Of a stretch of DNA of 64,000 bases, positions 1-64,000 are shown piece after piece. The first letter of the stretch is position 1; each line of letters begins with the position of its first letter. Made by a program: the position numbers and the translations under genes. Source of the DNA: a virus. Location of the stretch: IMG/VR virus record IMGVR_UViG_3300047470_000212, positions 1 through 64,000 of that record; one strand, written 5' to 3'. The notes under the pieces were generated by a model. That model was not told the origin of the DNA and did no database searches. It worked only from the letters and a program-made list of their open reading frames with translations.

Positions 1-997
1 GGACGTCCTTGTACGGGCTCGTCTGGGCCAGCAGGGCGAACTCCTTGCGGGCGTCCTTGTCCCACTCCGGCCGCCGCACGCGCTTCTTGATCCACTCGAA
101 CTCGTCCACGGCGTCGGCCTTGACCCGATCGAAGTCGGACTCCAGCCGGTGCACCTGCTTGTGGACCCAGGTGTAGAACTCGTCCGGGACGTGGTCGATC
201 CAGGACTCGATGCCCTGCCCGTTCGCCAGCGCGTCCCACACGGACAGGGTGCTGACGTTGGTCAGGATGCGGTGCAGCCGCACATACTCGTCGAACTTCC
301 ACTTCACCCGCAGATCGCTCTCCGGGAAGTGGACGACGAAGCCCTCCTCGTTCTGGCTCTGCGGCGCCGACAGCACATCGGCCAGCGAGGAGTAGTAGCC
401 GACCGGCGCGTTCCACGGTCCCGGCCAGTCGTACGGGTCCTTCGGGAGCGTCCGGCCGGTCTCGGTGTCGACCACCGCGATCAGGACCAGGTCGTCCATG
501 TCCTTGTAGTCGACGACGATGCGGTTCTGCGGGTAGACGATCTCGAAGAGGTACGTCAGGCCGAGGATCGGCTCGAAGGTCGGGTACCGGGTCTGGAGCA
601 CTTCCGTGGCATGGAGCGCCTGGGGGGAGGTGAAGGAGCCCCGCGTGGCGATGCGGAACTCCCCGGTATGAAGCCCGTAGAGGACACCCAGACTGCCGTC
701 CCACTTGATGTAGGTGTCGACCGGCTCGTTCATCAGCCGCGCCTGCTGGTCCGACGGGATCTGCGACCAGTTGAAGAACTTCTCGAAGGGCCGCGCGACG
801 ACCTTCTCGGTGACGGAGTTGATGATCAGGCCCCGGGTCTTCTTGGTGACCTCGTTCCACGCCCCGTCGTACTGCGCCTTGTTCGTGTAGTTGAAGATCA
901 CCCGGCTGCCGTCGGGGCTGGTCTGGGTGCGTACGTAGCCCTTGCCGATGTTGTCGATCAGGTCCTCGGGCTTGAAGACGTTGTCCAGGTGAACCAT
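1..997 (-). CDS. RNA ligase, T4 Rnl1 family (3' end runs off the window)
   Basis: Translated by hand from ATG at 997 (not in the ORF track): MVHLDNVF...TRGLII...ARPFEKFFNW...KWDGSLG...IATRGSF. These are Rnl1 motifs, including the adenylylated KxDGS motif. Confidence 0.85.
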   Translation of the reverse strand, partial: MVHLDNVFKPEDLIDNIGKGYVRTQTSPDGSRVIFNYTNKAQYDGAWNEVTKKTRGLIINSVTEKVVARPFEKFFNWSQIPSDQQARLMNEPVDTYIKWDGSLGVLYGLHTGEFRIATRGSFTSPQALHATEVLQTRYPTFEPILGLTYLFEIVYPQNRIVVDYKDMDDLVLIAVVDTETGRTLPKDPYDWPGPWNAPVGYYSSLADVLSAPQSQNEEGFVVHFPESDLRVKWKFDEYVRLHRILTNVSTLSVWDALANGQGIESWIDHVPDEFYTWVHKQVHRLESDFDRVKADAVDEFEWIKKRVRRPEWDKDARKEFALLAQTSPYKDV

Positions 998-1020
998 GTG
1001 CGCTCCTTGGTTGTGGTGGG

Positions 1021-1242
1021 TCAGACGCGGTGGTCGAGCGCGGTCACGACGCGGGCGGCGAACTCCTCGTAGAAGCCCTCCGGCATGTCGAGGCCGAACC
1101 ACTTCTTCGCCTCGTCGGCGACGATCTCGGTGGCCTGCTGGCGCTTGACTCCCTGGCGTCGCAGCCAGTCCTGTGCAGCGCTGCTCTTGGGGATGACCAG
1201 GTGGCCGAGGTTCAGCGTGGGGCGCTCGTCGATGGCAGTCAT
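1021..1242 (-). CDS. hypothetical protein
   Basis: 73 aa ORF with phage-like codon use, tightly packed in the operon. Confidence 0.7.
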   Translation of the reverse strand: MTAIDERPTLNLGHLVIPKSSAAQDWLRRQGVKRQQATEIVADEAKKWFGLDMPEGFYEEFAARVVTALDHRV

Positions 1243-1245
1243 GGG

Positions 1246-1677
1246 TCAGCCTTCCTGCTGAGTCTTCTTGGCCTTCTTCGCGGCCTTCTTGGCCGCCTTC
1301 TTCTTCGCTTCGGCCAGGGCGAGGAGGTCACGGGTGTTGAGGTTTTCCTCGACGTCCGTCAGGGCCTCGTCGAGCAGTTCGACGAACTGGAAGATCGCAC
1401 CCTTGAGGACTTCCGCCTTGTGGCGGGCGTTCTGGACGTCGGCCCGCAGCTTGTCGCGGTCCTTCTGGCTGCCGACCTGCCCGTAGACGCCGAAGTCGAG
1501 GGTCACGCTGCGGGAGCAGTCCTGGATCTGGAGAGTGGCGCCGAAGTCCAGGTAGTCGTCCGCGTCGTCCCCGTCGGTGATCTCCGCAAGCACTGCACCG
1601 AGGCTGTGGTGCCCAGGGTTGTTCAGGAACTCGCGGATGTAGAGGCGGCGCTCTTCCGGGGTGGCGGTGGTGCTCAT
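1246..1677 (-). CDS. hypothetical protein with Lys/Ala-rich C-terminal tail
   Basis: Start MSTTATPEE after AAGGAG RBS; ends KKKAAKKAAKKAKK. Confidence 0.7.
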   Translation of the reverse strand: MSTTATPEERRLYIREFLNNPGHHSLGAVLAEITDGDDADDYLDFGATLQIQDCSRSVTLDFGVYGQVGSQKDRDKLRADVQNARHKAEVLKGAIFQFVELLDEALTDVEENLNTRDLLALAEAKKKAAKKAAKKAKKTQQEG

Positions 1678-1807
1678 GCGGTGCTCCTTGCGTGTTGTCT
1701 TCGGGACCTTCGTGCGGCCCGTTCCGATAACCAAGAACCTATAACCAAGAAGCCGTAATCGCAAGTGGGTTCGTTAACTCGATTTACAAGCGCAGTTACG
1801 TGACGCA

Positions 1808-1848
1808 CGAAGACCCCCGCCGGGAGGGTGTCCCAGCAGGGGTCTTCG
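1808..1848 (-). terminator. stem-loop, putative intrinsic terminator
   Basis: CGAAGACCCC...GGGGTCTTCG inverted repeat just after the stop of 1864..2517. Confidence 0.55.
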
Positions 1849-1863
1849 CAGGTCAGACGGCCT

Positions 1864-2517
1864 CTACAGGCGCCGCACGTAGGTGATGAAGTCCTGGAGC
1901 CTGTCGGTCCGAGGATGCGCCGGAAGGATGCCCTGCCGGTCGTTGAAGGTGTCGAACGCCTTCCAGAACTCCTTCTCGATCTGCTCGGCGGTCATCTCGT
2001 CGAACGCCCAGTAGAACTCCGGGTCCTCCACCTTGACCGTGAGCGTGCCGTAGTCGAGCAACTGCTGGCCCTGGCGCAGCAGCCGGAAGCAGTGGCGGGC
2101 GTGCTTGGCCACACGCTTCTGGCGGCCGTCGTTCGCCAGCTCCTGCTTGATGCGCTTGATCTGACCCATGGCGTAGCCGCCGTACGCGGAGCGCACGTAG
2201 GGCTCGGAGAGGAAGTCCTCGCGGATGTCGAGCAGCCACTCCCCCTCCCAGGACTGCTGCTCGTACTCCTCCAGGTACATCAGGTCCATGATCGTGGGGT
2301 TGCACTTGAGCGCGAGGTTCACGTACTTGCCGACCTCGTGCAGGGCGACGTCCGGGTCCTTGCTCACGAGTGAGTCCTGGTGCTTGGCACCAATGCGGAA
2401 GAACTCCGGGGTCGGCCGGATGAAGATGCCCAGCCGGTCGATGTCTGAGCCGGGCCGAGCAAGGCCGAAGGCGGTTGAGCCAACGACCCCGCTCAGCAGA
2501 ATGTTCGGCGTCCCCAT
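1864..2517 (-). CDS. nucleotidyltransferase, Pol-beta superfamily (YcgL/RlaP-like)
   Basis: GSTAFGLARPGSDIDRLGIF = GSx(A/Y)GLxxxxSDxD motif; KCNPTIMDL; KHARHCFRLL. Confidence 0.8.
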   Translation of the reverse strand: MGTPNILLSGVVGSTAFGLARPGSDIDRLGIFIRPTPEFFRIGAKHQDSLVSKDPDVALHEVGKYVNLALKCNPTIMDLMYLEEYEQQSWEGEWLLDIREDFLSEPYVRSAYGGYAMGQIKRIKQELANDGRQKRVAKHARHCFRLLRQGQQLLDYGTLTVKVEDPEFYWAFDEMTAEQIEKEFWKAFDTFNDRQGILPAHPRTDRLQDFITYVRRL

Positions 2518-3023
2518 CAGAACCAGTAGTCCTCGGACGGGTCGTCCAGGCCGTCGGTCTCGTAGGCCTTGGCGGACTCCTCGTACGTCTCCAGGGCCTC
2601 TTCCAGCGCCCGGCCCCAGGTCTGTCCCTGATCCTGCTCAACCTGAGCAATGGTGAGCAACGCCAGCGTCTCGTTGTCGACCTTGAGATGGCCCTCCTCG
2701 ACCAGGTCCTGCACCTCCGTCACGACGCTGTTGGTCGTCTCCAGGACGTCGTACGTGACGCCCTTGTAGGACAGCACGTAGCCGACCATGCAGGAGGGGC
2801 ACTTGTCCGCCGGGTTGAAGTAGGCGCACTGAGAGCGGCCCATGTCCGTCAGCGGGGCGTAGACGTAGTCCTCACCCTTCTCCTTCACCGCGCGGGCCAG
2901 CAGTTCCTTGGCCTCGTCCAGGGTGATCTCAACGGCGTCCGGCTTGGAGGTCTTCACCTCCGGGGTATGAAGCGCCTCGTCGAGGGTGGGCACGTGGTCG
3001 ACGATCTCGAAGATGTTGGTCAT
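2517..3023 (-). CDS. hypothetical protein
   Basis: 168 aa ORF, stop overlaps the next start. Confidence 0.7.
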   Translation of the reverse strand: MTNIFEIVDHVPTLDEALHTPEVKTSKPDAVEITLDEAKELLARAVKEKGEDYVYAPLTDMGRSQCAYFNPADKCPSCMVGYVLSYKGVTYDVLETTNSVVTEVQDLVEEGHLKVDNETLALLTIAQVEQDQGQTWGRALEEALETYEESAKAYETDGLDDPSEDYWF

Positions 3024-3150
3024 GGTGGTGCCTTTCAGGAGCAGTCGAACTCGGGGGCGGTGGTTTCGGTCTCTTCGTCCAGAGGGACGCCGTCGATGAA
3101 GATCACGTCACCGACGTCGATACCGACGTGCTCAAGCAGGGAGCGGATGC

Positions 3151-3402
3151 TCACAGTCCCAGCACCTCCTTCAGGCGCGTTGCGAACTCGTTGACGGTCT
3201 CCTCGCGGAGCCGGTCCTCGTGCATGTTGTAGTCGTCCTCGTCGTTCGCGGTGCGCTCCAGGAGCACTACGTCGCCGACTGAGATGGTCGTGGTGAACTC
3301 CCGGTAGCCGGTGAAGCCGCCGTCTCGCCATGTCTCAGTGGTGTTGACCTTGATCAGCGGCTCGGGGATCTCGATGGAGCCCCCGTAGGTATGAAGTGCC
3401 AT
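3151..3402 (-). CDS. hypothetical protein
   Basis: 83 aa ORF with GGAGG RBS; begins MALHTYGG. Confidence 0.65.
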   Translation of the reverse strand: MALHTYGGSIEIPEPLIKVNTTETWRDGGFTGYREFTTTISVGDVVLLERTANDEDDYNMHEDRLREETVNEFATRLKEVLGL

Positions 3403-3453
3403 GCAACCCTCCCGGGTTGGGCGGGGCCCGGCAGTACCGAGCCCCGCGAGCTA

Positions 3454-4152
3454 TTACAGAGATTCCGGGTTGAACAGGTTCCGGCCCCTGGGATCCTTCC
3501 CGGCCGGAGTGAGCTTGCCTCGGTCCACCCACGTGCTCACCGTGCTCGGACTCACGTCGAGCAGCTCGGCCACCTCTCTCGCGGTGAGCAGGGTGGGCTC
3601 CTCCTTCGTCTCAGTGCTGTCTCGCCGGTCCGCCAGCACACCGGTCAGCCGGTGGAAGGTGAGCGCGGCCAGGTGCGTGCCGAGAGCGATACAGATGGTC
3701 GGTGCGGCCGACGCCAGGATCACGTGACCCCACGTCGTCGCGTCCGACTTCGCGGTGACGCCCTGGGCTGCCGACCCGTGAGCGACGTTGAGAACGAGTG
3801 AGATAGCGGTGAGACCGACCACCGTGCCGATCGCCCACCGGTATCCCGGGGAGCCGACCAGCGCCAGCGAGGCCACCACCGCCAGGCCGTCCAGCCCGTC
3901 GATGACCAGCGGGTAGAACTGCCGGACCTCGTGCAGGCCGATGCCGTCAGCGGTGTCTCGAAGGGGCACCCAGCTCACTCGCATACCGACCAGCGCCACG
4001 AACGCCAGCGCCACCAGGATGACGGTGAAGATGAGGATCAGGCCGGGAGCGGCCAGGCCCACGGACGGCTGAGAAGGGGGTGAGACAGGGGCTGTCTCAG
4101 TCTTGCTCGCGCGTCTCTCGCGCCAGCGACCAGTAATCTTGAGGAAGCCCAT
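3454..4152 (-). CDS. membrane protein (DUF2637-like) with C-terminal MerR/excisionase-type HTH
   Basis: Several TM segments with YPLVIDG and SLVLNVAH motifs; C-terminal LLTAREVAELLDVSPSTVSTWVDRGKL HTH. Confidence 0.7.
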   Translation of the reverse strand: MGFLKITGRWRERRASKTETAPVSPPSQPSVGLAAPGLILIFTVILVALAFVALVGMRVSWVPLRDTADGIGLHEVRQFYPLVIDGLDGLAVVASLALVGSPGYRWAIGTVVGLTAISLVLNVAHGSAAQGVTAKSDATTWGHVILASAAPTICIALGTHLAALTFHRLTGVLADRRDSTETKEEPTLLTAREVAELLDVSPSTVSTWVDRGKLTPAGKDPRGRNLFNPESL

Positions 4153-4229
4153 CGGAGAGACACAACCTCTCGTAGGTGGGACAGGTGCCCGGCTGGGTCG
4201 CACCCCGGCCGGGCATCCGCATACCTGGA

Positions 4230-4499
4230 CTAGGTATGAAGTCGCCCGTACATCTCTCGCAGGTACCAGCGCATGTACTCCGTGGTGCCCACCATGCGCT
4301 CACAGCGAGCCAGCGTCTCGGGACGAATGCGGATGCGTGTCTCACGCGGTCCCGCCCTGAACCTCTCCATGAAGCCCAGGTAGTCCACCATCAGGGGGCT
4401 GCTCATCCGCCTTCTCCTCTTCCTCTTCTTTGAGACCGGCCGGGACTGCTCTCGGTATCGCGTGATGACCTTCTGCTCGAACGGGTTGAGTCCGCTCAA
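4230..4499 (-). CDS. basic hypothetical protein
   Basis: TTG start overlapping the upstream TGA; KKRKRRRR tract; ends GRLHT*. Confidence 0.55.
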   Translation of the reverse strand: MSGLNPFEQKVITRYREQSRPVSKKRKRRRRMSSPLMVDYLGFMERFRAGPRETRIRIRPETLARCERMVGTTEYMRWYLREMYGRLHT

Positions 4500-4849
4500 C
4501 GGCCGACCACCTTGACCTTCACCGCGTTGCCCGACGACGGGACGAGCACGATGCTGCTGCTGGCGTGGACCTCCAGCCGGTTGTCCTCCATCAGCCGCAC
4601 CAGGAAGTAGGAGTGGAACCGCTCGCCGTCCCGGAGGAACTGGAAGGAGACGGTGGGGTTGCCGGGCACCGGCTGCCGGTTGTCGCCGTAAGGGTCGACG
4701 ATGACGTTGGCGTCCTCCGGCCCCTCGTTCAGCAGCGCGCGGGCCGTGGCCAGCTCGCCCTCCAGGCGCTGGACACGCTCCTCCAGCGACAGCACGCCGC
4801 TCTGCACCCACCTCGGCTGCTTGCCGAAGCGCTCGTCCTCGCTGATCAC
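4496..4849 (-). CDS. hypothetical protein
   Basis: GTG start coupled to the upstream stop; typical codon use. Confidence 0.6.
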   Translation of the reverse strand: MISEDERFGKQPRWVQSGVLSLEERVQRLEGELATARALLNEGPEDANVIVDPYGDNRQPVPGNPTVSFQFLRDGERFHSYFLVRLMEDNRLEVHASSSIVLVPSSGNAVKVKVVGR

Positions 4850-5166
4850 CACTGCTCTCCCACCTTCGCTTCGTTCCAGGCCTTCTCGGACACGCACACA
4901 TGGCCGGTGTCGTCGCCGTCGCGCAGGTTCAGCCGCCAGCACGCCGGGTCGGTCATCGGGATCGGGATGAAGCCCGTCAGCACCTGCGTGCACGACGTCG
5001 TCTTGCCGGACGGGGTGCACTGGGTGGTGTACATCGGCTGCATGTACGTCCAGTCGTTCTCCGGCACGTACTTCTTGCTGATGACCTCGCCGTGCTCGAT
5101 GCCTCCGCAGGCCGTCAGCAGTCCCGCGAGCGCAGCCGTAGCTGCGTAGGTATGAAGCCGCTTCAC
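4846..5166 (-). CDS. putative lipoprotein
   Basis: Signal peptide with lipobox AGLLTA-C. Confidence 0.65.
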   Translation of the reverse strand: MKRLHTYAATAALAGLLTACGGIEHGEVISKKYVPENDWTYMQPMYTTQCTPSGKTTSCTQVLTGFIPIPMTDPACWRLNLRDGDDTGHVCVSEKAWNEAKVGEQW

Positions 5167-5180
5167 GCGGCCACCCCTTT

Positions 5181-5342
5181 TCAGTGGTTGGTCTTGTCGG
5201 AGCACTTCTCGCCGTTCGGGCACTCCTCGCGCGGGTAGCCATCCCCGCACAGGCTCGGGTCGATCCCGAGTCCGGCGCCCAGCTCACCCAGTTCGAGTGG
5301 ACCTTCGCCGTGCGCCCATCGGTCGGCAGGGTTCTCGTACAT
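5181..5342 (-). CDS. small hypothetical protein
   Basis: ATG overlapping the upstream TGA; 53 aa. Confidence 0.45.
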   Translation of the reverse strand: MYENPADRWAHGEGPLELGELGAGLGIDPSLCGDGYPREECPNGEKCSDKTNH

Positions 5343-5704
5343 CAGGACTCCTCCTCGACGGTGTGGATCTGGTGGGACTCGGAGAGACCGCAGTACATAC
5401 AGCCGGAGTCCATCCCCCATGTCAGGTACTCGTCGTAGCCATGGGGAATCTGCTGCCACAACGTCAGCGGGTCACCGAAGTTGGGGAAGTGGTGCTCGTT
5501 GGGCATCCCCAAGAACTCCGCCGACAGCCGCTCGATCTCGTTCGGAGGGCCCCACTTCCTGATGCCCCCCTCAAACAGGACGAGGTGCCATCCCTTGCGC
5601 TCTCCGGTCGGGTCGTACTCCGACCACTCGCGGTCGACTATCCCGACCACGTCCCGCCAGCGAACGAGGTCCCCGTAGTAGGCCGTCGGGCACCACTTGC
5701 TCAC
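5342..5704 (-). CDS. hypothetical protein
   Basis: 120 aa ORF, coupled at both ends. Confidence 0.6.
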   Translation of the reverse strand: MSKWCPTAYYGDLVRWRDVVGIVDREWSEYDPTGERKGWHLVLFEGGIRKWGPPNEIERLSAEFLGMPNEHHFPNFGDPLTLWQQIPHGYDEYLTWGMDSGCMYCGLSESHQIHTVEEES

Positions 5705-5958
5705 GCGTTCTCCTTCTCCAGGCGCTCCCAGGAGGAGGCCCAGGACGTGCGGGTGGACGGCTCCAGTCCGGACTCCTTCAGGACGTAGTCCGGGTGCAGC
5801 GAGCGGTTCTCCAGCAGGCCGTCCTCGGTGAGCACGTCCCCGCGCCAGGAGCCGGACGATCCCTGCGTGACCGAGCGGATGATCCCAGGGGCCAGGCTGT
5901 GGTCGTACATGATCGAGACACGGTCGCCGACCTTGTGCGGAGCCTTCTTCTGCACCAT
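5701..5958 (-). CDS. hypothetical protein
   Basis: 85 aa ORF with AAGGAGG RBS, directly downstream of a promoter. Confidence 0.65.
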   Translation of the reverse strand: MVQKKAPHKVGDRVSIMYDHSLAPGIIRSVTQGSSGSWRGDVLTEDGLLENRSLHPDYVLKESGLEPSTRTSWASSWERLEKENA

Positions 5959-5999
5959 GGTTCCTCCTTCTGCATTACTGCTTCCGAAGCAGTAACCGA

Positions 6000-6028
6000 A
6001 CTCTATCCAGAGCTACTACCCTTGTCAA
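6000..6028 (-). promoter_or_regulatory. housekeeping-sigma (HrdB/SigA-type) promoter
   Basis: TTGACA-N17-TAGAGT. Confidence 0.75.
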
Positions 6029-6104
6029 TCGGGTTCCTGCATCGACTTGCAAACATGAAGAAGGCCCCCACCTGGTCTCCCAGGCAGGGGCCTATGGCTG
6101 TACG

Positions 6105-6452
6105 TCAGGCAGGGATGCGTGTAATCCGGTACGCGGGCGTCCCGTTCGGGGTCATCTCGGTCTCGCCGAGGAACCCCGCACCGTTCAGGATCTCTGCCAT
6201 GCGGTTGACCTTGTCCAGCCGCATGGCGATGTCGTCCAGGTCCCGGGAAGTCCTGCCCTCCTGGGCCAGAGCGGCGTCCTCCGGCGTGGCCCACATGAGG
6301 CTGGCCTCCCCCAACGACGGGAACAGGAAGGCGCTCCAACCCTCCCGGGTGACGATGCCGTCCTCTCCCGGCGTGCGCTCACGGCGCAGCAGCCCGTGGG
6401 GCGCCAGCGCTTCCGCGATCGTCGCGTCCAGTCCTGCTTGGTCTATAGCCAT
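6105..6452 (-). CDS. hypothetical protein
   Basis: 115 aa ORF. Confidence 0.6.
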   Translation of the reverse strand: MAIDQAGLDATIAEALAPHGLLRRERTPGEDGIVTREGWSAFLFPSLGEASLMWATPEDAALAQEGRTSRDLDDIAMRLDKVNRMAEILNGAGFLGETEMTPNGTPAYRITRIPA

Positions 6453-6453
6453 C

Positions 6454-7167
6454 TCAGCTCCCTCCCCTCGCGGCCAGCTCGGCCGTCCGCTTGTCCAACA
6501 TCTCGGCCAGCCCGTCAGCGATGTGGTGCAATCCCGCCGCCCCGAGGTGCGGGCCCTCTGCCATCTCCCGCAGCTTCTCGATTGCCCACTGGGTGCCTTC
6601 CAGGTTCTCCCGGATCAGCAGACCATTGAGCGCGGTGTCGAACGCCTGCCGCGCGTAGTCCTTCGGCTGCTCCGGCGCCGCAGCGGGCTTCGAGCCCAGG
6701 ACGTCCTCCGCGACCTTGCGGAAGTTCTCCAGGCCCACGCTCGACTTCGTCCGAGTGCTCAGGTCGTAGACCTGCTGATCCGTGAGCCGGACACCGCCGC
6801 CACCGACACCGACACCGTTCGCCTTGTCGACCCAGCCCTGGCAGACCTCACGCATCCAGTCCGGCGCCACGCTGTCCGACCCCAGCGGGTCCATGAACGG
6901 GATGGCGTAGTCCCGCTTCGTGGTCACCTTCCCGTCCTTGACCTTCGGCCCGACCGCGCTGGCCGACGACACCTCCCACACGCCCGTCTCCGAGTTGGGG
7001 AAGATGCTCAGACCGATGGCGTTCGGGCGAACCATTCCCCAATCCGAACCCCCCTCCGGGTTCATCGTGTCCGGCACCTCCGTGGTGAGGTCCATCGGAA
7101 TCGTCCAATTCGAATCGCTCCGGACCTTGTAACCGACCTTGCCCATGTCCCGCTCCCCTTCGCCCAT
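6454..7167 (-). CDS. hypothetical protein
   Basis: 237 aa ORF downstream of the promoter at 7185-7213. Confidence 0.65.
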   Translation of the reverse strand: MGEGERDMGKVGYKVRSDSNWTIPMDLTTEVPDTMNPEGGSDWGMVRPNAIGLSIFPNSETGVWEVSSASAVGPKVKDGKVTTKRDYAIPFMDPLGSDSVAPDWMREVCQGWVDKANGVGVGGGGVRLTDQQVYDLSTRTKSSVGLENFRKVAEDVLGSKPAAAPEQPKDYARQAFDTALNGLLIRENLEGTQWAIEKLREMAEGPHLGAAGLHHIADGLAEMLDKRTAELAARGGS

Positions 7168-7184
7168 CCCTTGATTACGCGATA

Positions 7185-7213
7185 AGGCTATCGACGCCCT
7201 GTAGCCATGTCAA
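7185..7213 (-). promoter_or_regulatory. housekeeping-sigma promoter
   Basis: TTGACA-N17-TAGCCT. Confidence 0.7.
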
Positions 7214-7222
7214 GCACTTTCA

Positions 7223-7600
7223 TCATTTCGATTGACGCTCAGGCGCCCCTTCCGCATCGTCCAGAACCTTCACGACCGCTTCCAGCACGTTGGTCGGCAC
7301 CGGCTTGTTACGCATGGTGCCGGTGAACCCGTGCACGCGCAGCCGAGCCCACAGGTCTTCGCGCTTCTGCTCGTCCTCCCAAGCCTCCCGAGTCGACAAC
7401 TCGTAGGCACCGTCCTTCGACATGCCCGTGGCGATCTCGAAGGTGTCCGTCGGACCGTCCGTCTGGTCCCCGTACCGCAGGATGTGAACCAGCGTGCGGC
7501 CGACCTTGGCCACGGTGACCGCCGTCGGCTCTTTACCGTGATGGACCCGCAGCACGCGCAGCAGCGTGTCCCCGGCCTTGACTCCCTCAAGATTGCTCAT
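7223..7600 (-). CDS. hypothetical protein
   Basis: Start MSNLEGVK overlapping the upstream TGA. Confidence 0.6.
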   Translation of the reverse strand: MSNLEGVKAGDTLLRVLRVHHGKEPTAVTVAKVGRTLVHILRYGDQTDGPTDTFEIATGMSKDGAYELSTREAWEDEQKREDLWARLRVHGFTGTMRNKPVPTNVLEAVVKVLDDAEGAPERQSK

Positions 7601-7836
7601 CCCAGCGCCCTCCACTTACGGATCTCGCTCTTGATCTTCTTGATGGCCGGGGAGCCCAGGTCCTCGCCCATGTCGATGCCGCGACCGTCGTCCAGGACGC
7701 TCTTCTCCATGCGGTCCCAGACGTCCTCCCAGTCGATGCGGCCCTCGTCGTACCAGCCCTCGACGATCCCCTGGACGATCTCCAGCACCTCGTCGGTGAC
7801 GTCCTCAGCCGTACGCACCTCGAAGTCGTTCGCCAT
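7597..7836 (-). CDS. hypothetical protein
   Basis: Start MANDFEV coupled to the upstream TAA. Confidence 0.6.
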   Translation of the reverse strand: MANDFEVRTAEDVTDEVLEIVQGIVEGWYDEGRIDWEDVWDRMEKSVLDDGRGIDMGEDLGSPAIKKIKSEIRKWRALG

Positions 7837-8153
7837 TACTTGCTCCCCTTGGCCAGCATCGGAACCTCGTCGATGAAGTACGGCATCTGGATCCACCTGT
7901 CCGGGCCCGCCTTGCGGGTCAGCACTAGGCGGTTGTCCCAGTCGTCGTCTTCGCCCTTCTCGACCGGCTCCCACTTGTATTGGGTGGCTCCGACGATCTT
8001 CGTCAGCATCTTCTCCGCGCGGCCCTTCAACGCGTCCAGGTCGCCAGCCGCGACCGGCCCTCCGCTTGCCCACAGCACGTGCGTCTTTGCCCGCGCCTTC
8101 ATCTCCTGTGCGGCGTCCGCGAGCCATTTCTCGTAGTCGATCTTCTCCGCCAT
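7836..8153 (-). CDS. hypothetical protein
   Basis: 105 aa ORF with GGAGGAG RBS, after a promoter. Confidence 0.65.
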   Translation of the reverse strand: MAEKIDYEKWLADAAQEMKARAKTHVLWASGGPVAAGDLDALKGRAEKMLTKIVGATQYKWEPVEKGEDDDWDNRLVLTRKAGPDRWIQMPYFIDEVPMLAKGSK

Positions 8154-8189
8154 GTCCCGCTCCTCCCCGCCGTTTTCAATTCCAGGAAA

Positions 8190-8218
8190 AGACTATCGGC
8201 CCCCAACCGCCTTGTCAA
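8190..8218 (-). promoter_or_regulatory. housekeeping-sigma promoter
   Basis: TTGACA-N17-TAGTCT. Confidence 0.7.
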
Positions 8219-8260
8219 GGGGTTTGACCGAACCGCTTGCTTCCGCGGAATTGAACGCAC

Positions 8261-8298
8261 AGGAGCCCCCACCCAATGACTGCTGGGTAGGGGCTCCT
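8261..8298 (-). terminator. stem-loop, putative terminator
   Basis: AGGAGCCCC...GGGGCTCCT after the stop of 8311..8811. Confidence 0.55.
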
Positions 8299-8310
8299 AT
8301 TTATGGCGGA

Positions 8311-8811
8311 CTACTGGTACCAGTACCGCACTCCACGGTGACCGCTGCACGTGCCGGAGAAGTTCCCGGAGTAGCTGATGGTCCCGTCCTTGCACTCAGC
8401 CATCGCCCCGGCCGGGTGCGGCGAGCTGGCCGCGCAGGTTCCCACGGTGTGGCTGGCGCACGTCGCAGCCGTCGAGCCACCGCCGGACGAACCACCGCTC
8501 GTGCTGCTGCCCCCCGAGGTACCTCCGGAACTGCCGCTGCTGCGAGCCGACTTGGTGACCGTTACGGTCGGAGCAGGCTTGGCCTTCTTGGTGACAGTGA
8601 CAGCGGGCTCCGGCTTGGCCGTGACGGTCGCAGTCGCCGTGACGCTCACGGTCGGCTTCACCTCAGCAGCTACCGGGGTGCTGTCATCGCCGGTTCCGAT
8701 GCCCGCACCGACGCCGAGGAGCAGGACAGCTCCGGCCCACACACGCTTTCTCTTGTACAGCGGCCGGAGGTCCGCAGGTCTCGGCGCAGGCTGGTTTCCG
8801 TACGGATTCAA
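8311..8811 (-). CDS. secreted/membrane-anchored protein with DUF3761-like C-terminus
   Basis: N-terminal TM, Thr/Val- and Gly/Ser-rich linker, C-terminal AECKDGTISYSGNFSGTCSGHRGV. Confidence 0.7.
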   Translation of the reverse strand: MNPYGNQPAPRPADLRPLYKRKRVWAGAVLLLGVGAGIGTGDDSTPVAAEVKPTVSVTATATVTAKPEPAVTVTKKAKPAPTVTVTKSARSSGSSGGTSGGSSTSGGSSGGGSTAATCASHTVGTCAASSPHPAGAMAECKDGTISYSGNFSGTCSGHRGVRYWYQ

Positions 8812-8858
8812 CTTGATCCCCCCATGGGATGTGTGGATTTAACTGCGGTGCCTGCCAG

Positions 8859-9359
8859 TTACGGCGTGGTGTCCTTCTTCAGCGTCTGCGGCAGGCTCTG
8901 CAAGCACGCCGTCATGAACTCGCCCCGGTCGATCGCGATCGTGGTGTACGAGCCACTCAGGGCCGAGTACTCCATGCTGCACGTCGAGTCGCTGGCCGTC
9001 ATGGTCATGTTGCCTGCGTCGTCGTACACACCCCCGCCGATGACCCCGTTCGCATAGATCCCCATCAGGGTGGACTTACCGAACGTCGGCACCTTCTTGG
9101 TCACCGTCTTCGTGACCACCTTCGGCGGCTGGTTCTTCAGTGCCTTCACCTCGGCCTGCGCCTTGGTCTCCCCCTTGCGAGCGGCGTCGACCTGGTTCTG
9201 CTTGTAGACCCCCATCGTCAACGCAGCAGCGACCGCAATTACCGCGATGCCACCCGCGCCTACCGCCACCCACTTCGACTTACCGCCGACCTGCTTCTCC
9301 TCGGCCAGCGGCTCCTCAAGCATGAGGTCCCCGTCCGCCAGCTCGTTCGTGTCGCTCAC
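8859..9359 (-). CDS. single-pass membrane protein
   Basis: TM segment WVAVGAGGIAVIAVAAALTMGV; GGAGG RBS. Confidence 0.65.
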   Translation of the reverse strand: MSDTNELADGDLMLEEPLAEEKQVGGKSKWVAVGAGGIAVIAVAAALTMGVYKQNQVDAARKGETKAQAEVKALKNQPPKVVTKTVTKKVPTFGKSTLMGIYANGVIGGGVYDDAGNMTMTASDSTCSMEYSALSGSYTTIAIDRGEFMTACLQSLPQTLKKDTTP

Positions 9360-9420
9360 TTGCTTAACCCTCCCTGTACAACGGCTCGTTGGTGCCCCCC
9401 TGGCTCCGCCGTCTCCACGG

Positions 9421-9449
9421 ATTTTGCATGTTCAACTACCCCTCGTCAA
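9421..9449 (-). promoter_or_regulatory. probable promoter for 8859..9359
   Basis: TTGACG-N17-CAAAAT. Confidence 0.5.
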
Positions 9450-9480
9450 GCGTGTTGGCCCTCCCGCTTGCAACCCGCTA

Positions 9481-9528
9481 ATTCCCCGAAATCCCCACCC
9501 CCAATTCCCCGAATCCCCGAATCCCCCG
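9481..9528. repeat. C-run (G-run on minus strand) short repeat array
   Basis: ATTCCCCGAA/ATCCCC units, six runs of at least 4 C. Confidence 0.8.
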
Positions 9529-10218
9529 GCCACTGTGACACTGTCCGGTTCCTACATGCGGTGCGCTGCGCGGCTGTCCGGGCCCCCAGGCTCTGGAATT
9601 TATGCGTTTAAGGGTAGGGGGGTCGTATATATATTCATTGCCGAGCACACTTGACAACGGTTTGTCAACCCGGACACATGGGGCACACCCTAGGCATCGC
9701 GCTTCCCACCAGTATCTGCACCCTTGACCCCTGGAGTGAGCTACATCACATTCGGGGACTATGCATACAGGGCGCAGCATGTCAACAGTTTGGCACGGTG
9801 GATATTATGCAGGGCAATTGCTGTTTATTCACGCTCGGCCACTGCCCTAAACGCTGAATTGAAAGGCTGACAATAGGCCCCGGACATTGGAGGCATTGGC
9901 GCTTTTGTAGCAACTCGACAAATGGACGGCGTGGCAATTACGCGTAATGGCGTGGCGGTCGCATGGCTGGCGGTCGCATGGCCGGAGGGGTAGACGTAGC
10001 TGTGTCTCATGTGCATTGGTCAGCAGTGGGAAGCCTTCCCCCGGCCCCGGATCCGCTGGCCTATGGGTGGTCGAGCGGCTGTGTCGGCACGGGTGGGCAT
10101 GCGGGGCGCTGTGTGGCTGCGTGGGGGCGTTGTAGGGCTTCCCTGGGGGTGGACAGCAGAAAGCCCCCCACCGGCCCGGGATTGGGCGGTGAGGGGCTGT
10201 CGTGGCCCTGCTGTGTGG

Positions 10219-10716
10219 CTAGCGGATGTCGGTGGGGTGCGTGACCTCGTACGCCTCGCGCATGGCCTTAAAGGCCTCCCAGACCTCGCGGCCGTTGGTC
10301 TGCGGGCCGATGCCGTGGCCGTTGCTGGCCGACACGGCGACGGTGCACAGGAAGGACTCCCCGCGACGGTAGGCAAGGTGCGCGTCCGCGTCGGCGCGGC
10401 TGATCACGTAGCCGCAGCGTCCGCGACCGTTGGGCAGTTCGTCGCGGCACTCCCACGCGGCGATTTCGTCGTTTTCGACGATGGGGCGCAGCACGGTGGA
10501 CGTAACCCAGGTGTGCGCGGGGTCGCGGCGGGGGTCGCCCTTGAGCTGCGCGGCGCTCCACCCGTGGCGGTGGGCGTGCAGTCCCGTGTGGGGCAGGGTG
10601 GTGCAGCGGTCGCAGGTGGAGTAGTAACCGCCCTCCGGGGGCTCACTGTCGTACGCGCGGTCACGGGTGCAACCGGGGGTGAGGCACTGCGGGGCGGTGG
10701 TGGTGTTGGCGTCCAT
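10219..10716 (-). CDS. hypothetical protein with Cys pairs
   Basis: 165 aa ORF with GAGG RBS. Confidence 0.55.
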   Translation of the reverse strand: MDANTTTAPQCLTPGCTRDRAYDSEPPEGGYYSTCDRCTTLPHTGLHAHRHGWSAAQLKGDPRRDPAHTWVTSTVLRPIVENDEIAAWECRDELPNGRGRCGYVISRADADAHLAYRRGESFLCTVAVSASNGHGIGPQTNGREVWEAFKAMREAYEVTHPTDIR

Positions 10717-10764
10717 GGGGTGTTCCTCGTTTCCGCGATTTGGTGGGCAGTGTAGGGCGGGTGG

Positions 10765-11097
10765 TCAGTGCTGGGGGCGGCGGATCATGGTTTCTTGCGT
10801 GCCGTAGTCGCGGCTGCGTCCCTTGTTGGGCGCGAACCCGAACCGGGCGTAGAACCGGCGCAGACGGGCCACGCTGCCCCCAAAATCGGCGCTCGGGGTG
10901 GTGGCCAGGTTCAGCCCGTACGCGTCGGCGTAGGCGGTCAGTTCGTCCATGACGGCCGAGCCGGTGCCCGCGTTGCGCGCGCCCTTGGGGACGGTCAGAC
11001 GGGAGAGGATCACGAAGCCTGCCGCGTTCGTCTCGATGGACACGCGCACGCCCGGGAAGGTGTGGGCGATGTGCTGGGCGATGGTGTCGGCGCTCAC
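10765..11097 (-). CDS. GNAT-fold acetyltransferase-like protein
   Basis: LSRLTVPKGARNAGTGSAVM (R/Q-x-x-G-x-G acetyl-CoA motif A) and LRRFYARFGF; AGGAGG RBS before GTG. Confidence 0.65.
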   Translation of the reverse strand: MSADTIAQHIAHTFPGVRVSIETNAAGFVILSRLTVPKGARNAGTGSAVMDELTAYADAYGLNLATTPSADFGGSVARLRRFYARFGFAPNKGRSRDYGTQETMIRRPQH

Positions 11098-11143
11098 GGC
11101 GCGGCCTCCTGGTGTGGGGCGGGTGGTTGGGAAGTGCTGGGGG

Positions 11144-11491
11144 TTAGGCGGTGGTGCGGGCGGCGGTGCCGTCCTCCCGGCCCATGGCGAGGGAGTCGGC
11201 CAACTCCGGGCGCCACGCCAGGGAGCGGCGCAGGTCGGACAGGAACGCGTGCCGGTCGAACGCTTCCCCGTCGGTGTAGGCGTCCACGGCGCCGAGCATG
11301 TACGCGGCGGCGTGGCGTCCCTCGTTCGCCGAAGAGTCCCAAACAAGCTGTCGGGCGGACGGGCTGGCGGCCAGGGTCACGCGGTAGCCGTGGCCGTCGC
11401 GGCCGGTGCCGACGCGGACGGATACGCGCTCTTTGGTGAGGGCGCCGAGGTGGGCGGCGACGGTGGCGGCGACGGTGTGGGTAATGCGCAT
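11144..11491 (-). CDS. hypothetical protein
   Basis: 115 aa ORF with AGGAGG RBS. Confidence 0.6.
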   Translation of the reverse strand: MRITHTVAATVAAHLGALTKERVSVRVGTGRDGHGYRVTLAASPSARQLVWDSSANEGRHAAAYMLGAVDAYTDGEAFDRHAFLSDLRRSLAWRPELADSLAMGREDGTAARTTA

Positions 11492-11566
11492 GGGGTGGCC
11501 CTCCTGGGCGGTGTGGTGGGAGGGGGCCGGAGCGTTTCCCCGGCCCCCGGGAACGTGGGGCGGGTG

Positions 11567-12313
11567 CTACTCGGCGAGACCCTGCGCGGCGTGGAACTTG
11601 GCCGCCTGCTTGAGAGTGGCGCGGTACTCGGCGAGCGACGCGGGGCGGACGGCTTCGAAGTCGCGGGCCCACTTGGGGAGGACGGCTACCTTCTGGTCCT
11701 GGAACTCTCCACCGGCCGCGATCATCGCGTGATTCTGGCCGCGCGTCTCAGTGGCGAGCGCCTTACGGGCGAGCGGGGAGAACATGCCGGAGTGCTTCCG
11801 GTAGGCCGCCTCTTCGCCGTGGCGGTCGACACCGCGACCCGTGCCAGCGTGGCCGAACACATCGTGCACGGCGCGGAACTGGTCGTTCACGTCGTCAGAG
11901 AAGAAGAAGTGCGAGCCGGTAACGGCGGTCGACAGCACGCGCATCCGACCGTTGGCGACGTCGTCGAAGAACGCGCGGGTACCGCCCTGGGCGCTGGTGT
12001 CGTACGGGTCGGCCTCTTCGACGGTAACGACGATGCCGAGGCCGCCGCGCGACACGGGCGCGGTCATGAACTCGAACTGCCGGGCGGTCTCTTCGGCCAT
12101 GGCGCGCCACGCGGCCGGGGCGGCGTTGTCGATGAACGGGAGCGCGTTGTACGCCTCCGCAACCTTGGCGACGGCCGACGGGGCGACGACTACGCGGGAG
12201 TAGTCCCAGTGGTCGCGGGTGGAAAGGCCGTTACGGGCGTTGAAGCGGCGGGCACCCTCGACGACGGACGCGACGGGCGAGAGGGACAGCGCGGGGATGT
12301 TGGCGGTACGCAT
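11567..12313 (-). CDS. hypothetical protein with HDxxGH...EE metal-binding-like motif
   Basis: NDQFRAVHDVFGH...GEEAAY...LATETRGQN. Confidence 0.6.
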   Translation of the reverse strand: MRTANIPALSLSPVASVVEGARRFNARNGLSTRDHWDYSRVVVAPSAVAKVAEAYNALPFIDNAAPAAWRAMAEETARQFEFMTAPVSRGGLGIVVTVEEADPYDTSAQGGTRAFFDDVANGRMRVLSTAVTGSHFFFSDDVNDQFRAVHDVFGHAGTGRGVDRHGEEAAYRKHSGMFSPLARKALATETRGQNHAMIAAGGEFQDQKVAVLPKWARDFEAVRPASLAEYRATLKQAAKFHAAQGLAE

Positions 12314-12438
12314 TTTCGGGGCTCCCTGTTGTGGGGCGGTTGGTGAGTGGTGCGGTGCCAACCTATCCCCGGATACGGCTTGTAAAGCCAGTTTCGGGGA
12401 TAGGTTGACAAGTCTTTATAAAGACGTGACCTAGGGCG

Positions 12439-12621
12439 CTAGAGGGTGCCGAACGAGCGGACGGCGAGAACGGCGATTCCCCGGGCGCGGTAGTCGGCCC
12501 GTATGGCCGTGTCGGCGTCCGCCAGGGAGGCCGCGCGGACGTGGCGCACGCTGGCCAGGGCGCGGGGGGTGGTGCTGCCCGGACGGGCGGGGAAGAGCAC
12601 TTGCAGCGCGTACGTGTGCAC
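12439..12621 (-). CDS. small hypothetical protein
   Basis: 60 aa ORF with AGGAGG RBS. Confidence 0.5.
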   Translation of the reverse strand: MHTYALQVLFPARPGSTTPRALASVRHVRAASLADADTAIRADYRARGIAVLAVRSFGTL

Positions 12622-12662
12622 GGCGCGGCCTCCTGGTGTGGGGCGGGTGGTGGTGGTGGTGG

Positions 12663-13649
12663 CTAGCGGGTGGTGGACGCGTCGCGGTAGTGGGGAACGG
12701 CGCGGGCGTCGGCCAGGAAGCGGGCGACGCGGTCGGCGTCACCGTTGGGGACGTGGGCGTAATTGATGCGCTCCCCGCTCTCCGTGGTCACCCAGACAGT
12801 CACGGGCGCCGGGGCGGGCTCCAGCAGGGCCAGCAGCTCCGCAGTCGTGACCACGGGCAGCGGGAGACCGGAGAGCGACGCGGGGGCGTCCTGGGGGGCG
12901 TCCTGGGCCGTCTCGGCGGCCGGGGCGGGTGCGCCTGCTACGTGCACGACGGTGCGCGTGTCGGTCCAGTTGCGGCCGACCGCTTCGAAGACCTCCGGGC
13001 GGCGGTCGGTGCGGATCACTTCACCGGCGCCGGTCGTGTCGACGATGCCCCGGCAGTACCGCTCTGCCGAACCGTCGGTGTGGCGGAACTCCGCATCTGC
13101 GTACGGGCCCCAGACGCGCCCGGCGTGGTCGCGGTAGCTCCACAGCGTGCGGTACTCGGCGGCCCACACGTACCCGGTGGCGTACTGACGCACCCAGGGG
13201 GCGACGTCGCCGTTACCCGTGATGCCGCTGGGCATGTCGCCTTCGAAAATGATCTCCCCGCCCAGGAAGACATAAAGGCGGGTGCCGTTGCCTTCGACGA
13301 CGGCCGAGACGTGCTGACCGGCCAGCCACAGCGGGCGCATCTGCGCTTCCTGCCAGGTGCGGCAACCCTCCTCCGAGGGGTAGTAGGTGGCGTCCTCCGG
13401 GCGGGCCGGGCGCGGGTGGGTGATGGACAGGTAACGGCGGTCGTTCTCCGCGTCCCAACCCTGGTAGTCGCCGTGCGTGTCGGCGTAGCGGGAGCAGGGG
13501 GAGCAGAAGACCGGCATACGGGCCGCGTCGCCGTTGCTGAGGTAGCGGGCGACCGGGCGACCGCAGACGGTTTCGTCGTTGCCGGTGCTGTAGTGCGTGG
13601 CCTTGCCCTTGCCGACCTGCGCGAGCTGGTAGCCGTTCTGCGTGTCCAT
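12663..13649 (-). CDS. hypothetical protein
   Basis: 328 aa ORF with AAGGAG RBS, after a promoter. Confidence 0.65.
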   Translation of the reverse strand: MDTQNGYQLAQVGKGKATHYSTGNDETVCGRPVARYLSNGDAARMPVFCSPCSRYADTHGDYQGWDAENDRRYLSITHPRPARPEDATYYPSEEGCRTWQEAQMRPLWLAGQHVSAVVEGNGTRLYVFLGGEIIFEGDMPSGITGNGDVAPWVRQYATGYVWAAEYRTLWSYRDHAGRVWGPYADAEFRHTDGSAERYCRGIVDTTGAGEVIRTDRRPEVFEAVGRNWTDTRTVVHVAGAPAPAAETAQDAPQDAPASLSGLPLPVVTTAELLALLEPAPAPVTVWVTTESGERINYAHVPNGDADRVARFLADARAVPHYRDASTTR

Positions 13650-13687
13650 GTCGTGCGCTCCTTCGTGCGGGTGTGTTGGGAGGGCTG

Positions 13688-13716
13688 ACCTTTCCGCAGG
13701 GGGAAAGGCTTGTCAA
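13688..13716 (-). promoter_or_regulatory. housekeeping-sigma promoter (imperfect -10)
   Basis: TTGACA-N17-AAAGGT. Confidence 0.55.
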
Positions 13717-13795
13717 GCCCTTTGAGCACATCGGTTTACAAGTCGTTATGAAGCCGTGACCGGCAGTCCGGGGGGCGGTGTGTTCCCATGGACGC

Positions 13796-13850
13796 CGAAA
13801 GGCCCCCACCGGCCAGCGGTACGCGGTGGGGGCCTTTTGCATGCCCGGGG
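13796..13850 (-). terminator. stem-loop terminator, copy 1 of a 55-bp near-identical repeat
   Basis: AAAGGCCCCCACC...GGTGGGGGCCTTTT; second copy at 16018-16072. Confidence 0.75.
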
Positions 13851-15908
13851 TCAGACGGTGGGGGCGTCGCCGTCGCAGCCGACGGCCAGCAGCAGGCCGT
13901 CCCAGTCGGCAGTGGCCCAGCCCCGGCCACCGGCCCAGTCGGCGCCCTCGGTGAAGGCCTGGCCGAGCAGGTCGTAGGCGTCGGCGATGTTCATCCGCTC
14001 GACGTCCTCACCGAGGCGCACCCAGACGAACAGCTCACGCAGGTGCGCGAGGAAATCAAAATCCGACTGGTGCGCAGCCTGGAAACGCTCAGCCATTCCG
14101 GCCGCGCCGCCCTCGTACATCCCCAGAGGATTCCGGTTCAGTTCCAACGAGGTCTCCCGCGCAGAAATCGACTCGGTGTTCTGCGGGGACGCGGTGACGG
14201 TTTCCGGTGCGCGGTGAACGGGGGTGAGGGTCACAACGTCCCCTTCGGGCTTCACGATGCACACGTAGCCCGTGCCGTCGTAGGACACCAGGGTGTCTCG
14301 CAACTGGGTGCGGACGGCGACGACGTCAGCCGCGTAGTCGGGGGTGACCTCCCGGGGCTCCTGCGAGCGGCCCAACTCCCGGCGCAGTTCGTAGACGTAG
14401 GCGCTCGCGGTGCTGTCGATGGCAGCGCGGGCGATGGTGGCGGCCTCCTCGTCGCTGCGCCACTGGGCGCCGGTTACGCGGGTGTGGTCGTGCTCCTCGA
14501 CGAGCGGGGCCTCCTCGGCCGCCTGCGGGGCCTCCTGGGGCTCCTCGGCCACCACGGGCGCGGGAGTCTCCACAACGGCCGGAGCGGGCGTCTGCGGGGC
14601 CTCCTCGACGACGGGCGCGGGGGTCTCCTCGACGGGAGCCACAGCGGGCGCCGCAACCTTCTTGCGGGGGGTGCTCTTCTTCTTCGGAGCGTCGATCTCG
14701 TACGCCTTGGGCTCCGGCACGGCGGTCTCGACCAGGGTGCAGCGGGTGAGGACGGTTGCCTTGATGCCCTGGTACTCGTCGTGCTCCTTGACGGTCCCCC
14801 GGAAGGTGACGCGCACGCCCGTGTTCTCGCCGAGGGCGTTGTTGGACGCGAACCACTTCACGATCACGCCGGACGTCTCGTCGCGGACCTGGTAGAGGGT
14901 GGTCGAGCCGTACAGGCCGTCGATGTAGCGGATGGACTCGACCATGCCCGTGAAGGTGATGCGGGAGCCCTTGATGCCTGCGGCCTTGTCGGGCGCGGTG
15001 CCGATCCACTCGGAGGGCTTCTCGCTGCGCGCCTTGCGGATGAGGGTCTGCTCGTTGAAGCGGGCCCACGCCTGCGGGGCGGAGACGAGGATGCCGAAGT
15101 TGCGCGAGGAAGCGCGCTTGCCACCCGCGATGGCCTTCAGGTTGAGGACGTACTCAGACGTGCCGCTGAAGTCGTCGGAGAGGATGAACGCGCGGATCTC
15201 GGCGGCCTTGTCCTTGGCCTCGGCAGCGAGCGGGCGCATGGCCTCGGCGAACTCGCGGTCCTGGCGGGCCTTGCCGGGGTTGATGGCGTTGCGCACGAGC
15301 TGCACGGTCGGGGTGGCGTGGTAGTCCTGGGAGCGGACGAAGCCGAAGGCCTTGGTGCACGCCCAGGCGTAGGCGAGGACGGTGTCAGTGGACACGTCGC
15401 GGTCGCCCCCGCCGAAGCCGTAGAACTCCTTCTCCTCGTCGTCGTCGGCCGGGGTGGAGGGCCACGAGATGCCGGTGTCCCAGCCGAGGAAGTCCTTGAT
15501 GCACTGGCGGCCGATCTGCTTCTCTTCGCCGGTCTCCTCGTTCTTGACGAGGAAGGTCTCACGGCGCATGCGGTCCTTGCGGCAGTGGTCGCAAGCGCCC
15601 TCGCGCAGGCCGTCGCGGTCGACGGAGTGGACGCCGGGCGCGGTGCGCACGATCAGGCCCGCGTTCTCGTCCCAGTCCAGGGTGGCGAGGAAGGTCCAGC
15701 CGTTGTGCTTGGGGGCCTCGCCCGTGAACTCGACGTCGTACATGATCTCGACGACCTCGAAGCCCATGTCGTCCTCGCTCTTCACCTCGACCTCGGTGAC
15801 GTTGAGGTCCAGGCGGCCGGACAGGCCCTTCTTCGACGCGCGGGCGTTGATCTTCTCGATCTTCTCCAGCGTGTTGGTGAGCTGGAAGTGGTCGATGCGA
15901 GCGGACAC
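13851..15908 (-). CDS. large hypothetical protein (CxxC, possible OB-fold segment, Pro/Ala/Glu linker)
   Basis: 685 aa; CDHC and IGRQCIKDFLG; VTFRGTVKEHDEYQGIKATVLTRC resembles an OB-fold. Confidence 0.7.
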   Translation of the reverse strand: MSARIDHFQLTNTLEKIEKINARASKKGLSGRLDLNVTEVEVKSEDDMGFEVVEIMYDVEFTGEAPKHNGWTFLATLDWDENAGLIVRTAPGVHSVDRDGLREGACDHCRKDRMRRETFLVKNEETGEEKQIGRQCIKDFLGWDTGISWPSTPADDDEEKEFYGFGGGDRDVSTDTVLAYAWACTKAFGFVRSQDYHATPTVQLVRNAINPGKARQDREFAEAMRPLAAEAKDKAAEIRAFILSDDFSGTSEYVLNLKAIAGGKRASSRNFGILVSAPQAWARFNEQTLIRKARSEKPSEWIGTAPDKAAGIKGSRITFTGMVESIRYIDGLYGSTTLYQVRDETSGVIVKWFASNNALGENTGVRVTFRGTVKEHDEYQGIKATVLTRCTLVETAVPEPKAYEIDAPKKKSTPRKKVAAPAVAPVEETPAPVVEEAPQTPAPAVVETPAPVVAEEPQEAPQAAEEAPLVEEHDHTRVTGAQWRSDEEAATIARAAIDSTASAYVYELRRELGRSQEPREVTPDYAADVVAVRTQLRDTLVSYDGTGYVCIVKPEGDVVTLTPVHRAPETVTASPQNTESISARETSLELNRNPLGMYEGGAAGMAERFQAAHQSDFDFLAHLRELFVWVRLGEDVERMNIADAYDLLGQAFTEGADWAGGRGWATADWDGLLLAVGCDGDAPTV

Positions 15909-15946
15909 GGGAGCCTCCTGATGCGGAGCGGTTGTTGACGGGCACG

Positions 15947-15975
15947 ACCTTACGGAGGTGCTTACCGCTTGTCAA
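15947..15975 (-). promoter_or_regulatory. housekeeping-sigma promoter
   Basis: TTGACA-N17-TAAGGT. Confidence 0.75.
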
Positions 15976-16017
15976 TCGCTTCCGCGCAGCGGCTTTCCAT
16001 GGTTCTATGTGCAGACA

Positions 16018-16072
16018 CGAAAGGCCCCCACCGGCCAGCTCGACGCGGTGGGGGCCTTTTGCATGCCCGGGG
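16018..16072 (-). terminator. stem-loop terminator, copy 2 of the 55-bp repeat
   Basis: Identical to 13796-13850 except 3 loop bases. Confidence 0.75.
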
Positions 16073-16073
16073 C

Positions 16074-16535
16074 CTACTCGGCCTTGTAGAGGGCGCCTCG
16101 GATGTTGCGGCGCAGGAGGCGGTACAGGACGGACCAGCCGGTCTTCTTGTCCGGCGGGGCCGGGAGGCCGTGGTCGGCTTCCCAGGCCGCCTGCACTCGC
16201 CGGATCAGGGCGTTCCACTGGTTGCCGTCGATGAGCGGTGCGCAGGTTCCGCAGGCCATCCAGTCGCCCTCGTAGCCCTGCATCTTCCCGCTGGCCGGAC
16301 TACGGCCCGCCAGGAAATCCGCCACCGGCAGAACCCACTTTTCCGATACGAGATCGTCGTTGCAGAAGTCGCAGCGGCCCAGGACTTTTCCGTCCTCGGG
16401 TTTCACGGGAATTGCCTTGTGGCCGGAGAGGGAATCCTGCTCGTGGTGCTCCCAGGTCTCCTCCCCCGTACCCTTCGCAACGTTCCGCTCCAGGGGGCGC
16501 TTGCAGACCTTGCAGACCATCGGTGGGGTACTCAC
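16074..16535 (-). CDS. hypothetical Zn-finger-like protein
   Basis: CKVC, CDFC and CGTC pairs; GTG coupled to the upstream TGA. Confidence 0.6.
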   Translation of the reverse strand: MSTPPMVCKVCKRPLERNVAKGTGEETWEHHEQDSLSGHKAIPVKPEDGKVLGRCDFCNDDLVSEKWVLPVADFLAGRSPASGKMQGYEGDWMACGTCAPLIDGNQWNALIRRVQAAWEADHGLPAPPDKKTGWSVLYRLLRRNIRGALYKAE

Positions 16536-17134
16536 TGGGCGATCTCCTGCCCCGGGGAGAGGATGCGGAACCCGGTGCCGTCGTCGGCCGCCAGCTCGTG
16601 GCCGTCCTCCATGTCGGTGATGTGCGCGGCCAGCTCGCCGTAGCGCAGTCCGTGACGCTGCATCTCGTTGGTGAGGGTGCCCCAGGCCGCATCGTGGGCG
16701 GTGTCGGCGGTGCGCACCGTGCGCCACACCGTGCCCTCGTGGCGGTCCTTGATCTGCGCCCAGTAGGACGTGGCCTTGTCGGTGGCGTTGTCCAGGTACC
16801 AGTTCTTCAGGTCCGCGAAGAAGAGGGCCGTGGGGTCCGAGCTGTCCGGGTCGGGGAACTTCTGCTCGTGGCTGTCGCACAGCAGGGCGACGACCTGCTT
16901 GCGGGTGAGCCGGAGGTTGTAGGTCGGCTCCTCCGCCTTCTCCTCGACGGTGACGCGGAAGGTGCGGGTGGCGTCGGTGCCGGTGCCGTCGTTGACCAGG
17001 ACGTCCAGAGCCCAGGGGCCGCTCGCCTCCGGGTTGACGAAGTCGACGTTCAGCACGTCCTCCGTGCGCAGGCTCGGGCGGGCCGGGCTGGAGAGCATGT
17101 CGCCGATCAGCTTGCGAAGACCGAGAAGGTTCAT
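16532..17134 (-). CDS. hypothetical protein
   Basis: 200 aa ORF with AAGGAG RBS, after a promoter. Confidence 0.65.
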   Translation of the reverse strand: MNLLGLRKLIGDMLSSPARPSLRTEDVLNVDFVNPEASGPWALDVLVNDGTGTDATRTFRVTVEEKAEEPTYNLRLTRKQVVALLCDSHEQKFPDPDSSDPTALFFADLKNWYLDNATDKATSYWAQIKDRHEGTVWRTVRTADTAHDAAWGTLTNEMQRHGLRYGELAAHITDMEDGHELAADDGTGFRILSPGQEIAQ

Positions 17135-17176
17135 CTTTCGCTCCTTGTCAGGGCGGGGTGGTTGGTGACAGGGACG

Positions 17177-17205
17177 AACCTAGTCACAGCAATACGTGTT
17201 GTCAA
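17177..17205 (-). promoter_or_regulatory. housekeeping-sigma promoter
   Basis: TTGACA-N17-TAGGTT. Confidence 0.75.
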
Positions 17206-17219
17206 GCGCTATCGTGAAT

Positions 17220-17441
17220 CTACTTGGCAGCGGTGTGCTTGCGCTGGACGATGCGACCCTTGGGCTTCGGCTGCTCGACCTCCGGATCCCAGTTCGGCGG
17301 GAAGACGGGGACGATCACGACGTCGCTCATCTCCGGTTCGAGCTGCCGCTTGCGGTCCTCGGCGCTCGGCCGGTCGTAGCTCACGACGGACACCTTCCGG
17401 TGACCGTTGGCGTCGGTCCACAGGACCTTGAAGTTCTCCAC
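17220..17441 (-). CDS. hypothetical protein
   Basis: 73 aa ORF with AGGAG RBS. Confidence 0.55.
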   Translation of the reverse strand: MENFKVLWTDANGHRKVSVVSYDRPSAEDRKRQLEPEMSDVVIVPVFPPNWDPEVEQPKPKGRIVQRKHTAAK

Positions 17442-17450
17442 GAGGTGCTC

Positions 17451-17981
17451 CTAGTCGCCGAGCTGCTTGTGGCCCTGCGCGTGCAGCACCCTGTCGAGCA
17501 TCTGGATAGCGGAGTTGGCTTCGTATGTGGGGATGAGGCACTCGACCTGGCCGTAGAGCATCAGGCGCACCGTCTCGATCCCGGTCTCTTCGTCCTCGGT
17601 GACCTTCCACCCGGAGATGGCATCGGTCTTGCCGAGGTCTTCAAGGATCTTGATGGACTCCCCGGTGAGCCCGCCCGAGAGGGTGGCGATCAGGAGGGGG
17701 ACGGTGTCCTCTTCCATGATCCAGACGCTCTTCTCGCCCTCACCGTCCTGGGCGACGAGTCCCACGCACTTGTCCGGCCGCCCGGCGACCTGGACGTACT
17801 GGGCTCCACTCAGGTCGCGGGCGACGAACGGCTTCTTCGGTTCCCTGCTCCGCTCGATCTCGTGATTGTTCACGGCCAGGTCGCAGACCGCGAGCAGCAG
17901 CTCGTCGGCGCGGGGCCGATCGAAACCAGCCTCCAGCATGGCGTCCAGGGCCTTGTCGTAGGCGGTCGGTTCGTAGGTCAC
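17451..17981 (-). CDS. hypothetical protein
   Basis: GTG start after AGGAG. Confidence 0.6.
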   Translation of the reverse strand: MTYEPTAYDKALDAMLEAGFDRPRADELLLAVCDLAVNNHEIERSREPKKPFVARDLSGAQYVQVAGRPDKCVGLVAQDGEGEKSVWIMEEDTVPLLIATLSGGLTGESIKILEDLGKTDAISGWKVTEDEETGIETVRLMLYGQVECLIPTYEANSAIQMLDRVLHAQGHKQLGD

Positions 17982-17994
17982 AATGTGCTCCTGA

Positions 17995-18234
17995 TCAGAC
18001 GAGAGTGGTGGCGTTGGCGACGCGCGGGCATCCCTGGGAAATGTAGTCCTGCCAACTGACAATGTTGTTCCGCGTGGCCTGGATACGGGTCATGAGGAGT
18101 CGCTGCCTGCGCGCCGTCTTCTCGGCCGTCCAGCGCTTCTCCAGGGCCGACAGCTCACGCTTGCGAAGCCTGATCAGCTTGCGTGCTGCGGTCTTGCGCT
18201 CGTCGAGCTGGTGGGAACGGAACGGGCTGGGCAT
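17995..18234 (-). CDS. basic hypothetical protein
   Basis: 79 aa, AGGAGGAG RBS, first gene after a promoter. Confidence 0.6.
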   Translation of the reverse strand: MPSPFRSHQLDERKTAARKLIRLRKRELSALEKRWTAEKTARRQRLLMTRIQATRNNIVSWQDYISQGCPRVANATTLV

Positions 18235-18273
18235 CTTCGCGGCTCCTCCTGGTGTGGGGTGCTTGCAGGAGAA

Positions 18274-18302
18274 ACGCTAAGGGGACCGCCTGGTGGTGTC
18301 AA
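18274..18302 (-). promoter_or_regulatory. housekeeping-sigma promoter
   Basis: TTGACA-N17-TAGCGT. Confidence 0.7.
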
Positions 18303-18326
18303 GCGGTCCCCTGATATTGCTTGCGT

Positions 18327-18659
18327 TTACTTGTTGAGCATCTGCTCGGTCTCGTCTACCGTCTCGGCGACGGTGCCGAAGGCGTCCGTCCAGGCAGCGT
18401 TCACGGCCTCGTAGGGCAGCGGGTGATCGGCCAGGTTGACGCCGGGCGGTACGGGCCCGTCATAGGCGAAGGTGCCGTCCAGGGGCTCCCACTTCAGCCT
18501 GGCCTCGCCCAGCTCCTCGTTGAAGCGTGCGGAGTGCTGGCGGGCCAGCTCGGCGACCAGGGCGGGAGAGGGGCTGTCGTAGCCGCACTGGGAGGAGAGG
18601 AAGTCCGTCCACTCCTGCTGCAAGGTCGGGTAGTCGAAGCCGGGGAGCTGGTGGTTCAC
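18327..18659 (-). CDS. hypothetical protein
   Basis: 110 aa, AGGAGG RBS. Confidence 0.6.
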   Translation of the reverse strand: MNHQLPGFDYPTLQQEWTDFLSSQCGYDSPSPALVAELARQHSARFNEELGEARLKWEPLDGTFAYDGPVPPGVNLADHPLPYEAVNAAWTDAFGTVAETVDETEQMLNK

Positions 18660-18693
18660 GGGTACCTCCTGGTGTGGGGTGCTGGTGTGGTGG

Positions 18694-18858
18694 CTAGACC
18701 TGACGGGCGTTGATCACCGGGCCGACGGCAGCGCTCCCGTCGATGCGGCGGGTGTCGTCCTTGGGCGCCCAGTAGTGGCCCTTGTAGACGTGGCCCGGGT
18801 AACCCTCTTCGGTCTTCTTCAGGTGCCCCTCGAAGCTGCGGGCTCCGCACTTGCACAT
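18694..18858 (-). CDS. small hypothetical protein
   Basis: MCKCGAR start directly after the upstream stop. Confidence 0.45.
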   Translation of the reverse strand: MCKCGARSFEGHLKKTEEGYPGHVYKGHYWAPKDDTRRIDGSAAVGPVINARQV

Positions 18859-18860
18859 GA

Positions 18861-19259
18861 TCAGTTCTCCTCGTCCTCGATCAGCATGATGATCTGGGTC
18901 TCGGTCAGGAAGCGCTTCGCGGCCTCCTGCGTCAGGTGCTGGTGGACGCCATACAGGCCGGACTGCTGGGAGCGGTAGCTGAGCAACCAATCGGTCAGGC
19001 TCTTGCGCTGGTCCTCGATGCGGTCCAGGACCTTGTCGTCGTCGAACGGGCTGTCACCGTTGGCGTCCAGGCTCAGCTTCTCGGAGTAGGCGTTGGCGAC
19101 GGCTCGCAGCTCCATGAACTTCTCGAAGTCCATCACCGAGTCGACGCGGTTGGGGCCGGTCTCCAGCTTCTGCCGAAGGCTTTCGGCGAAGCCGAGGTAC
19201 GCGGTGTGCGCGCTCTTGGCGTAGGTGCGGACGCCTCGGATGGCCATGGCCTGGTTCAT
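18861..19259 (-). CDS. hypothetical protein
   Basis: 132 aa, AGGAG RBS. Confidence 0.65.
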   Translation of the reverse strand: MNQAMAIRGVRTYAKSAHTAYLGFAESLRQKLETGPNRVDSVMDFEKFMELRAVANAYSEKLSLDANGDSPFDDDKVLDRIEDQRKSLTDWLLSYRSQQSGLYGVHQHLTQEAAKRFLTETQIIMLIEDEEN

Positions 19260-19475
19260 GGTCGCTACTCCTGGTCTCGTATCGCTGCGTGCTTGGCAGT
19301 CTTGCGGGTGCGCTGCTTGCGCGGGCGGGAATCGTGACCTCCGGCCGCTCCGCTGCGCCGACGTTCCTGGACGGCGCGGATGTGCTCGGGGTCCTGCTGG
19401 GCGTTCATGTGTGCCTCCGGGGCCGTAGGGAAGTTCCCAGGTTACGGGTTCTTCCCTACGGCTTCAGAGTTACGT

Positions 19476-20333
19476 CTACCTGCGGCGGGCTGCGCGCTTC
19501 TTGGCCTCGTCGATGACCACCTCGGCGGTCTTGCCCTCCTTGTGGGCGATGGCCTCGGCAACCTTGTTCACGTCGCGGTGGGTGCCGTTGTTGCCGCGCC
19601 AGGCCTCGTACTGGTCGGCCAGCCAGGAGCGGGCGGCGGCCAGGGTCGCGATGGTCTGGAAGCGGTCGTGCGCGGGCTCGGTGACGAGGCCGTTCCGCGT
19701 CTGGCGCTGACGCTCGGGGACGCGCCAGTCGAAGACCTCAAGCGGGCTGCCGTCGGGGTTGGCGATGGCCTTGGCGGCCTTCTTCGCCTCGCGCTCGGCC
19801 TTCTTGGCTTCACGCTCCAGGCGGGCGGCCTTGCGCTCCGGCGCCTCCAGCTTCGTCTTCTGCTTGAGGATGTCGACCGGGGCCCACGGGAAGCAGACGG
19901 TGCACGCCTTCTCGCCCGCCAGCACGACCAGGTCCTCGGCCGACATGCCGGACTGCTCGACCAGCCAGGCGTACCGGGTGGTGGGGAAGCAGGTGTCGCA
20001 GTGCTCATCCTTGTGGACGTGACCGTTGCTGTTGTCGACCAGGTAGTACCGGGTCCAGCGGCGGTCGTTGTACTGCGCCTCGCGGGGGTACACCTCGGCG
20101 TCAAGGATTTCCCAGATGCGCTTCTGGAGGGCTTCGATCTCGGCGACCAGCTTGGCGCGGTTCTCCGGCGAGTGGGCCGGGAGCATGGACTGGTAGGAGC
20201 CGGGCTCGACCGCGTCGATACGGGACACCGTGGCGGTGAGGCGGTGCTGCTGGCTGGTCAGGTCGGCGATCTTGCCGTAGGCACCGAGGAGCGCGGTGTC
20301 GATCTCGACCGGGGTGGCGGTGGTGAGGTCCAT
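19476..20333 (-). CDS. hypothetical protein (His/Cys metal-binding motifs)
   Basis: GHVHKDEHCDTCF and ACTVCFP; AGGAGG RBS; after a promoter. Confidence 0.7.
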   Translation of the reverse strand: MDLTTATPVEIDTALLGAYGKIADLTSQQHRLTATVSRIDAVEPGSYQSMLPAHSPENRAKLVAEIEALQKRIWEILDAEVYPREAQYNDRRWTRYYLVDNSNGHVHKDEHCDTCFPTTRYAWLVEQSGMSAEDLVVLAGEKACTVCFPWAPVDILKQKTKLEAPERKAARLEREAKKAEREAKKAAKAIANPDGSPLEVFDWRVPERQRQTRNGLVTEPAHDRFQTIATLAAARSWLADQYEAWRGNNGTHRDVNKVAEAIAHKEGKTAEVVIDEAKKRAARRR

Positions 20334-20372
20334 CGTGTGCCTCCTGTTGTGGAGCGGTTGGTGACAGGTAGA

Positions 20373-20401
20373 ACTCTACGGAGGGCCCTACCCCTTGTCA
20401 A
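20373..20401 (-). promoter_or_regulatory. housekeeping-sigma promoter
   Basis: TTGACA-N17-TAGAGT. Confidence 0.75.
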
Positions 20402-20723
20402 GCGAAATCGGGTTACCGCTTGCGTCGATGTACTGCTCGATCTCGTAGCCCATGTTCAGGCTGTTCACGCGCTTCGCACCGATCGACTTCACGCGCAGTT
20501 CCAGGCGGGTGGTCCAGTCCGCTACCGCGTCCGGGGAGATCGGGCCGACGTTGCACTGGCGCAGCCACAGGATGGGGTCGAAGCGGTCGCTCGTGCCGGT
20601 GAGGGCGTCAGCGATGTTGAAGGCGATGTTGCGGCGCGCGTTGAAGTCCTGGTCGTCTGAGTCGGCGAGGGCGGCGGACAGGGTCTCGTAGTCGCTGCGG
20701 CTCATGTTGCGGGGCGCGGGCAT
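20388..20723 (-). CDS. hypothetical protein
   Basis: 111 aa, AGGAGGAG RBS. Confidence 0.6.
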   Translation of the reverse strand: MPAPRNMSRSDYETLSAALADSDDQDFNARRNIAFNIADALTGTSDRFDPILWLRQCNVGPISPDAVADWTTRLELRVKSIGAKRVNSLNMGYEIEQYIDASGNPISLDKG

Positions 20724-20826
20724 GGCGGGCTCCTCCTGGTGCGGGGATGAATGGTCGCGGGAAGCGTACGGGCCGCCCGGCTCAGGTGTCGAGTCGGACG
20801 GCCCGTACGCAGGGGGTGCGTAAGGA

Positions 20827-21057
20827 TCACGCGGCGGGGCGCTCCAGGTAGTACCACAGGCCGCTGTTCACCTGGACTGTGTAGCGGGCGCCGTCGGCGG
20901 ACTCGACCAGCCGAGCCTTGGGGTAGGTCGCCAGGGCCTGCCAGGCGCGGTCGGCGTCCACGGGGACCATCTCGCTACCGTTGTAGACACGGCAGGCGGT
21001 GAAGTCGGCCTTGATGGCTGCGATCTTCTTCGTGGCGGTGCGGGCGATGGTGCGCAT
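20827..21057 (-). CDS. hypothetical protein
   Basis: MRTIARTAT start after AGGAG. Confidence 0.55.
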   Translation of the reverse strand: MRTIARTATKKIAAIKADFTACRVYNGSEMVPVDADRAWQALATYPKARLVESADGARYTVQVNSGLWYYLERPAA

Positions 21058-21076
21058 GCTGGGGTCTCCTAGGGTC

Positions 21077-21931
21077 TCAGGCGGCGAGGGAGGTGCGCTG
21101 GCCACCGAGGGCCTTGGCGCTGCCCAGGCGGGCGGACTGGCCCGCGTTGTCACCGGCCACACGGGCGGCGGTGCTGTACGCGGTGGTGCGGCTGGAGCCC
21201 TTCCAGGAGCCCTTGGCGGTGGACGCCTTCGCGTAGTAGGCGCCGATCTCCTTCTTCTTGTCGAAGAGGACCAGTTCGGCGGTCACCTCGATCTCGTACT
21301 CCACGCCGTTCTCGCCCGTGGTGGGCAGGGTGTAGACGTTCTCCTTGGCCGCCTCCAGGGCCTCGCGGCGGGCGTCCCACAGGCGGGAGGAGATTCGCCG
21401 GGTGAAGGCGTCGTAGAAGTTGGCGCGGGCGGTGCGTCCGTCCAGCGAGCGCTCTTCCAGGTCCTTGTAGGTGCCCCAGGCGTCGCGCTTGGTCACCTGC
21501 CGCAGGACCTTCTCCTGCTTGTACTCGCCGGTCTTCAGCCAGGCGTTGGCGGCCTCGGTCATCTGGTACAGCAGGGAGGCGTACAGGACCTCGACGACCT
21601 CGATGTCCGACGGCATGCCGAAGGCGATCACGAAGGTGGAGTTCATCGCGATGTTGACCTTGACGTCGTTGTTGTCCGCGATGGCGATGAACAGGTTCAC
21701 CAAGCGGGCGTTGTTGTTCTTGCGGGGCTGGCCAATGGTGATGTGCTTGTGGGTCGGCTGCTCGCGCTGCTCCTTCTTCGCGGTGTGCTGCCGGGCCACG
21801 GCGAGGTCGATGCTGCCGAGGGTGGCCAGGGACTGCGCCTTCTTCATGTAGGTCGCGGCTTCCTCGGGGGTCGAGGCGTTCTCGGCCTTGGCGAGGATCT
21901 TGGCCAGCTTGTCGAGCATGCGGTCAGCCAT
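21077..21931 (-). CDS. DUF2786 domain protein (Rv0184-like)
   Basis: N-terminal LDKLAKILAKAENASTPEEAATYMKKAQSL; FGMPSDIEVVEVLYASLLYQ; RANFYDAF. Confidence 0.75.
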   Translation of the reverse strand: MADRMLDKLAKILAKAENASTPEEAATYMKKAQSLATLGSIDLAVARQHTAKKEQREQPTHKHITIGQPRKNNNARLVNLFIAIADNNDVKVNIAMNSTFVIAFGMPSDIEVVEVLYASLLYQMTEAANAWLKTGEYKQEKVLRQVTKRDAWGTYKDLEERSLDGRTARANFYDAFTRRISSRLWDARREALEAAKENVYTLPTTGENGVEYEIEVTAELVLFDKKKEIGAYYAKASTAKGSWKGSSRTTAYSTAARVAGDNAGQSARLGSAKALGGQRTSLAA

Positions 21932-21970
21932 CGTGGGCTCCTCCTGTTGCGGGGGCGGTTGATGAGGTAG

Positions 21971-21999
21971 AACTTACGGGTTTCGGTATTGCTTGTCAA
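21971..21999 (-). promoter_or_regulatory. housekeeping-sigma promoter
   Basis: TTGACA-N17-TAAGTT. Confidence 0.75.
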
Positions 22000-22013
22000 G
22001 CAATTCTCTGGAC

Positions 22014-22352
22014 TTACTTGCGAGGCTGTCCACCGCTGGGGATGCCGACCACGCGCTTCCCCTGGCGGTAGTCCCAGGTCTGCTCGTGGACGCGGTCGGC
22101 CTCGAACTCGTCGTAGGTCTCCTGCACGGCCTTGATGACGTCCAGGACGGTGTCGTACGGGCCGCCGGAGCGGGTGGTCAGACGCGGCGCCGAGATGTCG
22201 AAGTGCCAGCCGACGTCGTCGGCCGTGATGTCGTCCTCGGTGCCGAACTCGACCACGGCGTCCTCACCCACGCGCCAGATGGACCCGAGGGAGCCAAAAC
22301 GGTCGGTGACCTGGAGGTTGTCCGGGTCGTCAGTGGTCTTGAAGGTCAGCAT
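22014..22352 (-). CDS. hypothetical protein
   Basis: 112 aa, acidic. Confidence 0.55.
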   Translation of the reverse strand: MLTFKTTDDPDNLQVTDRFGSLGSIWRVGEDAVVEFGTEDDITADDVGWHFDISAPRLTTRSGGPYDTVLDVIKAVQETYDEFEADRVHEQTWDYRQGKRVVGIPSGGQPRK

Positions 22353-22362
22353 GTGGTGCCTT

Positions 22363-22884
22363 TCAGGCGGCGACGGGGGCGGCGAGGCGCACACCGTGGC
22401 GGGTGTAGGAGTCGGTGAGCAGGAGGCCGACCTCCGGCCCGAGCAGTTCGGTGACCAGGTGGAGCATGGTCCGCGTGAACTCGGCGCCGTGGGTCTGGGT
22501 GCTGCGGGTCAGGTGGTGGGCGATCTCGTGGATGATGACGATCTCTCGCATGGCCCACGAGATGCCGCTCACGTGCGGCGGGACGGCGATGATGGCGCCC
22601 CACGGCTCATAGTGGGCGAAGCGGCTCCCCTTGCGGGCCCGGATCGTGATGGGGCGCTCGGCGCGGGCGTAGTCGGCCTTGACCCAGTTGAGGGCCAGGA
22701 CCGCGTCCACGTAGCGCTGGACGCCGTCGATGTCGCCGAACTTGCGCTCGGCCGGGACCAGCAGGCTGGAGCCGTAGAAGTCGAAGGTGCGCACGTCGGT
22801 CTTGGCAAGGGAGTCGAGGATTTCTCGCACGAACCGTTCGGCGTCGTAGACCTTGGAGACCTGCATGTCGCGAGTGGTGCCCAT
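22363..22884 (-). CDS. HEXXH metallohydrolase, Rv0185/TIGR04338-like
   Basis: RDMQVSKVYDAE, ERKFGDIDGVQRYVDAVL, WAMREIVIIHEIAHH, HGAEF. Confidence 0.75.
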   Translation of the reverse strand: MGTTRDMQVSKVYDAERFVREILDSLAKTDVRTFDFYGSSLLVPAERKFGDIDGVQRYVDAVLALNWVKADYARAERPITIRARKGSRFAHYEPWGAIIAVPPHVSGISWAMREIVIIHEIAHHLTRSTQTHGAEFTRTMLHLVTELLGPEVGLLLTDSYTRHGVRLAAPVAA

Positions 22885-22931
22885 CGGGTGCTCCTCCTGG
22901 TGGGGGGCGGTTGGTGTGTTCGACATGGGAA

Positions 22932-22959
22932 ACAATACTCAGGAAGCCGTAATCGTCAA
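22932..22959 (-). promoter_or_regulatory. probable promoter overlapped by tandem AAGCCGTAATCG repeats
   Basis: TTGACG-N16-TATTGT. Confidence 0.55.
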
Positions 22960-23037
22960 GCCGTAATCGGAAAGCAGTAAGCCGTGAGCTGCGTCACATA
23001 CGCGGCCCACGGCTTACCGGGTTGACTGGCTATGAAA

Positions 23038-23436
23038 TTACTTGGTAGACCTTGGCGCTTCCGTCACCGTTTCCTTTGGGCACGGGACCTTGACCTGCAC
23101 GGAATGCGTGTGCGCCAGCCCATACACCGGTGCGTAAGGCGTGGCCGACGACGTAGGTGCAGGTATTGCGGGCGACGGCCCGATCACGAGCGATACCTTG
23201 CACGTGCCCGAGGACTTCGACTTCGATTCCTTCGGGGTTTTCGATGGGAGATACCGCGTCACGGTAGGTACGGGCTGCGGATCGGAATCCCCTTCTGCCG
23301 CCGGAGAATCCGACCGGGAATTCTGGGTATGAAGCCCGTCGAAATCCTGCTGCGGAACCACGGAAAGTCCGATAGCCGGTACTGCGAGAATTCCGATTGC
23401 GGCCAGGGCGACTTTGATGCGCTGGAATGTGCTCAT
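23038..23436 (-). CDS. putative secreted/membrane protein
   Basis: Hydrophobic N-terminus, Ser/Pro/Thr-rich body, visibly lower GC. Confidence 0.5.
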   Translation of the reverse strand: MSTFQRIKVALAAIGILAVPAIGLSVVPQQDFDGLHTQNSRSDSPAAEGDSDPQPVPTVTRYLPSKTPKESKSKSSGTCKVSLVIGPSPAIPAPTSSATPYAPVYGLAHTHSVQVKVPCPKETVTEAPRSTK

Positions 23437-23594
23437 ACCAGCACCGTACCGAAGCCCTCGCACGGGACGCAGTCGGCGCCCTCGCGGTCCTCACCGGACC
23501 CATAGCACCGCTTGCAGTCGATCTCCTCTGCCGTGCTCTCGCCGCTTTCGGCGAAAGACACTGCATGCACGTGTGCGCTCATGAGAAGTACTAA

Positions 23595-25133
23595 CTAACC
23601 TTCCTGGTTGACATAAGTTGGTACATCGACGATTTCGGCGTCGATGAATCCGGTGGACTGCTCGATCATCCGGTCTGCTGAGACCGGCCTGTCGATGGAA
23701 GTCATCTGCTCCCCAGCGTCACGGCCGAAGATACGGCTGATCATACCGGCCCCACCGCCATTCCCCTTAGCCTCCAGTTTCACGGAGAACGTATCCTGCT
23801 CCAGTTCCGTCTTCACCTTCACCAGTTTCTGGAGACGGTCGATCTCGCCGGAAAGGTTCGGATCCGCGTAGCCGCCGGTCATATCCTCGACCATCTTCAT
23901 GAAGAGGACCCGCTGCGCCTGCATCTCGATGAGCGAATTCTGGAGCGATTGCATCTGCTGCTTGCTCTTAACCTGCACCGGGATGTCGTACGCGCAGTTG
24001 GCATTAGGGTCGTACGCCGGGCACTTCGAGGACAGGAAGCAGGACGAGCAGGCGCGCATGGACTGGCTGCGCACGGTGACGAGGGGGACGTCCCGCTCCT
24101 TGTTCACGCCGTCGTCGGGGTCGGTGTAGACCTCCTTCTCCTGCACCACACCGATGACCGGCAAGTTGGTACGCGGACGGTCCTTCCGAGGGGCCGGAGT
24201 TGTTCCGGCGTTGAGCGTTTTCTCGCCCGCCGTATCAACTTCGGTACCACCCAATTGAGCGAAACCCGAAAGTACCCCTGAACCAGAGGTAGTAACTGTT
24301 TCTGCCTCCTGTGGCCGGTGCTGGTCGATGGAGGCGGCCAACTGCTGCCACGACCAGATGGTGAACCGCAGGATCTCGTCGTTCTCCCCGGCCTCGATCC
24401 GGTCAGGGTCGAAGCCCGCTTCAGTGAACAGAGTGCGGTGTCGCTTTCGCGCCTGGTCCTTGTATTTCTTCGGGTAGCGCTTCAATTCCCGACCGGTCCA
24501 CACAATGGTGTCGCCATACTGGGAAGGGGAAAGCCAGGAAGTCGACGCGACGGAATCCCAGGTGACGGCAGCCATTTCCGCAGGCTTAGTCATTGCTACT
24601 CCGTGGAGCAGCGTGCCGTATTTCCGGGTGATCTCGTTGAGGATAGGCGTGAGGTTCCTACCGTCCAAGTCCGTCTGCGTTACGCCGACGCGCTTGTATC
24701 GCTGGGCGAGCCTGTCGAGTTCGTCGACTCCCCATTCCGAATGCCATATCGGAAGGAATTTCTCTTCCGGAAGATCCTCGTAGAAGTCTTCTCGGCGGGC
24801 CTCTATCCATTCACGTCCGAGAACGACAGCGTCGAACTCGGACACCATATGAAGCGAGTCGATGTTCTGCTGTACGAAGGCTTCGTAGTGGGCGGCGATG
24901 TCCTTCAATTCGCCGATCGAGTATTTGTCGTCGTCGGCCTTGTTGACCGTGTAGGCGCCGGAGTCCAGGAAGACCTTCTGGCTGTCGAGGTAGTTGTCCT
25001 CGATCAGCCAGGGCCTCGTGAACTTGGTCCGGCGCCGCAGTCCCATGTACGAGAGGGAGACGGTCTCGACGCCTTCCTCGGCCAGCATCTTGCGCCAGCC
25101 GGGAATCTCGGATCCGCCGAGGAAGAGGTGCAC
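23595..25133 (-). CDS. queuine tRNA-ribosyltransferase (TGT)/DpdA-like TIM-barrel protein with Cys-rich C-terminal domain
   Basis: VFLDSGAY, LPIWH, LLHGVAMT and DSVASTSW motifs; C-terminal CSSC-x4-C...C. Confidence 0.6.
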   Translation of the reverse strand: MHLFLGGSEIPGWRKMLAEEGVETVSLSYMGLRRRTKFTRPWLIEDNYLDSQKVFLDSGAYTVNKADDDKYSIGELKDIAAHYEAFVQQNIDSLHMVSEFDAVVLGREWIEARREDFYEDLPEEKFLPIWHSEWGVDELDRLAQRYKRVGVTQTDLDGRNLTPILNEITRKYGTLLHGVAMTKPAEMAAVTWDSVASTSWLSPSQYGDTIVWTGRELKRYPKKYKDQARKRHRTLFTEAGFDPDRIEAGENDEILRFTIWSWQQLAASIDQHRPQEAETVTTSGSGVLSGFAQLGGTEVDTAGEKTLNAGTTPAPRKDRPRTNLPVIGVVQEKEVYTDPDDGVNKERDVPLVTVRSQSMRACSSCFLSSKCPAYDPNANCAYDIPVQVKSKQQMQSLQNSLIEMQAQRVLFMKMVEDMTGGYADPNLSGEIDRLQKLVKVKTELEQDTFSVKLEAKGNGGGAGMISRIFGRDAGEQMTSIDRPVSADRMIEQSTGFIDAEIVDVPTYVNQEG

Positions 25134-25161
25134 GGTTGGGTTCTCCGAATCAGGGGTTGGG

Positions 25162-25893
25162 TTACTTCTTGACGCGCTTGACGGCGCTCTTCGGGAAGAG
25201 GCCGGGCTGGGTGACGCGGGGGCCGCGCGGGGCGGTCATGGTCGGCTTCCCCTGGGGCCGGGGGCCTTCGGTGGCCGCGAGACCGAACTGCTGTGGGGCG
25301 CGGACCTGGCTCGGACCGAACAGACCGGCCTGGACGACGCGCTGCGGCTTGGCGGCCGGGGGCGTCTGCGAGGCGCTGGCCCGCTTGAGCGGGGCGTCTG
25401 GAGTCTTCTTGCCGGACGGCTGGAAGGCGCCGACGCGGGACGTCCAGCCCTTGTCCTCGTCCTGGTTGTAGACACCCGGCGAGGAGGGAGCAGGCGTGGC
25501 CGCGTGAGGCTTGGAGCCGAACGCGGCGTGGAAGTCGTCCCAGGCCCCACCGGACGGCTTGCTCTGCGCCTGGACCTCCCCCATGCGGGAGTTGAAGGTA
25601 TGAAGCAGGTCGGAGGCTGCGCCGGAGTGCTTGGCGTGCCAGGCGTCCAGGTCCGAGCGGTGGTCCTCTCCCACGCGCTGGACCTCGGTATGAAGGTGCT
25701 GCGTTGCGGCGGCCGGGGTGTTCTCCTGGCCGAGCGGGCCGTGGGCGGGGACCTCGGGGGTGCCCTGCTTCTGGCGGGCGTTCTCCAGGGCGCCAACGCG
25801 GTCCTCGATCGTGTTGCTGCGCCGGAACTGGAGTGGATGCAGGTAGCGGTCTCTGAACTGGGTCGCGATGGCGTGGAATGCCTGGGCGCTCAT
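25162..25893 (-). CDS. hypothetical low-complexity protein
   Basis: 243 aa, Ala/Pro/Gln/His-rich. Confidence 0.6.
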   Translation of the reverse strand: MSAQAFHAIATQFRDRYLHPLQFRRSNTIEDRVGALENARQKQGTPEVPAHGPLGQENTPAAATQHLHTEVQRVGEDHRSDLDAWHAKHSGAASDLLHTFNSRMGEVQAQSKPSGGAWDDFHAAFGSKPHAATPAPSSPGVYNQDEDKGWTSRVGAFQPSGKKTPDAPLKRASASQTPPAAKPQRVVQAGLFGPSQVRAPQQFGLAATEGPRPQGKPTMTAPRGPRVTQPGLFPKSAVKRVKK

Positions 25894-26189
25894 GATCTGG
25901 TGTCCCTTCGGACGAAGTAGAGGTAGCGGTGCCCGGCCACGAAGGAGGCCAGGAAGCCGACGTTGACCAGCGACCGGCTGGAGGTGGTCGACGTCAGGAA
26001 CAGGGCGGTGAACGCGGTCACGTTGGCGCTGTAGACGAAGAGGGTTGCGGCCAGCCATCGCTCGGTGACGCCGAGCTGGCGCCAGGCGGGGATGGTGGCC
26101 CGAAGCAGCAGGGCCGCGAATGCTGCCCCGGTGAGGACGGACAGGACGCGGGTGATGCCGATGAACAGGACGAAGCCGTGGCTGGTCAC
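25890..26189 (-). CDS. small membrane protein (about 3 TM)
   Basis: Hydrophobic segments; coupled at both ends. Confidence 0.55.
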   Translation of the reverse strand: MTSHGFVLFIGITRVLSVLTGAAFAALLLRATIPAWRQLGVTERWLAATLFVYSANVTAFTALFLTSTTSSRSLVNVGFLASFVAGHRYLYFVRRDTRS

Positions 26190-26680
26190 AGGATCTCCAT
26201 GTGTGGGCGCGGGTCTTCTTCGCGTAGTGCTCGCTGCCTCTCCACTTCGTCCACCAGTGCCGACCAGGGCGTGACGCTCTCCTGGTAGTCGGGGCGGAAG
26301 CGCGGAGAGGAGTAGTTCGGGTGCAGGTAGTTCAGGACTCCGACACCATTCGCCATGACGTGCGCGGCGATCTTCGGGTCGGGCTCGACCAGTAGCTCGA
26401 CATTGCATCCGGCCTGCCGCAGCCGGGAGATCTGCTGCATACGCCGCTCGGCCGGGTCTTCTGAATCCCGGATCTGGGCGGGGATGAGGTAGGGGTGCTT
26501 GTTGAAGCCGTTGACGTGGAGCCAGTGCTTGACCGGCTCGATGTCGGTGCGGTCGGTGATGAGGGCGACCTTGTAGGTCTCCATCAGGCCCCAGTACAGG
26601 CGCTGGCCCTGGTGGATGACACCCTCCCCTACCTCGCGTGAGAGGACGCCCTCGATGACGATGGCGACGGTTGCTGACAT
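26186..26680 (-). CDS. HAD-fold-like protein (degenerate)
   Basis: IVIEGVL at the motif I position, ALITDR, LLVEPDP. Confidence 0.45.
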   Translation of the reverse strand: MSATVAIVIEGVLSREVGEGVIHQGQRLYWGLMETYKVALITDRTDIEPVKHWLHVNGFNKHPYLIPAQIRDSEDPAERRMQQISRLRQAGCNVELLVEPDPKIAAHVMANGVGVLNYLHPNYSSPRFRPDYQESVTPWSALVDEVERQRALREEDPRPHMEIL

Positions 26681-26687
26681 GACGGCC

Positions 26688-27536
26688 TCAGTGCTCGTGC
26701 TCGTGCTCGAACAGGCCCGTGTTGTGCTCGTTCACGTGCCCGTAGAAGCCTTCGCGGGCGGCGTAGTTCGGGCTGTATCCGTGGTGCTCGACCATGTGCT
26801 GGACGATGTCCTCTTGCGGGGTCTTCTTCTTGATCTTCGGCATCGGCTGGGCCTTGAACTGGTCCAGGTTGAGCACGTGGGCACCGACGTGGGTGTCTCC
26901 CCGGCCCCGGGCTTCTGCGAGGCGGTGGTGCGCGTCAGCGACGTACGGCGTACCGCCCTGGACGACGACCTTGACGTGCGGGTGCTCAGGGTCGAGCGGG
27001 CCGGTGATGTAGGAGTGTGACCCCGTCTCGTGCTCGGTCTGGCCGGTATGAAGCACCGCGCTGGTGCTGATGCTCTGGAACTTGGCGTGCTTGTCCCAGA
27101 AGGCCGCGTTGCCGTCGGACATCTGCGGGCCGTGCTTCTCGTACCACTGGTCGTCGATCTTGGTGTCGACGACGTTTCCGTGACCGTCCAGATGCCCGAA
27201 CTGCTGCGGGTTGTGGGGAGGACCCATCACCATCTGCCCACGGGACTGCGGGTAGTTGGTGCGCTCCTCGGCATGGCGATCCGTCTCGTCGCGGGCTGCG
27301 CCGATCGAGGTGACCTTGGTGAACATCCCGCCGCTGTGAGGCGTGGGATGCCCGATATGAAGTGCGCCGGGTTTGGCCTGCAAGTGCAGCGGGGTGTCCC
27401 GGGTCAGGTGGTACTTCGCCCGCAGAGCGGTCTGCTTCTGTCCTTGGGCGGATACCTTGCTGCCCAGAGGCACCGGGATCGTGGTCTGCTCGAACTGCGG
27501 ACCGGCTGCATCCGGCTTACGACTTGGAAGGGCCAT
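26688..27536 (-). CDS. protein with ParB/sulfiredoxin-like domain, His-rich
   Basis: PHVKVVVQGGTPYVADAHHRLAEARGRG resembles the ParB-N DGHHR motif. Confidence 0.55.
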   Translation of the reverse strand: MALPSRKPDAAGPQFEQTTIPVPLGSKVSAQGQKQTALRAKYHLTRDTPLHLQAKPGALHIGHPTPHSGGMFTKVTSIGAARDETDRHAEERTNYPQSRGQMVMGPPHNPQQFGHLDGHGNVVDTKIDDQWYEKHGPQMSDGNAAFWDKHAKFQSISTSAVLHTGQTEHETGSHSYITGPLDPEHPHVKVVVQGGTPYVADAHHRLAEARGRGDTHVGAHVLNLDQFKAQPMPKIKKKTPQEDIVQHMVEHHGYSPNYAAREGFYGHVNEHNTGLFEHEHEH

Positions 27537-28528
27537 CACGGTCTCCTGTAGGGGGTGTTCCAAAGGGCTGCCTTGGCCAGTGCCGTGGCAGCGTCATCGA
27601 GGGGTGCCCCGTACAGGTCCGTCTGCTGCGCCTTGCGGGCCTCGGTGTCCATCGTTGCCAGGGTGTTGAGGGCCTGGACGGTCCCTGCCTCCTTGTGCGC
27701 CTGCCAGCGATAGTTGTAGAAGTCGCTGTAGCCGTCGCCGGTCTGGGAGAAGGCGTTTCGGCGGGACAGGTGGATGTCGTCGAAGAGGGCCTTGGCCTGC
27801 TCGACGACGATCTTCTGGCTGTCCATGGCGTTCTTCCAGGCCGGACTGTTCTCGACGGTCTGGGCGCTCTGGGAGCGCAGGAGGTTGTAGCGGTCGACGA
27901 GCACGCTGGCGTGCTTCTGCTCGTCCTCGATGGTCTTGTGCCACTCGGCCGGGTAGAGGCTGCGCGGGTCGTCCGGCAGCTCGGGCGGAGTGATGTCCCA
28001 TCGGTCGGCGGTGAGGTTGTAGGCCGCGTACGGGTGGATGGCCGCGATGCTGTGTGCGGTCGTGCCGGGGTTCAGGTAATACGTGACCTCGTAGGTCTGC
28101 CCGTGGAAATTGGTCTCGGCGGTGGTCGGCCAGAGACTCTTCTTCAGATCCGAGTTCAGCAGGTCGGCGAATTCCGACTCGGAGATTCCCTGATACGTGG
28201 GGTTGTCCTCGTAGAACTTCGGGAAGTCGAGTCCGAACAGGACGTCGAGGTCTCCGTTTCCACGGTCTCCGGCCCACTGGTAGGAAATACCGGAACCGGC
28301 CAGCCACGCGGCGGACCAGGAACGGGCGCCCTTGTAGCGGGAGTCCAGGAAGTTGTTCAGGATCCCGAGGATGTGGTCGCGCACGTCGGGCTTGATGTGC
28401 TTCCCGTCGAAGATGTGCGGGTCCAGTCCACGCTGGGGCGCGCTGAAATAGCCGGAGGCGCCCGTGTGAATGTCGGGCTGTGCTCCCTGGCTCACTGCTC
28501 GATTGAGGTAGAACTCGTATCCGGCCAT
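27536..28528 (-). CDS. nucleotidyltransferase-superfamily protein
   Basis: WLAGSGISYQW...GDLDVLF = GS...DxD Pol-beta motif. Confidence 0.65.
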   Translation of the reverse strand: MAGYEFYLNRAVSQGAQPDIHTGASGYFSAPQRGLDPHIFDGKHIKPDVRDHILGILNNFLDSRYKGARSWSAAWLAGSGISYQWAGDRGNGDLDVLFGLDFPKFYEDNPTYQGISESEFADLLNSDLKKSLWPTTAETNFHGQTYEVTYYLNPGTTAHSIAAIHPYAAYNLTADRWDITPPELPDDPRSLYPAEWHKTIEDEQKHASVLVDRYNLLRSQSAQTVENSPAWKNAMDSQKIVVEQAKALFDDIHLSRRNAFSQTGDGYSDFYNYRWQAHKEAGTVQALNTLATMDTEARKAQQTDLYGAPLDDAATALAKAALWNTPYRRP

Positions 28529-28552
28529 GATTTCGATTCTAGCGGGAAAGGG

Positions 28553-28589
28553 GAAAGCCCCCGATTCTGGATGCTAATCGGGGGCTTTC
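28553..28589 (-). terminator. stem-loop terminator
   Basis: GAAAGCCCCCGATT...AATCGGGGGCTTTC, perfect 14-bp stem. Confidence 0.7.
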
Positions 28590-28602
28590 TAGTTGCTATT
28601 TC

Positions 28603-28995
28603 TCAGAGTTTCAGAGAGGAGCGGATTTGGGCCTCCTGGGCCTGCCGCTGCATTGCCTGCCCGACCATCATCATCTGCTGCTGGGTGCGCTGGGCCGTCT
28701 CCATGACGGTGAGGTCCTTCTGCACCACGGCGACCGCCCCGTAGATGTCGTCAGGGGTGGCGCCGCGCCGGGGCACGAACTGCTGGGTCAGGTCGCTGGT
28801 GGCGATGACCGCGCCGTCCAGGCCGATGGCGACGATGAACGCGGTGGTGCAGGGGGTGCCGATCTCGTCCTCGCCGGGCGGGTTCTCGTCCGCCATCTTG
28901 GCCAGGGCCTCACGCTGCTCGGGCGTGAGGTCGTCGGTATGAAGCGCGTCGGTGTTGGCGGTACTGGGGGTCTGGCCGAGGATCGGGATGCTCAT
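28603..28995 (-). CDS. hypothetical protein
   Basis: MSIPILG start after GGAG. Confidence 0.65.
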   Translation of the reverse strand: MSIPILGQTPSTANTDALHTDDLTPEQREALAKMADENPPGEDEIGTPCTTAFIVAIGLDGAVIATSDLTQQFVPRRGATPDDIYGAVAVVQKDLTVMETAQRTQQQMMMVGQAMQRQAQEAQIRSSLKL

Positions 28996-29023
28996 GAGTG
29001 CTCCAGGTGTGTGTCGGTTGGGG

Positions 29024-29509
29024 TTACTTGTAGAGTCCGGCCTTCTCGCGTGCGGACTGCACGACGAGGGAGTGGACCGGGCAGAACTCGCAGAGGTAGC
29101 GGTCCTGGGCGGACTTGTATCGCGGAAGGCCTGCCGCCTTGCGCTCAGCCGCCGTGTCGGGCGTGAGCCGCTTGGAGCCGGTCTTGTAGTCACTGCATCC
29201 GGGGTTGCGGGCGTGAGCCTTCCAGCAGGCGTGGGCGTCTTCCTGGAAGGTGTTCTTCGCCGCGTAGAACGTCGGGTCGAGGCCCGTGTGGCCGGTCTTG
29301 TCACGGATCTGGGCGATGATCGCGTCCCGGGTGCTGGGGCTGTCCCAGTGCTTCTTCTCCACACGCAGCATCGGGTGCGCGATGTGGTTGGGGTGCTTCT
29401 GGACCAGCGCTTCCAGGAGGAAGTCGTTGCGGGGGTCGCCCTCGTAGTCGGGCAGTTCCTCCATGGATCCGCACGTCTTGCAGAGCAGGAGCCGTATTTG
29501 CTCGGCCAT
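29024..29509 (-). CDS. hypothetical Zn-binding protein
   Basis: CKTC...CEFC; GAAGGA RBS. Confidence 0.65.
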   Translation of the reverse strand: MAEQIRLLLCKTCGSMEELPDYEGDPRNDFLLEALVQKHPNHIAHPMLRVEKKHWDSPSTRDAIIAQIRDKTGHTGLDPTFYAAKNTFQEDAHACWKAHARNPGCSDYKTGSKRLTPDTAAERKAAGLPRYKSAQDRYLCEFCPVHSLVVQSAREKAGLYK

Positions 29510-29611
29510 GTTGTCCTTCCGGATCAGTACCAGGTGGTGTCGTTCGTGTCCTATGAACGTAGCATCCCCACTACGCATTTGGAAGCCGTAGTGGGGATGA
29601 CGTAGTTCAGA

Positions 29612-30484
29612 TCACTTCTTGATGGTGAACAGGCCGCTGTCCTTGGCCAACTTCGTCAGGGACTCCAGGCCCGGCGCACCCTTCGCGTCGTCACCCCGGT
29701 AGCCCTTCTTGGCCCGGTACAGGTTGTAGGCGGTGTCGGTCTTGGTGCCCCACGAGCCGTCCACCCACCGCGCGTCCAGGTAGCCCAGAGCCGACAGCGC
29801 GTGCTCGACGAGCGAGACGTCCGCCTTGTGGGTCACGTGACCGGTGGCCGCCGGGAGGTCCTTCTTCCGGGCCTCCACCACGTTGGAGAGGTCGACGACC
29901 GGCTTCGGCTTCGGGGCAGGCTTCACAGGAGGCTTCGGGGCGGCCGGAGTGGCCGGGGTATGAAGCGAAGGGTTCTGCGACTTCCACGCCGGGTCGGCCG
30001 ACTCGATGCCGCCGTCGTAGAGCGGGTACCCGTAGCCGTAGACGTGCGGGTCGGTGCGGAGATGCGTCTTGGAGTAGACACCGTCTCCCTCTGGCGAACC
30101 GTTGGCGTTCGTGTTTCCTTCTACTGAGAACACGTGAGTCGCGTCGAATCCGATGACGACGCCGGTATGCGTACCACCACCCGGCCCGTAGAAGATCTGG
30201 GCGCCGATGGCGGGGTAGGCGGAGAAACGCTTCCGGGCCTTGAACCAGGAAACTCCGGTCGCGCACGAGGCGGTAACCGGGTAGGAACCCTTCGGGAGGC
30301 CAGCCGTCTGGAAGGCCCACGCCGCGAATACAGCGCACCAGGCGCCCTCGACGTTGTCGACCCATTCCAGGCCGGGGACGAGATCGGCGTACTTCTCGTG
30401 GTTGTTCCAGTGGCCGCCGGAAAAGCCCTCGTGGTATCCGACCTCGGCCTTTACGACCTTGGCGAGAGTATCGGTGATCGACAT
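29612..30484 (-). CDS. endolysin (CHAP domain plus peptidoglycan-binding domain)
   Basis: AWCAVF, HTGVV, SVEGNT catalytic motifs; Pro/Lys linker; VDGSWGTKT PG-binding motif. Confidence 0.85.
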   Translation of the reverse strand: MSITDTLAKVVKAEVGYHEGFSGGHWNNHEKYADLVPGLEWVDNVEGAWCAVFAAWAFQTAGLPKGSYPVTASCATGVSWFKARKRFSAYPAIGAQIFYGPGGGTHTGVVIGFDATHVFSVEGNTNANGSPEGDGVYSKTHLRTDPHVYGYGYPLYDGGIESADPAWKSQNPSLHTPATPAAPKPPVKPAPKPKPVVDLSNVVEARKKDLPAATGHVTHKADVSLVEHALSALGYLDARWVDGSWGTKTDTAYNLYRAKKGYRGDDAKGAPGLESLTKLAKDSGLFTIKK

Positions 30485-30486
30485 GC

Positions 30487-30735
30487 TCAGAATCCTGCCT
30501 GCGATGGGGGCGTCTGTACGAAATTGGGGGTGTGAACCGGCTGGCCGTCGGGACGAATCTTGATCTCGTCCTCGTGCCGCCCGTACCACACGTCGTTAAG
30601 GTCGATGCGGGCGCGGGTTGTCGCAGAAGTCGTAACACCGAGACCACCACGGTCGACGATGATCTTCTTGTACTTGCCGTCCGTGGCGCCCTCATTGAGT
30701 TCGGCGTTCATGGACCGGGGAGTGGCGTGTGCCAT
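30487..30735 (-). CDS. hypothetical protein
   Basis: 82 aa, coupled ORF. Confidence 0.55.
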   Translation of the reverse strand: MAHATPRSMNAELNEGATDGKYKKIIVDRGGLGVTTSATTRARIDLNDVWYGRHEDEIKIRPDGQPVHTPNFVQTPPSQAGF

Positions 30736-30899
30736 TACTTCGCTCTCTTTCCGTTTCCGTTCGCGCCGCGCCGGTCATTGAAGATGGCCAGGGGTCGGGC
30801 CGCACCGGTAGAGGCCTCGCGGACGGTACGCAGGTTGTTATCGGACATACCGGAACGCCGCTTGTCGTCGGCGCGATGTGGCTTTCTGTGCTTGGCCAT
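30735..30899 (-). CDS. small basic protein
   Basis: Hand-translated MAKHRKPHRADDKRR...KRAK*; overlaps both neighbours by 1 nt. Confidence 0.5.
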   Translation of the reverse strand: MAKHRKPHRADDKRRSGMSDNNLRTVREASTGAARPLAIFNDRRGANGNGKRAK

Positions 30900-31192
30900 T
30901 AGAAGCCCCCAATGGTTGGCCTTGAACTTCCAGAATAGCCGCCGATACTGCCCACTCCGTTAGTCGGAGCAGGGAACTGGCTATTCACCTGGAGCACGTC
31001 CTGGATTCCCAGTTCCGTGGTCCTGTATCCGTACTTCGGAGGAAACAAAGGACGGACGACCGGGGGCGGCGGGGCCTGGAGAGAAAGCACGTCGCCCGGA
31101 ATATCAGCAACGCCGAGCGCGTCCGTGAGAATCCGCTCTGGAAGAGAGGCCCACGGACGCGTCCGGTCGTAGATCGAATCTGCCTGCTGCAT
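30899..31192 (-). CDS. hypothetical protein
   Basis: 97 aa ORF. Confidence 0.55.
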   Translation of the reverse strand: MQQADSIYDRTRPWASLPERILTDALGVADIPGDVLSLQAPPPPVVRPLFPPKYGYRTTELGIQDVLQVNSQFPAPTNGVGSIGGYSGSSRPTIGGF

Positions 31193-31195
31193 CGG

Positions 31196-32452
31196 TTAGA
31201 ACAACTTCTGCTGGCCCGGGTGGACCTCGGTATGAAGCCCGTTCTTGCCGTAGGTGTTCAGGCTGTTGTCGTGGTTGTCGCCCCGGCGCCGCTTCTCCTC
31301 GGACCACTGGGCCGACTGCATGTTGGTGAGGGAGTTGAGTCCTCGCTCCTGCATGACGTTGCGGGCCACGTGGTCGTGGAAGGCGTGGATGCCCTTGATG
31401 CCCATGTAGGCCTGCTGGGATCCGGAGCCCTTCTTGTCCTCCAGGTGCGGAGCGAACGCGCCACCGCCGGAGTGTGTGTCGGACACCCAGAACTGCGAAG
31501 AGCCGTGAGGGTCCACCCAGGAGTTGTGATAGGCGGAGACCTTCTCACCGGCCGTTGGCTTCCAGGCGTCGGACAACTGCTTGCCGTTGAGGACCTGGTG
31601 CGTGACGTCGACCGCGAGGGCGTGGTTACGGGGGTAACCGTTGGCGGGGTAGGCCCGGGTGTCGCCTTCCTTCTTCACCAGTTCCGTGGACTTCTTGCCT
31701 GCCTTCGAGGTGACGGTCTTCTCGACCTTGTCCTCGCGCGGGACGTAGTAGTCCTTGTGGTACTGGTAGTCGGCGCCGGTCTTGCCGGACTTGGCCCACT
31801 GAATCGCGTGGCTCGCTGCCTGGTCGTTGGGGTAGACCGCCTTGCCCGTCACCTTGTCCGGCCGCACGAAGACGTTCTGCGGGGACGTGATGGCGTTCGC
31901 AGCAGCCTGCACACCGAACGGGACTCCATTCTCCTTCGCCGACGTCTTCAGACGTGCACGCGGGCTCAGGGAGCCGTCGCGGGTGTGGTCCGAAGCCGGG
32001 CTGTAGAAGGAGTCATGGTGGCCGCCCTCGTGCGTGTAGGCGCGGTCGACCTGGGCTGCCAGAGCCTTGTGCGCGCTGTCGGGGGTGACACCGAACTTGG
32101 CCGCCGAGCGCAGCACGCGGGTCTGCTCGGCTGGGGTGTGGTCCTCCCACCTACGGTTGACCGGCATCATGTCCCGGGCGGGGTTCATGGTGTGCTGGCC
32201 GTGCCAGACGTTCGAGCCCTCGGGGCCCGCCAGTTCCATCTGTCCGTGGACGTTCGGGGACTTGTCGGTGTTGCCCATCAGCCGGTACGACTGCTTGGCG
32301 TTGCGACCGGCGCCGGGCTGGTCCTGGATGGTCTTGAACCGCTCGGGGTTGGCGGCCTCGTAGGACGCGCGCTTAAGCGAGGCGTCCTTGACGGTCTTGT
32401 TGTAGACGCGTGTATCGGCAGCCTTCTGTGCCGGTGTTTTCGCAGCAGCCAT
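31196..32452 (-). CDS. hypothetical protein, possible HhH-glycosylase-superfamily fold
   Basis: AITSPQN, KVSAY...P...WVSDTH and QSAQW motif spacing. Confidence 0.55.
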   Translation of the reverse strand: MAAAKTPAQKAADTRVYNKTVKDASLKRASYEAANPERFKTIQDQPGAGRNAKQSYRLMGNTDKSPNVHGQMELAGPEGSNVWHGQHTMNPARDMMPVNRRWEDHTPAEQTRVLRSAAKFGVTPDSAHKALAAQVDRAYTHEGGHHDSFYSPASDHTRDGSLSPRARLKTSAKENGVPFGVQAAANAITSPQNVFVRPDKVTGKAVYPNDQAASHAIQWAKSGKTGADYQYHKDYYVPREDKVEKTVTSKAGKKSTELVKKEGDTRAYPANGYPRNHALAVDVTHQVLNGKQLSDAWKPTAGEKVSAYHNSWVDPHGSSQFWVSDTHSGGGAFAPHLEDKKGSGSQQAYMGIKGIHAFHDHVARNVMQERGLNSLTNMQSAQWSEEKRRRGDNHDNSLNTYGKNGLHTEVHPGQQKLF

Positions 32453-32456
32453 CGGG

Positions 32457-33014
32457 CTACCTCCACTGATCGGGGCTGTTGTATGGAGACGCCGAGGGGA
32501 GCAGCTTCTTCATCCGCTCGGAGCGCACTGGGTCGATGTCGGCCATGACCTCGGAGATGCCGTACTTCTGCTGGAGCGTGGCCATTTCAGACGGGGACAG
32601 GGCGTTGACCTTGCCGCCGTGGGCCAGGCGCTCGGTGACGTTGCCCTGCTGGGTCCACTTGAGGCCTCGGGCCTGGTAGACGAGTCCGGCCTGGGGGTTG
32701 ACCCCTCCGGCGTCGGGCCACATGTAGTCCCCGGCGTCGATCTTGTCTCCCTTGTGGACACCGCGTTGATAGCTGCGGTCGGTCAGGCGCTTCTGCACGC
32801 CCTGGAGCACTCGGTCCTGGCGCCGGTCATTGATGGTGCCGAGGTAGCCGTCGGGGTATTCCGCCGACGGGACGCGTCCGCCCATGGCAGCGCGCCGGGC
32901 GTCGAGTGAATCGCGGAAGGAGAGCGCATCTGTTCCGGCTCCTCCGTTCGCGCGCACTGGTGCGCCCGGCTGCCCAATTCCATATGGCGTGGCGTACTGC
33001 CAGTTGCTGGACAC
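32457..33014 (-). CDS. hypothetical protein
   Basis: 185 aa; AEYPDGYLGTI, RSYQRGVHKG. Confidence 0.65.
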   Translation of the reverse strand: MSSNWQYATPYGIGQPGAPVRANGGAGTDALSFRDSLDARRAAMGGRVPSAEYPDGYLGTINDRRQDRVLQGVQKRLTDRSYQRGVHKGDKIDAGDYMWPDAGGVNPQAGLVYQARGLKWTQQGNVTERLAHGGKVNALSPSEMATLQQKYGISEVMADIDPVRSERMKKLLPSASPYNSPDQWR

Positions 33015-33031
33015 TGCTGCCTACTTCTGGG

Positions 33032-33373
33032 TCAGAGCCCCTGTCGGTACTGGCGCCGGAGGTAGAAGTCGCGGTTTCCGATAGCGGAGGGGACCACGAC
33101 GGTGTTGCGCTGGACGAGGCCTGCCTCGGCCGCGTTCGCCTGGTAAAGGACTGCGGTCGGACGCAGGGATGCGCCGTTGCGCTCCAGGATGTTCGGTCGG
33201 TGGGTGGCGGTAGCCGCCTCCAGGAATCCGCCCTTGGCCTGGTTCTTCTTCGGGACGGACCGGCCCTTGATGGGCTTGGCCACATTCCCGACTCGGGACG
33301 CATCGGTTCCCATAGTCGGCCGCAGCGACGGGTCATTCGTCGTCACGGTGTTGTCGCTCTTGTTCTTCGCCAC
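33032..33373 (-). CDS. hypothetical protein
   Basis: GTG start after AAGGAG. Confidence 0.55.
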   Translation of the reverse strand: MAKNKSDNTVTTNDPSLRPTMGTDASRVGNVAKPIKGRSVPKKNQAKGGFLEAATATHRPNILERNGASLRPTAVLYQANAAEAGLVQRNTVVVPSAIGNRDFYLRRQYRQGL

Positions 33374-33383
33374 TTCTGGCTCC

Positions 33384-33662
33384 TTATCCGCCGATGGTTC
33401 GGTACGGGTTCTTGTCGATCCACAGCCGCTTGTCGTACGTCTGCGACGAGGAACCATTCGGGGAAGGGGCCGAGCCCCCGCCTATGCGCCTACGGTCGTA
33501 GTCGTTGCCGGACAGCCCATTGCTTGAGCCGCGCACCTGCGTCTCGTCAAAGACAGAGGTAGGCGTGAATCGCTGGGGCCGGATCGGCAGGGTCGACGGG
33601 TACTTTGTCTCCATTGCACCGGTCGAGAAGGATCCATTCCTTCCGTCCGTTACACCGTTCAT
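33384..33662 (-). CDS. hypothetical protein
   Basis: 92 aa, GGAGG RBS. Confidence 0.55.
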   Translation of the reverse strand: MNGVTDGRNGSFSTGAMETKYPSTLPIRPQRFTPTSVFDETQVRGSSNGLSGNDYDRRRIGGGSAPSPNGSSSQTYDKRLWIDKNPYRTIGG

Positions 33663-33720
33663 TTCGCCTCCACAGGATCATCCCCAGTGTAAAGACGGAA
33701 TGGCGGCGGATTAGAACTCA

Positions 33721-34020
33721 TCAGTGGACGAGGATCCGCAGCAGAAGCGCGCTGATTTCCCCGGCGTCGGGGGTGTTCACCGTGGTGAATCCGGGTCGGC
33801 AGTCGAGCACGATTCCCCGGGGCGCCACAAAACTGTTGGCGATGGCGATTGCCTTCATGGCCTGGTTTACTGCACCGGCACCGATGGCTCGCAGGGTGAC
33901 TCTCTTACCGTCATAGACGGCGTGCGAGATGGCGCTGGCAAGGCTGGCTGCGGACGAGGATGACTTGACCCGCAGGATGGCCTCGCTACTCGCGGACTCG
34001 TCGTCGAACTGAACTCCCAT
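33721..34020 (-). CDS. spoVS: SpoVS (stage V sporulation protein S) family protein
   Basis: ILRVKSSSSAASLASAI...AIGAGAVNQAMKAIAIA...CRPGF...EISAL matches the SpoVS signature. Confidence 0.85.
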   Translation of the reverse strand: MGVQFDDESASSEAILRVKSSSSAASLASAISHAVYDGKRVTLRAIGAGAVNQAMKAIAIANSFVAPRGIVLDCRPGFTTVNTPDAGEISALLLRILVH

Positions 34021-34143
34021 TAGTGTCTCCTGTTGCTCCGATTTGCGTCACATTTTGAGAATACGGAGCAGCAGGAATCTTGTGTTAATGACAACAGGCC
34101 CCGGGGCGTCGTCTCCACCCGGGGCCTGCTGCGCTATTAGTTG

Positions 34144-34551
34144 TTACTTCTGGGAGATCCAGCGTCCGATTTCCTGCGCCGGAGGCTTTTCGAGGTAGAC
34201 CTTGGCTCGGGTGAAGAACTCCGGGTCGTCCCGTGCGTGGCCGAGCAGGTCATTGCACGGCCGACATAGAAGTCCTCGAACCAGCAGAGTCTTGTGGTCA
34301 TGGTCGACGGACAGGCGCCGGGTGGCACCGGTTGCTCTGCGGCAGATTGCGCACCGGCCGCCCTGGGCCTCATACAGGGTGGTGTAGTCACCCTCACCGA
34401 GTCCGTAGGTGGTCTGTACGCGCTTCTCGTGCGCGGCCTTGCTTCGGCGCTTCTTCTCGTCGCGCCAGTGGGTGGCGCACCGGGGGCCGGGGTTGGGCGC
34501 TGGGCGCTTGCTCCCCGGCTCACAGTCCTTGCAGACCTTGGGGGTGGTCAC
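34144..34551 (-). CDS. endonuclease VII family protein
   Basis: YGL...QGGRCAIC...LSVDHDH...VRGLLCRPCNDLLG. Confidence 0.85.
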   Translation of the reverse strand: MTTPKVCKDCEPGSKRPAPNPGPRCATHWRDEKKRRSKAAHEKRVQTTYGLGEGDYTTLYEAQGGRCAICRRATGATRRLSVDHDHKTLLVRGLLCRPCNDLLGHARDDPEFFTRAKVYLEKPPAQEIGRWISQK

Positions 34552-35150
34552 GCGAGGGCCAGGATGTCCCTGACCTTGGTATGAAGGTCGGTCAGGTCGC
34601 CGTCGTTCTTGATGTGGGCGTCGAACCACTTGTCCGGGAGTTCCTTCTCCGACTTGTGGTCGTTGACCGCGCCGACGCCGGGCCGGGTGACCTTGATGAG
34701 CAGGCCGAGACGGCTGTCGATGGCGTGGTGCTCGTTCTCGAACCGCAGGTCGGTGAACACGTACTTCTTCTTGTCGTCCAGGTCCTTGAAGGCGGCGTTG
34801 ACCCACACGTCCTGGCTGATCATTTCCCGGCCGACCTCGGTACCCAGGACCTGGAGCATCCGGCGGATCTCCTCGTAGCGTCGCTTGGCATCCTCCCAGC
34901 CGATGTCGTCCACGATCTCCTGGAGGGACCAGGTACGGCCATCGGCATCGGAGAGGATGACGGGGTTGAGGACGTACAGGGCCTCGCGCAGGATGTCGGC
35001 GAAGGCGACGCGGTTGTATCCGTAGTCGGCCAGGATGCGGGCGACGGAGTCCTTACCGGCGCCCGGGTAGCCGTGGAGTCCGACGAACTGCGGAAGCCAG
35101 GCCTCAATGATGTCGGGGGCGTCGATGGTGTTGGTGGTGGCGGTGCTCAC
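34548..35150 (-). CDS. deoxynucleoside monophosphate kinase
   Basis: GLHGYPGAGKD P-loop, FADILR, RRMLQVLGTEVGR, TDLRFENE, HKSE. Confidence 0.85.
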   Translation of the reverse strand: MSTATTNTIDAPDIIEAWLPQFVGLHGYPGAGKDSVARILADYGYNRVAFADILREALYVLNPVILSDADGRTWSLQEIVDDIGWEDAKRRYEEIRRMLQVLGTEVGREMISQDVWVNAAFKDLDDKKKYVFTDLRFENEHHAIDSRLGLLIKVTRPGVGAVNDHKSEKELPDKWFDAHIKNDGDLTDLHTKVRDILALA

Positions 35151-35497
35151 TTGTTCTCTCCAGTGATGTTGCGGATGTGGTCGCGGACGAGGGGGATGTC
35201 CCAGAGCGCCTTGCGGGCGTTGTCCACGGTCGTGTTGCGCTTGTTCTCCAGGCGGACGAGGGTGTCGAACTGGCCCTTCCACGCGCCGGTCATCCAGTCC
35301 GTCTTCTCGATCAGCGGGGTGACTCTGCTGACCACTTCGAGGACCTGGTCCTCGGTCTCCTTGAGGCGCTTTCGCTCGGCTTCGAGTTCGGCGATCTTCT
35401 CGTCGAGTACGGCCCGGGTCTTGATCAGGCTGCAACCGGCGTATAGGACGAGCGCGCTGTAGACGGTGGCGCCGAAGACGAGGACGTAGTTGTTCAT
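35147..35497 (-). CDS. membrane-anchored coiled-coil protein
   Basis: N-terminal TM followed by a heptad-like region. Confidence 0.55.
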   Translation of the reverse strand: MNNYVLVFGATVYSALVLYAGCSLIKTRAVLDEKIAELEAERKRLKETEDQVLEVVSRVTPLIEKTDWMTGAWKGQFDTLVRLENKRNTTVDNARKALWDIPLVRDHIRNITGENK

Positions 35498-35651
35498 CGG
35501 TGCATCAAGCACCGGGCGGGCACATCCTTGACCGGCGCGAGTCCGTACCACGAGCAGGGTGCCGAGGCGCGGAACCAGATGCTTCCCAGCACGAGGGCGG
35601 CGAGGGCGGTGCCGACCAGGATGCCGAAGGCGGAGTCAGTGCGTCTGCTCA

Positions 35652-36359
35652 TCAGGGAGCAACCCTTCCGTTCTTGACGAAGGCTTCGTAGGTGAGCGGG
35701 AAGTGCTCGGCGAAGGCGACTTCCATGTCCAGGGCCACGCGCTCGATCTCCTCCTGCGGGAAGGACTTGAACGCGGAGTCGTCGGTCTTGGTCCGCAGGG
35801 ACAGGAAGTGCATCAGTGAGCGCGGGTTCGCCGTGGCGTAGAAGGAGGTGAAGAGTCCGACCGGCAGGACGTTGCGGGCGACCTCGCGGGCGATACCGGC
35901 TCTGAGCATCTGCTGGTAGTGGCTGTATGCCGCGTTGTAGACCACGCTCATGGAGTGCTCGGCGCTGAGGTACTGCTCGTCGCTGCCCTGGATGAACTCG
36001 TACTCGCCGGGCTTGCCCTGCTGCACCAGCGGGCGGTAGCGGCCGGGGATGTAGAAGACGGGGTCCAGTTCCTTGTATCTGCCCGAAGTTTCGTTGTAAC
36101 TCCAGCCAGCGCGGTGCCTCATGAACTCGCGGGCCACGAAGATCGGCGCCTCGACGAGGAAGGACAGTTGGCCGTGCTCGAACGGGCTGCCGTGCCGGTT
36201 CTTCATCAGGTAGTTGATCAGGCCCCGGGCCTCTCCCGATTCCGCCGCAGCGGAGCCGAGGGTGGAGACGCGGGCCGCCTGGCAGATCTTCGCGTCGCTA
36301 CCGGCCAGGTTCTCCTGGTCGAGCGCGGCGGAGACGGAGGAGCGGAAGGTCACGGGCAT
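35652..36359 (-). CDS. thyX: FAD-dependent thymidylate synthase
   Basis: HGSPFEH, REFMRHRAGWSYNETSGRY (RHRx7S), AREVARNVLP, HFLSLR. Confidence 0.95.
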   Translation of the reverse strand: MPVTFRSSVSAALDQENLAGSDAKICQAARVSTLGSAAAESGEARGLINYLMKNRHGSPFEHGQLSFLVEAPIFVAREFMRHRAGWSYNETSGRYKELDPVFYIPGRYRPLVQQGKPGEYEFIQGSDEQYLSAEHSMSVVYNAAYSHYQQMLRAGIAREVARNVLPVGLFTSFYATANPRSLMHFLSLRTKTDDSAFKSFPQEEIERVALDMEVAFAEHFPLTYEAFVKNGRVAP

Positions 36360-36366
36360 GTGGTGG

Positions 36367-36792
36367 TCAGTCCCCTTCGTAGGACGAGTAAGCGCTGAGT
36401 GGGATTCCGAAGCGGGGGCCGTAGGGGGTCTCAACCGTTCCTCCGGCCGCGAGTGCTTCCTTCTTGGAGATACGAAACACCATCTCGCGATGGTTGTCAA
36501 CGTACTCAATCCAATCCGTTGACAAGCGGATTCCAGGCATCTCGGTGTCGAGGTCGTACAGGACGTAGCCCTCCCACCGGACGGACTGCTCCGAGACGCC
36601 GACGTGCTGGTACAGCCGCAGCATCCAGTCGAACTGCCCGACCTTGTAGAGGTGGTCGCCCTGGCGCACGTAGACCGGATCGCGGTAGTTGGACAGGCAC
36701 GTGCGGGGCGCCCCGGCCCGGAAGGAGTTACGCCACTCCCACGGCGGCCGGGGCTGCTCCACGTGTGTCACCTTGCGGCGTACGCGCCTCAT
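36367..36792 (-). CDS. hypothetical protein
   Basis: 141 aa ORF filling the gap, coupled to the upstream stop. Confidence 0.55.
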   Translation of the reverse strand: MRRVRRKVTHVEQPRPPWEWRNSFRAGAPRTCLSNYRDPVYVRQGDHLYKVGQFDWMLRLYQHVGVSEQSVRWEGYVLYDLDTEMPGIRLSTDWIEYVDNHREMVFRISKKEALAAGGTVETPYGPRFGIPLSAYSSYEGD

Positions 36793-37298
36793 GCGTTCAT
36801 CCGCCCGGCGCGGTTCTCCCGGTCTCCCCGGCCGACCCTGCGCGTCAGTTCACGGCTCAGGAGGGTGTTCTTGCGGTCGGCGGAGTCGTAGACGGCCTGG
36901 AGCATCTTCCGGTAGGCGTAGGCGGCCGTCTTGGCCTCCTGGGCCGCCACGTACTCCGGGTCCTCGTACGCCATCGCCTTGGCCGCCGTCACGGTTTTCT
37001 GGTTGGAGTTCCGGACGGCGGACAGGGCCTTATGCGCTTCGAGTGTGTCGACGGACGACTTTTCGTCCACCTCCGCTGCTGCCAGACGGGCTCCCGTGTA
37101 CTCCACCCACGACGTCGTTCTGGCGAACAGGCTCATCAGGGCGCCGTCGCTTAGTTCGGTGGGATCCTCCGGAAGTTCGGGCACGTCGCCCGGCGGCTTC
37201 GGGGGCAGGTACAGGTCCTCGCGCTCCAGTCTCCTGGTCGCCTTCTGGCTGGGCGTCTGTACCGCTTCCCAGCCCTTCCTCGCTACTGCTCGCGCCAT
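36789..37298 (-). CDS. hypothetical helical protein
   Basis: 169 aa with good codon use; overlaps the tail of the Cas4-like ORF. Confidence 0.6.
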   Translation of the reverse strand: MARAVARKGWEAVQTPSQKATRRLEREDLYLPPKPPGDVPELPEDPTELSDGALMSLFARTTSWVEYTGARLAAAEVDEKSSVDTLEAHKALSAVRNSNQKTVTAAKAMAYEDPEYVAAQEAKTAAYAYRKMLQAVYDSADRKNTLLSRELTRRVGRGDRENRAGRMNA

Positions 37299-38232
37299 CG
37301 GTGGCGGTCTCCCAACAGGTCGAAAAGAACGGACAGTCCTTGCAGGTCTTCTTGTCGACCCCGCAGAACTCCGGCCGTGGTGGTGGCTTGCCCTTCTTGA
37401 GGGCGTACTTGACGTCCAGAGCGGACTCGAACAGCGGCTCGGCGATCTCCGGGTTGTACTTGACGACGAACTCCTTGTGCGCCTGCGTCGCCTTGTACTC
37501 GTAGAGGAAGATCACCTTGTCGAAGGGCAGACCCATCTCCTTGCACAGCCGGAGGTAGATCTGGGTCTGGCGGATGTGGCTGCCGAAGGGGCGCCGGAGC
37601 GACTTCCACAGACCGTCGGTGTCGATGACGGTCTTGCCGTCCTCGGTCTTCACGGTGAACTGCCGCAGCAGCTCGGGCTGGTCGAACCGAACGGTGCCGT
37701 TACCGATGGACTTGATCTCCACCAGGGCGTTCAGGTCCTCGATGGCGCCGTCCTCGTGCCCGGCTATCAGGAACTCCGACTCCGCCTCGACGGGCACCTC
37801 GCGGTACTCCAGGGGCTGGCGGGCCTCGCAGTTCTGGCAGTGCAGAATGCCGCCCGTGGCCGTTTCCGACCAGCCGCACTCAGCGCAGCGCCACTTGCCC
37901 CAGAGCCGCCCCATCTGCTGGAGCCACTTCTGCCACTTCGCGTGGATGGCATGGCCCTCTTCGAAGACGGTCTCCAGTTGCGCGGAGAAGTTCCGGCTCT
38001 TCTCGGGGGAAGCCCCCGCCAGCCTGTAGTAGGTCTGACGGGGGCACCAGTCGCTCTTGGCCATCTCCGACGGGTGGATGATGTCCTGCCGCCGGTCGGT
38101 CGGCTTGTCGTGCTCCTCCAGGAGGTGCCGGTGGATGTCGCCGAGCAGGACGTTCTTACTCTTCTTCGTCTCCGCCAGCGACGCGATCCGGCCAGACGGC
38201 TTCAAGGGTTTCCTTGCTCGGGGCACTCTCAA
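37030..38232 (-). CDS. Cas4-like / PD-(D/E)xK exonuclease
   Basis: HPSEM...WCPR, GHEDG...VEIKS, QTQIY, CKDCPFFSTC. Confidence 0.8.
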   Translation of the reverse strand: MRVPRARKPLKPSGRIASLAETKKSKNVLLGDIHRHLLEEHDKPTDRRQDIIHPSEMAKSDWCPRQTYYRLAGASPEKSRNFSAQLETVFEEGHAIHAKWQKWLQQMGRLWGKWRCAECGWSETATGGILHCQNCEARQPLEYREVPVEAESEFLIAGHEDGAIEDLNALVEIKSIGNGTVRFDQPELLRQFTVKTEDGKTVIDTDGLWKSLRRPFGSHIRQTQIYLRLCKEMGLPFDKVIFLYEYKATQAHKEFVVKYNPEIAEPLFESALDVKYALKKGKPPPRPEFCGVDKKTCKDCPFFSTCWETATDGASSSEEGLGSGTDAQPEGDQETGARGPVPAPEAAGRRARTSGGSHRTKRRRPDEPVRQNDVVGGVHGSPSGSSGGGRKVVRRHTRSA

Positions 38233-38530
38233 AACTCCACTCGGTCTTGGGCACGAACCTCCGTATGTAGGCCCGCTCCAGGACGTTCAGCCCGCCCCAG
38301 ATTCCGTAGTGCTCGTTGTTGACGAGCGCGAATTCGAGACACTGTTCTCGGAGCGGACAGACCGTTCCGGTATAGGTGCCGTTGCAGATGTGCTTGGCCT
38401 GGGATTCGCTGCCGGTGCCATCTCCGAAGAAGTCGTCGTGCTCCCTCGTGGGCCGGAACTTCCGACAGGCGGCCTCCTTGTCGGGATTGCCACCGCCGTC
38501 CCATTCCGGGGCATTGATGCGAAGGTGCAT
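38156..38530 (-). CDS. WhiB-family transcription factor
   Basis: AAC...FFG...AKHIC...CPLREQCLEFAL...GIWGG. Confidence 0.9.
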   Translation of the reverse strand: MHLRINAPEWDGGGNPDKEAACRKFRPTREHDDFFGDGTGSESQAKHICNGTYTGTVCPLREQCLEFALVNNEHYGIWGGLNVLERAYIRRFVPKTEWSFESAPSKETLEAVWPDRVAGGDEEE

Positions 38531-38874
38531 TACCAAGGCAGAATCTCCTCCGCATCCATTTCCGGATGCGCCAAAGTATGAAGCGACAGGAAAGTCTCTT
38601 CCGACATCGTGATCCAGTTCCTTCCGCTGGCCATCTGAGTGCCGAAGAGCATTTCCCTGCCGTCGAGGAGGGCCTGCTTCTCTGCGGTGATCAGTTCCTT
38701 GTCCTTGAGCGAATACGACACCTTGCTGGTGACCTTGTATTCGATCGAGTAGTCCGTGGTGCGGACGTCGTTCTTCCGGACCCACCCATTCCCGCTACCT
38801 GCATTTACCGTCCCGCCGAGGAGTTCCGCCCCCCGCCTCTCCTGCTTCTGGCTCTTCTTCAACATGTCCGCCAT
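38530..38874 (-). CDS. Holliday junction resolvase-like PD-(D/E)xK nuclease
   Basis: QE...GSG...KNDVR...IEYK. Confidence 0.6.
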   Translation of the reverse strand: MADMLKKSQKQERRGAELLGGTVNAGSGNGWVRKNDVRTTDYSIEYKVTSKVSYSLKDKELITAEKQALLDGREMLFGTQMASGRNWITMSEETFLSLHTLAHPEMDAEEILPW

Positions 38875-39007
38875 AAGAGACCTCCAGAAGCGTGGCGAGG
38901 AGATTGAACTTCTCGTGGGCCCGGCCCTGGCGCCGGGAGTACCGGACGCCAAGGACCAGGATGTAAATGGCTGCTAGACCCAGCAGCACGGAGAGCATGG
39001 CCACCAT
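38795..39007 (-). CDS. small membrane protein
   Basis: ATG overlaps the recA stop; N-terminal TM. Confidence 0.4.
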   Translation of the reverse strand: MVAMLSVLLGLAAIYILVLGVRYSRRQGRAHEKFNLLATLLEVSYGGHVEEEPEAGEAGGGTPRRDGKCR

Positions 39008-40194
39008 CAGGCGGCCTCGGTATGAAGCCCGTCGGTCTCTTCGGGCTTGGGCCGTCGGCTGACCTTCTTGGTTCCTGCGGTCTGGGCGGCGTCGAGGTCG
39101 TCCTCGGAGATGCTTCGCTCGTCGGCGTGCGTGGACGCGGCCAGGACCTGCTCGTAGAGGTCTTCCTGAAGAGTCAGGTCCTGGCGGAGCCGGTCGAGCA
39201 TGGGCTCCTTGCCCTGCCAGCGCAGAACCGGCTTTCCCTTCTCGTCGAATTCCCCGTTGTCGATCTCGAAGTAGGCGCCCTTGCGCTTGATCACGTCGAA
39301 GAGAATGCCCATGATCATGATTTCCTTGACGGTGTCGAAGTCACCGCGAGCGAAATTCAGGAACGGGGCGGAGCGGAAGTAGGCGTCGATCGTTGCGACC
39401 TGCTGCGGGGCGGCCGACTTGTTCTTGATGGTCTTTACCTTGATGACCTGGCCGACATTTACCTTGCCCTTTCCGGGCCGGGCTTCCTGAATCCACTCGT
39501 CGCGCCGGACTTCCACCCGGGTGTAGAAAGCGTAATTCTTGGCGTTTCCACCGGGAGTCGTGGTCGGCGTACCGTGCGGGGAGAACTTACCGATCGCGTC
39601 GCGGTACTGGTTGATGACGATTCCGAGCAGCGGTCGGTCGTCGGGGTCGGTCATGGACCGCTTGGTCGCGGCGCCGGACTTGCGGAAGAACTTGCCGGTG
39701 AGGCGGGCGCCGAGCGCCATGGTCGCCTCGTCCATGTCCTTCTCGGATTCCTCGTCCGGAATGAGGGCCGGGTAGGAGTCGAGCACGATCATGTCGACCG
39801 AGCGGGACGTCGCGAAGTCGAGCATGGTCTGGTAGGCGAATTCCATGGCCTGGGTCGGGACCACGATGACGCGGTCGTTGTCGACGCCCAGCGCCTCGGC
39901 CTGGTCGGTGTCGTAGTGCTCTGCGGCGATCCACAGGCAGGTGAAGTTCGGGTCCTTCTTCTGGTTGGCGGCCAGCGTCTTGTAGACGATGAACGTCTTG
40001 CCGTGGGACTCGCGGCCGATGACCTCGACCCACTGGTTGCCCGGCCAGCCGCCACCGAGGGCGATGTCCAGGGAGAGGGAGCCGGAGGTGAACCGCTTGG
40101 CCACCTTCATCTCGGAGGCGAAGCAGACGGCGCCTGCACCGTGCTCCTTGTTGACCTTGGCGATGAGAGCGAGGGCGTCCTTGTTGATGCTCAA
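39007..40194 (-). CDS. recA: RecA-like recombinase
   Basis: SGSLSLDIALGGG, GRESHGKT Walker A, IVLDS Walker B, INQYR, TTPGGNAKNY. Confidence 0.95.
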   Translation of the reverse strand: MSINKDALALIAKVNKEHGAGAVCFASEMKVAKRFTSGSLSLDIALGGGWPGNQWVEVIGRESHGKTFIVYKTLAANQKKDPNFTCLWIAAEHYDTDQAEALGVDNDRVIVVPTQAMEFAYQTMLDFATSRSVDMIVLDSYPALIPDEESEKDMDEATMALGARLTGKFFRKSGAATKRSMTDPDDRPLLGIVINQYRDAIGKFSPHGTPTTTPGGNAKNYAFYTRVEVRRDEWIQEARPGKGKVNVGQVIKVKTIKNKSAAPQQVATIDAYFRSAPFLNFARGDFDTVKEIMIMGILFDVIKRKGAYFEIDNGEFDEKGKPVLRWQGKEPMLDRLRQDLTLQEDLYEQVLAASTHADERSISEDDLDAAQTAGTKKVSRRPKPEETDGLHTEAA

Positions 40195-40223
40195 CAGGGG
40201 CCCCCGTAGGTATGAAGTCGCAT
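40191..40223 (-). CDS. putative 10-aa leader ORF MRLHTYGGPC, coupled to recA
   Basis: AGGAG RBS before ATG; TGA overlaps the recA TTG (TTGA); contains CTT-CAT-ACC in frame. Confidence 0.5.
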   Translation of the reverse strand: MRLHTYGGPC

Positions 40224-40352
40224 GTGGTGTTACTCCTGATCCGATAACGGCAATGCCGTAACGAAGAACCGGTAGTCCCTATACCGTAATGGTGAAGGAA
40301 CTACCGGTCCACTCATGTATCAACTAGTCAGAGCAAGATCTTTTGGGAAGTT

Positions 40353-42311
40353 TCAGGTGGTCACGAGGTCGACGACCTCACACGCCCCTGCGACGCACGC
40401 CAGTTCCTGGGAGCCCACGGTCTGGTCGTAGGTCTCGTAGAAAGCGAGGTCCGACCACTCAACGCGGTGCTCCTCAGTGGCCTGCGCCTCGTACTCCTCC
40501 TTCGTGATCTCCGTGTACGGCGCCTGCACGTACGTGTGATCGCTGTAGGGGAGGAAGGAGACACCACTGATCTCGTCCAGGTGCTCCCAGACCCACTCGC
40601 CGACCTCGGCCCACTCGTGCTCACGGACGCTGATGGTCACCGAAGGCTTGTGCTCACACCAGTGCCGCTGATAGGCCAGCCAGATCTCCAGGTGCTCGAT
40701 CGCGGAGACGTCCTCCCGCACCAGGGCCGTGTCGCTGGCCCGCTGGGGGAAGGTGAACACCCACGCGGAGGAGTTGTAGGCGTCCTCCTCGTGCGGGATC
40801 CCGGCGTCGATCATCACGAACGCGATGGGGTCCTTCTTGTCCACGCGCACACGCCGCTCGTAGAAGCGGGCGTGCTTGGTATGAAGCCCGGACTCGCAGT
40901 CGACCAACTGGGAGACGGTGCCGGAGGGCTTGACGCAGGTGATCGCATCCGAGGACGGGATACCGATGCGCTGGGCCTCGGTCTCGTTGGCGACGCGTGC
41001 CGTCAGGCGAAGGTCGGTCAGCGAGAGGGACGTCAGTCCCATGCCCAGGCTGCCATTGGTGAACTGGTTGCCGAAGACACCGGTGAGGCTGACGCCGAGG
41101 AGTCGCTCCTCCTCCGCGTTCTTGCGCCACTCCTCACGCAGGTACGGGTAGTCCGTCAGCGTGCTCTGCCAGGTGCCGAGGATGGCCGCCAGGCGTACCT
41201 TGCGCTCCAGGTCCTCGACGGTGTCCTCCGGCCGGACGACGACCTCGGACAAGTTGCAGAAACTGAACGGCCGCAAAATGATCTCGCTGCACGGGTTGGT
41301 CCCGTAGTCGGTGTCGGCCGACCGGTGCCCGTACTCAGCGGCCTGACGCTGGGCTGCACCACGGTGGAAGATGCCGCGCTCACCCGAGCCGGACGCGACG
41401 ATCGAGTCCCACTCCTGGTTGAAGTCCTCGTAGCGCATGCCGTCGTAGTAGACCGCACTGTTGTTGGCGAGGGCTCGGTAGGCGTGATCGACCCACCACT
41501 CCCCTGCCTTCGCCTGCGCCATCTCCTGGTCGTCCAGGTCGGACAGGGAGATCATCGCCGAGCGCCGGACGCCACCGACCACAACGACGCTGGCTATCTT
41601 GCACGCCAGGTCGTGGACCTCGATCGGACGGAACTGGCGGCCCTTGGCGCCGTGGAACAGCGCGGTGGTGAAGTTGAACAGGTCGTCGAGCGGACCCGGT
41701 CCGGAGGCTCGCCCTCCGAAGGTATGAAGACGGGCGCCCGCCGGTCGCACCTTGGACAGGTCCCACTGCCGTACTTCACCGGCCCACAGACCCTCCAGCA
41801 GCGAGCGGAAGGCCAGTCCCCAACCTTCCTTGCTGTCCTCGACCACGATCACGTCGGAGGCAGCCACCAGGGCGTCGGGGACGGCGGGGAGTTGGTCGGT
41901 GTACTTCTTCTCGACGCTGTAACCGACGCCAGTGCCGTTCATGAGGATGTAGAGGAGTTCGTCCAGGGCGCGGGCGTCCTGCAACGGCAGGTACGAACAG
42001 TTGAAGCCCGCGATATTCGAGCGGTCCAGGGCAGCACCGGCAGTCATCACCGCGCGCATGGACGGCATGACCTCGTGGGTTAGCACGGCCTGGCGGACGG
42101 CCTCGACGACCTCCGGCTCGGGGGTGTAGTCGTGCTTGTTCTTCAACTGGCCGATCATGAAGCCGACGTAGCGGTCCACGGTCTCGGTCCAGGTCTCGCG
42201 GCGATTCGCGTCCTCCAGCCAGCGGCTGTATCGGCTCTTCGCGATGAAGGAGCGGTAAGGGTCGGCGATGTCGCCGGAAGGGGTGAGCAGGGAGGTCACC
42301 AGGAAATCCAT
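40353..42311 (-). CDS. nrdJ: class II (adenosylcobalamin-dependent) ribonucleotide reductase
   Basis: MPSMRA, FNCSY, VVVGGVRRSA, GTNPCSEI, CNLSEV, TCVKPSGTVS, WCEHKPS, C-terminal CVAGAC. Confidence 0.92.
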   Translation of the reverse strand: MDFLVTSLLTPSGDIADPYRSFIAKSRYSRWLEDANRRETWTETVDRYVGFMIGQLKNKHDYTPEPEVVEAVRQAVLTHEVMPSMRAVMTAGAALDRSNIAGFNCSYLPLQDARALDELLYILMNGTGVGYSVEKKYTDQLPAVPDALVAASDVIVVEDSKEGWGLAFRSLLEGLWAGEVRQWDLSKVRPAGARLHTFGGRASGPGPLDDLFNFTTALFHGAKGRQFRPIEVHDLACKIASVVVVGGVRRSAMISLSDLDDQEMAQAKAGEWWVDHAYRALANNSAVYYDGMRYEDFNQEWDSIVASGSGERGIFHRGAAQRQAAEYGHRSADTDYGTNPCSEIILRPFSFCNLSEVVVRPEDTVEDLERKVRLAAILGTWQSTLTDYPYLREEWRKNAEEERLLGVSLTGVFGNQFTNGSLGMGLTSLSLTDLRLTARVANETEAQRIGIPSSDAITCVKPSGTVSQLVDCESGLHTKHARFYERRVRVDKKDPIAFVMIDAGIPHEEDAYNSSAWVFTFPQRASDTALVREDVSAIEHLEIWLAYQRHWCEHKPSVTISVREHEWAEVGEWVWEHLDEISGVSFLPYSDHTYVQAPYTEITKEEYEAQATEEHRVEWSDLAFYETYDQTVGSQELACVAGACEVVDLVTT

Positions 42312-42334
42312 TCGCTTGCGTTCGGTAAGGGGGG

Positions 42335-42787
42335 TCAGACGGTGCCGTCAGCCCGGATGATCGTGCTCGGCTTGTAGTTGCTCCGGCCGCCCGCTCCCCC
42401 GCTGGCCGTCTGCTTGGACGGGGTCGCAGGGCCGTCGCTGGTGCTGCCGGACGGCAGTCCTGCGGTGGTCTGCGTGAAGCGGGGGTTGTAGCCGCACGTG
42501 TAGCACTGGGGCATCGCGTTGGGGTGGCCGACGGGCTTGAAGTACTCGCCGCCCTGGCAGTCGGGGCAGTGGGTGTCCTGCTTGGTGACCATCGCCCTGG
42601 CCGGGGGCTTGCCTTGGGGCTGCTCTGGCACTGTCTGCGGAGCCGGTGCCGGGGTGGGGTAGGGCTGCTGTCCCGATGCCCACCACGGGCCGCTGGACTG
42701 CTGCTGCTGTGGGGCCTGTGCGGCCGGGGCCGGGGCGGCCGGACGTGCAGCCGCCCCTCCCAACTTGTTAGCCCAGAAGTTACTCAC
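42335..42787 (-). CDS. hypothetical Zn-ribbon protein
   Basis: CPDC...CYTCG, Pro/Gln-rich N-terminus. Confidence 0.6.
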   Translation of the reverse strand: MSNFWANKLGGAAARPAAPAPAAQAPQQQQSSGPWWASGQQPYPTPAPAPQTVPEQPQGKPPARAMVTKQDTHCPDCQGGEYFKPVGHPNAMPQCYTCGYNPRFTQTTAGLPSGSTSDGPATPSKQTASGGAGGRSNYKPSTIIRADGTV

Positions 42788-43250
42788 CGAATTGCACTCC
42801 GTCCGCGTACGTGATGATTCCCATGTCGAGCAGGTTGGCGAGGACTGCCACCATTCCGGCACGCAGTACAGAGGAATGATGCCGCTGTAGAGCGACGGCC
42901 GTTTCCTCGTCCGCTGAAATGCCAGAGTTAACCAGCATAGCCGAGGCAGTAATGCCGGAAACTAGTGGACCGAGGAGGTCCAGCATTTCCTTGAGGGGAA
43001 GGACCTGCGCGAGCCTTTCGTGGCTGGCCCGGTGCTCCATTTCGCTGACGTCCGGGCTCTCCGGGCTCAGTTTCATGAGCGGGATCATCTTCTCCACGTC
43101 CGAGCACGGGATGATGTCCCAGAGCAGGCGCTTGGTGAGCATCTGCGGAGTGAAGAGGTCGACCTGCGGCTCTTCTTCCTCGAAGTCCTCGTAGTCCTCG
43201 TAGTCCTCGTAGTCCCCGAAGTCCCTGTTCTTACGGTTGAAGAATCCCAT
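42780..43250 (-). CDS. hypothetical protein
   Basis: 156 aa; acidic DYEDYEDYED repeat; coupled to the polymerase stop. Confidence 0.65.
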   Translation of the reverse strand: MGFFNRKNRDFGDYEDYEDYEDFEEEEPQVDLFTPQMLTKRLLWDIIPCSDVEKMIPLMKLSPESPDVSEMEHRASHERLAQVLPLKEMLDLLGPLVSGITASAMLVNSGISADEETAVALQRHHSSVLRAGMVAVLANLLDMGIITYADGVQFGE

Positions 43251-45229
43251 TACTTAGCCTCACTCCAGCGGTCAACGATTTTCACGTCCGACGACAGCGG
43301 CACCTTGAGCAGTTTCTGGATGTCCTCGCCGAGCATGGCTTCCCGAACAAGGTCGGCGGCCTCTTCGGCGCGGTCCTCCGGAGCGAGGACGACGAGTTCG
43401 TCGTGCACCGAAAGGATCAGGCGGATTTCGTTCGGCAGGGAGTTGTTCAGCCGGATCATCGCCAACTTGATCAGGTCGGCTGCGCTTCCCTGGATCAGGC
43501 TGTTGACTGCCTGGCGCTCGGCGCCCATTCGCAGGCCGTTGTTCTGCGAGAGCATGAGCGGCAGGCGACGCTTGCGGCCGAGCAGCGTGCGGATGTACGG
43601 AGGTCGCCGCGACCGGCAGACCTGGATGACCCTTTCCTTGAAGGCGTAGATCTCCGGGAACAACTTCTGGTGCATCTCCATGAAGCGCTTGGCTTCCTTG
43701 ACGGAGATCTTCGCCATGCTGGCGACCTTGTCCGGGCCAGCGCCGTAGACCACGGCAAAGTTGATGCCCTTTGCGACCTGCCGGAAGTCGATACACGTAC
43801 GGTCGCCGCTCTTTACCCGCGCCATGAATTCCTGCGGGTCCACGCCCATAAGCGCGGCAGCGGTGGCCGAGTGAGGGTCGACGCCGTTGTGGAATCCCTT
43901 GTAGAGATCGCCTCGACCGATGAAGTGCGCGAGCACCACGAGTTCGATCTGCCCGTAGTCCGCGACGACCAGTTTGTATCCGGCCGGTGCGACGAACAGG
44001 CCACGGATTCGCTTACCGAGGTCCGTGTCCGGGCGCGGGATGTTCTGGAGGTTGGGTTCCCGGCAGGAGAATCGTCCGGTCACCGTTCCGTACTGGACGA
44101 AGTCGGCGTGGATCCTGCCGTCGAAGATGCGGCACGGCTTCTTCGGGTCGTCCTCGATACCGAGGTAGGACAGCGGGTAGTCGAGCAGCTTGCTGACTTC
44201 CGCGTACTCCAGCAGTTTCTTGACGACCGCGTTGTTCTCGTGCTTCTCCAGGCTGTCGGCGTCGGTGGAGTAGTCCTTCCACTCCAGCTCCTGCCCTGCC
44301 TCGCGCTTCTTCTTTCCGCCGTCGGTCGGCTTGGTGGGGCGCAGGCCCTGGCCGCCGTCCTTCTTGGGGGCGTACAGGACTGCGGCCTTCTGGGCCGGGG
44401 CGTTGAGGTTGAACTGCTGTCCGGCAGCGCGGTAGATGTCGGCCTCGATCTCGACCAGGCGGGCGCTCATGTCGCGCACCAGCTCCTGCATGGCCATCTG
44501 GTCGACAGGTGCTCCGGTGATGCCCATGTCGAGCAGCACGCCGAGGACGTCCTCTTCCAGGCGCCGGACGTTGATCAGGCCCTGGTCGTGGATGCGCTTC
44601 TGGAACTTTTTCCAGAGGAGCCAGGTGTACTTGGCGTCCATGTACGCGTAGTGCGCGACCTTGCCGAAGGGGTGGGCCTCGACGCACTTGCCGACGTTCT
44701 CGGTGTCGTAGTCGACCTTGTAGTACTTCTTGACGAGTTCCTTGAGGCCCTTCTGCTTGAGGTTTTCGTCGAGGAGCCACTGGAGGACGATCGTGTCGCT
44801 GTACTGCGGGGGTGCGATCTCGCCCCAGTACTTCGCCGTGGAGATGAGGTCGAAGGTCGCGTTGTGCGCGATCTTGATCTTGTCCTCGGCGAAGAACAGC
44901 GGCTTGAGGATGGAGAACACCTCGCTCGGGAGCATCTGCTCCGGCGGGGCGTCGTAGACAGCCGGGATGGCGTCGAACTTCCCGGTGATCTTGTTCTTCT
45001 TCTTCGTGGCCTTGCTCAGCAGGACGTCGCCGTTGGGGTGGCCGAACGGGATGGCCACAGCCATGCCGTCGGTGGCAAGGCTCATCCAGTTGGCGACGTT
45101 CTGCGTCGGGACGTTCCGGTTGGGGCCGAAGGTCTCGATGTCGAAGGAGAAGGCCGGGCGCTCCATGAAGCGCTCGACCACGGTATGAAGTCGGTCGGGG
45201 GTGAGGATGACGCTGTTCCTGATGGTCAC
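43250..45229 (-). CDS. DNA polymerase, family A (3'-5' exonuclease plus polymerase)
   Basis: FDIET, HNATFD, YAYMDA; TGRFSCREPNLQNIP, ADYGQIELVVLAH, AKGINFAVVYG, LSVHDEL. Confidence 0.95.
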   Translation of the reverse strand: MTIRNSVILTPDRLHTVVERFMERPAFSFDIETFGPNRNVPTQNVANWMSLATDGMAVAIPFGHPNGDVLLSKATKKKNKITGKFDAIPAVYDAPPEQMLPSEVFSILKPLFFAEDKIKIAHNATFDLISTAKYWGEIAPPQYSDTIVLQWLLDENLKQKGLKELVKKYYKVDYDTENVGKCVEAHPFGKVAHYAYMDAKYTWLLWKKFQKRIHDQGLINVRRLEEDVLGVLLDMGITGAPVDQMAMQELVRDMSARLVEIEADIYRAAGQQFNLNAPAQKAAVLYAPKKDGGQGLRPTKPTDGGKKKREAGQELEWKDYSTDADSLEKHENNAVVKKLLEYAEVSKLLDYPLSYLGIEDDPKKPCRIFDGRIHADFVQYGTVTGRFSCREPNLQNIPRPDTDLGKRIRGLFVAPAGYKLVVADYGQIELVVLAHFIGRGDLYKGFHNGVDPHSATAAALMGVDPQEFMARVKSGDRTCIDFRQVAKGINFAVVYGAGPDKVASMAKISVKEAKRFMEMHQKLFPEIYAFKERVIQVCRSRRPPYIRTLLGRKRRLPLMLSQNNGLRMGAERQAVNSLIQGSAADLIKLAMIRLNNSLPNEIRLILSVHDELVVLAPEDRAEEAADLVREAMLGEDIQKLLKVPLSSDVKIVDRWSEAK

Positions 45230-45312
45230 GTGCGGTACCTCCTGGTGGTGTGGTGGGAAGCTGAGGGGGAGGCCCCGGCAGCTAGGTGCCAGAACCTCCC
45301 CCGGGAGGCTGA

Positions 45313-46122
45313 TCAGTCGTTCAGGATCTCGCGGGCGATCTGCTTGAGTTCGTTCCGCGTGTTGACGTGCAGGACGTCCTCGTCGTAGGCCTTGGAGTCG
45401 AACTCCTCCAGGTCCTCCTCGGTCAGCGGGTCGATGTCCCAGTCGTCGAGGAGGTCCCGCTCCTTGACCGGGGTGATGTAGTACGTGGTCTTGTTGTTCT
45501 TGCTCTGCTTGGAGACGCTGAAGTACAGGTCGTCCCGGTTGATCGGGGCGGTCTTCTTGTCCTTGGAGTAGTTCTTGAGGATGTCGGCGACCATCGGACC
45601 GAACTGCCACACCTTGATGACCGGGTCCTCGGGGTCGGTGAAGTCGACGACGTTGAACGCAATCTGCTGGGACGGCTTGTCACCCGCGTCATCGCACAGC
45701 GGGCAGCGGCTCTCCAGGCACGTCCAGGACCGCTTGCCCTTGCGCTCGATCCAGTGCTGGAGGAAGACCAGGAACGGCTCCTCGTCCAGGATCTTCACCA
45801 CCACGGCCTCGTTGGTGACCTTGAAGTTCTCCGGGAAGCCGGACGTGGCGGACTTGGTCTTCTCGTAGGAACCCCAGCCCTTGCCACCGACCTTCGGCGC
45901 AGGCTCGTTGTCCTCCTCGTCGTCCTCCTCGGAGGCGCGGCGCGAGCGGCGGGAGGCGGGGGCCTCCTCGGTATGAAGCGACTCGCGGCGCGAGCGGCGA
46001 GAGCCCCGGGCCGGGCGCTCGGTCTCCTCCTCGGCGTAGCCGTGCTCCTCCTGCTCGTCGTCGGCGGGGGTGTAGGCCTCGGTCGCGGCAGCGGTACGGC
46101 GGCGGGTCAGAGTGCGGGGCAT
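45313..46122 (-). CDS. putative single-stranded DNA-binding protein (gp32-like)
   Basis: QHW...WTC...CPLC Zn site, acidic termini, adjacent to the polymerase. Confidence 0.6.
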   Translation of the reverse strand: MPRTLTRRRTAAATEAYTPADDEQEEHGYAEEETERPARGSRRSRRESLHTEEAPASRRSRRASEEDDEEDNEPAPKVGGKGWGSYEKTKSATSGFPENFKVTNEAVVVKILDEEPFLVFLQHWIERKGKRSWTCLESRCPLCDDAGDKPSQQIAFNVVDFTDPEDPVIKVWQFGPMVADILKNYSKDKKTAPINRDDLYFSVSKQSKNNKTTYYITPVKERDLLDDWDIDPLTEEDLEEFDSKAYDEDVLHVNTRNELKQIAREILND

Positions 46123-46361
46123 CAGTTGTTCTCCTGCTGGTAGAGATGGATGTACGACTTGTCCTCGGCTGTGTTCAGCCGGGCCTCTTCGATGTCAGCG
46201 GCCAGCGCGTCGTGGATGTAGTCGACGGCGATCTTGTCGAGGTCCATGGGGGTGCGTGCCTTGGGGAAGTTGTCGGAGTCGATCTCCACGGAGGCGGAGA
46301 ACTCGACCCACTCGAAGTTGCCCATGGACACGTGGTGGCTGGCGCTGCGGGTGATCTTCAC
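46122..46361 (-). CDS. hypothetical protein
   Basis: GTG start overlapping the upstream TGA. Confidence 0.55.
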   Translation of the reverse strand: MKITRSASHHVSMGNFEWVEFSASVEIDSDNFPKARTPMDLDKIAVDYIHDALAADIEEARLNTAEDKSYIHLYQQENN

Positions 46362-46822
46362 TGCTCGGCCAGCCTCTTGAAGAGGTCGATGACGCGGGCG
46401 GTGAACTGGGTGCCCTTGATGGGCTTCTGGTGCGAGACCAGAACGCCCTCCTCGTGCGCGATGCGGACGATGCCCTCGACCTGCTCGCGGGTGTAGAGGC
46501 GGCGACGGCCGCGCGGGTCGTCGTCCTTGCCCGGGGACTGGAAGGTGGACTTGGGAATGACTCCCTCCCTCTCCCACTTGCGGATGGTCACCGGCTGACG
46601 GCTCAGTGCCTTGGCGAGTTGACCGAGGGTGAAGAACTCAGTCTCCACACCGCCCACCGTGTACTTCCGGGGCTTGTGGTCCCAGTCGGCCGCCGACGTG
46701 GCGGCCTTGGTATGAAGCCCGTTGCGGTTGTGGTGGCGGACGATCGGCTTGGTGGACCCGGGGTAGAAGGCTTCCCCGATCTCCGCGAAGTCCTGCTCGA
46801 TGCTGGCGAGTGCAGTGCTCAT
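46358..46822 (-). CDS. MerR-type HTH DNA-binding protein
   Basis: FTLGQLAKALSRQPVTIRKWEREGVIP...RRLYT. Confidence 0.75.
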   Translation of the reverse strand: MSTALASIEQDFAEIGEAFYPGSTKPIVRHHNRNGLHTKAATSAADWDHKPRKYTVGGVETEFFTLGQLAKALSRQPVTIRKWEREGVIPKSTFQSPGKDDDPRGRRRLYTREQVEGIVRIAHEEGVLVSHQKPIKGTQFTARVIDLFKRLAEQ

Positions 46823-46837
46823 GTGGTGGTGCTCCGA

Positions 46838-47314
46838 TCAGCCGGTGAGCGGCTTGAAGGCGTACGAGATCTTCTCGGTGAACAGGGCGTCCAGTTCCTC
46901 GTCGGAGATGACGCCCTCCTGGTTGAGGACGTACAACTCGTCCTGGTCCAGGACGGTCGTGGTGACCTCCTTGAAGACGCGGTCGCGGATGCCCTTGGCG
47001 TTGACCAGGGTGTCGACGGCGTCCTCGTCCAGGCCGATCGAGGTGCGCTTCTCGCGCTTGATCTCGGTGAAGGTCTGGCCGTTGACCTCCATGGGGGCCG
47101 GGAGTTTCCAGAACTTCGAGCCCTTCTCGTCGACCTCGCCGTTCTCGTCCACGTAGGCGCTGATCTCGTCGCGCAGGTGGTTCTTGCGGGTCACGACCTG
47201 GGTTTCCTGGAACTTCAGGACCAGGAACTGGCGGACCTTCTCGACCGGGTTCTCGGGGTTGAGGCTGATGGGCTTCTCAACGCGGCGGGTGGTGCGCCGG
47301 GGCACGGTAGCCAT
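46838..47314 (-). CDS. hypothetical protein
   Basis: 158 aa ORF. Confidence 0.65.
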   Translation of the reverse strand: MATVPRRTTRRVEKPISLNPENPVEKVRQFLVLKFQETQVVTRKNHLRDEISAYVDENGEVDEKGSKFWKLPAPMEVNGQTFTEIKREKRTSIGLDEDAVDTLVNAKGIRDRVFKEVTTTVLDQDELYVLNQEGVISDEELDALFTEKISYAFKPLTG

Positions 47315-47397
47315 AGAGCGGGGCTCTCTTTCTTCCGGGGTAGTTGGTGGATCGAGTAGTGACTCTACACTACGGATTCGATGTTGTCGATTCCTAA

Positions 47398-47751
47398 TTA
47401 CGGCTTCTTCGGATCCATTCGAACCGTGCGCCGGGCCGCGTAGGCGCGGGCGTCGTCGTCCAACTGATCCATGCGGACTTCAGTCTCGGCCACGTCCTGG
47501 TAGACGGTGACCACGCGGTGGTCGGCCGGGTCGACGATGGCGACGATGTCCCCTCGTACGTGGCGCCACTGTCCGGGGACGCGGGCCGAGGGGTAGGTAT
47601 GAAGCGGCTTGTCGGCCGCGAGGAGAACATCCTCGCTGGTCCAGCCCTTGGCGGCGGCCTGCTTCTGCGCGTGGTAGGTCAGCCGGTACTCCGGCGACTC
47701 GGTGGCGGGAGCGGTCCAGGTGATGCCCAGAGCTTCGGCGATGGTGGCCAT
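47398..47751 (-). CDS. DUF4258-like (RelE/BECR-fold) putative ribonuclease
   Basis: YRLTYHAQKQ N-terminal motif and C-terminal VAIVD...RVVTVY; GAGGAG RBS; own promoter. Confidence 0.5.
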   Translation of the reverse strand: MATIAEALGITWTAPATESPEYRLTYHAQKQAAAKGWTSEDVLLAADKPLHTYPSARVPGQWRHVRGDIVAIVDPADHRVVTVYQDVAETEVRMDQLDDDARAYAARRTVRMDPKKP

Positions 47752-47797
47752 CTCGGTCTCCTCTGTTCGAGCCTCTGTTCGAGGCCTTGTGAGGACG

Positions 47798-47827
47798 ACT
47801 CTAAGATCACGCACCACCTCATGTCAA
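47798..47827 (-). promoter_or_regulatory. housekeeping-sigma promoter for 47398..47751
   Basis: TTGACA-N18-TAGAGT. Confidence 0.65.
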
Positions 47828-48054
47828 CGACTTTCAGCCAATCGTTTGACAAGTTCACCAGCGGTCGGCGACAGCACCGCGCAGAGCCAGGCGGACGGGG
47901 GTCAGATCCCAGTCCTCCCGCTCCTCCGGGGGATAGATGACGTCCTCCAGCCCCTCACGGAGCAGGACATCGAGTGGTTCTTCTCGCATAGCTTGATACT
48001 GACATGCGATTACGTCTTTAGAACCACTCGACGTCCTGCGTGAGATCCTGAAAG

Positions 48055-49698
48055 TTATGCCGCTTCCAGGCACTGCGTGAGGCTCACCAGGTCGTTCTCG
48101 ATGCGGCCCTTGTCGTCCGCACCACGGCCGTCAGTGATGGCCGCTCCCACCCTGCGCTTGTGCGCGAGCATGGCGTACTTACGGGGCTCGGTCGTGGCCT
48201 GGGTGATCGCGTTCAGCACGTAGATGTTCTTGAACAGGCTGGACGCCCGGTCGTGCCTCTTGTTGATCTGGTCCTGTTTACCGCTGCTCCAGGCCAGGTC
48301 GTAGTTGATCAGGTAGTTCGCCATCCACAGGTCCGTGCCGAACGCTCCGGCGTGGCTGGACAGGAACACCCGGCAGCCCTCCTCCGTCTCGAACCGGGAG
48401 GCCGCGTACGCCTTGGCCCCGGCACTCATCCGACCCGTGTAGGTGACGGCCACACCCTCCGGCAGCCGGTCGGCCATCAGGTCGAGCATGTCGGGGTTGA
48501 CCGAGAAGACGATGGCCTTGTTGCCAGGCACCGCGAGGATGTCCTCGATCGACTGCACCACGGCATCCAACTTCGGGGTCGCAGTGACGTCGTCCAGGAG
48601 CCCGGACTGCCACACCTCGTAGCAGTACTTCGAGCCCGGCCAGGTCTGCTTCTCCGCCCCGCCCTGCCGCGCCTGCTCGCTCTCCTCATACCGCTGCCCG
48701 GACGCGATGATCAGGTCCGGGTGGTTCAGCAGCATGTCGAGCGCCTGCATGCGAGACATGATCTTGCCCTGCTGGCTGTTCTCGTTCGGTGTCTCACCGC
48801 CGTGGTAGTGGGCGAACAGGTCGAAGTCCGAGGTGTTCGGGCCGAGGGCGTGCAGCTCAGCCAGCAGGTCGGCGGAGATGTGCTTGTACGCCTTGCGGGT
48901 CTTGGCGTCCAGGTTCACCGGGATGGTGCTCTCCTGGACCTTGGGCAGGTACGGCTTGACGTCCTCGTCCATGCGGGTCTTGCGCACCATGGCGTCGGCC
49001 AGTTTGGCGTGCAGGACAGGCAGGTTCTTGTAGTGCTGGACCCCGCCGAACTTGTTCCGCACGATGTAGGTCTTGTCGTACAGGTCGAAGCGTCCCAGCA
49101 CCTCGTCGTCGACCCACTGCATGATGCTGAACAACTCCTCCGGCCGCCCGTTCTCCACCGGGGTGCCGGTCAGTGCGTAGCGGTACGGCGCCGTCAGTCG
49201 CTTGATCTTCCGGGTGCGCTGCGCCTTGAAAGTCTTGATGGCGGTCGCCTCGTCCAGGACGATGCACTCCGGCTTGATCCTCCTGACGAAGTTCCAGTCG
49301 TTGACGACGTTCTCGTAGCCCATGATCACGTAGTCCGGCCGGTACGTCTTCACCTTGACGTACTGACCGGCCCGCTTCTTGGTGTCGCCGTCGATGAGGA
49401 TGCAGTACTCCTCCGTCGGCACGGTGATCTCCTGGGTCTGCCCGTCCTCGCGCACCTTGATGACCCGCGTGGGAACGTCGGTGAGTTTGGCGATCTGTTT
49501 GGCCCACTGGTACTTGAGCGAGGCCGGGACCACGATGACGGCGGTCTCGACCTCGCTCTTCTCGATCAACTCCTCAATGGCGGCCAGGGCGATCGGTGTC
49601 TTGCCCAGGCCCATCTCGTAGGCGATGAGGAGGGAACCGCGCTCGACGGCGCGGTCCACTGCGGACTCCTGGTACGTGTGCAGGTCGATGGTCAGCAC
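48055..49698 (-). CDS. SNF2-family helicase
   Basis: EMGLGKT, VVPASL, IVLDEA, LTGTPVEN, PKL, INYDLAW, QINKRHDR. Confidence 0.9.
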   Translation of the reverse strand: MLTIDLHTYQESAVDRAVERGSLLIAYEMGLGKTPIALAAIEELIEKSEVETAVIVVPASLKYQWAKQIAKLTDVPTRVIKVREDGQTQEITVPTEEYCILIDGDTKKRAGQYVKVKTYRPDYVIMGYENVVNDWNFVRRIKPECIVLDEATAIKTFKAQRTRKIKRLTAPYRYALTGTPVENGRPEELFSIMQWVDDEVLGRFDLYDKTYIVRNKFGGVQHYKNLPVLHAKLADAMVRKTRMDEDVKPYLPKVQESTIPVNLDAKTRKAYKHISADLLAELHALGPNTSDFDLFAHYHGGETPNENSQQGKIMSRMQALDMLLNHPDLIIASGQRYEESEQARQGGAEKQTWPGSKYCYEVWQSGLLDDVTATPKLDAVVQSIEDILAVPGNKAIVFSVNPDMLDLMADRLPEGVAVTYTGRMSAGAKAYAASRFETEEGCRVFLSSHAGAFGTDLWMANYLINYDLAWSSGKQDQINKRHDRASSLFKNIYVLNAITQATTEPRKYAMLAHKRRVGAAITDGRGADDKGRIENDLVSLTQCLEAA

Positions 49699-49985
49699 TG
49701 GGAGTACTGCCGATCGAACTGCCTGCTGGTGCGCGGGCGCCGGGCGAAGGGGACGCCGGGGGTGTAGTGCCCCTCCTGGATGTGGTCCGGGTTGGCGCAC
49801 ATCCGTCGCGTGCACGCGCGGTGCTTCTGGCTGCCGCCTCCGGTGATGAAGGACAGCAGGCTCTGGCCCTTGTAGGTGGGCCGGGTCGCGGTGGACTGGA
49901 AGATCAGGCAGTCGGTGTCCGGGTCCGGCTGGACGCGGTCCCAGAAGGCCTGTCCCAGGTGTTCGTAGCCATCAGGCGGAAGCAT
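49692..49985 (-). CDS. HNH-type (His-Me finger) nuclease-like protein
   Basis: FWDRV...DCLIF...HRAC...CANPDHI. Confidence 0.6.
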   Translation of the reverse strand: MLPPDGYEHLGQAFWDRVQPDPDTDCLIFQSTATRPTYKGQSLLSFITGGGSQKHRACTRRMCANPDHIQEGHYTPGVPFARRPRTSRQFDRQYSQC

Positions 49986-50031
49986 TGGCGGCCTCCGCCC
50001 AGGTATGAAGCCGGTTGTTCATGGGGTGCAT
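49972..50031 (-). CDS. putative 19-aa mini-ORF MHPMNNRLHTWAEAANASA
   Basis: ATG overlaps the primase TGA; runs over the HNH start; CTT-CAT-ACC in frame. Confidence 0.35.
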   Translation of the reverse strand: MHPMNNRLHTWAEAANASA

Positions 50032-50999
50032 CAGAACCTCGCTATGACGGATGAGTAGGCGTTGCGGACGGCGTTCTTGAGGGCGTCGGCCCCCATGTCG
50101 CCGGGGTCCTTGCAGGGGGTGCCGGAGTAGTCCAGGAACTTCAGGGACAGGCCTCGGCCGGTCCACTCCTCGCGCAGCCGCTTGCACGTCTCGGCTCCTG
50201 CGGTGTCGTTGTCGAGCGCGATGATCACGGAGTCGAAGTGGTCCCGGATCAGGGACATCTGGGCGTCGGAGACTCCGGCGCCGAAGGAGGCGAGACCGGC
50301 CTTGAAACCGCAGGCCCGGAGCCGGACGACGTCCAGAGGAGACTCAACCAGGATGGCCGTGTCGTCCTCGTAGGTATGAAGTCCGAAGAGGGTCTTCGAC
50401 TTGGCCATGCCCGGCGGCCGGTTGCGGAAATAGCGCTCGTTCTTCTCCTGCCAGCCCCACAGCATTCCCGTGTCGGGGTCGCGGACCGGGATGATCCACA
50501 TCTCCCGCTCGGTGTCCCACAGCACGCCGCAGGCTTCCGCGTCCTCCGGCATGAAGAACCGCTCGGCGCAGGGGGTCAGCGGCGGGGTGACGTACAGGGC
50601 CAGGCTGGCCTCGTTGATCTGCTTGGTCGTGTCGACCGTCTTGGGGTCAGCCTTCTTCGCCAGGAACTTCTTGACCCGCTCGATCCCGCCCCGCTGCCGG
50701 ACCCAGGCGACCGCGTCCCCGTACGGGAGGTCGAGCATGTCCTTTACGAGGACCACGAAAGGGCCCTGGTAGCGGCAGGAGAAGCAGTTGAAATACCCAG
50801 CGTCGTAGTTTATGGAAAAGGATGGGTGCTTGTCTTTCTTTCCGGTCCGCGCCTCATGCATCGGGCACGGCATGTGAATCTCGTCGCCGCTGACCTTGTA
50901 ATCCAGGCCAATCTCATCCAGGCAGGCGGTGACGTTGCCGGGAACCGGAGTTCCTACTGCGTCCCAGCCGCGCGCCTTAGAACGAACCCTGGTAGCCAT
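50031..50999 (-). CDS. DNA primase (Zn-finger plus TOPRIM)
   Basis: CPMH...PSFSIN...FNCFSC; ILVESPLD; IALDND; KDPGD. Confidence 0.9.
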   Translation of the reverse strand: MATRVRSKARGWDAVGTPVPGNVTACLDEIGLDYKVSGDEIHMPCPMHEARTGKKDKHPSFSINYDAGYFNCFSCRYQGPFVVLVKDMLDLPYGDAVAWVRQRGGIERVKKFLAKKADPKTVDTTKQINEASLALYVTPPLTPCAERFFMPEDAEACGVLWDTEREMWIIPVRDPDTGMLWGWQEKNERYFRNRPPGMAKSKTLFGLHTYEDDTAILVESPLDVVRLRACGFKAGLASFGAGVSDAQMSLIRDHFDSVIIALDNDTAGAETCKRLREEWTGRGLSLKFLDYSGTPCKDPGDMGADALKNAVRNAYSSVIARF

Positions 51000-52242
51000 C
51001 AGTGTTCTCCTCCTCCATGGCGAAAGGATCCTCGTTCAGTTCCTCGAACTTTCCCGTCTCCCAATCCCACTGGCAGTAGGTCTCCAGAGGCGGGCAGTTA
51101 CGGGCCAGGACGACCTTGATCTTGTTGATGTTCGAGTCATCCGTGGACTCGACACCGAGAATGACGTCGGAGTCCTGGGCGAAGGAGGACGAATATCCGA
51201 TGGAGTCGGAGGTAATGCCCTTCTTCTTGTTCATCTTCCATTCCAGGACCTGCGTGGAAATGACGATCGGGAGTTGCAGGTTCTTCGCCATGCGCTTGAA
51301 TCCTCGGGTGAGGTTGGTAAGCGCCTGGCTGGATCCCTGAGCCTCGCCGAGTTCGTCCTGCATCATGTAGATGCCGTCCACGAATACGATCGTCGGCCGA
51401 ATGGCATCGATCTTCGACTGCACACCGGTAAGCGTGGTCGCATTCATGGAGTCCGAGGAAAGGAAGAACGAGGGCATAGCCTCAAGTTCCCGAAGGGCCC
51501 TTTCGAGTTTGTCCCACTCGGTCTTCTTGAGCGTTCCGTTCCGCAGCCGGGCATGGGAAATCCCCGCGCGGATTGCGTCGAAGCGTTCCTCCTGCTCCTC
51601 GTTGCTCATCTCGAAGCCGATGAACAGCGGGCGCTCACCGTGCAGGTGGGCAGCCATGGCGGCCAGCAGAAGCAGCGTCGACTTACCAGCCTTCGGAGGG
51701 CCGACGAAGGTGACCAACTGCTCCTTCTGGAGGCCCTGGGTGGCCCTGTCGATCGTGTTGAAGCCGGTGGGGATACCCCGGAGCCCGTCGGGCAGGTCCT
51801 TGAGCGTGAGGTACCGCGCAAGGCGTTCCTGGCCCGTCTCCGTCAGGTCGGTGTCGCGGGCGTTGGGTACCGCCGAGGCGATGTTGGCCAGCGTGCGGGC
51901 CAACGCCTCCATCGCGGCGGTGGCGTTGCCCTCTTCGTGTGCGTCGACCGAGTCGGCCAGGCCCTGCTCCAGCAGGGCCAAAGTATGAAGTTCTCGCAGC
52001 CGGTCGGTCAGCACTTCCATGCTGTCCTCGACCTTGACGAACCGGTACGTGGGGAAGTCGGTCTTGATCGTGGTGAGGCTCGGGACCTCGCCGTAGTTCC
52101 CCTTGTGCCGCAGGATCGCCTTGAAGACGGACTTGTTGTCCGGGTCTCCGAAGAAGTCGGGGGTGATGCCCGCGTCCGCGACGACAGCCAGGTCCTTGTC
52201 CTGGATGACGCGGGACACGAGCAAGCGCTCGAAGTCCGCCAC
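50977..52242 (-). CDS. DnaB-like replicative helicase
   Basis: GIPTGF, GPPKAGKS, FEMS, VFVDGIY, STQ, QDSD. Confidence 0.9.
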   Translation of the reverse strand: MADFERLLVSRVIQDKDLAVVADAGITPDFFGDPDNKSVFKAILRHKGNYGEVPSLTTIKTDFPTYRFVKVEDSMEVLTDRLRELHTLALLEQGLADSVDAHEEGNATAAMEALARTLANIASAVPNARDTDLTETGQERLARYLTLKDLPDGLRGIPTGFNTIDRATQGLQKEQLVTFVGPPKAGKSTLLLLAAMAAHLHGERPLFIGFEMSNEEQEERFDAIRAGISHARLRNGTLKKTEWDKLERALRELEAMPSFFLSSDSMNATTLTGVQSKIDAIRPTIVFVDGIYMMQDELGEAQGSSQALTNLTRGFKRMAKNLQLPIVISTQVLEWKMNKKKGITSDSIGYSSSFAQDSDVILGVESTDDSNINKIKVVLARNCPPLETYCQWDWETGKFEELNEDPFAMEEENTDGYQGSF

Positions 52243-52685
52243 TACATTGCTCCGATCAGGGTGGTGGGTACGGCCGGGAGCATGCGTCCCTTGCTGCCGT
52301 AGATCAGGTGGTTCTCGTTGTCGAAGACGGCCGCTACGTCAGGCATGTGGGCCAGGCGGCGGGCCAGCTTCTTGGGGTCCTCGCACCACACGCGGCCGAT
52401 GGGCAGGCCCTCGATGTCCAGGCGCCATTCCAGGGCCTCGGCGAACTCGTCACCCAGGTACGTGATGACGTCGACCGAGTAGCGGTAGCGCCAGACCGTG
52501 TCCCAGATGACGTGGGCCAGCGGCTCGTTGATCTCGTAGGCCTTCACAGCGCGCTTCCACTGGTGCGCCCGGCGGGCCACTGCTTCACCAGCTCGGGCTC
52601 GCGCGGTGGGCAGGTTGCCCAGCAGTCCTTCGAAGACCAGGACCATGCGCGGGGAGACCTCGTTGCTTATGTCCCCGCCCTGCAT
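52242..52685 (-). CDS. hypothetical protein (degenerate HAD-like)
   Basis: MQGGDISNE start; LVFEGLL. Confidence 0.65.
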   Translation of the reverse strand: MQGGDISNEVSPRMVLVFEGLLGNLPTARARAGEAVARRAHQWKRAVKAYEINEPLAHVIWDTVWRYRYSVDVITYLGDEFAEALEWRLDIEGLPIGRVWCEDPKKLARRLAHMPDVAAVFDNENHLIYGSKGRMLPAVPTTLIGAM

Positions 52686-52930
52686 CAGGCTCGCTCCGCT
52701 TCGGCGCGGAGCCAGATATGAAGTCGTCCGTGCCGGAGTTCTGTGATCACACGGTGCTCGCGCACGCGGAATCCGAGGGCGGCAGCCTTGTAGACCGCGA
52801 GGAAGAGCAGCCGCTTGGCGGTCGCACGCTGCTCGGGGAACCGTCCGGTGATCGTCGCCGGGATCTCGTCCTTGTAGAGAACCGACAAGACCTCGTCCTC
52901 GAAGGGGAGGACCATCTGCTCATGCGGCAC
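52685..52930 (-). CDS. hypothetical protein
   Basis: GTG after GGAGGAG; coupled at both ends. Confidence 0.55.
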   Translation of the reverse strand: MPHEQMVLPFEDEVLSVLYKDEIPATITGRFPEQRATAKRLLFLAVYKAAALGFRVREHRVITELRHGRLHIWLRAEAERA

Positions 52931-53579
52931 GGCGATCTCCTCCGACGACGGTGATGTGGGTGAAGGCGCCCTGGATGAAGGAGCCCATCGAGGGGTTGTA
53001 TGTGTCCCCCCACTTGCTCGGCGGGACGTTGGAGGTGACGAGGGTCGGCCGGGCCTCGCGGTGTCGAAGGCGCAGCAGGTCGTCCAGCAGGCCTTCGGCG
53101 TAGCCGGACTTGGTCTTGTGCTCCTTGCCGACGTCGTCGAGGAGGAGGACGGGCGCCTTCTCGGCCGCGACGATCTTGTCCGTGATCTCCCACCAGCGGG
53201 CAACGGCCTCGGGCTCGTGCCGGTCCTGGAGACCCATCCGCTCGATGGACAACTTCACGTAGTCCGAGTAGGCCAGCCACGCCACGGGCAGGCGGCGGCC
53301 GAAGTAGACCTCCAGCAGCGTGGACGTGGCGAGCGTGGTCTTGCCTGTGCCGGGCGGCCCTACGACCAGCAGCCCCTTGCCGATGGTGCTCCAGTCGGCC
53401 GGGTACTCGTTCAGGGGGCGCTTGTCCGTGACGTAGTGGTCCCGGAGGTTGTCCACGAACTCCTGGCAGACGGCCTTGTGCGGCGAGTCCGCCAACGTAT
53501 GAAGACGCAGGTGCTTGTAGTGCGCCGGGATGCCGTACTCCTTGAGCCGCAAGGCGTGGACCCGGGGGTCAGTCGCCAT
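52920..53579 (-). CDS. DnaC/IstB-like AAA+ helicase loader
   Basis: GPPGTGKT, LLLDDVGKE, TLVTSN, GGDRR. Confidence 0.85.
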   Translation of the reverse strand: MATDPRVHALRLKEYGIPAHYKHLRLHTLADSPHKAVCQEFVDNLRDHYVTDKRPLNEYPADWSTIGKGLLVVGPPGTGKTTLATSTLLEVYFGRRLPVAWLAYSDYVKLSIERMGLQDRHEPEAVARWWEITDKIVAAEKAPVLLLDDVGKEHKTKSGYAEGLLDDLLRLRHREARPTLVTSNVPPSKWGDTYNPSMGSFIQGAFTHITVVGGDRRAA

Positions 53580-53702
53580 GTGGATACCTCCTGGTGGTGG
53601 TGGGTTCAACGTTCAGGAGGCTACCACAGTTATCGCTTCCTGGATACGTCTTCGGAACGCGTAAGGGGCGGGCTGCCGAAGCAACCCGCCCCTGTGGGTC
53701 GG

Positions 53703-54770
53703 TCAGGACCAGTAGTCCTCGTTGAACCTGTTGTTCTCCACCTCGTCGACCTTGTCAGCCTTGCCCAGTCGCTGGGTCAGCAGCCCACGGGCGGCAAGGA
53801 AGTCCTTCCAGGCGACCACGTTGTCCGAGCGCTGCCAGGAGGTGGACCAGTAGGTGATGATCATCTGGCGTACCTCTTCGCGCCCAAGGCCCTGGGCCAT
53901 CCACCGGCCGAAGGTCCCAGTCAGGGCTCCGAGGTTGGTGGAGCCGGGGACCGGGTGACCTACTTCCCCGGCCCGGTGGTCGAAGAATTCCGCCAGTTCC
54001 TCCGAAGGCCTCTTGGAGCGCTTCTTAGGAGTTCGCCGGGCCGGAGGGGCCAGGTCGCCATCCGAAGCCGGGAGACGGGCGGCCAGGGACTCTCCTGGAT
54101 CACCGTCACCGATGGCCTGGGATACCACGTAGGCCGGATCGAGTTCCCGCTCGGCCTGCTCCTGCTCCAAGGCCTCCTGCTTCCGGGACTTCCTCTTGCC
54201 GCCAGGACCCCGGAGGGGGCGTACCGCATTCCAGCCCTTGGCTCCCGGCCTGGGAGTCTCCTCGGCATCGTAGAGATCCGACCGCGCCGACTGGCGCGGT
54301 GGAAGAGACGTAGTCTCTTCTATTTCTCTAGTAGTACTAGTTAGGTAGTTAGGGGTTGGGTGCACTCCAGTGCAGGGTGCAATATTTGCAGGGTCCTCTG
54401 GAGTTGTTATGTCACAACTACCTTCGTCGACCCCTGCATTATTTGCAGGTGTAGTTCTTGCACCCTTCTCGGGCTCCGGAATCCACTCTTCGATGGGGAG
54501 AATCCGGCGCACAGCGGACTTGTACCGCAGGGACTCCAGAGGCCTCTCCTCGTCGGAAACGGACTCGATGATGCGACGCTCCTCCAGGTCCCGCAGGACG
54601 TTGTAGGTCTGCCGCTCCTTGATGTTGGCCTTGCTGGCGATGGTTGGTACTGAAAGCCAGCACATCCGGAAGTCGTCATCCGCTGCGTCGGCCATGGCCA
54701 GCAGGACCAGTCGGGATGCAAGTCGGGTGTGCTTGCTCCGCATCACCTCGCCCATGATGATTACGCTCAC
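53703..54770 (-). CDS. replication initiator-like protein with N-terminal wHTH
   Basis: RLVLLAMADAADD...CWLSVPTIASKANIKERQTYNVLRDLEE is typical of phage replisome organisers; lies upstream of the DnaC-like gene. Confidence 0.75.
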   Translation of the reverse strand: MSVIIMGEVMRSKHTRLASRLVLLAMADAADDDFRMCWLSVPTIASKANIKERQTYNVLRDLEERRIIESVSDEERPLESLRYKSAVRRILPIEEWIPEPEKGARTTPANNAGVDEGSCDITTPEDPANIAPCTGVHPTPNYLTSTTREIEETTSLPPRQSARSDLYDAEETPRPGAKGWNAVRPLRGPGGKRKSRKQEALEQEQAERELDPAYVVSQAIGDGDPGESLAARLPASDGDLAPPARRTPKKRSKRPSEELAEFFDHRAGEVGHPVPGSTNLGALTGTFGRWMAQGLGREEVRQMIITYWSTSWQRSDNVVAWKDFLAARGLLTQRLGKADKVDEVENNRFNEDYWS

Positions 54771-54814
54771 TCGGCGACTCCGAGGAAGCGATAAGTATGA
54801 AGCGATAGCGTCAT
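54767..54814 (-). CDS. putative 15-aa leader ORF MTLSLHTYRFLGVAE, coupled to the initiator
   Basis: TGA overlaps the initiator GTG (GTGA); CTT-CAT-ACT in frame. Confidence 0.45.
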   Translation of the reverse strand: MTLSLHTYRFLGVAE

Positions 54815-54866
54815 GGTAATGTGCTCTCTATCTCGGGGTTTGTGGTGGGCCTCGGGGTGTGGTGGG

Positions 54867-54924
54867 CAAAGGCCCCCGGCAGTGGCTTGAAGGTCTTGAA
54901 CCTCGCCAGCGCCGGGGGCCTTTG
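54867..54924 (-). terminator. stem-loop, putative terminator
   Basis: CAAAGGCCCCCGGC...GCCGGGGGCCTTTG. Confidence 0.6.
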
Positions 54925-54930
54925 CGTTAC

Positions 54931-56160
54931 TCACTCCGAGTCGAGTTCGAGGCCCTTCTCCTCGATCTCCGCCCGGGTCAACTGCACGACGGTCTGTCCG
55001 GCCGGGATGCGGCCACGGCCGCGACGGGTGTAGTTGCCCTCGTCGTCGACCAGGTAGGCGAACGTCTTGTTCTCGTCACGCGGGCGACCACGACGCCGAC
55101 GGGGAGAGGACTGCTCCTCCTGGTCACCCTCCGGCTCCTGGTCACCCTCCGGCTCCTCGGCCGCCTCCGGCGCCTTCTGCTTCTGCTCGCCGGTCTCCGG
55201 CAGCGTATGAAGCGCCTTGCGCAGCAGTTCGGTCAGCGGTCGCTCGCGCACGTCGGCCTGGTTGATGATCGCGTTGCGCTCGTCCTCCAGACGGAAGGAG
55301 TTGTAGGCACCCTCCAAAGCGGCGCGTATCAGGAGCAGGTCGATCTCGGCGTCCGGGACCGGCTTGTCGGTCTCCTTCTGCTGCGCCTTGTGCTGCGCGC
55401 GGGCGATCGTCTCCTGCAAGGACTCCTTCTCCTCCTCGACAGGCGCCTCTTCCTCGACCGGCTCGGCGGCCTTGCGACCACGACGGCGGGGCTCCGGCTT
55501 CGGCTCCTCCTCCGGCTTGTCCTCGGTCAGCGGCTCCTCTTCCGGCTCGGCCGTCTCCGGCTCGGCGCGACGGCCACGGCGACCGCGACGGCGGGGCTCC
55601 TCCGGCTCGGGCTCCGGCTCGGGCTCCGGCTCGGGCTCCGGCTCCGCCTCGGGCTCGGCGTGGGTCTCGGCAGCGAAGGAGATGTCGTCGAGTCCGGCCG
55701 TCAGGTCCTTGGCCGTGATCCCAGCGGCCTCGGCCGCGTCCAGGAGGAGTTCGGCCTCCTCGCTGCCCTCGGAACCCCACAGCAGGATCACGTGGGCGTC
55801 GCCCTGACTGTCGGCGTTCTTGAGGAGTTCGACGATCCCGGCGGTGACGTTGGCAGTCTTCACGACCTCCTCGGCGTCCTTGAGGATCTTGTCGACGGCC
55901 CGGCTCTTCTCGCCGTCGGTGACCGCGACGAACGGGATGTCGGCCCACTCGGACCACTCCAGGACGGTCTCCAGTCCGTCGGACAGGTGCTTCTTGGTGA
56001 TCGGGAGGATGAGCGTGATCTCGCGCTCGGAGGGCTCGGGGTAGCCGTCCTTGTCTTCCTCGCCGAGGCCCACGAAGTCGTTCAGGAGGGCCTTGACGTT
56101 GTCCAGGTCGGTGGCGGCGTCGCCAGCGAAGGCGAGTGCGATGGGCTGAGTGCTGCTCAA
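54931..56160 (-). CDS. acidic protein with EP repeat and RRRGRP (AT-hook-like) motifs
   Basis: EPEPEPEPEPEPEP; RRRRGRPR; RRGRGRIP; TTG after GGAG. Confidence 0.65.
   Translation of the reverse strand: MSSTQPIALAFAGDAATDLDNVKALLNDFVGLGEEDKDGYPEPSEREITLILPITKKHLSDGLETVLEWSEWADIPFVAVTDGEKSRAVDKILKDAEEVVKTANVTAGIVELLKNADSQGDAHVILLWGSEGSEEAELLLDAAEAAGITAKDLTAGLDDISFAAETHAEPEAEPEPEPEPEPEPEPEEPRRRGRRGRRAEPETAEPEEEPLTEDKPEEEPKPEPRRRGRKAAEPVEEEAPVEEEKESLQETIARAQHKAQQKETDKPVPDAEIDLLLIRAALEGAYNSFRLEDERNAIINQADVRERPLTELLRKALHTLPETGEQKQKAPEAAEEPEGDQEPEGDQEEQSSPRRRRGRPRDENKTFAYLVDDEGNYTRRGRGRIPAGQTVVQLTRAEIEEKGLELDSE
55601..55657. repeat. 12-bp tandem repeat (TCCGGCTCGGGC) encoding poly-EP
   Basis: Seen directly. 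Confidence 0.8.
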
Positions 56161-56281
56161 GTCTGCTCCCGATGTGGTGTGTTTGCCGCCCTTCCGGCGA
56201 CAGGAGAAGACGTTACCGGTTACGGCTTCTAAAAGCAAGAAACCCCCGCTTCGCAAGCGAGGGTTTCAAAGCGTTTGACAA

Positions 56282-56566
56282 CTAGGGCAGGTCAGGAACC
56301 CTGCGACCGGTGGCCGGATGCCTACGAGGAAGCCGCAGCGCCGGGGCCACCGAACCACCCCGGACAGGGATGTGCAGCAGGGCCACCACTCCGGCCGCAG
56401 CCGCAGCAGTCAGCCAGGGGACGGGAACACGCTGCGCCTCGTAGGCCAGGCCGACAACCACGAGGGGCTGGAGCCAGGCCGGGAGGGTGAACGGGAGCAC
56501 GACGACCAGCCACTCCCACGCGGTGAACGTGGCGAATGCGATCAGCAGGAGCCGGAACCAGTCCAT
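56282..56566 (-). CDS. small membrane protein
   Basis: Hydrophobic, next to the holin-like gene. Confidence 0.6.
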   Translation of the reverse strand: MDWFRLLLIAFATFTAWEWLVVVLPFTLPAWLQPLVVVGLAYEAQRVPVPWLTAAAAAGVVALLHIPVRGGSVAPALRLPRRHPATGRRVPDLP

Positions 56567-56569
56567 AGG

Positions 56570-57100
56570 TCAGACCGACCTCGGGCCGAGGGGAGACTGC
56601 GGGAGCGCCTGGGTGGTGATGGTCTCCTGGGCGACCAGGGCTGGCTTGACCGCACGCTGGAGCGCAGCGTGCAGGGCGACGGCGATCTGCTCGATGGCCT
56701 CGGGACTCAGGGTGGCGCCGCTGACCTGCGCCGGGGGCTCGACTGCCTCCGTCTCCTCGACGTACTTGGCCAAGGTGGCGGGCGATATATGAAGCCGGTT
56801 CTCGGTCTCGGTGATCAGGGCGTTCTGGAGCCAGCCGAACCACGCGTACTTCTTGAGCAGCGAGTGGTAGAAGGCGGTGCCGGTCACCCAGGCGAGGAAG
56901 GACGCGACGACGGCCGGGGCCCAGTAGAAGTGCTGGGGGTGGGCCTGGTAGACGGCCCAGAAGCCCGTGGCGACCGCGAGGACGGCATGCGCGGCACCCT
57001 TGACCGTGGCGTTGGTCGACGGCCGGGTGAACAGCGCGACGATGGCTGGCAGGGCCAGGCCGACGACGAGGGAAGCCGCGTCGGCGTAGTTGGTGAGCAT
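56570..57100 (-). CDS. putative holin
   Basis: About 3 N-terminal TM helices; located after the tail genes. Confidence 0.55.
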   Translation of the reverse strand: MLTNYADAASLVVGLALPAIVALFTRPSTNATVKGAAHAVLAVATGFWAVYQAHPQHFYWAPAVVASFLAWVTGTAFYHSLLKKYAWFGWLQNALITETENRLHISPATLAKYVEETEAVEPPAQVSGATLSPEAIEQIAVALHAALQRAVKPALVAQETITTQALPQSPLGPRSV

Positions 57101-57123
57101 GCGTGTCCTTTACGGGTTCGTGG

Positions 57124-58338
57124 TTACTGGGTCGGGAGTACGGCATATTGGGGAACCGCTGAAGTGATTCCCAAAGGAGTATTCTCGTCGAGCAACGTGC
57201 GGATGAGGTAACTCCGCTCGGTGTAGTTCTCGTAGTAGTAGGAGCGGGTCAGGTTCGCGGTGCCGCTGGCTTCCCAGAGGTAGTCGGCGCCCATTGAGCC
57301 GTCGAAGTACGGGCGTACCGCTGCGCCTTCTTCGACCAGGACTCCGTCGAACCAGAAGATGCTCGACTGCCCGGCGGCCATGGTGGTCCGATCAACGAAC
57401 AGCCCCAAGGTCGTCGTTGATGCGCTCACGTCGAAGGTGACCCACACTGTGCGCCAGCGCTTGTTGCTCGGGTCCGGCTTGGCGCTGCGGAAGGAGACGC
57501 GGTTGACCAGGGTTGCGTTGTTCGACGCGTACGGAATGACATCCCCGCAGCCCTGCGCGACGGCGACACGTACGCTCGCCGTGTAGCGGCGCCCCGGGAT
57601 GAGCCCGTTCAGCGTCCAGTGGCTTCCGCCGTTGAGGGTTCCGGCAGATGGCACTGTGACCACGCACGAGGAGGTGCCTCGCCAACACAGGGAGTCCTGC
57701 GCCACGGTGGCGCTATTGAATCCGGTGACCCCTGTAATCCCACTCTCGAAGTTTGGGTTGGCGGCGTAGTTCAACCGTGTTGGCTTGATGACGACGCGCA
57801 GTTCCCTTGCGTTCTGGTAGGCGCTCGGTCCGGCCGAGCCCAGGGACAGCGGCTCGAACTGCACGGCGTCCAGGATCTGGTGTTTGTTCGCTGACATGCT
57901 GGCGAACTTGAAGCCGACGGAGGCGTACGTTGCCCGCTTCCAGGCGTACCCACCGCCGGATACGGGGTAGTCGACCGGGCCGGTGAACGCGGCGTACGGG
58001 CGGCTGTAGGAGCCTGCTACTCCTGACTTGAGCGTGCCGGAGGTGATGCCCATCCATGCCTGCGCCGGGTCGACACCTTGGTAGGGGTAGTGGGAGAAGT
58101 CCTTGAAGGCAGCCGCCGGGGCCTTCACTCCGGCCGAGAGCGCACCGTCCACGGAGAACTGTCCCGCCAGCGGCGCCAGTGGCTTGCCGCGTGGCACCTT
58201 GATGGCCAGGCCACCGTTGATGGTGACCAGGCCGAACAGGTCCGGGGAGTACGTGGTGAACTTCCGCGCGACGATGGTGCCGCTGACGGAGAACTGGTTG
58301 AAGTACTCCGTGGTGTTGCTGAAGGTCAGGTTCGGCAT
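57124..58338 (-). CDS. tail protein with carbohydrate-binding-like domain
   Basis: NYAANPNFESG, LIPGRRYTASV, FDGVLVEEG...PYFDGS. Confidence 0.65.
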   Translation of the reverse strand: MPNLTFSNTTEYFNQFSVSGTIVARKFTTYSPDLFGLVTINGGLAIKVPRGKPLAPLAGQFSVDGALSAGVKAPAAAFKDFSHYPYQGVDPAQAWMGITSGTLKSGVAGSYSRPYAAFTGPVDYPVSGGGYAWKRATYASVGFKFASMSANKHQILDAVQFEPLSLGSAGPSAYQNARELRVVIKPTRLNYAANPNFESGITGVTGFNSATVAQDSLCWRGTSSCVVTVPSAGTLNGGSHWTLNGLIPGRRYTASVRVAVAQGCGDVIPYASNNATLVNRVSFRSAKPDPSNKRWRTVWVTFDVSASTTTLGLFVDRTTMAAGQSSIFWFDGVLVEEGAAVRPYFDGSMGADYLWEASGTANLTRSYYYENYTERSYLIRTLLDENTPLGITSAVPQYAVLPTQ

Positions 58339-60320
58339 CAGGTGACCGCCATTCCCACGCGGGTGGCAGTGCTGAGCGTCGAGTTGGTAGTCGTGAGCAC
58401 CTGAGATCCGTTCCGGTAGACCGTGATGTTGCTCCCGGAGTAGGCCACCGTGATGCGGTCGCCGTCCGAGAACGCCGTGGAGTAGTTGAGGGTCGTGGTC
58501 GCCACGCCCGCCTGGATGAGGTGGAGTGCCGTCCTCCCGGCCCGCCAGTAGTTGCTGGAGTCCTGGAGCCGGAAGACCACACCCTGCTTGAGGGTGTTGC
58601 CGGGGTTGGTCAGGAGGGTCCCCGCCACCGTGCCGTCAGCGTGGCCCGGGATCGTGGCGATCGACGCCGTTGCACCAACTGGGTACGCGCAGCCGCCCCC
58701 GTAGCCGCCGGAGGTCCACTGCCCAAGGGTCTCGGCCCAGGACGCGGCCCCGATGTCCGAGGTGCGGGTCGTCCAGTTCACCCATCCCTGGGTGAAGGAG
58801 TCGAGCACGTTGTACGCGGGCAGGGCGTCGCTGTACAGCGAGGTGATCAGAGTTCCGTGGTTGTCGTAGTACTCGACGAACGGGTACACGTTCACCTGCT
58901 CGCCGGAGTACGCCTGCGCGTAGCCGGACAGGCACATCTGCACGCGCTCGTCGTATCCCAGCGGCGTCCACTGTGCGTTCGCGGTAGGTGTGTCCGGCGG
59001 GGCGACGTTGATGCTCGCGGTGAGCGCCTGGTAGACGCGGCCGTGGAAGATGACGGAGTCGCCGGGCTGGTAGTAGGTGTCGTCGTCCCAGGACTGCCAG
59101 GTGTACGGCAGCGGGACGCCGAACAGGACCGGCTGCTGCGGGTCCATCGTCGCCTGCCCGGAGACGCGGCCGACGGAGCGCACGCCCATGGTGGCGACCG
59201 ACCCACCGGAGTTGGTGTTACGCACCCACAGCGCGTTGCCCGCCTTGTCATCAGGGTTGGTTGGGTTCTGCACGCCGATGCCCACCAGGACGCCGTTGGT
59301 GCCCGGGGTGACGCCTGCGGTGAAGGAGATCTCTTCCCATCCGGCGACGTGTCCGTTGGCGTCGACCAGCGTGGAGTCTGTGCCGTACTGAACCACCGTC
59401 CAGTAGGCATTGGAGGAGTTGGTACCCGTAGGGATCTGGGAGGCACCGTAGGCGCCGCTGCTGCCCGCCTGGTAGAGGTAGGAGCCGAACTCAGCCTTGT
59501 CTCCGGCCGCATAGTTCACGCTCGCGTCCCACTGCGGGAAGGACGGGTGGTCGAAGTCCGCCTGGTCGTCGGAGAGCATGAGGTTGTAGCCGATGGACAG
59601 GTCGGCGTCGTAGCCGGTCGTCTCGGAGATGATGGACCTGATCTGCTCCAGGGTGCCCTTCTGGCGGCCGAGGGTCGCAGCGTCACGCACCCGCTGCCGG
59701 AAGAGGTAGGCCGGAGTGGACGCCTCGTACTCGATACCGAACTGCGTAGCCAACTGGGAGATGTTGTCGAAGCGGGTGCGCATCGCATCGTTGGTGTACC
59801 GGTTGGAGTCGTAGTACGACCTCACCATGTCGAAGCCGAACCCGAAGATCGACAGGAACGGATGCAGGAACGGGTTCAAGGTGTTGGAGTCGTCGGTGAC
59901 GTTGTTGCCCGGCGCGATGTCGACCTTGTAGTGCTCGGGAACGAGCCCGTACAGGAGGTCGGTGTACCCGTTGTCCTTCGGCATGAGGCAGGACACTGTG
60001 CCCGCGCGGGACCACTGGCCGGACGCCTTGATGAAGATCGTGTAGTACAGCCAGTGCCCCCCGACCACGCCCCTGTCGACGAACGACGTCGACTTGGATG
60101 TCTGGTCGAGCAGGACCTCTCCGTCGTTCTCGTTGACGGCCCAGCCGAACCTGTTGCGCAGTAGGCGCAGGTTGGTCCACGAACCGGCTGGGGACGCCCA
60201 GTCGAGCAGCACGGTGGAGTAGTCGGCGGGCGTGGCTGTGAACGGGCTGACGTCGAACTCGGCCCGGATGTCCGTGCCGTACTTCGAGAGCCCGTATTTG
60301 GAGACGCCGTATGTACCCAA
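58338..60320 (-). CDS. baseplate wedge/tail protein (P2 gpI-like segment plus CBM-like repeats)
   Basis: LYGLVPEHY...FLSIFGF...LATQFG...KGT; WDASVNYAAGD and WDDDTYYQPGD repeats. Confidence 0.7.
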   Translation of the reverse strand: MGTYGVSKYGLSKYGTDIRAEFDVSPFTATPADYSTVLLDWASPAGSWTNLRLLRNRFGWAVNENDGEVLLDQTSKSTSFVDRGVVGGHWLYYTIFIKASGQWSRAGTVSCLMPKDNGYTDLLYGLVPEHYKVDIAPGNNVTDDSNTLNPFLHPFLSIFGFGFDMVRSYYDSNRYTNDAMRTRFDNISQLATQFGIEYEASTPAYLFRQRVRDAATLGRQKGTLEQIRSIISETTGYDADLSIGYNLMLSDDQADFDHPSFPQWDASVNYAAGDKAEFGSYLYQAGSSGAYGASQIPTGTNSSNAYWTVVQYGTDSTLVDANGHVAGWEEISFTAGVTPGTNGVLVGIGVQNPTNPDDKAGNALWVRNTNSGGSVATMGVRSVGRVSGQATMDPQQPVLFGVPLPYTWQSWDDDTYYQPGDSVIFHGRVYQALTASINVAPPDTPTANAQWTPLGYDERVQMCLSGYAQAYSGEQVNVYPFVEYYDNHGTLITSLYSDALPAYNVLDSFTQGWVNWTTRTSDIGAASWAETLGQWTSGGYGGGCAYPVGATASIATIPGHADGTVAGTLLTNPGNTLKQGVVFRLQDSSNYWRAGRTALHLIQAGVATTTLNYSTAFSDGDRITVAYSGSNITVYRNGSQVLTTTNSTLSTATRVGMAVT

Positions 60321-60326
60321 GGCGGA

Positions 60327-60974
60327 TCACATCTCCCGGAGCATGGAGACGGAGAAATTGATCTCGTCCAGGGTGTAGGTCTTGCCACCGAAGGGGTTGC
60401 GCTCGATCATCTCGATCTTCTTGCCCGCGCTCACGGGGCCCTGCCAGAACGCCGTCGTGTGGCTGTAGCCGTTGAAGTTGTGCGTGACGGTGTGGCAGAC
60501 GACGCGGCTACCGCCGACGGCGATGCCCAGCCAGCGCTCGGGGTCTTCGAGCAGGATCGTGCCTCGGCAGTACGCGGAGGCTAGCCACCAGCCGGTGCGG
60601 TTGGCGGTGACCGAGGAGCCGTTGAAGATGCCCTCGGGGTCGTTGGTCGCCGACGGCCTGGGGAACGGGATCGGCACGCGCTCGGCAGCGGCGGAGATGT
60701 GCGTCTTCACAGGCTTGAAGGTGTGCGAGGTCTTGGTCATGTAGCAGACGGGTATGCCCTTGCCGCGCTGGATGGAGTCGAGACGATCGGCGACCGAGGC
60801 CCACTTGTTCGTCTTCATCTTCAGCGTGGTGTCCTGGTGCGGGTTGATGCCCAGGGTCTGCTGCATGGCCAGCACTTCGTCTTGCAGGTTGTTCACGTGG
60901 GAGGCGTCGATATCCTCGACGAGGTTCTTGTGCGTCGTGAACGTCTTGTACTGGTGTGGGTAGACAGCGGCCAT
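60327..60974 (-). CDS. tail/baseplate-associated protein
   Basis: ASHVNNLQDEVLAMQQTLG; position after baseplate J. Confidence 0.55.
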   Translation of the reverse strand: MAAVYPHQYKTFTTHKNLVEDIDASHVNNLQDEVLAMQQTLGINPHQDTTLKMKTNKWASVADRLDSIQRGKGIPVCYMTKTSHTFKPVKTHISAAAERVPIPFPRPSATNDPEGIFNGSSVTANRTGWWLASAYCRGTILLEDPERWLGIAVGGSRVVCHTVTHNFNGYSHTTAFWQGPVSAGKKIEMIERNPFGGKTYTLDEINFSVSMLREM

Positions 60975-62446
60975 TAGCCGATCCCTCCGGTCATGGTGAT
61001 GTTGGAGATGTTTCCGACCTTCGGGATCTCCCAGGCGCGGAAGACAACGTCGGCTGTGCCGGTCTGCGCGGCGTCCGCGCGGGCGATCATGGGGATGTCG
61101 ACGTAGCGCACGCCGTCCACCGCGAGCAGGGCCTTGTAGAAGTCGCTGAGGGTCATCCGCATACCGAAGTCGACGTTGGCGAATCCGAGCATGTTCTTCA
61201 GGGCCTGCTGCACGTCGTAGAGGACCGAGGCCCTGGAGTAGCGGGGCCAGCACTCGACGGTGATGGGCTTGGTGGACGAGCCGACGTTCACGCTGACCAC
61301 GGATGGGCCTGCCACGGTGACTGTGGAGCCCGCCAGGGCCTTGGCCTGGAGGGTGGCCTGCACGTTGTTCAGGGTCGTTGTGTTGGGCTGTCCGCCGTCC
61401 GCTCCGATGACGTACACGGAGACGCTGGTGTAGGTCGAGGCGACGGCGTTGGCCCGGACGATGCCGGGAAGGGTCAGTGCCAGGTCGGAGAAGTCCCGGA
61501 GGGTGACGCAGCGGTCCTGACTGCGGAAGATTCGCGGCGCGTTGGCCCTGATCTGATCGTTGGTCTCGGGGTCTGCACCGCCGGACATGGCCGAGGAGAT
61601 CGCCGTGCCGCTGGAGTTCTGGGCGATGGTGACGCCGGGCAGGTTCGAGGAGGCGAGGGCGTTGACCACGCCCGCGTTGACGTTTCCGATCGTGCCGCCA
61701 CCGACGCGGTAGGTCGCGTAGATGGTCAACTGACTGTTGGGGATGGCGCCGTTGATGTTGTCGCCGAAGCGGATCCACGCTGCGCCGGAGTCGTCCAGGA
61801 ACGTCGTGAACACCTTGTCTTCGGGGTCGGCGTCCACCAGGTAGTTGATGTAGGTCCACTCGGTCGCGGCGTTGACGTCGTCCACGAAGACCTGCACGGT
61901 GCCGTTGATGACGGGCACGTCCGGCAGCCGGAACTCCTGCACGGGCAGGCCCGAGCTGGTGCCAACGTTGACCTGGCTGCGGGTGACTCCCTGGGTGACC
62001 GGGACTGTGGCCTTGCCACCGTTGACCGGCACCAGGATGTCGGAGTCGGTCTCGTAGGTGACCGGGCTGTCGATGGTGTCGATGTAGTCGGTGACGACCT
62101 GAGTGCCCGCAGGCACCAGGACAGCCGGTCCGGGGTTGGACGTCTGGAAGGTGACCGTGCCAGTGGCCGGGACACCGTTGCTCGGGGTGTAGCCGAGCAG
62201 GTCCGCAATCTGGAGCAGGGACAGGCGCTGGGTCGCGGTCGGCAGGAAGGCCTCCTGCTGGAGCCGGTCACCGTAGTAGGAGAGGCTGTCCCCGAGGTAG
62301 GAGAACAGCTCGACCATGAGCACGCCGAAGTCGCCCTCCGAGCCAGGTACCCACTGCGGGAAGGCTCGGGCGGCGTAGTCCAGCAGGGAGGCCTTGAAGC
62401 CCTCGTAATCCCGACTGGTGTAGTCGATAGCCGGTACGTCAGCCAC
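60974..62446 (-). CDS. baseplate J-like wedge protein
   Basis: IDYTSRDYE, SEGDFGVLMVELFSY, FGDNINGAIP, GGADPET, RCVTLRDF. Confidence 0.9.
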   Translation of the reverse strand: MADVPAIDYTSRDYEGFKASLLDYAARAFPQWVPGSEGDFGVLMVELFSYLGDSLSYYGDRLQQEAFLPTATQRLSLLQIADLLGYTPSNGVPATGTVTFQTSNPGPAVLVPAGTQVVTDYIDTIDSPVTYETDSDILVPVNGGKATVPVTQGVTRSQVNVGTSSGLPVQEFRLPDVPVINGTVQVFVDDVNAATEWTYINYLVDADPEDKVFTTFLDDSGAAWIRFGDNINGAIPNSQLTIYATYRVGGGTIGNVNAGVVNALASSNLPGVTIAQNSSGTAISSAMSGGADPETNDQIRANAPRIFRSQDRCVTLRDFSDLALTLPGIVRANAVASTYTSVSVYVIGADGGQPNTTTLNNVQATLQAKALAGSTVTVAGPSVVSVNVGSSTKPITVECWPRYSRASVLYDVQQALKNMLGFANVDFGMRMTLSDFYKALLAVDGVRYVDIPMIARADAAQTGTADVVFRAWEIPKVGNISNITMTGGIG

Positions 62447-62858
62447 TGATGACCTCGCTTACGGTGCCGCCCACACGCACCACAGCGGTGTTGGTCTGGA
62501 GCGACAGGCTGGATGGGGACGCCCCGGCCTCGCGGCGCATGTAGTCGACCTCGATACGGGCGAGCGACATCTGGGAGGCATCAGGGATAGGGGTGGCCCT
62601 CTGGAGGAGCACACCGGGCTCGTACCGGTCGAATGCAGAGGTCACGGCACGGCTGATTTCCTGCGCGACAAAGGTCGCGTCAGGGTCGAAAAGCAGATCG
62701 GCCACCGGGACTCCATAGTCCGGGAGCATGACCCGCTCCCCCGGCTGCGTGCCGACGAGCGCATTGACATGCTGGGCGATCTGCCTGTCGGGATTCGTCT
62801 CGACGGCGATTTTCCCGTCGGACGCAAGTCGAAATGGAACTGCAATCTCGGTAGGCAT
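62439..62858 (-). CDS. baseplate wedge protein, gp25/GPW family
   Basis: LVGTQPGERVMLPDYG...LLF...YEP. Confidence 0.9.
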   Translation of the reverse strand: MPTEIAVPFRLASDGKIAVETNPDRQIAQHVNALVGTQPGERVMLPDYGVPVADLLFDPDATFVAQEISRAVTSAFDRYEPGVLLQRATPIPDASQMSLARIEVDYMRREAGASPSSLSLQTNTAVVRVGGTVSEVISG

Positions 62859-62908
62859 GCTTGCATTCTCCCAGGAATGCCTACCGAGATTGCAGTTCCG
62901 TTCTCAGA

Positions 62909-63208
62909 TCAGAAGCCGGGGAACGCTACCTGCCCGTCGGCCAGCACCTGGTCGTTCTGTGCGGCGACGTCTACGTCTATCTGGTGCCTGGCGGCGTTGT
63001 AGTCCTGGGCGGCCTGGTTGTAGAGCGGCGAGGCAGCGTTCTGGTTCACGTTCTGCTCCCACGACAGCCAGTTGTCCCTGACGTAGGACTTGAACGCGTA
63101 CTCCAGGAGTTCCTGGTCGCCCAACTGAGAGTCGACGTAGATGCCGTGGAAGGACGCTGCTACTCGGGGCCAGAATTCGTCGGGAATAGAGATCGTGATG
63201 TCGGTCAT
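62909..63208 (-). CDS. hypothetical protein
   Basis: MTDITISIP after GAGG. Confidence 0.55.
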   Translation of the reverse strand: MTDITISIPDEFWPRVAASFHGIYVDSQLGDQELLEYAFKSYVRDNWLSWEQNVNQNAASPLYNQAAQDYNAARHQIDVDVAAQNDQVLADGQVAFPGF

Positions 63209-63224
63209 TAAAGGGACGTCCTCA

Positions 63225-64000
63225 CTACTTTGTGTACGTGATTTTGAGTTGCGGCGGGTGGCTGTCTCCGACACCGCTGAAGATGCCGTAGTAAGTCTTG
63301 TCGGTGCTGGAGCCGAGATCTCCACCGAGCGTGATTCCACGATACGGGGTAGCGGAGTTCCAACCTGAATTCCAGGACGACGGCAAAGTAACCCACTTGC
63401 CTGCACCAACCGGCCACGATGAAACGGTCAGGTTGTTGCTGGAGGCCATTCCGGACGCAACGCCAGTCTGGGTGTGCACACCGATATGCGCGGTACCGCC
63501 ACCGTTGTAATACCAGTGGCTGGCGTAGAGGTAGATCTCGACCTTGGAGACCTTCGCCGTGGAGCCCATGTCTGTGAACGGCTGGGTACCGAATCCGACC
63601 ATCGACTTCTGGGTGCCCCAGGTTCCGGAGTAGTAGCCCTGGTACATCGTGCCGTCGGTGTTACCTGCGTTACCGAATCGCCGGGACCACACCGCGTTGT
63701 AGGTCTTGGTGTACGTCTTCGTCGCGGTGACCGCAGCGCCGCCCGTGTTGTAGACGCCGCCCTCGGGTACGGCCGGGCCGATGTCCTCGACGTAGAAGTC
63801 CGAGGACTGCGCGGGGCTGTAGTTGCGCAGACCCCAGCCGGTGGCATTGCCCGAGTGGATGGCCCCTACCCACAGGATCCGGTGATCGCCTGGAGCCAGG
63901 GCCGTGTTCGACGCGTAGAGACCGCCTGCGTCGGACGAGCACACGATGATGCCCTCGACCACGCACGTGCCATCCGAGCCCGCGCCGTCGTAGAACATGC
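63225..64000 (-). CDS. minor tail/structural protein, C-terminal part (5' end outside the window)
   Basis: Gly/Ser/Thr/Tyr-rich; ends PQLKITYTK, a common ending for actinophage tail proteins. Confidence 0.6.
   Translation of the reverse strand, partial: MFYDGAGSDGTCVVEGIIVCSSDAGGLYASNTALAPGDHRILWVGAIHSGNATGWGLRNYSPAQSSDFYVEDIGPAVPEGGVYNTGGAAVTATKTYTKTYNAVWSRRFGNAGNTDGTMYQGYYSGTWGTQKSMVGFGTQPFTDMGSTAKVSKVEIYLYASHWYYNGGGTAHIGVHTQTGVASGMASSNNLTVSSWPVGAGKWVTLPSSWNSGWNSATPYRGITLGGDLGSSTDKTYYGIFSGVGDSHPPQLKITYTK

Follow-up and report, generated by a model that had tools for sequence, protein, structure and literature searches.

An in-frame word with an adjacent hairpin, repeated through temperate Streptomyces phages, looks like a candidate signal read by the translating ribosome

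What reads a short word that a phage repeats in dozens of places, on one strand and in a single frame? The window analysed here is a 64,000-nucleotide stretch of phage DNA (IMGVR_UViG_3300047470_000212:1-64000), for which the original prediction listed 33 copies of TATGAAG on the plus strand and none on the other, read in genes as CTT|CAT|Axx. Exact matching returns the same 33 and 0 copies at the same positions, against a mean of 1.43 and a maximum of 4 in dinucleotide shuffles of the window. Over the whole phage genome (107,080 bp), for which a strand count had also been proposed, TATGAAG occurs 47 times on one strand and once on the other, and is the most over-represented 7-mer; the GC content is 64.6%, rather than the 68% estimated earlier. 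The full 9-mer GGTATGAAG (coding strand CTTCATACC) accounts for 23 of the 33 window copies. The minus strand carries nearly all genes, the gene calls being our own and GC3-based.

Together with a small hairpin, the word recurs about 45 times in each genome of a set of related temperate Streptomyces phages, invariably in sense orientation and in the same frame. Genes for two integrases and for an HTH-DUF5753 regulator are present in this phage, and Streptomyces sp. NPDC002088 carries an integrated relative. The 10.6-Mb chromosome of this lysogen has about 24 copies of the word, spread over both strands and no more structured than background (mean z about 0); the element is specific to the phages. 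The genes that bear it belong to replication, recombination and nucleotide metabolism, with some structural and lysis genes, and the early block at 5-23 kb contains none. In that block the TTGACA-N17-TAGAGT promoter, which is of the host type, has 7 matches versus 1.3 expected, and in the 24-43 kb region 1.

One strand and one frame

The single frame claimed in the original prediction holds for all 38 copies inside called genes, each of which lies on the sense strand as CTT|CAT|Axx. Copies that seemed intergenic are also in frame, within small ORFs or genes missed by the gene caller. The tripeptide Leu-His-Thr is observed 36 times against about 3.7 expected, and CTT CAT ACN encodes 33 of these occurrences; in the SNF2 gene, as had been pointed out, other codons are used (CTGCACACG, 49675-49683, minus strand). 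Thirteen of 48 copies fall within the first 20 codons of a gene and nine within the last 20. Among 11 genomes, none of 92 distinct word positions is convincingly in another frame, the apparent exceptions being low-scoring intergenic or N-terminal cases, or chance 7-mers that lack the YC tail. The strand bias across genomes is 40-47 to 1, G003 having three reversed 7-mers, just one of them a full 9-mer. The sole opposite-strand copy is inside a reverse-strand gene, in frame and with its own hairpin.

The frame lock of the CAT form is not accounted for by codon cost, amino-acid tolerance or mutational distance. Confident genes contain ATA 10 times, and rare NNA codons are recruited directly 5' of the word in 21 of 128 copies. 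BLOSUM-cheap positions are distributed at about 200:134:220 across the three frames, and near-matches at Hamming distance 2 at 19:8:70. In the AAT form described below the frame is forced, given that one alternative frame contains a TAA stop and the other TTA, the bldA codon.

The adjacent hairpin and the mini-ORFs

A feature absent from the original prediction is a GC-rich stem-loop 3' of each copy, usually 2 nt on, with a median stem of 6 bp and a loop of 6 nt (Table 1). At 51 of 64 positions, 0-3 nt (most often 2) separate the 9-mer from the start of the stem, and folding leaves the word itself unpaired. For the 40 nt that follow the word, the mean folding energy (MFE) is -14.4 kcal/mol, compared with -10.1 in 754 same-phase controls (p=4e-23). 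Alignments of 30 sites give a summed consensus energy of -235 versus -58 for controls, and double-sided compensatory pairs number 30 versus 5. The hairpin is weaker where relatives have no word at the position (-11.3, against -13.4 with the word; p=0.0024). Sites stand apart from controls to a similar degree under RNA or DNA folding parameters, with or without G-U pairs (Cohen d 1.20, 1.08, 1.10 and 0.96), so either RNA or single-stranded DNA could be where the hairpin acts.

Copies between genes lie in mini-ORFs, most of which have an upstream ribosome-binding site, with a start codon 2-7 codons before the word and a stop that overlaps the start of the next gene. These features persist in relatives although the peptide diverges. 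The stop of MRLHTYGGPC overlaps the TTG start of the following gene, and in AAT-type relatives the word at this locus forms codons 3-5 of the full-length protein that the following gene encodes. MHPMNNRLHTWAEAANASA opens with an ATG that overlaps the primase stop and closes with a stop that overlaps the next ATG; at this locus a TAGGAG ribosome-binding site and the word are retained in relatives, with a different peptide. The stop of MTLSLHTYRFLGVAE overlaps the GTG of the next gene, and at that locus an ATG stands four codons upstream of the word in 9/9 genomes, the peptide being variable and the ORF 15 codons long in eight of the nine and 13 codons in one.

Table 1. Positions in the window of the elements (word plus hairpin), mini-ORFs and primase
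Position	Strand	Feature	Context
634..673	-	element (9-mer 665-673 + hairpin)	codon 109, gene 1-997
2946..2972	-	element	codon 18, gene 2517-3023
3363..3396	-	element	codons 3-5, gene 3151-3402 (MALHTYGG)
4207..4241	-	element	final three codons, gene 4230-4499 (LHT, then stop)
5132..5157	-	element	codons 4-6, gene 4846-5166
23286..23334	-	element	in a conserved small protein of membrane type that gene calling missed; CAT-type relatives have LHT, AAT-type LNT
24815..24854	-	element, variant CTTCATATG	codon 94, gene 23595-25133
25576..25605	-	element	codon 97, gene 25162-25893
25649..25695	-	element	codon 67, gene 25162-25893
27019..27053	-	element, weak hairpin	private to this genome; relatives have CTG CAC ACC
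27321..27362	-	element CTTCATATC	codon 38, gene 26688-27473
28908..28944	-	element	codon 18, gene 28603-28995
29941..29965	-	element	codon 174, gene 29612-30484
31213..31237	-	element	13 codons upstream of stop, gene 31196-32452
34557..34586	-	element	12 codons upstream of stop, gene 34548-35150
38551..38583	-	element CTTCATACT	17 codons upstream of stop, gene 38530-38874
38999..39027	-	element	end of gene 39007-40194; loop contains TGATG stop/start overlap with next gene
40170..40223	-	mini-ORF MRLHTYGGPC (40191-40223) + element	AGGAG ribosome-binding site
40847..40886	-	element	codon 476, gene 40353-42311
41683..41729	-	element	codon 195, gene 40353-42311
45152..45190	-	element	codon 14, DNA polymerase I gene 43250-45229
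45952..45978	-	element	codon 49, gene 45313-46122
46688..46717	-	element	codon 36, gene 46358-46822; hairpin kept in 11 genomes
47562..47604	-	element	codon 50, gene 47398-47751
49972..50031	-	mini-ORF MHPMNNRLHTWAEAANASA + element	
50031..50873	-	DnaG/T7-type primase	CHC2 zinc finger residues 3-65, Toprim 172-259
50336..50381	-	element	codon 165, primase gene
51960..51990	-	element CTTCATACT	codon 85, DnaB-type helicase gene 50977-52242
52691..52723	-	element CTTCATATC	codon 70, gene 52685-52930
53463..53504	-	element CTTCATACG	codon 26, AAA/IstB-type loader gene 52920-53579
54764..54814	-	15-codon mini-ORF MTLSLHTYRFLGVAE (54767-54814) + element	
55165..55212	-	element CTTCATACG	codon 317, gene 54931-56160
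56749..56794	-	element CTTCATATA	codon 103, gene 56570-57100

Two forms of the word and their possible readers

In close relatives the word is either CTTCATACC (Leu-His-Thr) or CTTAATACC (Leu-Asn-Thr), hardly ever the two together, over about 40 shared positions, and many sites are common to the CAT and AAT forms. The second form is likewise new. Since each genome has nearly one form only, something specific to the lineage appears to read the fourth base, where the A-site codon begins. The opposite-strand copy switches form with the genome, and in G003 is located in a different small ORF. The match at 13747..13753 (minus strand; CTTCATAAC), originally counted as a member, is unchanged in AAT-type phages and is a chance match within a conserved spacer, with a terminator hairpin on one side and a TTGACA promoter on the other. 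The tRNA genes proposed as a place to look include an odd phage tRNA-His, but the sets match between forms except that this tRNA is absent in one CAT-type lineage, so that a tRNA "key" is not universal. As to the small RNA that had been suggested, no antisense copy of the word of at least 7 nt exists elsewhere in the genome.

A translation-elongation checkpoint is, in our opinion, the best reading of word and hairpin, with about an even chance of being correct. The unit would be a composite mRNA cis element made of an unpaired in-frame (G/A)-CUU-CAU-AYC, a spacer of about 2 nt and a stem-loop, with CUU-AAU-ACC as the word of the same unit in sister phages. Elongating ribosomes may dwell at the wobble-decoded Leu-His (or Leu-Asn) codon pair, with the stem at the mRNA entrance, where the ribosome unwinds structure, and the checkpoint could thereby throttle or gate the translation of about 45 phage genes. 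An element at a gene end or in a leader mini-ORF would also control the coupled downstream gene, and candidates for the reader of the fourth base are a tRNA, a protein acting at the paused ribosome and the host tRNA supply. Counting from CUU, the first base pair of the stem falls at nt +12 when CUU occupies the P site and CAU/AAU the A site, and a 5-nt spacer follows the A-site codon. Published 3' stimulators have distances of 5-9 nt, or 3 nt for antizyme +1, and the Ty1 +1 site has CUU as its P-site codon (PMC5009743). The heptamer does not fit the -1 slippery pattern, and the +1 and -1 frames after the word do not differ from controls; productive frameshifting is therefore unlikely. Recognition on the translating ribosome, as put forward in the original prediction, is thus partly supported: it is the only reading that covers the complete frame lock, the mini-ORFs and the hairpin at nt +12, whereas the co-variation of primase alleles with word type is not predicted by a purely translational signal.

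That co-variation is the ground of the main rival, rather unlikely in our judgement, in which word and hairpin on single-stranded DNA would be a priming signal of the phage DnaG/T7-type primase. The coding strand would be the lagging-strand template, primers would start 5'-GGUAUGAAG..., the sole opposite-strand copy would prime the leading strand, and the zinc-binding domain would read C or A at position 4. In the primase, 27 of 136 variable columns, concentrated at residues 15-95, divide 13 CAT-type loci from 12 AAT-type loci without exception, against an estimated 3% or so of columns pooled over neighbouring genes (DnaB 1/114, PolA 2/256). The strand bias, with its one conserved reversed copy changing form with the genome, agrees with priming, as do an inferred primer that would begin with purines and a hairpin that folds about as well under DNA parameters. 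Most genes are differentiated between forms genome-wide (Fst-like 0.2-0.6), however, and the primase (0.46) is therefore not a unique outlier. Priming also gives no reason for the complete CAT-form frame lock, or for the ribosome-binding sites and start codons before intergenic copies, and word spacing is irregular (CV 1.0-1.27, with gaps of 10-18 kb). A short word beside a hairpin recalls the G4-type DnaG signal, but there the hairpin is 5' of the start site, whereas here it is 3' of the word; to our knowledge, strict 7-9-nt specificity is without precedent in this primase class.

It is improbable, though conceivable, that the element is a ribosome-independent RNA site, at which a phage RNA-binding protein or endoribonuclease would read the single-stranded word beside the hairpin and control stability, processing or antitermination of phage transcripts, as at boxA-boxB nut or RegB/RNase E-type sites. 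Confinement to the sense strand, the pairing of an unpaired word with a structure-only hairpin, and two exclusive forms implying a specific reader are all consistent with it, and small unannotated genes such as 99080-99533 and 52685-52930 are strongly differentiated between forms. Such a site leaves the frame lock and the mini-ORFs unexplained, and it would be odd to have about 45 cleavage or antitermination sites within essential ORFs; the phage proteins yielded no candidate family, and Rfam no match. The chance is very slim that a prophage repressor binds the asymmetric word genome-wide in double-stranded DNA and blocks lysogen transcription, the forms being immunity groups. Cluster A mycobacteriophages do have many orientation-locked stoperators whose form varies among relatives, and a temperate phage with two integrases and an HTH-DUF5753 regulator would suit such a system. 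Nevertheless, binding to double-stranded DNA gives a hairpin kept by compensatory changes nothing to do, the HTH-DUF5753 gene shows some of the lowest differentiation between forms (Fst-like 0.04), and frame lock and mini-ORFs are again left aside.

Likeness to known systems

The frameshift and pause cassettes Ty1 CUU_AGG_C, prfB CUU_UGA_C and dnaX have in common with the element a layout of heptamer, spacer and 3' stem-loop, including an in-frame heptamer opening with a shift-prone P-site CUU (PMC5009743), a slow wobble-decoded A-site codon, a short spacer and a hairpin at the mRNA entrance. Unlike them, the element occurs at about 45 copies per genome in unrelated genes, has no alternative-frame product, does not follow X_XXY_YYZ and exists in two exclusive forms in sister phages. 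The bldA/TTA regulon, also of Streptomyces, marks with a rare sense codon a gene set whose translation can be gated; here the mark is a fixed 9-mer plus hairpin rather than one codon, its carriers have no dedicated tRNA common to all, and the host chromosome makes no use of it. Frame-dependent sequence recognition is known from A-site nucleases of the Rae1 (B. subtilis) and RelE family, which read one codon and not nine bases; no Rae1/RelE-like gene was recognised in this phage.

Among nucleic acid signals outside translation, L5 gp71 stoperators likewise number in the dozens in a temperate actinophage, are asymmetric, are oriented strictly with transcription and vary in sequence between relatives, but they act as double-stranded DNA, mostly between genes, with no frame rule or hairpin. 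G4-type/ssi signals and T7 primase sites also combine a short word and a hairpin on one DNA strand, and the zinc-binding domain, the known specificity element of that family, varies together with the word in these phages; the sites known for such primases span 3-5 nt, with neither frame rule nor mini-ORFs, and the order of hairpin and word appears reversed. The lambda nut site (boxA + boxB) likewise places a single-stranded word before a hairpin on the transcript, although nut sites are few and untranslated. The start-associated sequences of cluster K mycobacteriophages are conserved short words at many actinophage genes and are tied to translation; their place is before the start codon, ribosome-binding site included, whereas the present word is within ORFs, at any depth.

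The phage and its in-frame word

The phage record, of which the window is the initial 64 kb, is 107,080 bp long and has terminal repeats; its GC content, measured over the whole record, is 64.6%, below the approximately 68% estimated beforehand. Gene calls based on GC3 place almost all genes on the minus strand. The phage's DNA polymerase shares 51-53% identity with the enzymes of Streptomyces phage BRock and phages like it, a prophage relative with a 95% identical PolA lies in contig 18 of Streptomyces sp. NPDC002088, and the phage encodes a tyrosine integrase, a serine recombinase and an HTH-DUF5753 regulator. Given this polymerase, the integrated relative and these genes, it is a temperate Streptomyces phage. 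At 87002-90553 of its full genome, G000 (contig L065, 3002-6553), the tyrosine integrase is divergent from a small conserved reverse-strand gene and the serine recombinase. The recombinase has 694 aa, with a C-terminus that matches DUF4096 (IS4/5 transposase-like), and is common to one compared genome only, G001.

The strand bias and fixed reading frame that had been noticed by eye were borne out by counting. The window has 33 plus-strand copies of the heptamer TATGAAG and no minus-strand copy, where chance would give 1.43; in the whole genome, where it is the most over-represented 7-mer, the strand counts are 47 and 1. All 38 copies within called genes are read on the sense strand as CTT-CAT-Axx, and those outside called genes are likewise in frame, within missed genes or mini-ORFs. 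Leu-His-Thr is ten times above expectation, and 33 of its 36 occurrences are encoded by CTT CAT ACN. The logo reads G (less often A), CTT-CAT-A, C (less often T), C, and then T or G; the preceding codon is GC-rich, and variants are tolerated only at positions 8 and 9 of the nine-base word, which is CTT-CAT-AYC in CAT-type phages and CTT-AAT-ACC in AAT-type phages. The copy at 13747 (CTTCATAAC), originally listed as a member, is a chance match that falls in a conserved spacer between terminator and promoter and is unchanged in AAT-type phages. Around it, at window 13700-13800, both phage forms keep the sequence of a strong terminator-like hairpin and, after it, of a promoter-like CTTGACA stretch.

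Intergenic copies sit in mini-ORFs, with a start codon 2-7 codons upstream of the word and a stop that overlaps the following start. Most of these small ORFs carry a ribosome-binding site, and their features are kept in relatives despite changes in the peptide. In AAT-type phages and in the G005 prophage, the word that corresponds to window 40170-40223 forms codons 3-5 of the full-length downstream protein, which starts M-P-L-N/H-T; five CAT-type genomes instead have this start as a separate ORF of 10-11 codons, one base out of frame, whose stop overlaps a TTG or GTG start. At site 39021 a TGATG stop/start overlap falls within the hairpin loop. An identical 19-mer (A followed by CTTCATACC and TACGGGGGC) opens two unrelated ORFs, at window 3378-3396 and 40199-40217, which suggests that some copies of the word spread as short start-of-gene modules.

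The word is followed by a stem-loop, with which it forms what we call the element. On folding, the word is unpaired and its upstream side unstructured, and the 40 nt on its 3' side reach -14.4 kcal/mol, compared with -10.1 in 754 same-phase controls (p=4e-23). The stem, with a median of 6 bp, starts 0-3 nt past the 9-mer (mode 2), that is, 4 nt beyond the heptamer and 5 nt beyond the putative A-site codon, CAU or AAU. Over 30 site alignments, the summed consensus energy was -235 versus -58 in controls, with 30 double-sided compensatory pairs versus 5, and the hairpin was weaker in relatives without the word at that position (p=0.0024). Loop and stem sequences are not conserved, and Rfam gave no match to the element. 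RNA or DNA folding parameters, or G-U pairs, separated sites from controls about equally, which suits an RNA hairpin and a single-stranded DNA hairpin alike. The block at 5-23 kb is nearly without the element and rich in host-type promoter matches; TTGACA-N17-TAGAGT occurs there 7 times, against 1.3 expected.

Coordinates of mini-ORFs and other features in the window and in the full genome
Feature	Location	Strand	Remark
Mini-ORF	window 40191-40223
Mini-ORF	window 49972-50031
Mini-ORF	window 54767-54814
Mini-ORF	69.8 kb		beyond the window
Promoter-like TTGACA-N17-TAGAGT matches	window 20401-20373, 6028-6000, 47827-47798 and others	minus
tRNA-His(GUG)	G000 101737-101822 (L065:17737-17822)	minus	86 nt, long variable arm; outside the window
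Two overlapping small genes	G000 99080-99533 (L065:15080-15533)	minus	90 and 64 aa; no family match

Two forms of the word in related phages

Among 42 related viral contigs, those with a PolA 86-99% identical fall into two groups: in one, CTTCATACC is present and CTTAATA absent; in the other, CTTAATACC occurs at equal density and CTTCATA is absent. Each complete genome holds 40-47 sense-strand copies and a single conserved reversed 9-mer, which switches form with the genome and has a layout identical to that of the other elements, within its own gene. G000 and the AAT-type G001 are syntenic, with 78% nucleotide identity, and at approximately 26 sites they carry the word at the same position with a C or an A (His or Asn) as the sole difference. 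Of 92 site positions over 11 genomes, 40 are common to both forms, 37 are CAT-only and 15 AAT-only; at these form-specific sites the other form keeps the residue with a normal codon, CAC for His at CAT-only sites and AAC for Asn at AAT-only sites. In the PolA tree, the AAT-type contigs L018 and L020 adjoin a CAT-type clade and other CAT-type lineages are basal, so either the form has switched more than once or recombination has occurred. Single wrong-form copies of CTTAATACC were seen in CAT-type genomes (G005 contig 18, 136147 and 136168; G010, 8175), one of them 21 nt from a CAT-type copy where AAT-type genomes carry a tandem pair; these resemble remnants of either recombination or a form switch.

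The word was not found in BRock, in relatives with about 50% PolA identity (L048, L049) or in those about 60-75% identical at the terminase or another anchor gene, and the top k-mers of distant relatives without it are ordinary codon pairs. In the lysogen chromosome, copies are at background frequency and unstructured, on which grounds use of the element by the host was rejected. A literature search for the 9-mers returned no relevant match.

The fixed frame and candidate readers of the word

In the AAT form, frame 0 is forced, because, of the two alternative frames, one contains TAA and the other would require TTA, a codon that no confident gene uses. In the CAT form, frame 0 is not forced by coding. 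Codon cost was rejected as the cause, given that ATA is used 10 times in confident genes, TCA is also used, and rare NNA codons are recruited directly before the word, at position -1. Amino-acid tolerance was rejected since BLOSUM-cheap positions are about equally numerous in all three frames, and mutational access since near-matches to the word are commonest in another frame. No convincing out-of-frame site was found among the 92 positions in 11 genomes.

The tRNA sets of both types are alike, except that one CAT-type clade alone has an odd tRNA-His(GUG): G000, G002, G004 and the G005 prophage, all CAT-type, carry it, and neither CAT-type G003 nor the AAT-type genomes G001 and G007 do. These seven share tRNA-Pro, Phe, Leu(CAA) and Asn, and tRNA-Asn is found in both forms. 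The genome has no other complement copy of at least 7 nt, and a guide or antisense RNA was rejected, the lone reversed copy being a full element in a reverse-strand gene. The two overlapping small genes listed in the table differ most sharply between forms, with a minimum between-form distance above the maximum within-form distance; Pfam and PHROGs gave no useful match for small, strongly form-differentiated genes.

An unlikely alternative in our estimate is that the element marks where primase begins primers on the lagging-strand template. The strand bias and lone reversed copy fit lagging- and leading-strand priming, and near PolA no other gene approaches the primase in the number of columns fixed between forms, which cluster in and beyond its zinc-binding domain. 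Primase as the unique reader was downgraded after a genome-wide scan because most genes also differ between forms (144 typed loci), so that its co-variation is not unique. Regular Okazaki-type spacing was rejected as well (CV 1.0-1.27, gaps up to 10-18 kb, complete frame lock), and priming offers no account of the frame or of the mini-ORFs. If the element were a primase signal, a DnaG/T7-type primase would have to recognise 7-9 nt, and the constraint behind the frame lock would still need an explanation.

Sites of -1 frameshifting have a slippery heptamer X_XXY_YYZ, and +1 sites combine a shift-prone P-site codon with a slow A-site codon. A ribosome positioned with CUU in its P site and CAU or AAU in its A site would meet the stem, which begins at nt +12, at the mRNA entrance. 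Such a layout would account for the constant spacing and for the mini-ORFs, as well as for the strand and frame of the word. At the Ty1 +1 site, too, CUU occupies the P site, and 3' stimulators have been reported 5-9 nt beyond the shift site, or 3 nt for some +1 sites (PMC5009743); the 5-nt spacer from the A-site codon falls inside the range reported for stimulators at the mRNA entrance. By base-pairing reasoning, tRNA re-pairing on UUC or UUA is possible. Productive frameshifting is unlikely, as the alternative frames show no signal against controls: the median distance to the first stop is 46.5 versus 50 in the +1 frame (p=0.98) and 34.5 versus 60 in the -1 frame (p=0.11), and GC3 phase is unchanged across sites. 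A pause or checkpoint is therefore favoured over recoding. The predicted recognition on the translating ribosome is partly supported, in that the layout fits frame, strand and mini-ORFs.

A bolder and less probable reading is a phage-wide elongation checkpoint with lineage-specific recognition, in which ribosomes would halt at CUU-NAU held against the hairpin until a phage-type-specific factor, either a tRNA or a protein reading the A site, releases them. Lytic genes would then be gated at translation, and phages of the CAT and AAT types would be unable to switch each other's genes on or off, a kind of "translational immunity" layered on the temperate life cycle. Reading by the ribosome would make the element the first elongation signal in a phage that is both genome-wide and sequence-specific: a codon triplet and hairpin placed in dozens of essential genes, even where this alters amino acids, with a specificity that is switchable between sister lineages. 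Such a signal would be a further level of gene control and possibly of phage-phage incompatibility, and would also serve as a small tag with which to adjust translation in Streptomyces.

Relation to known systems

The element shares with frameshift cassettes the spacing of the 3' structure, but the word does not show the -1 heptamer pattern. Okazaki priming from primase recognition or ssi signals would call for even strand cover and independence of the coding frame; the element is unevenly spaced and locked to one frame. A bldA-type regulon has a dedicated tRNA whose supply gates the marked genes; here tRNA-His(GUG) is carried by four CAT-type genomes and absent from a fifth, G003. Lambda-type nut sites are few, untranslated, near promoters and dependent on a sequence-specific boxB loop, unlike some 45 translated copies whose loops and stems vary in sequence. 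Stoperators resemble the element in their single orientation relative to transcription and in belonging to temperate phages; they are, however, frame-free and mostly intergenic double-stranded DNA sites for the prophage repressor, whereas the element is translated, in one frame, and its adjacent covarying hairpin counts against that class.

Follow-up and report, generated by a model that had tools for sequence, protein, structure and literature searches.

Several described systems bear on short ORFs and repeated short signals of the kind considered here. In translationally coupled upstream ORFs and leader peptides, a short ORF with its own ribosome-binding site ends in a stop codon that overlaps the downstream start (ATGA- or TGATG-type coupling), and in attenuation-type leaders of the trpL or ermCL kind the position of the ribosome selects between alternative terminator/antiterminator or sequestering folds. 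The stoperators of Cluster A mycobacteriophages such as L5 and Bxb1 are 13-bp DNA sites bound by the immunity repressor, with tens of asymmetric sites per genome that are oriented with transcription and exist in lineage-specific variants (PMC6550527, PMC9283540). In Streptomyces, bldA/TTA control uses a single rare codon read by one dedicated tRNA to mark a subset of genes. The start-associated sequences of Cluster K mycobacteriophages are phage-private short motifs repeated at many genes and linked to translation, with unknown function; they lie upstream of start codons and include the ribosome-binding site (PMC3203893). Finally, adjacent codons decoded by wobble (inhibitory codon pairs), or tiny ORFs with their own ribosome-binding site such as the lambda bar minigenes, can affect elongation or tRNA pools, although neither is known as a genome-wide motif that switches between lineages.

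Here we examined a ten-codon ORF in front of recA in a Streptomyces phage. The window analysed is the stretch from position 1 to 64,000 of IMG/VR record IMGVR_UViG_3300047470_000212, that is, the first 64 kb of a 107,080-bp phage genome with direct terminal repeats and 64.6% GC, in which nearly all genes are on the minus strand. On this strand AGGAG is followed by nine bases and then by ATG CGA CTT CAT ACC TAC GGG GGC CCC TGT TGA, with the ATG at 40223-40221 and the TGA at 40193-40191, the latter overlapping the TTG (40194-40192) that opens a 395-aa ORF. A profile search identified this ORF as RecA (PF00154, E 8e-44; 150 bits against a cut-off of 27, covering residues 11-273) and the upstream gene as a B12-type ribonucleotide reductase; DNA polymerase A, an SNF2 helicase, DnaB, a DnaG-type primase and an HTH_36 protein lie nearby. 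The features of the locus, together with related sites elsewhere in the window, are as follows.

40191..40223, minus strand: ten-codon leader ORF, MRLHTYGGPC plus TGA stop.
40233..40237, minus strand: AGGAG ribosome-binding site of the leader, 9 nt before the ATG; an AGGAG, GGAG or GGAAG at 8-13 nt is kept in relatives.
40209..40217, minus strand: motif copy CTT-CAT-ACC (CTTCATACC), codons 3-5 of the leader; invariant in all CAT-type relatives and reading CTT-AAT-ACC at the same place in AAT-type relatives.
40200..40206, minus strand: CGGGGGC, a possible ribosome-binding site for recA (GGGGG at 40205-40201, 6 nt before the TTG) and the 5' arm of a predicted stem that encloses the recA start.
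40170..40176, minus strand: GCCCTCG, the 3' arm of that stem, in recA codons 7-9.
39007..40194, minus strand: recA, with a TTG start overlapping the leader stop as TTGA.
39019..39027, minus strand: second motif copy, six codons (motif's CTT included) before the recA stop, which itself overlaps the next ATG as TGATG.
40266..40310, minus strand: conserved long hairpin followed by a T-rich tract, between nrdJ and the leader, which looks like a terminator.
40353..42311, minus strand: nrdJ, a class II ribonucleotide reductase, with two in-frame motif copies at 41729 and 40886.
3151..3402, minus strand: an 83-aa ORF whose N-terminus MALHTYGG shares a 19-mer with the leader.
54767..54814, minus strand: a 15-codon mini-ORF, MTLSLHTYRFLGVAE, carrying the motif; its stop overlaps the GTG of the next gene, an HTH_36 replication protein.
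49972..50031, minus strand: bridging mini-ORF carrying the motif, with TGATG overlaps at both ends, downstream of the DnaG-like primase gene.

The initial annotation had described the ten-codon ORF, its AGGAG, its stop/start overlap with recA and the identity of the 19-mer at 40200-40218 to 3379-3397, and on each of these points we find that the observation holds. The 19-mer match is exact, with 0.02 matches expected by chance, and an 18-mer of it sits at the start of the same 83-aa gene in relatives L141 and L143. Two 18-mers, CTTGATACC and CTTTATACC, also gave hits in unrelated viral contigs, but these are single copies and by our own estimate about the number expected by chance for that pattern. 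One detail needs correcting: recA was said to have no clear ribosome-binding site of its own, yet an invariant GGGGG lies 6 nt upstream of its start in all 10 aligned relatives. The accompanying interpretation, that recA translation may depend on ribosomes passing CTT-CAT in a leader-peptide gate and that the motif must be translated, is borne out only in part. The second claim is strongly supported by the comparisons below, whereas a gate on recA remains a plausible hypothesis.

The nearest named relatives are Streptomyces phages BRock and Alone3, at about 48% RecA identity with the same gene order and 52-53% GC, while the viral contig collection holds many close relatives at 83-99% RecA identity. 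One relative is a prophage of about 110 kb in Streptomyces sp. NPDC002088, and the genome under study carries a tyrosine integrase; the phage is therefore a temperate Streptomyces phage. Conservation of the mini-ORF among these phages had been proposed beforehand as a check, and three architectures were found. In the split form, as in this window, nine sequence variants each have a start codon, one variable codon, CTT CAT ACC, TAC or TGC, GGG GGC, two variable codons and a TGA overlapping TTG or GTG; each has exactly 10 sense codons, although codons 2, 6, 9 and 10 vary. In the Streptomyces sp. NPDC002088 prophage, which is CAT-type, the same ATG and motif run in frame into recA as MPLHTGGGPDKEAL. 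In a sister lineage, comprising all AAT-type phages, ATG NNN CTT AAT ACC is in frame with recA as MSLNTSAGGPDKEAL and variants of it. The fused forms equal the split form minus 11 nt, and the recA TTG of the split form aligns with the ancestral start codon, that of recA in distant relatives that have no leader. The leader ATG is thus a working start codon in this clade, since in the fused forms it is the recA start, and the mini-ORF is a conserved unit that is very probably translated.

We considered whether nothing special is present, the mini-ORF being an assembly indel and really the recA N-terminus, or a chance ORF with the motif a compositional or repeat artefact. One extra G in the G5C4 run would indeed fuse the ORF in frame with recA, and fused forms exist in relatives. 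However, the split form recurs in independent metagenome assemblies with nine different sequences, the fused forms differ from it by an 11-nt deletion and not by one base, and the motif statistics given below are far beyond chance. We regard this reading as refuted by the comparisons.

As compared to coupled upstream ORFs, the leader shares its own ribosome-binding site and start, a stop overlapping the downstream start that is conserved in relatives as TTGA or GTGA, and a downstream start within a predicted stem that a terminating ribosome would open. It differs in that its peptide sequence is not conserved but nine nucleotides of it are, in that the same nonamer recurs in frame about 40 times across the genome, and in that relatives can fuse the leader to the gene without losing the motif. 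In the predicted fold CGGGGGC pairs with GCCCTCG in a 7-bp stem, which fits coupling; however, the stem is invariant in 10 sequences and shows no covariation, its 3' arm is constrained by coding, and the G-run persists in the fused forms, where no start needs to be unmasked. This was the only stem predicted around the recA start and no alternative terminator/antiterminator pairing was found, so that, as far as these predictions go, the analogy to an attenuator lacks a defining feature. The leader alone would be an ordinary kind of element, a coupled upstream ORF; the signal it carries resembles stoperators in number, orientation and lineage specificity and bldA/TTA control in using rare codons, but differs from both by its codon-phase lock.

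The core CTTCATAC of this signal, CTT-CAT-AYC, occurs 28 times in the window, all on the minus strand, against 0.42 expected. Genome-wide it occurs 39 times on the coding strand and once on the other, and is the most abundant 8-mer of the genome. The lone opposite-strand copy lies in frame near the start of an opposite-strand ORF, and the same holds in three further genomes; the motif therefore follows the mRNA and not a DNA strand. The codon pair CTT-CAT occurs 35 times against 0.65 expected, and Leu-His-Thr is spelled with other codons only twice. From codon usage frame 0 should hold 12% of chance occurrences, yet 36 of 36 assessable 7-mer sites are in frame 0, and in an AAT-type genome the count is 33 of 33. 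Across 11 genomes there are 390 sites; of the 373 that lie in a long frame-0 open stretch, 346 have frame 0 as the frame with the highest local GC3 by a crude measure. The third codon is ACC or ATC and a purine precedes the motif, so that the unit is R-CTT-MAT-AYC.

Each of the 11 genomes (six CAT-type and five AAT-type) uses one variant only. CAT-type genomes have 35-39 copies of CTTCATAC and no CTTAATAC, whereas an AAT-type genome has 37+1 copies of CTTAATAC and no CTTCATAC. Most sites are orthologous and differ only at the fourth letter. On a RecA tree the motif-bearing phages form one clade (100/99 support) and the AAT phages one sub-clade (86/92 support). Outside this clade, five relatives with 55-66% recA identity have 0-1 copies, and neither this motif nor another enriched motif was found in BRock or Alone3. 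In the genome of the prophage host, 36 of 61 copies lie in the prophage, the other 10.6 Mb holds 25, and the reversed control pattern finds 11 copies genome-wide; the signal is private to the phage. Where a site is lineage-specific, the other lineage often encodes the same amino acids with preferred codons: CTT-CAT-ACC-TAC in one lineage against TTG-CAC-ACC-TAC in the other, for instance, or CTT-AAT-ACC-TAC against CTG-AAC-ACC-TAC. New sites thus arise by synonymous recoding, and at least six were gained within the CAT lineage, all in frame 0. The background supply of Leu-His-Thr/Ile or Leu-Asn-Thr/Ile tripeptides is only 2-4 per proteome, and most sites therefore cost amino-acid changes. Non-standard decoding of CAT was ruled out: at variable positions distant homologues show K, Q, R, D or E, and at the one site where His is conserved in distant homologues (nrdJ, 40886) the AAT lineage has no motif but keeps CTG-CAC.

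In the 11 genomes 17 sites lie outside long ORFs, at no fewer than five different loci. All 17 are in frame in small ORFs with a start codon 2-25 codons upstream, most often ATG-NNN-motif, and in 15 of them the stop overlaps the next start. Two AAT-type genomes have a minimal six-codon ORF consisting of GAGGAG, six bases, and then GTG GTT CGG CTT AAT ACC TAA. A site that acts as DNA would not need a start codon and a ribosome-binding site, and this is the strongest support for the view that the motif must be translated.

Alternatively, the motif might be a stoperator-like binding site, on DNA or on nascent RNA, for a lineage-specific phage regulator, the frame lock then being a by-product of coding constraints and the recA leader only an ordinary coupling ORF that happens to be a cheap place to put a site. 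The 35-48 asymmetric sites per genome, oriented with transcription and including the flipped copy in the oppositely transcribed unit, resemble stoperators in number, orientation and lineage specificity as described in PMC6550527, and both occur in temperate actinophages. Sites are also enriched near gene ends (by our count 13 of 48 lie within 25 codons of a stop, against about 11% expected). For the AAT variant the other two frames are nearly unusable, as frame 2 would contain TAA and frame 1 the very rare TTA, and part of the frame lock could therefore be a coding constraint. For the CAT variant, however, frame 2 (NCT-TCA-TAC) is about as available as frame 0, yet none of 48 sites uses it, and neither the frame-0 gains nor the intergenic mini-ORFs are what a DNA site indifferent to reading frame would require. 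The sites also differ from stoperators in being 9-10 nt long and almost all inside coding sequence, and no reading-frame lock is known to us for stoperators. No matching repressor was identified: the clade-specific HTH_17/DUF2637 protein at 3454-4203, the one such protein compared in this way (the genome also encodes an XRE-DUF5753 protein), does not covary with the motif type, its recognition helix being the same in CAT-type and most AAT-type phages. We consider this reading, in which binding by a regulator would be hypothetical, unlikely, the frame lock and the mini-ORFs arguing against it, although it remains a serious rival.

We favour, tentatively and with a probability of roughly 0.45, the reading that the ten-codon ORF is a translated leader and that the ribosome itself senses the signal in frame. 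In this view ribosomes would load at the AGGAG/ATG, read CUU-CAU-ACC as codons 3-5, terminate at the UGA that overlaps the recA UUG and restart there after melting the stem that encloses the recA start, such that recA synthesis is coupled to leader translation. The main role of the leader would be to hold, in a translated context at the head of the recA cistron, one copy of the clade-private signal R-CUU-MAU-AYC. The most likely and most economical mechanism would be a decoding slowdown at two consecutive rare, U-ending codons, each read through a G34-U wobble pair and followed by AYC, which would tune or gate expression of replication, recombination and some late genes. What our analysis demonstrates is the anatomy of the locus, its conservation, the frame lock, selection at the nucleotide level and the one-letter switch between lineages; translation of the leader, its occupancy by ribosomes, coupling to and gating of recA, sensing by the ribosome and pausing are inferred from sequence alone, and recA may also initiate directly from its own GGGGG. 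A plain slow-codon model explains neither why each lineage uses CAU or AAU exclusively nor why the flanking CUU and AYC are fixed, and no pausing or peptidyl-tRNA drop-off has been shown for this motif. In contrast to start-associated sequences, the motif lies inside reading frames and is locked to the codon phase.

A serious rival, although we also judge it unlikely, is that the motif is the in-frame target of a sequence-specific trans-acting factor that acts on translating ribosomes, perhaps a phage- or prophage-encoded ribosome-dependent RNase or a translational repressor, possibly setting a form of translational immunity between lineages. The CAT and AAT lineages would then differ because the factor changed its specificity, and the recA leader would simply be a site where it can control recA. 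The switch is strict and all-or-none, in the way phage polymerase/promoter or repressor/operator pairs diverge, a fixed 9-10 nt unit fits a dedicated reader better than a generic slow codon, and the phage is temperate. A scan for residues fixed differently in the six CAT-type and five AAT-type genomes gave three leads only: an 80-aa weakly HicA-like protein with 35% such positions against a genome mean of 4.3%, a 64-aa protein with 31%, and a ProQ_C-like protein present only in CAT-type genomes. The most diverged small proteins lie at 93411-93653, 99080-99274 and 7223-7615. However, the HicA match is below the Pfam cut-off and is supported by neither a search of solved structures nor the protein atlas, HicA toxins are described as acting independently of translation, the 64-aa protein has no family, and these candidates evolve fast in any case. 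Clade-specific and lineage-specific genes gave no informative Pfam or PHROG match, and no RelE/ParE, RF-1 or TGT domain was found in the genome. Nor is there an evident reason why a phage would keep about 40 self-targets.

Taken furthest, and here we are doubtful, these Streptomyces phages might use a private three-codon signal, CUU-MAU-AYC, that works only when a ribosome reads it in frame and is recognised by a dedicated reader, a change in whose specificity (C to A at the fourth letter) split the clade into two translational specificity or immunity groups. Leader and bridging mini-ORFs would then exist to deliver the signal at chosen cistron boundaries, and this would be a new class of cis-regulatory element, defined by codon phase. 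If the nonamer is truly sensed in frame, it would represent a genome-wide regulatory signal written in codon spelling rather than in protein sequence or in untranslated DNA, with a specificity able to switch between sister lineages. In our limited literature search we found no description of such a motif, and a search with the motif string returned only unrelated primer hits. Natural controls already exist in the CAT-type and AAT-type relatives, the split and fused recA leaders, the sites that differ only by synonymous codons and the CAT-type prophage in a sequenced Streptomyces genome, through which the control of translation by codon context in Streptomyces could be addressed directly. The result would also matter for annotation, since tiny ORFs like this one are routinely missed, and for engineering actinophages, where codon optimisation would silently erase the signal.

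As in bldA/TTA control, rare codons in a high-GC Streptomyces setting mark a subset of genes, and some of these phages carry a tRNA for the key codon. CTT makes up 8% of Leu codons and CAT 14% of His codons, and roughly a third to a half of those CAT codons lie in the motif (35 CTT-CAT pairs in called genes and 48 CTTCATA sites genome-wide, against 100 CAT codons). Unlike the single TTA codon, however, the motif is a fixed three-codon unit decoded by ordinary tRNAs. Pairing of the motif with host 16S rRNA was also considered, but no complement with fewer than 2 mismatches was found, which is chance level. An extra, unusual 86-nt tRNA(GUG) with a long variable arm occurs in 4 of 6 CAT-type and 0 of 5 AAT-type genomes, whereas tRNA-Asn(GUU) is in all of them; its absence from two CAT-type genomes, and the lack of any GTT version, rule it out as an obligatory reader. 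In the viral collection this tRNA was found only with the GTG anticodon, and it shows compensatory stem changes between two phages.

An 86-nt tRNA with a GUG anticodon lies beyond the window, and it has a long variable arm, a genomic G at -1 and C73. Its acceptor, variable-arm and T stems show compensatory changes between this phage and G002, a second phage, so the RNA looks functional. The tRNA occurs only in a CAT-type sub-clade. A CAT-type relative (locus L147) sits as a prophage of about 110 kb in Streptomyces sp. NPDC002088, at about 64-183 kb on contig C18 of that host genome (G011); this fixes the host genus and offers a genome-sequenced strain that could be used for experiments if it is available. 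The features of this phage considered here are located as follows.

Genome 101737-101822 (minus strand; L067:938-1023, locus L067 covering this part of the genome): the 86-nt tRNA with the GUG anticodon.
Genome 93411-93653 (minus strand; L069:9411-9653, locus L069 likewise covering its part of the genome): an 80-aa protein with a weak HicA match.
Genome 96685-97778 (plus strand; L069:12685-13778): an XRE-type HTH_31-DUF5753 regulator followed by a DUF397 protein on the opposite strand.
Window 7223-7615 (minus strand): a Phage_ProQ_C_like protein.
Window 5158-23327: a region with no perfect motif copy.
Window 40266-40310 (minus strand): a long hairpin with a T-rich tail between nrdJ and the leader.

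In the AAT-type genomes G004 and G014 (among loci L180-L196; minus-strand offsets 37814 and 26575) we found a minimal 6-codon ORF that consists of a ribosome-binding site, GTG, two codons, CTT AAT ACC and a stop, and this ORF seems to exist only to carry the motif. A CAT-type phage represented by the 13-kb locus L040, with 7 motif copies, and the shorter locus L041, with 4 (see also loci L139 and L142), carries a single CTTAATACC at the recA C-terminus. This is probably a recombinant segment derived from an AAT-type phage, and it is the only mixed genome seen.

The 80-aa protein with the weak HicA match ends in CTT-CAT-ATC-TAA and, of all proteins, has the most residues fixed differently between CAT-type and AAT-type genomes; no partner gene was identified. 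The Phage_ProQ_C_like protein (PF24203, E 6e-17) lies in the motif-poor early region, and is present in at least 5 CAT-type genomes and in no AAT-type genome. The region without a perfect motif copy extends over about 18 kb, and it is also the most variable between relatives and holds many lineage-specific small genes. The pairing of an XRE-type HTH_31-DUF5753 regulator with a DUF397 protein is typical of Streptomyces, and it could be part of lysogeny control. The hairpin between nrdJ and the leader is conserved in both lineages, and in more distant relatives an inverted repeat lies at the same position and overlaps what looks like a TTGACG-N17-TAGAGT promoter.

What the first reader, a model, noticed from the sequence alone, without database searches (positions are those of the whole stretch)
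54767..54830. 15-codon leader ORF MTLSLHTYRFLGVAE coupled to the replication initiator
SEEN: ATG ACG CTA TCG CTT CAT ACT TAT CGC TTC CTC GGA GTC GCC GAG TGA, with the TGA overlapping the GTG start of the initiator. The ORF is rich in rare codons (CTA, CTT, CAT, ACT, TAT, GGA). The architecture matches the recA leader. INFERENCE: the first gene of the replication operon is gated by the same CTT-CAT signal.
Basis: partly seen in the sequence, partly recalled or inferred. Interest (0 to 1): 0.8.

Follow-up and report, generated by a model that had tools for sequence, protein, structure and literature searches.

The report
Conserved leader mini-gene before phage replication initiator
A tiny 15-codon reading frame directly before the replication-initiator gene of a Streptomyces phage is kept in every relative, and it places one copy of a phage-wide RNA signal (a fixed codon triplet plus a hairpin) over the initiator's ribosome-binding site, so it probably controls whether the initiator is made.

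Summary
ATG 54814 to TGA 54767 reads MTLSLHTYRFLGVAE*, and the TGA overlaps the GTG start (54770) of an HTH_36/O-like initiator.

All 12 relatives examined keep a mini-ORF of 12, 14 or 15 codons. Its ATG is the only start they all share, and its stop always overlaps the initiator GTG.

The leader holds one of 39 strand-specific, in-frame copies of CTT-CAT-ACN, the most over-represented 9-mer of the 107-kb genome.

New here:
- A stable hairpin follows each copy, most often from base +11. In the leader it (-13.8 kcal/mol) encloses the initiator's GGAG and GTG.
- A sister clade uses CTT-AAT-ACN at all its copies, including this leader.
- The gene that best tracks this switch encodes an 80-aa HicA-fold protein. 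The odd tRNA-His does not track it fully.

Most likely, a translated leader opens a locked start site and passes ribosomes to the initiator, and the signal adds a control point.

First-stage notes had already flagged the genome-wide motif here, and a 'TTAAT-core' motif in another genome.

The parts
54767..54814 (-). Leader mini-ORF, 15 codons plus stop (MTLSLHTYRFLGVAE*)
   Evidence: An ORF of 12-15 codons is kept in 12/12 relatives, and its ATG is the only start they all share.
54794..54803 (-). One copy of the family-wide element core, G-CTT-CAT-ACT, read in frame as Leu-His-Thr
   Evidence: CTTCATAC occurs 39 times on the minus strand and once on the plus strand in the genome, against about 0.6 expected. 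It is the top over-represented 8/9-mer. It is in frame in 24/24 deep-coding copies. The sister clade has CTT-AAT-ATC at this same place.
54764..54790 (-). Hairpin CGCUU.C.CUCGG-AGUCG-CCGAG.U.GAGCG that encloses the initiator's SD, its GUG and the leader's stop
   Evidence: -13.8 kcal/mol, z -2.8, and it forms in the 211-nt fold. 89% of cells are paired in 11 relatives, with 2 pairs showing compensatory change. It belongs to the general hairpin class found after every motif copy.
54778..54781 (-). Shine-Dalgarno GGAG of the initiator, 7 nt before the GTG, inside leader codons GGA-G
   Evidence: Read from the sequence. GGAG or GGGG is kept at this place in most relatives.
53703..54770 (-). Replication initiator gene (HTH_36, O-like), GTG start overlapping the leader's TGA (GTGA)
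   Evidence: It is followed by a DnaC-like loader, DnaB and a primase.
54832..54866 (-). Two tandem copies of CCCACCACA(A)ACCCCGAG, upstream of the leader; function unknown (transcript 5' region or protein site)
   Evidence: Unique in the genome. The second copy is invariant in 11 relatives. No sigma-70-like promoter was found.
54866..54925 (-). 15-bp-stem hairpin after the upstream 441-aa gene; terminator-like but without a U tract
   Evidence: conserved in relatives.

Best explanation
The 15-codon frame is a genuine, translated leader mini-gene. Ribosomes start at its ATG and read through one copy of the phage family's signal, R-CUU-CAU-ACN followed by a hairpin. In doing so they melt a hairpin that otherwise encloses the initiator's Shine-Dalgarno sequence and GUG. 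They terminate at a UGA that overlaps that GUG, so the initiator is made by coupling or re-initiation.

Because the signal lies in the leader, whatever recognises it can decide whether ribosomes reach the initiator's start. The recogniser is most likely a phage-encoded, sequence-specific trans factor. The best candidate is an 80-aa HicA-fold (double-stranded-RNA-binding, RNase-type) protein encoded at 93.4 kb of the genome, which would bind or cut the single-stranded core next to the hairpin.

Shown: the anatomy, its conservation, the family-wide element, the hairpin and the dialect switch.
For: Leader:
- The ATG is present in 12/12 relatives and is the only start they share. The longer GTG-started frame is absent in 6 of them.
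- There are three length classes (12, 14 and 15 codons), all in frame, and all end in TGA overlapping the GTG.
- This holds across two different initiator N-terminal domains.

Hairpin over the start site: -13.8 kcal/mol, 89% paired with 2 compensatory pairs. Different hairpins in L004/L006 and L041 still cover the SD.

Same build at other gene junctions:
- recA leader: the TTG start lies in a -19.6 kcal/mol hairpin.
- Mini-ORF at 50010: the next gene's GGAGG lies in the stem and its ATG in the loop.
- recA 3' end: the TGATG overlap lies in the hairpin loop.

Element:
- 39 minus-strand copies against 1 plus-strand copy, and 28-37 against 0-1 in nine relatives.
- The core is kept at synonymous sites of orthologues.
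- The single plus-strand copy lies in frame in a plus-strand gene.
- The 30 nt after the core fold to -11.1 against -6.2 kcal/mol for random positions (sd of mean 0.5). This is repeated in four more genomes. The stem most often starts at +11.
- Intergenic copies always have an in-frame ATG, and their stops overlap the next start.

Trans factor:
- CAT and AAT dialects are mutually exclusive within a genome.
- 24 orthologous sites differ only at base 4.
- The host chromosome carries the motif only at chance level.
- The HicA-like gene ranks first of 99 genes for following the dialect. It is the clearest of 24 genes over 20 loci: 65-100% identity within the clade against 38-40% across.
- HicA assignment: Pfam HicA_toxin in 6/10 orthologues, best E 5e-5. 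The model is alpha-beta-beta-beta-alpha. Five HicA structures match at Z 4.5-5.1, rmsd 2.6-3.6 A, over 54-59 residues.
Against: The whole intergenic region is very conserved at the DNA level, so ORF conservation is partly confounded with it. Only two indel events test the frame.

The leader's own ribosome site is weak: a purine-rich stretch about 10 nt upstream.

The initiator has a well-spaced SD of its own and might initiate independently when the hairpin breathes.

The HicA link rests on what is essentially one evolutionary split. This genome's own copy scores below Pfam's cut-off (17.8 against 27 bits). The model has pLDDT 68, and Z about 5 is modest.

HicA toxins are described as translation-independent (title of Jorgensen 2009, as listed in PMC10865869). 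That property does not explain the frame lock. For the CAT dialect, codon usage would favour another frame (expected shares 22/17/61%).
Confidence: 0.55

Rival explanations
1. Codon-level gate. Ribosomes themselves are the reader. CUU-CAU, both read by G:U wobble, in front of a hairpin stalls them. Passage depends on tRNA supply, for example the phage's odd long-arm tRNA-His, so the initiator is tied to that supply.
For: The frame lock holds in the CAT dialect although codon usage would favour frame 2. The hairpin sits 11 nt from the C of CUU, the usual distance from a P-site codon to the mRNA entry (geometry from general knowledge). The long-arm tRNA-His(GUG) occurs only in CAT-dialect phages (8/12 loci against 0/8), and tRNA-Asn(GUU) occurs in all.
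Against: Four CAT-dialect lineages (G003, G015, L062, L064) keep 31-35 copies without that tRNA. If slow NAU codons were enough, CAU and AAU should mix within a genome, but they never do. The R before the core and the ACC after it are conserved as well. No alternative frame is open in a consistent way, so frameshifting is unlikely.
Confidence: 0.15
2. The leader is translated and couples ribosomes to the initiator, but the motif copy serves a different general purpose, such as an mRNA processing or stability element. It does not regulate initiator synthesis.
For: About 25 copies lie in the middle of genes where no start codon follows. The hairpin alone could explain coupling.
Against: 10 of 39 copies lie within 22 codons of a stop that meets the next start. 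This is about three times my rough estimate of 3.5, which assumes genes of about 250 codons. In four junction cases the element's own hairpin holds the next gene's SD or start. The leader keeps its motif through the dialect switch.
Confidence: 0.12
3. The stretch is not translated. It is a DNA or 5'-UTR control region (promoter, operator, or iterons for the initiator), and the ATG is incidental. For example, TAnCAT could be an actinobacterial -10 element (TANNNT), and the direct repeat TATCGCTTC-N5-TATCGCTTC could be a protein-binding site.
For: Nucleotide conservation is extreme compared with 55-72% protein identity of the gene. The TAnCA letters and the two 9-mers are conserved, and both 9-mers change together in L041. 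The tandem CCCACCACA repeats lie just upstream.
Against: No sigma-70-like promoter was found. In L015 the hexamer reads TACCAG, losing the key final T, while the ATG moves by exactly one codon. A 9-nt deletion in L014 keeps both the frame and the stop-start overlap. In every other intergenic copy the nearby ATGs are in frame (6 of 6 in this genome).
Confidence: 0.1
4. The motif plus hairpin acts on DNA, for instance as a lagging-strand priming signal, a nick site or a packaging signal, or as an AT-rich target of Lsr2/AT-hook proteins. Its presence in the leader is then a by-product.
For: The strand bias is strong and the spacing is 1-3 kb. Stems are almost all Watson-Crick, so sense and antisense fold equally well. 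The gene upstream encodes an acidic protein noted elsewhere as AT-hook-like (not tested here).
Against: The one inverted copy follows the orientation and frame of its own gene in every complete genome. There is a frame lock. Mini-ORFs are built around intergenic copies.
Confidence: 0.05

Closest known systems
Leader-peptide translational attenuation and coupling with a hairpin-locked ribosome site (ermC/cat leaders; MS2 coat-replicase coupling; T4 gene e)
   Same: A short upstream ORF; the downstream SD and start sit in a hairpin that a translating ribosome must open; the stop lies next to the start.
   Different: No alternative-hairpin pair or inducer is evident. The leader also carries a sequence element present about 38 times elsewhere in the genome, mostly inside genes.
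Streptomyces adpA upstream ORF with a rare UUA near its 3' end, and bldA-type control (PMC10732093)
   Same: Actinobacterial setting; a short ORF ends a few nucleotides from the main start; rare codon(s) in it are proposed as the sensor. That paper also discusses phage use of such a signal.
   Different: Here the signal is a fixed 9-10-nt core plus hairpin, not a single codon. It changes as a whole between clades, and the matching phage tRNA is dispensable.
Programmed frameshift cassettes (prfB CUU-UGA-C; dnaX)
   Same: A CUU codon, and a hairpin 5-6 nt after the next codon, the classic spacing.
   Different: There is no slippery heptamer, no conserved alternative frame or product, and the zero frame continues with normal coding signal.
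HicA toxins of HicAB systems (PF07927; structures 6HPB, 5YRZ, 4P78, 6G26, 1WHZ)
   Same: The candidate reader has the alpha-beta-beta-beta-alpha fold and a His in a GGNH turn.
   Different: No adjacent HicB-like gene was recognised (not searched in depth). The Pfam score of this genome's copy is below the cut-off. A defined 10-nt target next to a hairpin, repeated in the phage's own genes, is not described in the HicA papers I found (only one was opened, and only for passages).
Class-specific mRNA signals read by a phage RNase (T4 RegB cutting GGAG in early messages), and co-evolving motif 'dialects' (Neisseria DUS with ComP; T7/T3 promoters with their polymerases). All of this comparison is from my own knowledge.
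   Same: A short motif marks one set of phage genes, and the motif and its reader change together.
   Different: This motif is frame-locked inside coding sequence and paired with a hairpin.

Membership tests
Upstream leader ORF with termination-reinitiation coupling | Short ORF whose stop overlaps or abuts the start of the main gene, conserved in relatives | tested here: met
   The GTGA overlap is present in 12/12 relatives, with ORF lengths of 12, 14 and 15 codons.
Upstream leader ORF with termination-reinitiation coupling | The leader is translated | not testable with these tools
Only indirect support exists: the ATG is the sole shared start, indels keep the frame, and ATGs near other intergenic copies are in frame.
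Hairpin-locked ribosome-binding site (attenuation type) | SD and start codon of the main gene paired in a stable, conserved structure | tested here: met
   -13.8 kcal/mol; 89% of cells paired, with 2 compensatory pairs. This is a prediction only.
Hairpin-locked ribosome-binding site (attenuation type) | Mutually exclusive alternative structures switched by a stalled ribosome | tested here: inconclusive
   The first TATCGCTTC repeat could compete for the 3' arm, but no convincing alternative fold appeared.
Programmed ribosomal frameshift site | Slippery sequence allowing re-pairing, and a conserved product in the new frame | tested here: not met
   There is no X XXY YYZ sequence. The +1 and -1 frames close at irregular distances. 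The -1 frame has a stop in the AAT-dialect leader (read).
Programmed ribosomal frameshift site | Stimulatory structure 5-9 nt downstream | tested here: met
   The stem most often starts at +11 from the C of CUU.
Rare-codon / dedicated-tRNA control (bldA-UUA type) | Rare codon in regulated genes | tested here: met
   CTT is 7.6% of Leu codons and CAT 12.9% of His codons. 25 of 28 LHT tripeptides use CTT-CAT-ACN.
Rare-codon / dedicated-tRNA control (bldA-UUA type) | A dedicated tRNA that always accompanies the signal | tested here: not met
   The long-arm tRNA-His is absent from G003, G015, L062 and L064, which keep the motif.
HicA (PF07927), for the candidate reader encoded outside the window | Match to the family profile above the curated cut-off | tested here: inconclusive
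   This genome's copy scores 17.8 bits against a cut-off of 27. 6 of 10 orthologues match, best E 5e-5.
HicA (PF07927), for the candidate reader encoded outside the window | dsRBD-like alpha-beta-beta-beta-alpha fold with a conserved His | tested here: met
   The model has helices at 20-31 and 64-76 and strands at 35-39, 43-47 and 53-58 (pLDDT 68). HicA chains match at Z 4.5-5.1. GGNH is invariant.
HicA (PF07927), for the candidate reader encoded outside the window | RNase activity, and a cognate HicB antitoxin | not tested
Neighbouring ORFs gave no Pfam hit.
Lambda-O-like / HTH_36 replication initiators (the downstream gene) | N-terminal HTH_36 domain, with a helicase loader and helicase next to it | tested here: met
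   PF13730 at E 2e-8. PHROG O-like families, DnaC-like loader, DnaB and primase.

The most novel reading that the evidence does not exclude
The leader is one node of an undescribed phage control system. About 38 copies of a frame-locked RNA element (R-CUU-NAU-ACN plus hairpin) mark the phage's own replication, recombination and part of its structural genes. They are read by a small phage-encoded HicA-fold RNase or RNA-binding protein whose specificity has switched together with all its sites (CAU to AAU or the reverse). This would create 'RNA immunity groups' comparable to repressor-operator immunity. At the initiator and recA the element sits in mini-ORFs, so that one cut or one bound protein shuts off replication and recombination.
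Probability: 0.3. Interest if true: 0.9.

Novelty: new variant of a known kind. Interest (0 to 1): 0.68.

Why it matters
Leader ORFs that unlock a hairpin-masked start site are textbook. It is unusual for such a leader to serve as the docking point of a genome-wide, frame-locked motif-plus-hairpin element that has clade-specific dialects and a co-varying small RNase-fold protein.

If the link holds, it would be a post-transcriptional analogue of repressor-operator immunity in a temperate Streptomyces phage. It would also give a HicA-fold protein a defined RNA target.

The system offers an easy test bed: one short leader, one reporter, and two natural dialects.

Tried and rejected
Searches that found nothing:
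- DNA and protein searches of the GenBank phage collection with the initiator region: no match.
- The nearest cultured relatives by DnaB (40% identity) are the BRock-type phages. A 40-kb stretch of BRock has no such motif.
- Two metagenome scans: nothing.
- Full-text search for the 8-mer returned only primers. No paper on a long-arm tRNA-His in phages was found.

Ideas tested and dropped:
- Pairing of the core with host 16S rRNA: the best match is 8 pairs including G:U, at an irrelevant place.
- Frameshifting: no consistent alternative frame.
- A special tRNA as an obligatory reader: rejected. A GUU-anticodon version of the long-arm tRNA was not found.
- An antisense guide RNA: the single inverted copy is a normal in-frame element of a plus-strand gene.
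- A conserved tail after the hairpin (tRNA-like CCA or a U tract): none.
- Sense-versus-antisense folding, to tell RNA from DNA: no difference.
- Rfam: nothing. Sigma-70 promoter or intrinsic terminator: none. T7-type RNA polymerase or sigma factor in the genome: none detected, but the polymerase control rang nowhere.
- Early-block proteins: no Pfam hits.
- Covariation at two coding copies: too little variation to use.

Retracted: my remark on plus-strand TTG codon usage. Those were shadow ORFs, because nearly all genes are on the minus strand.

Full report
**What is there.** The window is the first 64 kb of a 107,080-bp virus record with direct terminal repeats and 64.6% G+C. Nearly all genes lie on the minus strand. 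The quoted sequence is the minus strand of 54814-54767: ATG, 14 sense codons, TGA. The TGA overlaps GTG 54770, which opens a 355-codon frame with an N-terminal HTH_36 domain and PHROG 'replication initiation O-like' matches. A DnaC-like loader, DnaB and a primase follow. GTG is the true start. Many homologues have no Met at position 6 and share only position 1, and the PHROG profiles align from residue 2. A GGAG lies 7 nt before the GTG, inside leader codons GGA-G. That explains one of the 'rare codons'. Six of 14 leader codons are rare.

**Conservation of the leader.** Eighteen related loci from about 100-110-kb uncultured phages, plus one from a Streptomyces genome, were fetched. Twelve distinct upstream regions were examined.
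- Each has an ATG followed by an open frame of 12, 14 or 15 codons, and its TGA overlaps the initiator GTG.
- A 9-nt deletion (L014) and a one-codon shift (L015) keep the frame.
- The ATG is the only start codon all relatives share. The longer frame starting at GTG 54934 is missing in six of them.
- The arrangement persists where the initiator has a different N-terminal domain (L011, L014, L015).
- Caveat: the whole intergenic region is far more conserved than the gene (55-72% protein identity), so much of this agreement could reflect nucleotide-level constraint.

**The motif is genome-wide.**
- CTTCATAC occurs 39 times on the minus strand and once on the plus strand, against about 0.6 expected. 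It is the most over-represented 8-mer, and CTTCATACC the most over-represented 9-mer at 164-fold.
- Relatives show 28-37 copies against 0-1.
- All 24 copies deep inside genes are read CTT-CAT-ACN. The figure is 83 of 86 over four genomes.
- 25 of 28 Leu-His-Thr tripeptides use these codons.
- Orthologous sites keep the nine letters while neighbouring synonymous positions drift.
- The single plus-strand copy lies in frame near the start of a small plus-strand gene.
- Intergenic copies sit in mini-ORFs. Every ATG within 30 nt upstream is in frame in this genome, and the mini-ORF stops overlap the next start as TGATG, GTGA, TTGA or TAATG.
- The recA leader MRLHTYGGPC* is one of these, and RecA is confirmed.
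- An 18-kb block (5.3-23 kb) on the same strand has no copy.
- In a 10.7-Mb Streptomyces assembly, 36 of 61 copies of the 9-mer lie in one stretch of about 118 kb. The rest are at chance level.

**New: a hairpin belongs to the element.**
- The 30 nt after the core fold to -11.1 kcal/mol, against -6.2 for 1,500 random positions (sd of the mean 0.5). No effect is seen upstream or further downstream.
- The same holds in G001-G003 and G014.
- The stem starts at +11 from the C of CTT in 14 of 39 copies, and at +7 to +11 in 27. This explains the G preference at +11 and +12.
- In the leader the hairpin is CGCUU.C.CUCGG-AGUCG-CCGAG.U.GAGCG, at -13.8 kcal/mol. It holds the initiator's GGAG, its GUG, and the leader's stop.
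- Across 11 relatives 89% of cells pair, and two pairs change on both sides. L004/L006 and L041 have different hairpins that still cover the SD.
- At recA, at the mini-ORF at 50010 and at the 3' end of recA, the element's hairpin likewise contains the next gene's SD or start.

**New: two dialects.**
- Those contigs contain no CTTCATA at all. They have 13 and 5 copies of CTTAATA, in frame (Leu-Asn-Thr/Ile) and followed by hairpins.
- A complete genome of this type has 38 CTTAATAC and no CTTCATAC. Another complete genome has 36 CTTCATAC and none of the other form.
- 24 orthologous sites differ only at base 4, and the initiator leader, mis-aligned by one base in that table, is a further shared site.
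- So the middle amino acid does not matter, and the leader keeps 'its' motif through the switch.
- Something that reads that base must have changed with it.
- Codon usage forces frame 0 for the AAT form, because frame 1 contains TAA and frame 2 contains TTA. For the CAT form the expected shares are 22/17/61%.
- Clade-specific copies seem to arise from pre-existing LHT or LNT peptides by synonymous change.

**Who reads it.** The 86-nt long-arm tRNA-His(GUG) occurs only in CAT-dialect phages (8 of 12 loci) and never in AAT ones. An ordinary tRNA-Asn(GUU) occurs in all. Four CAT lineages lack the tRNA-His and keep 31-35 copies, so it is at most a helper.

I then asked which gene follows the dialect.
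- Of 99 genes compared over six genomes, an 80-aa gene (genome 93411-93653, outside the window) ranks first.
- Over 24 genes in 20 loci it splits most clearly: 65-100% identity within the clade against 38-40% across, with a 14-residue insert in the AAT type. A 64-aa gene comes second.
- It matches Pfam HicA_toxin weakly: 6 of 10 orthologues, best E 5e-5, with this genome's copy below the cut-off.
- Its model is alpha-beta-beta-beta-alpha at pLDDT 68.
- Five HicA structures align at Z 4.5-5.1 over nearly their whole length (Foldseek alone was weak).
- GGNH is invariant.
- Its own ORF ends in the clade's motif (..AGLHI* or ..KGLNL*).
- HicA is a double-stranded-RNA-binding-fold domain (PMC10865869), which suits a hairpin with an adjacent single-stranded core.
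- This is a correlation from essentially one split, and it does not explain the frame lock.

**Reading.** I take the leader to be translated and coupled to the initiator through a hairpin-locked start site. The family-wide element gives a trans factor control over that step. A non-translated promoter or operator reading, and a DNA-level reading, remain possible at low odds.

**Context.** An integrase and a serine recombinase lie at 87-90.5 kb. One relative is classed as a provirus, and another sits inside a 203-kb Streptomyces contig. These suggest a temperate phage, which makes an immunity-like role conceivable, but that is speculation.

**Limits.** There are no transcript or ribosome data. 

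Noticed in passing
window 666-55214 (minus strand) and the whole genome: There are 39 in-frame, same-strand copies of CTT-CAT-ACN. Each is followed by a stable hairpin that most often starts at +11. The 5.3-23 kb block has no copy although its genes are on the same strand.
   Followed up: yes
relatives L004/L006 (G013, G012), G014, G016: A sister clade uses CTT-AAT-ACN at every copy and never CTT-CAT. 24 orthologous sites differ only at that base.
   Followed up: yes
outside the window: genome 93411-93653 minus (L038:9411-9653:-): An 80-aa HicA-fold protein whose sequence type follows the motif dialect. Its own ORF ends with the motif. A 64-aa gene at genome 99080-99274 follows the dialect second best.
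   Followed up: partly
outside the window: genome 101737-101822 minus: An 86-nt tRNA-His(GUG) with a long variable arm that resembles the phage's tRNA-Leu(CAA). It is present only in part of the CAT-dialect phages.
   Followed up: partly
window 54784-54807 minus: The direct repeat TATCGCTTC-N5-TATCGCTTC lies inside the leader, and its first copy overlaps the motif. In L041 both copies read TACGGCTTC.
   Followed up: partly
window 54832-54866 minus: Tandem CCCACCACA(A)ACCCCGAG repeats, unique in the genome and nearly invariant in relatives. Function unknown.
   Followed up: partly
window 49960-50022 minus: A 16-19-codon mini-ORF (M..NNRLHTWAEAANASA*) after the primase gene. The 97-aa gene 49692-49985 starts inside it. 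Its GGAGG lies in the hairpin stem and its ATG in the loop.
   Followed up: partly
window 2-1102 and 1864-2517 minus: A T4 Rnl1-type RNA ligase (PF09511) and an RlaP RNA-repair nucleotidyltransferase (PF10127), which suggests an RNA repair set.
   Followed up: no
window 53703-54770 and relatives: The initiator's N-terminal domain is exchanged in some relatives (the VSILRVKRTKGYTTIPN.. type), and some homologues carry an HNH domain. The first four codons and the leader stay the same.
   Followed up: partly
window 54931-56256 minus: A 441-aa acidic, repeat-rich protein just upstream, with no solid Pfam hit. First-stage notes on relatives call it AT-hook/Lsr2-like. It carries one motif copy at 55212.
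   Followed up: no
outside the window: genome 87002-90553: A tyrosine integrase (minus strand), then a small plus-strand gene carrying the only inverted motif copy, then a 694-aa serine recombinase with a DUF4096 domain. The phage is probably temperate.
   Followed up: partly
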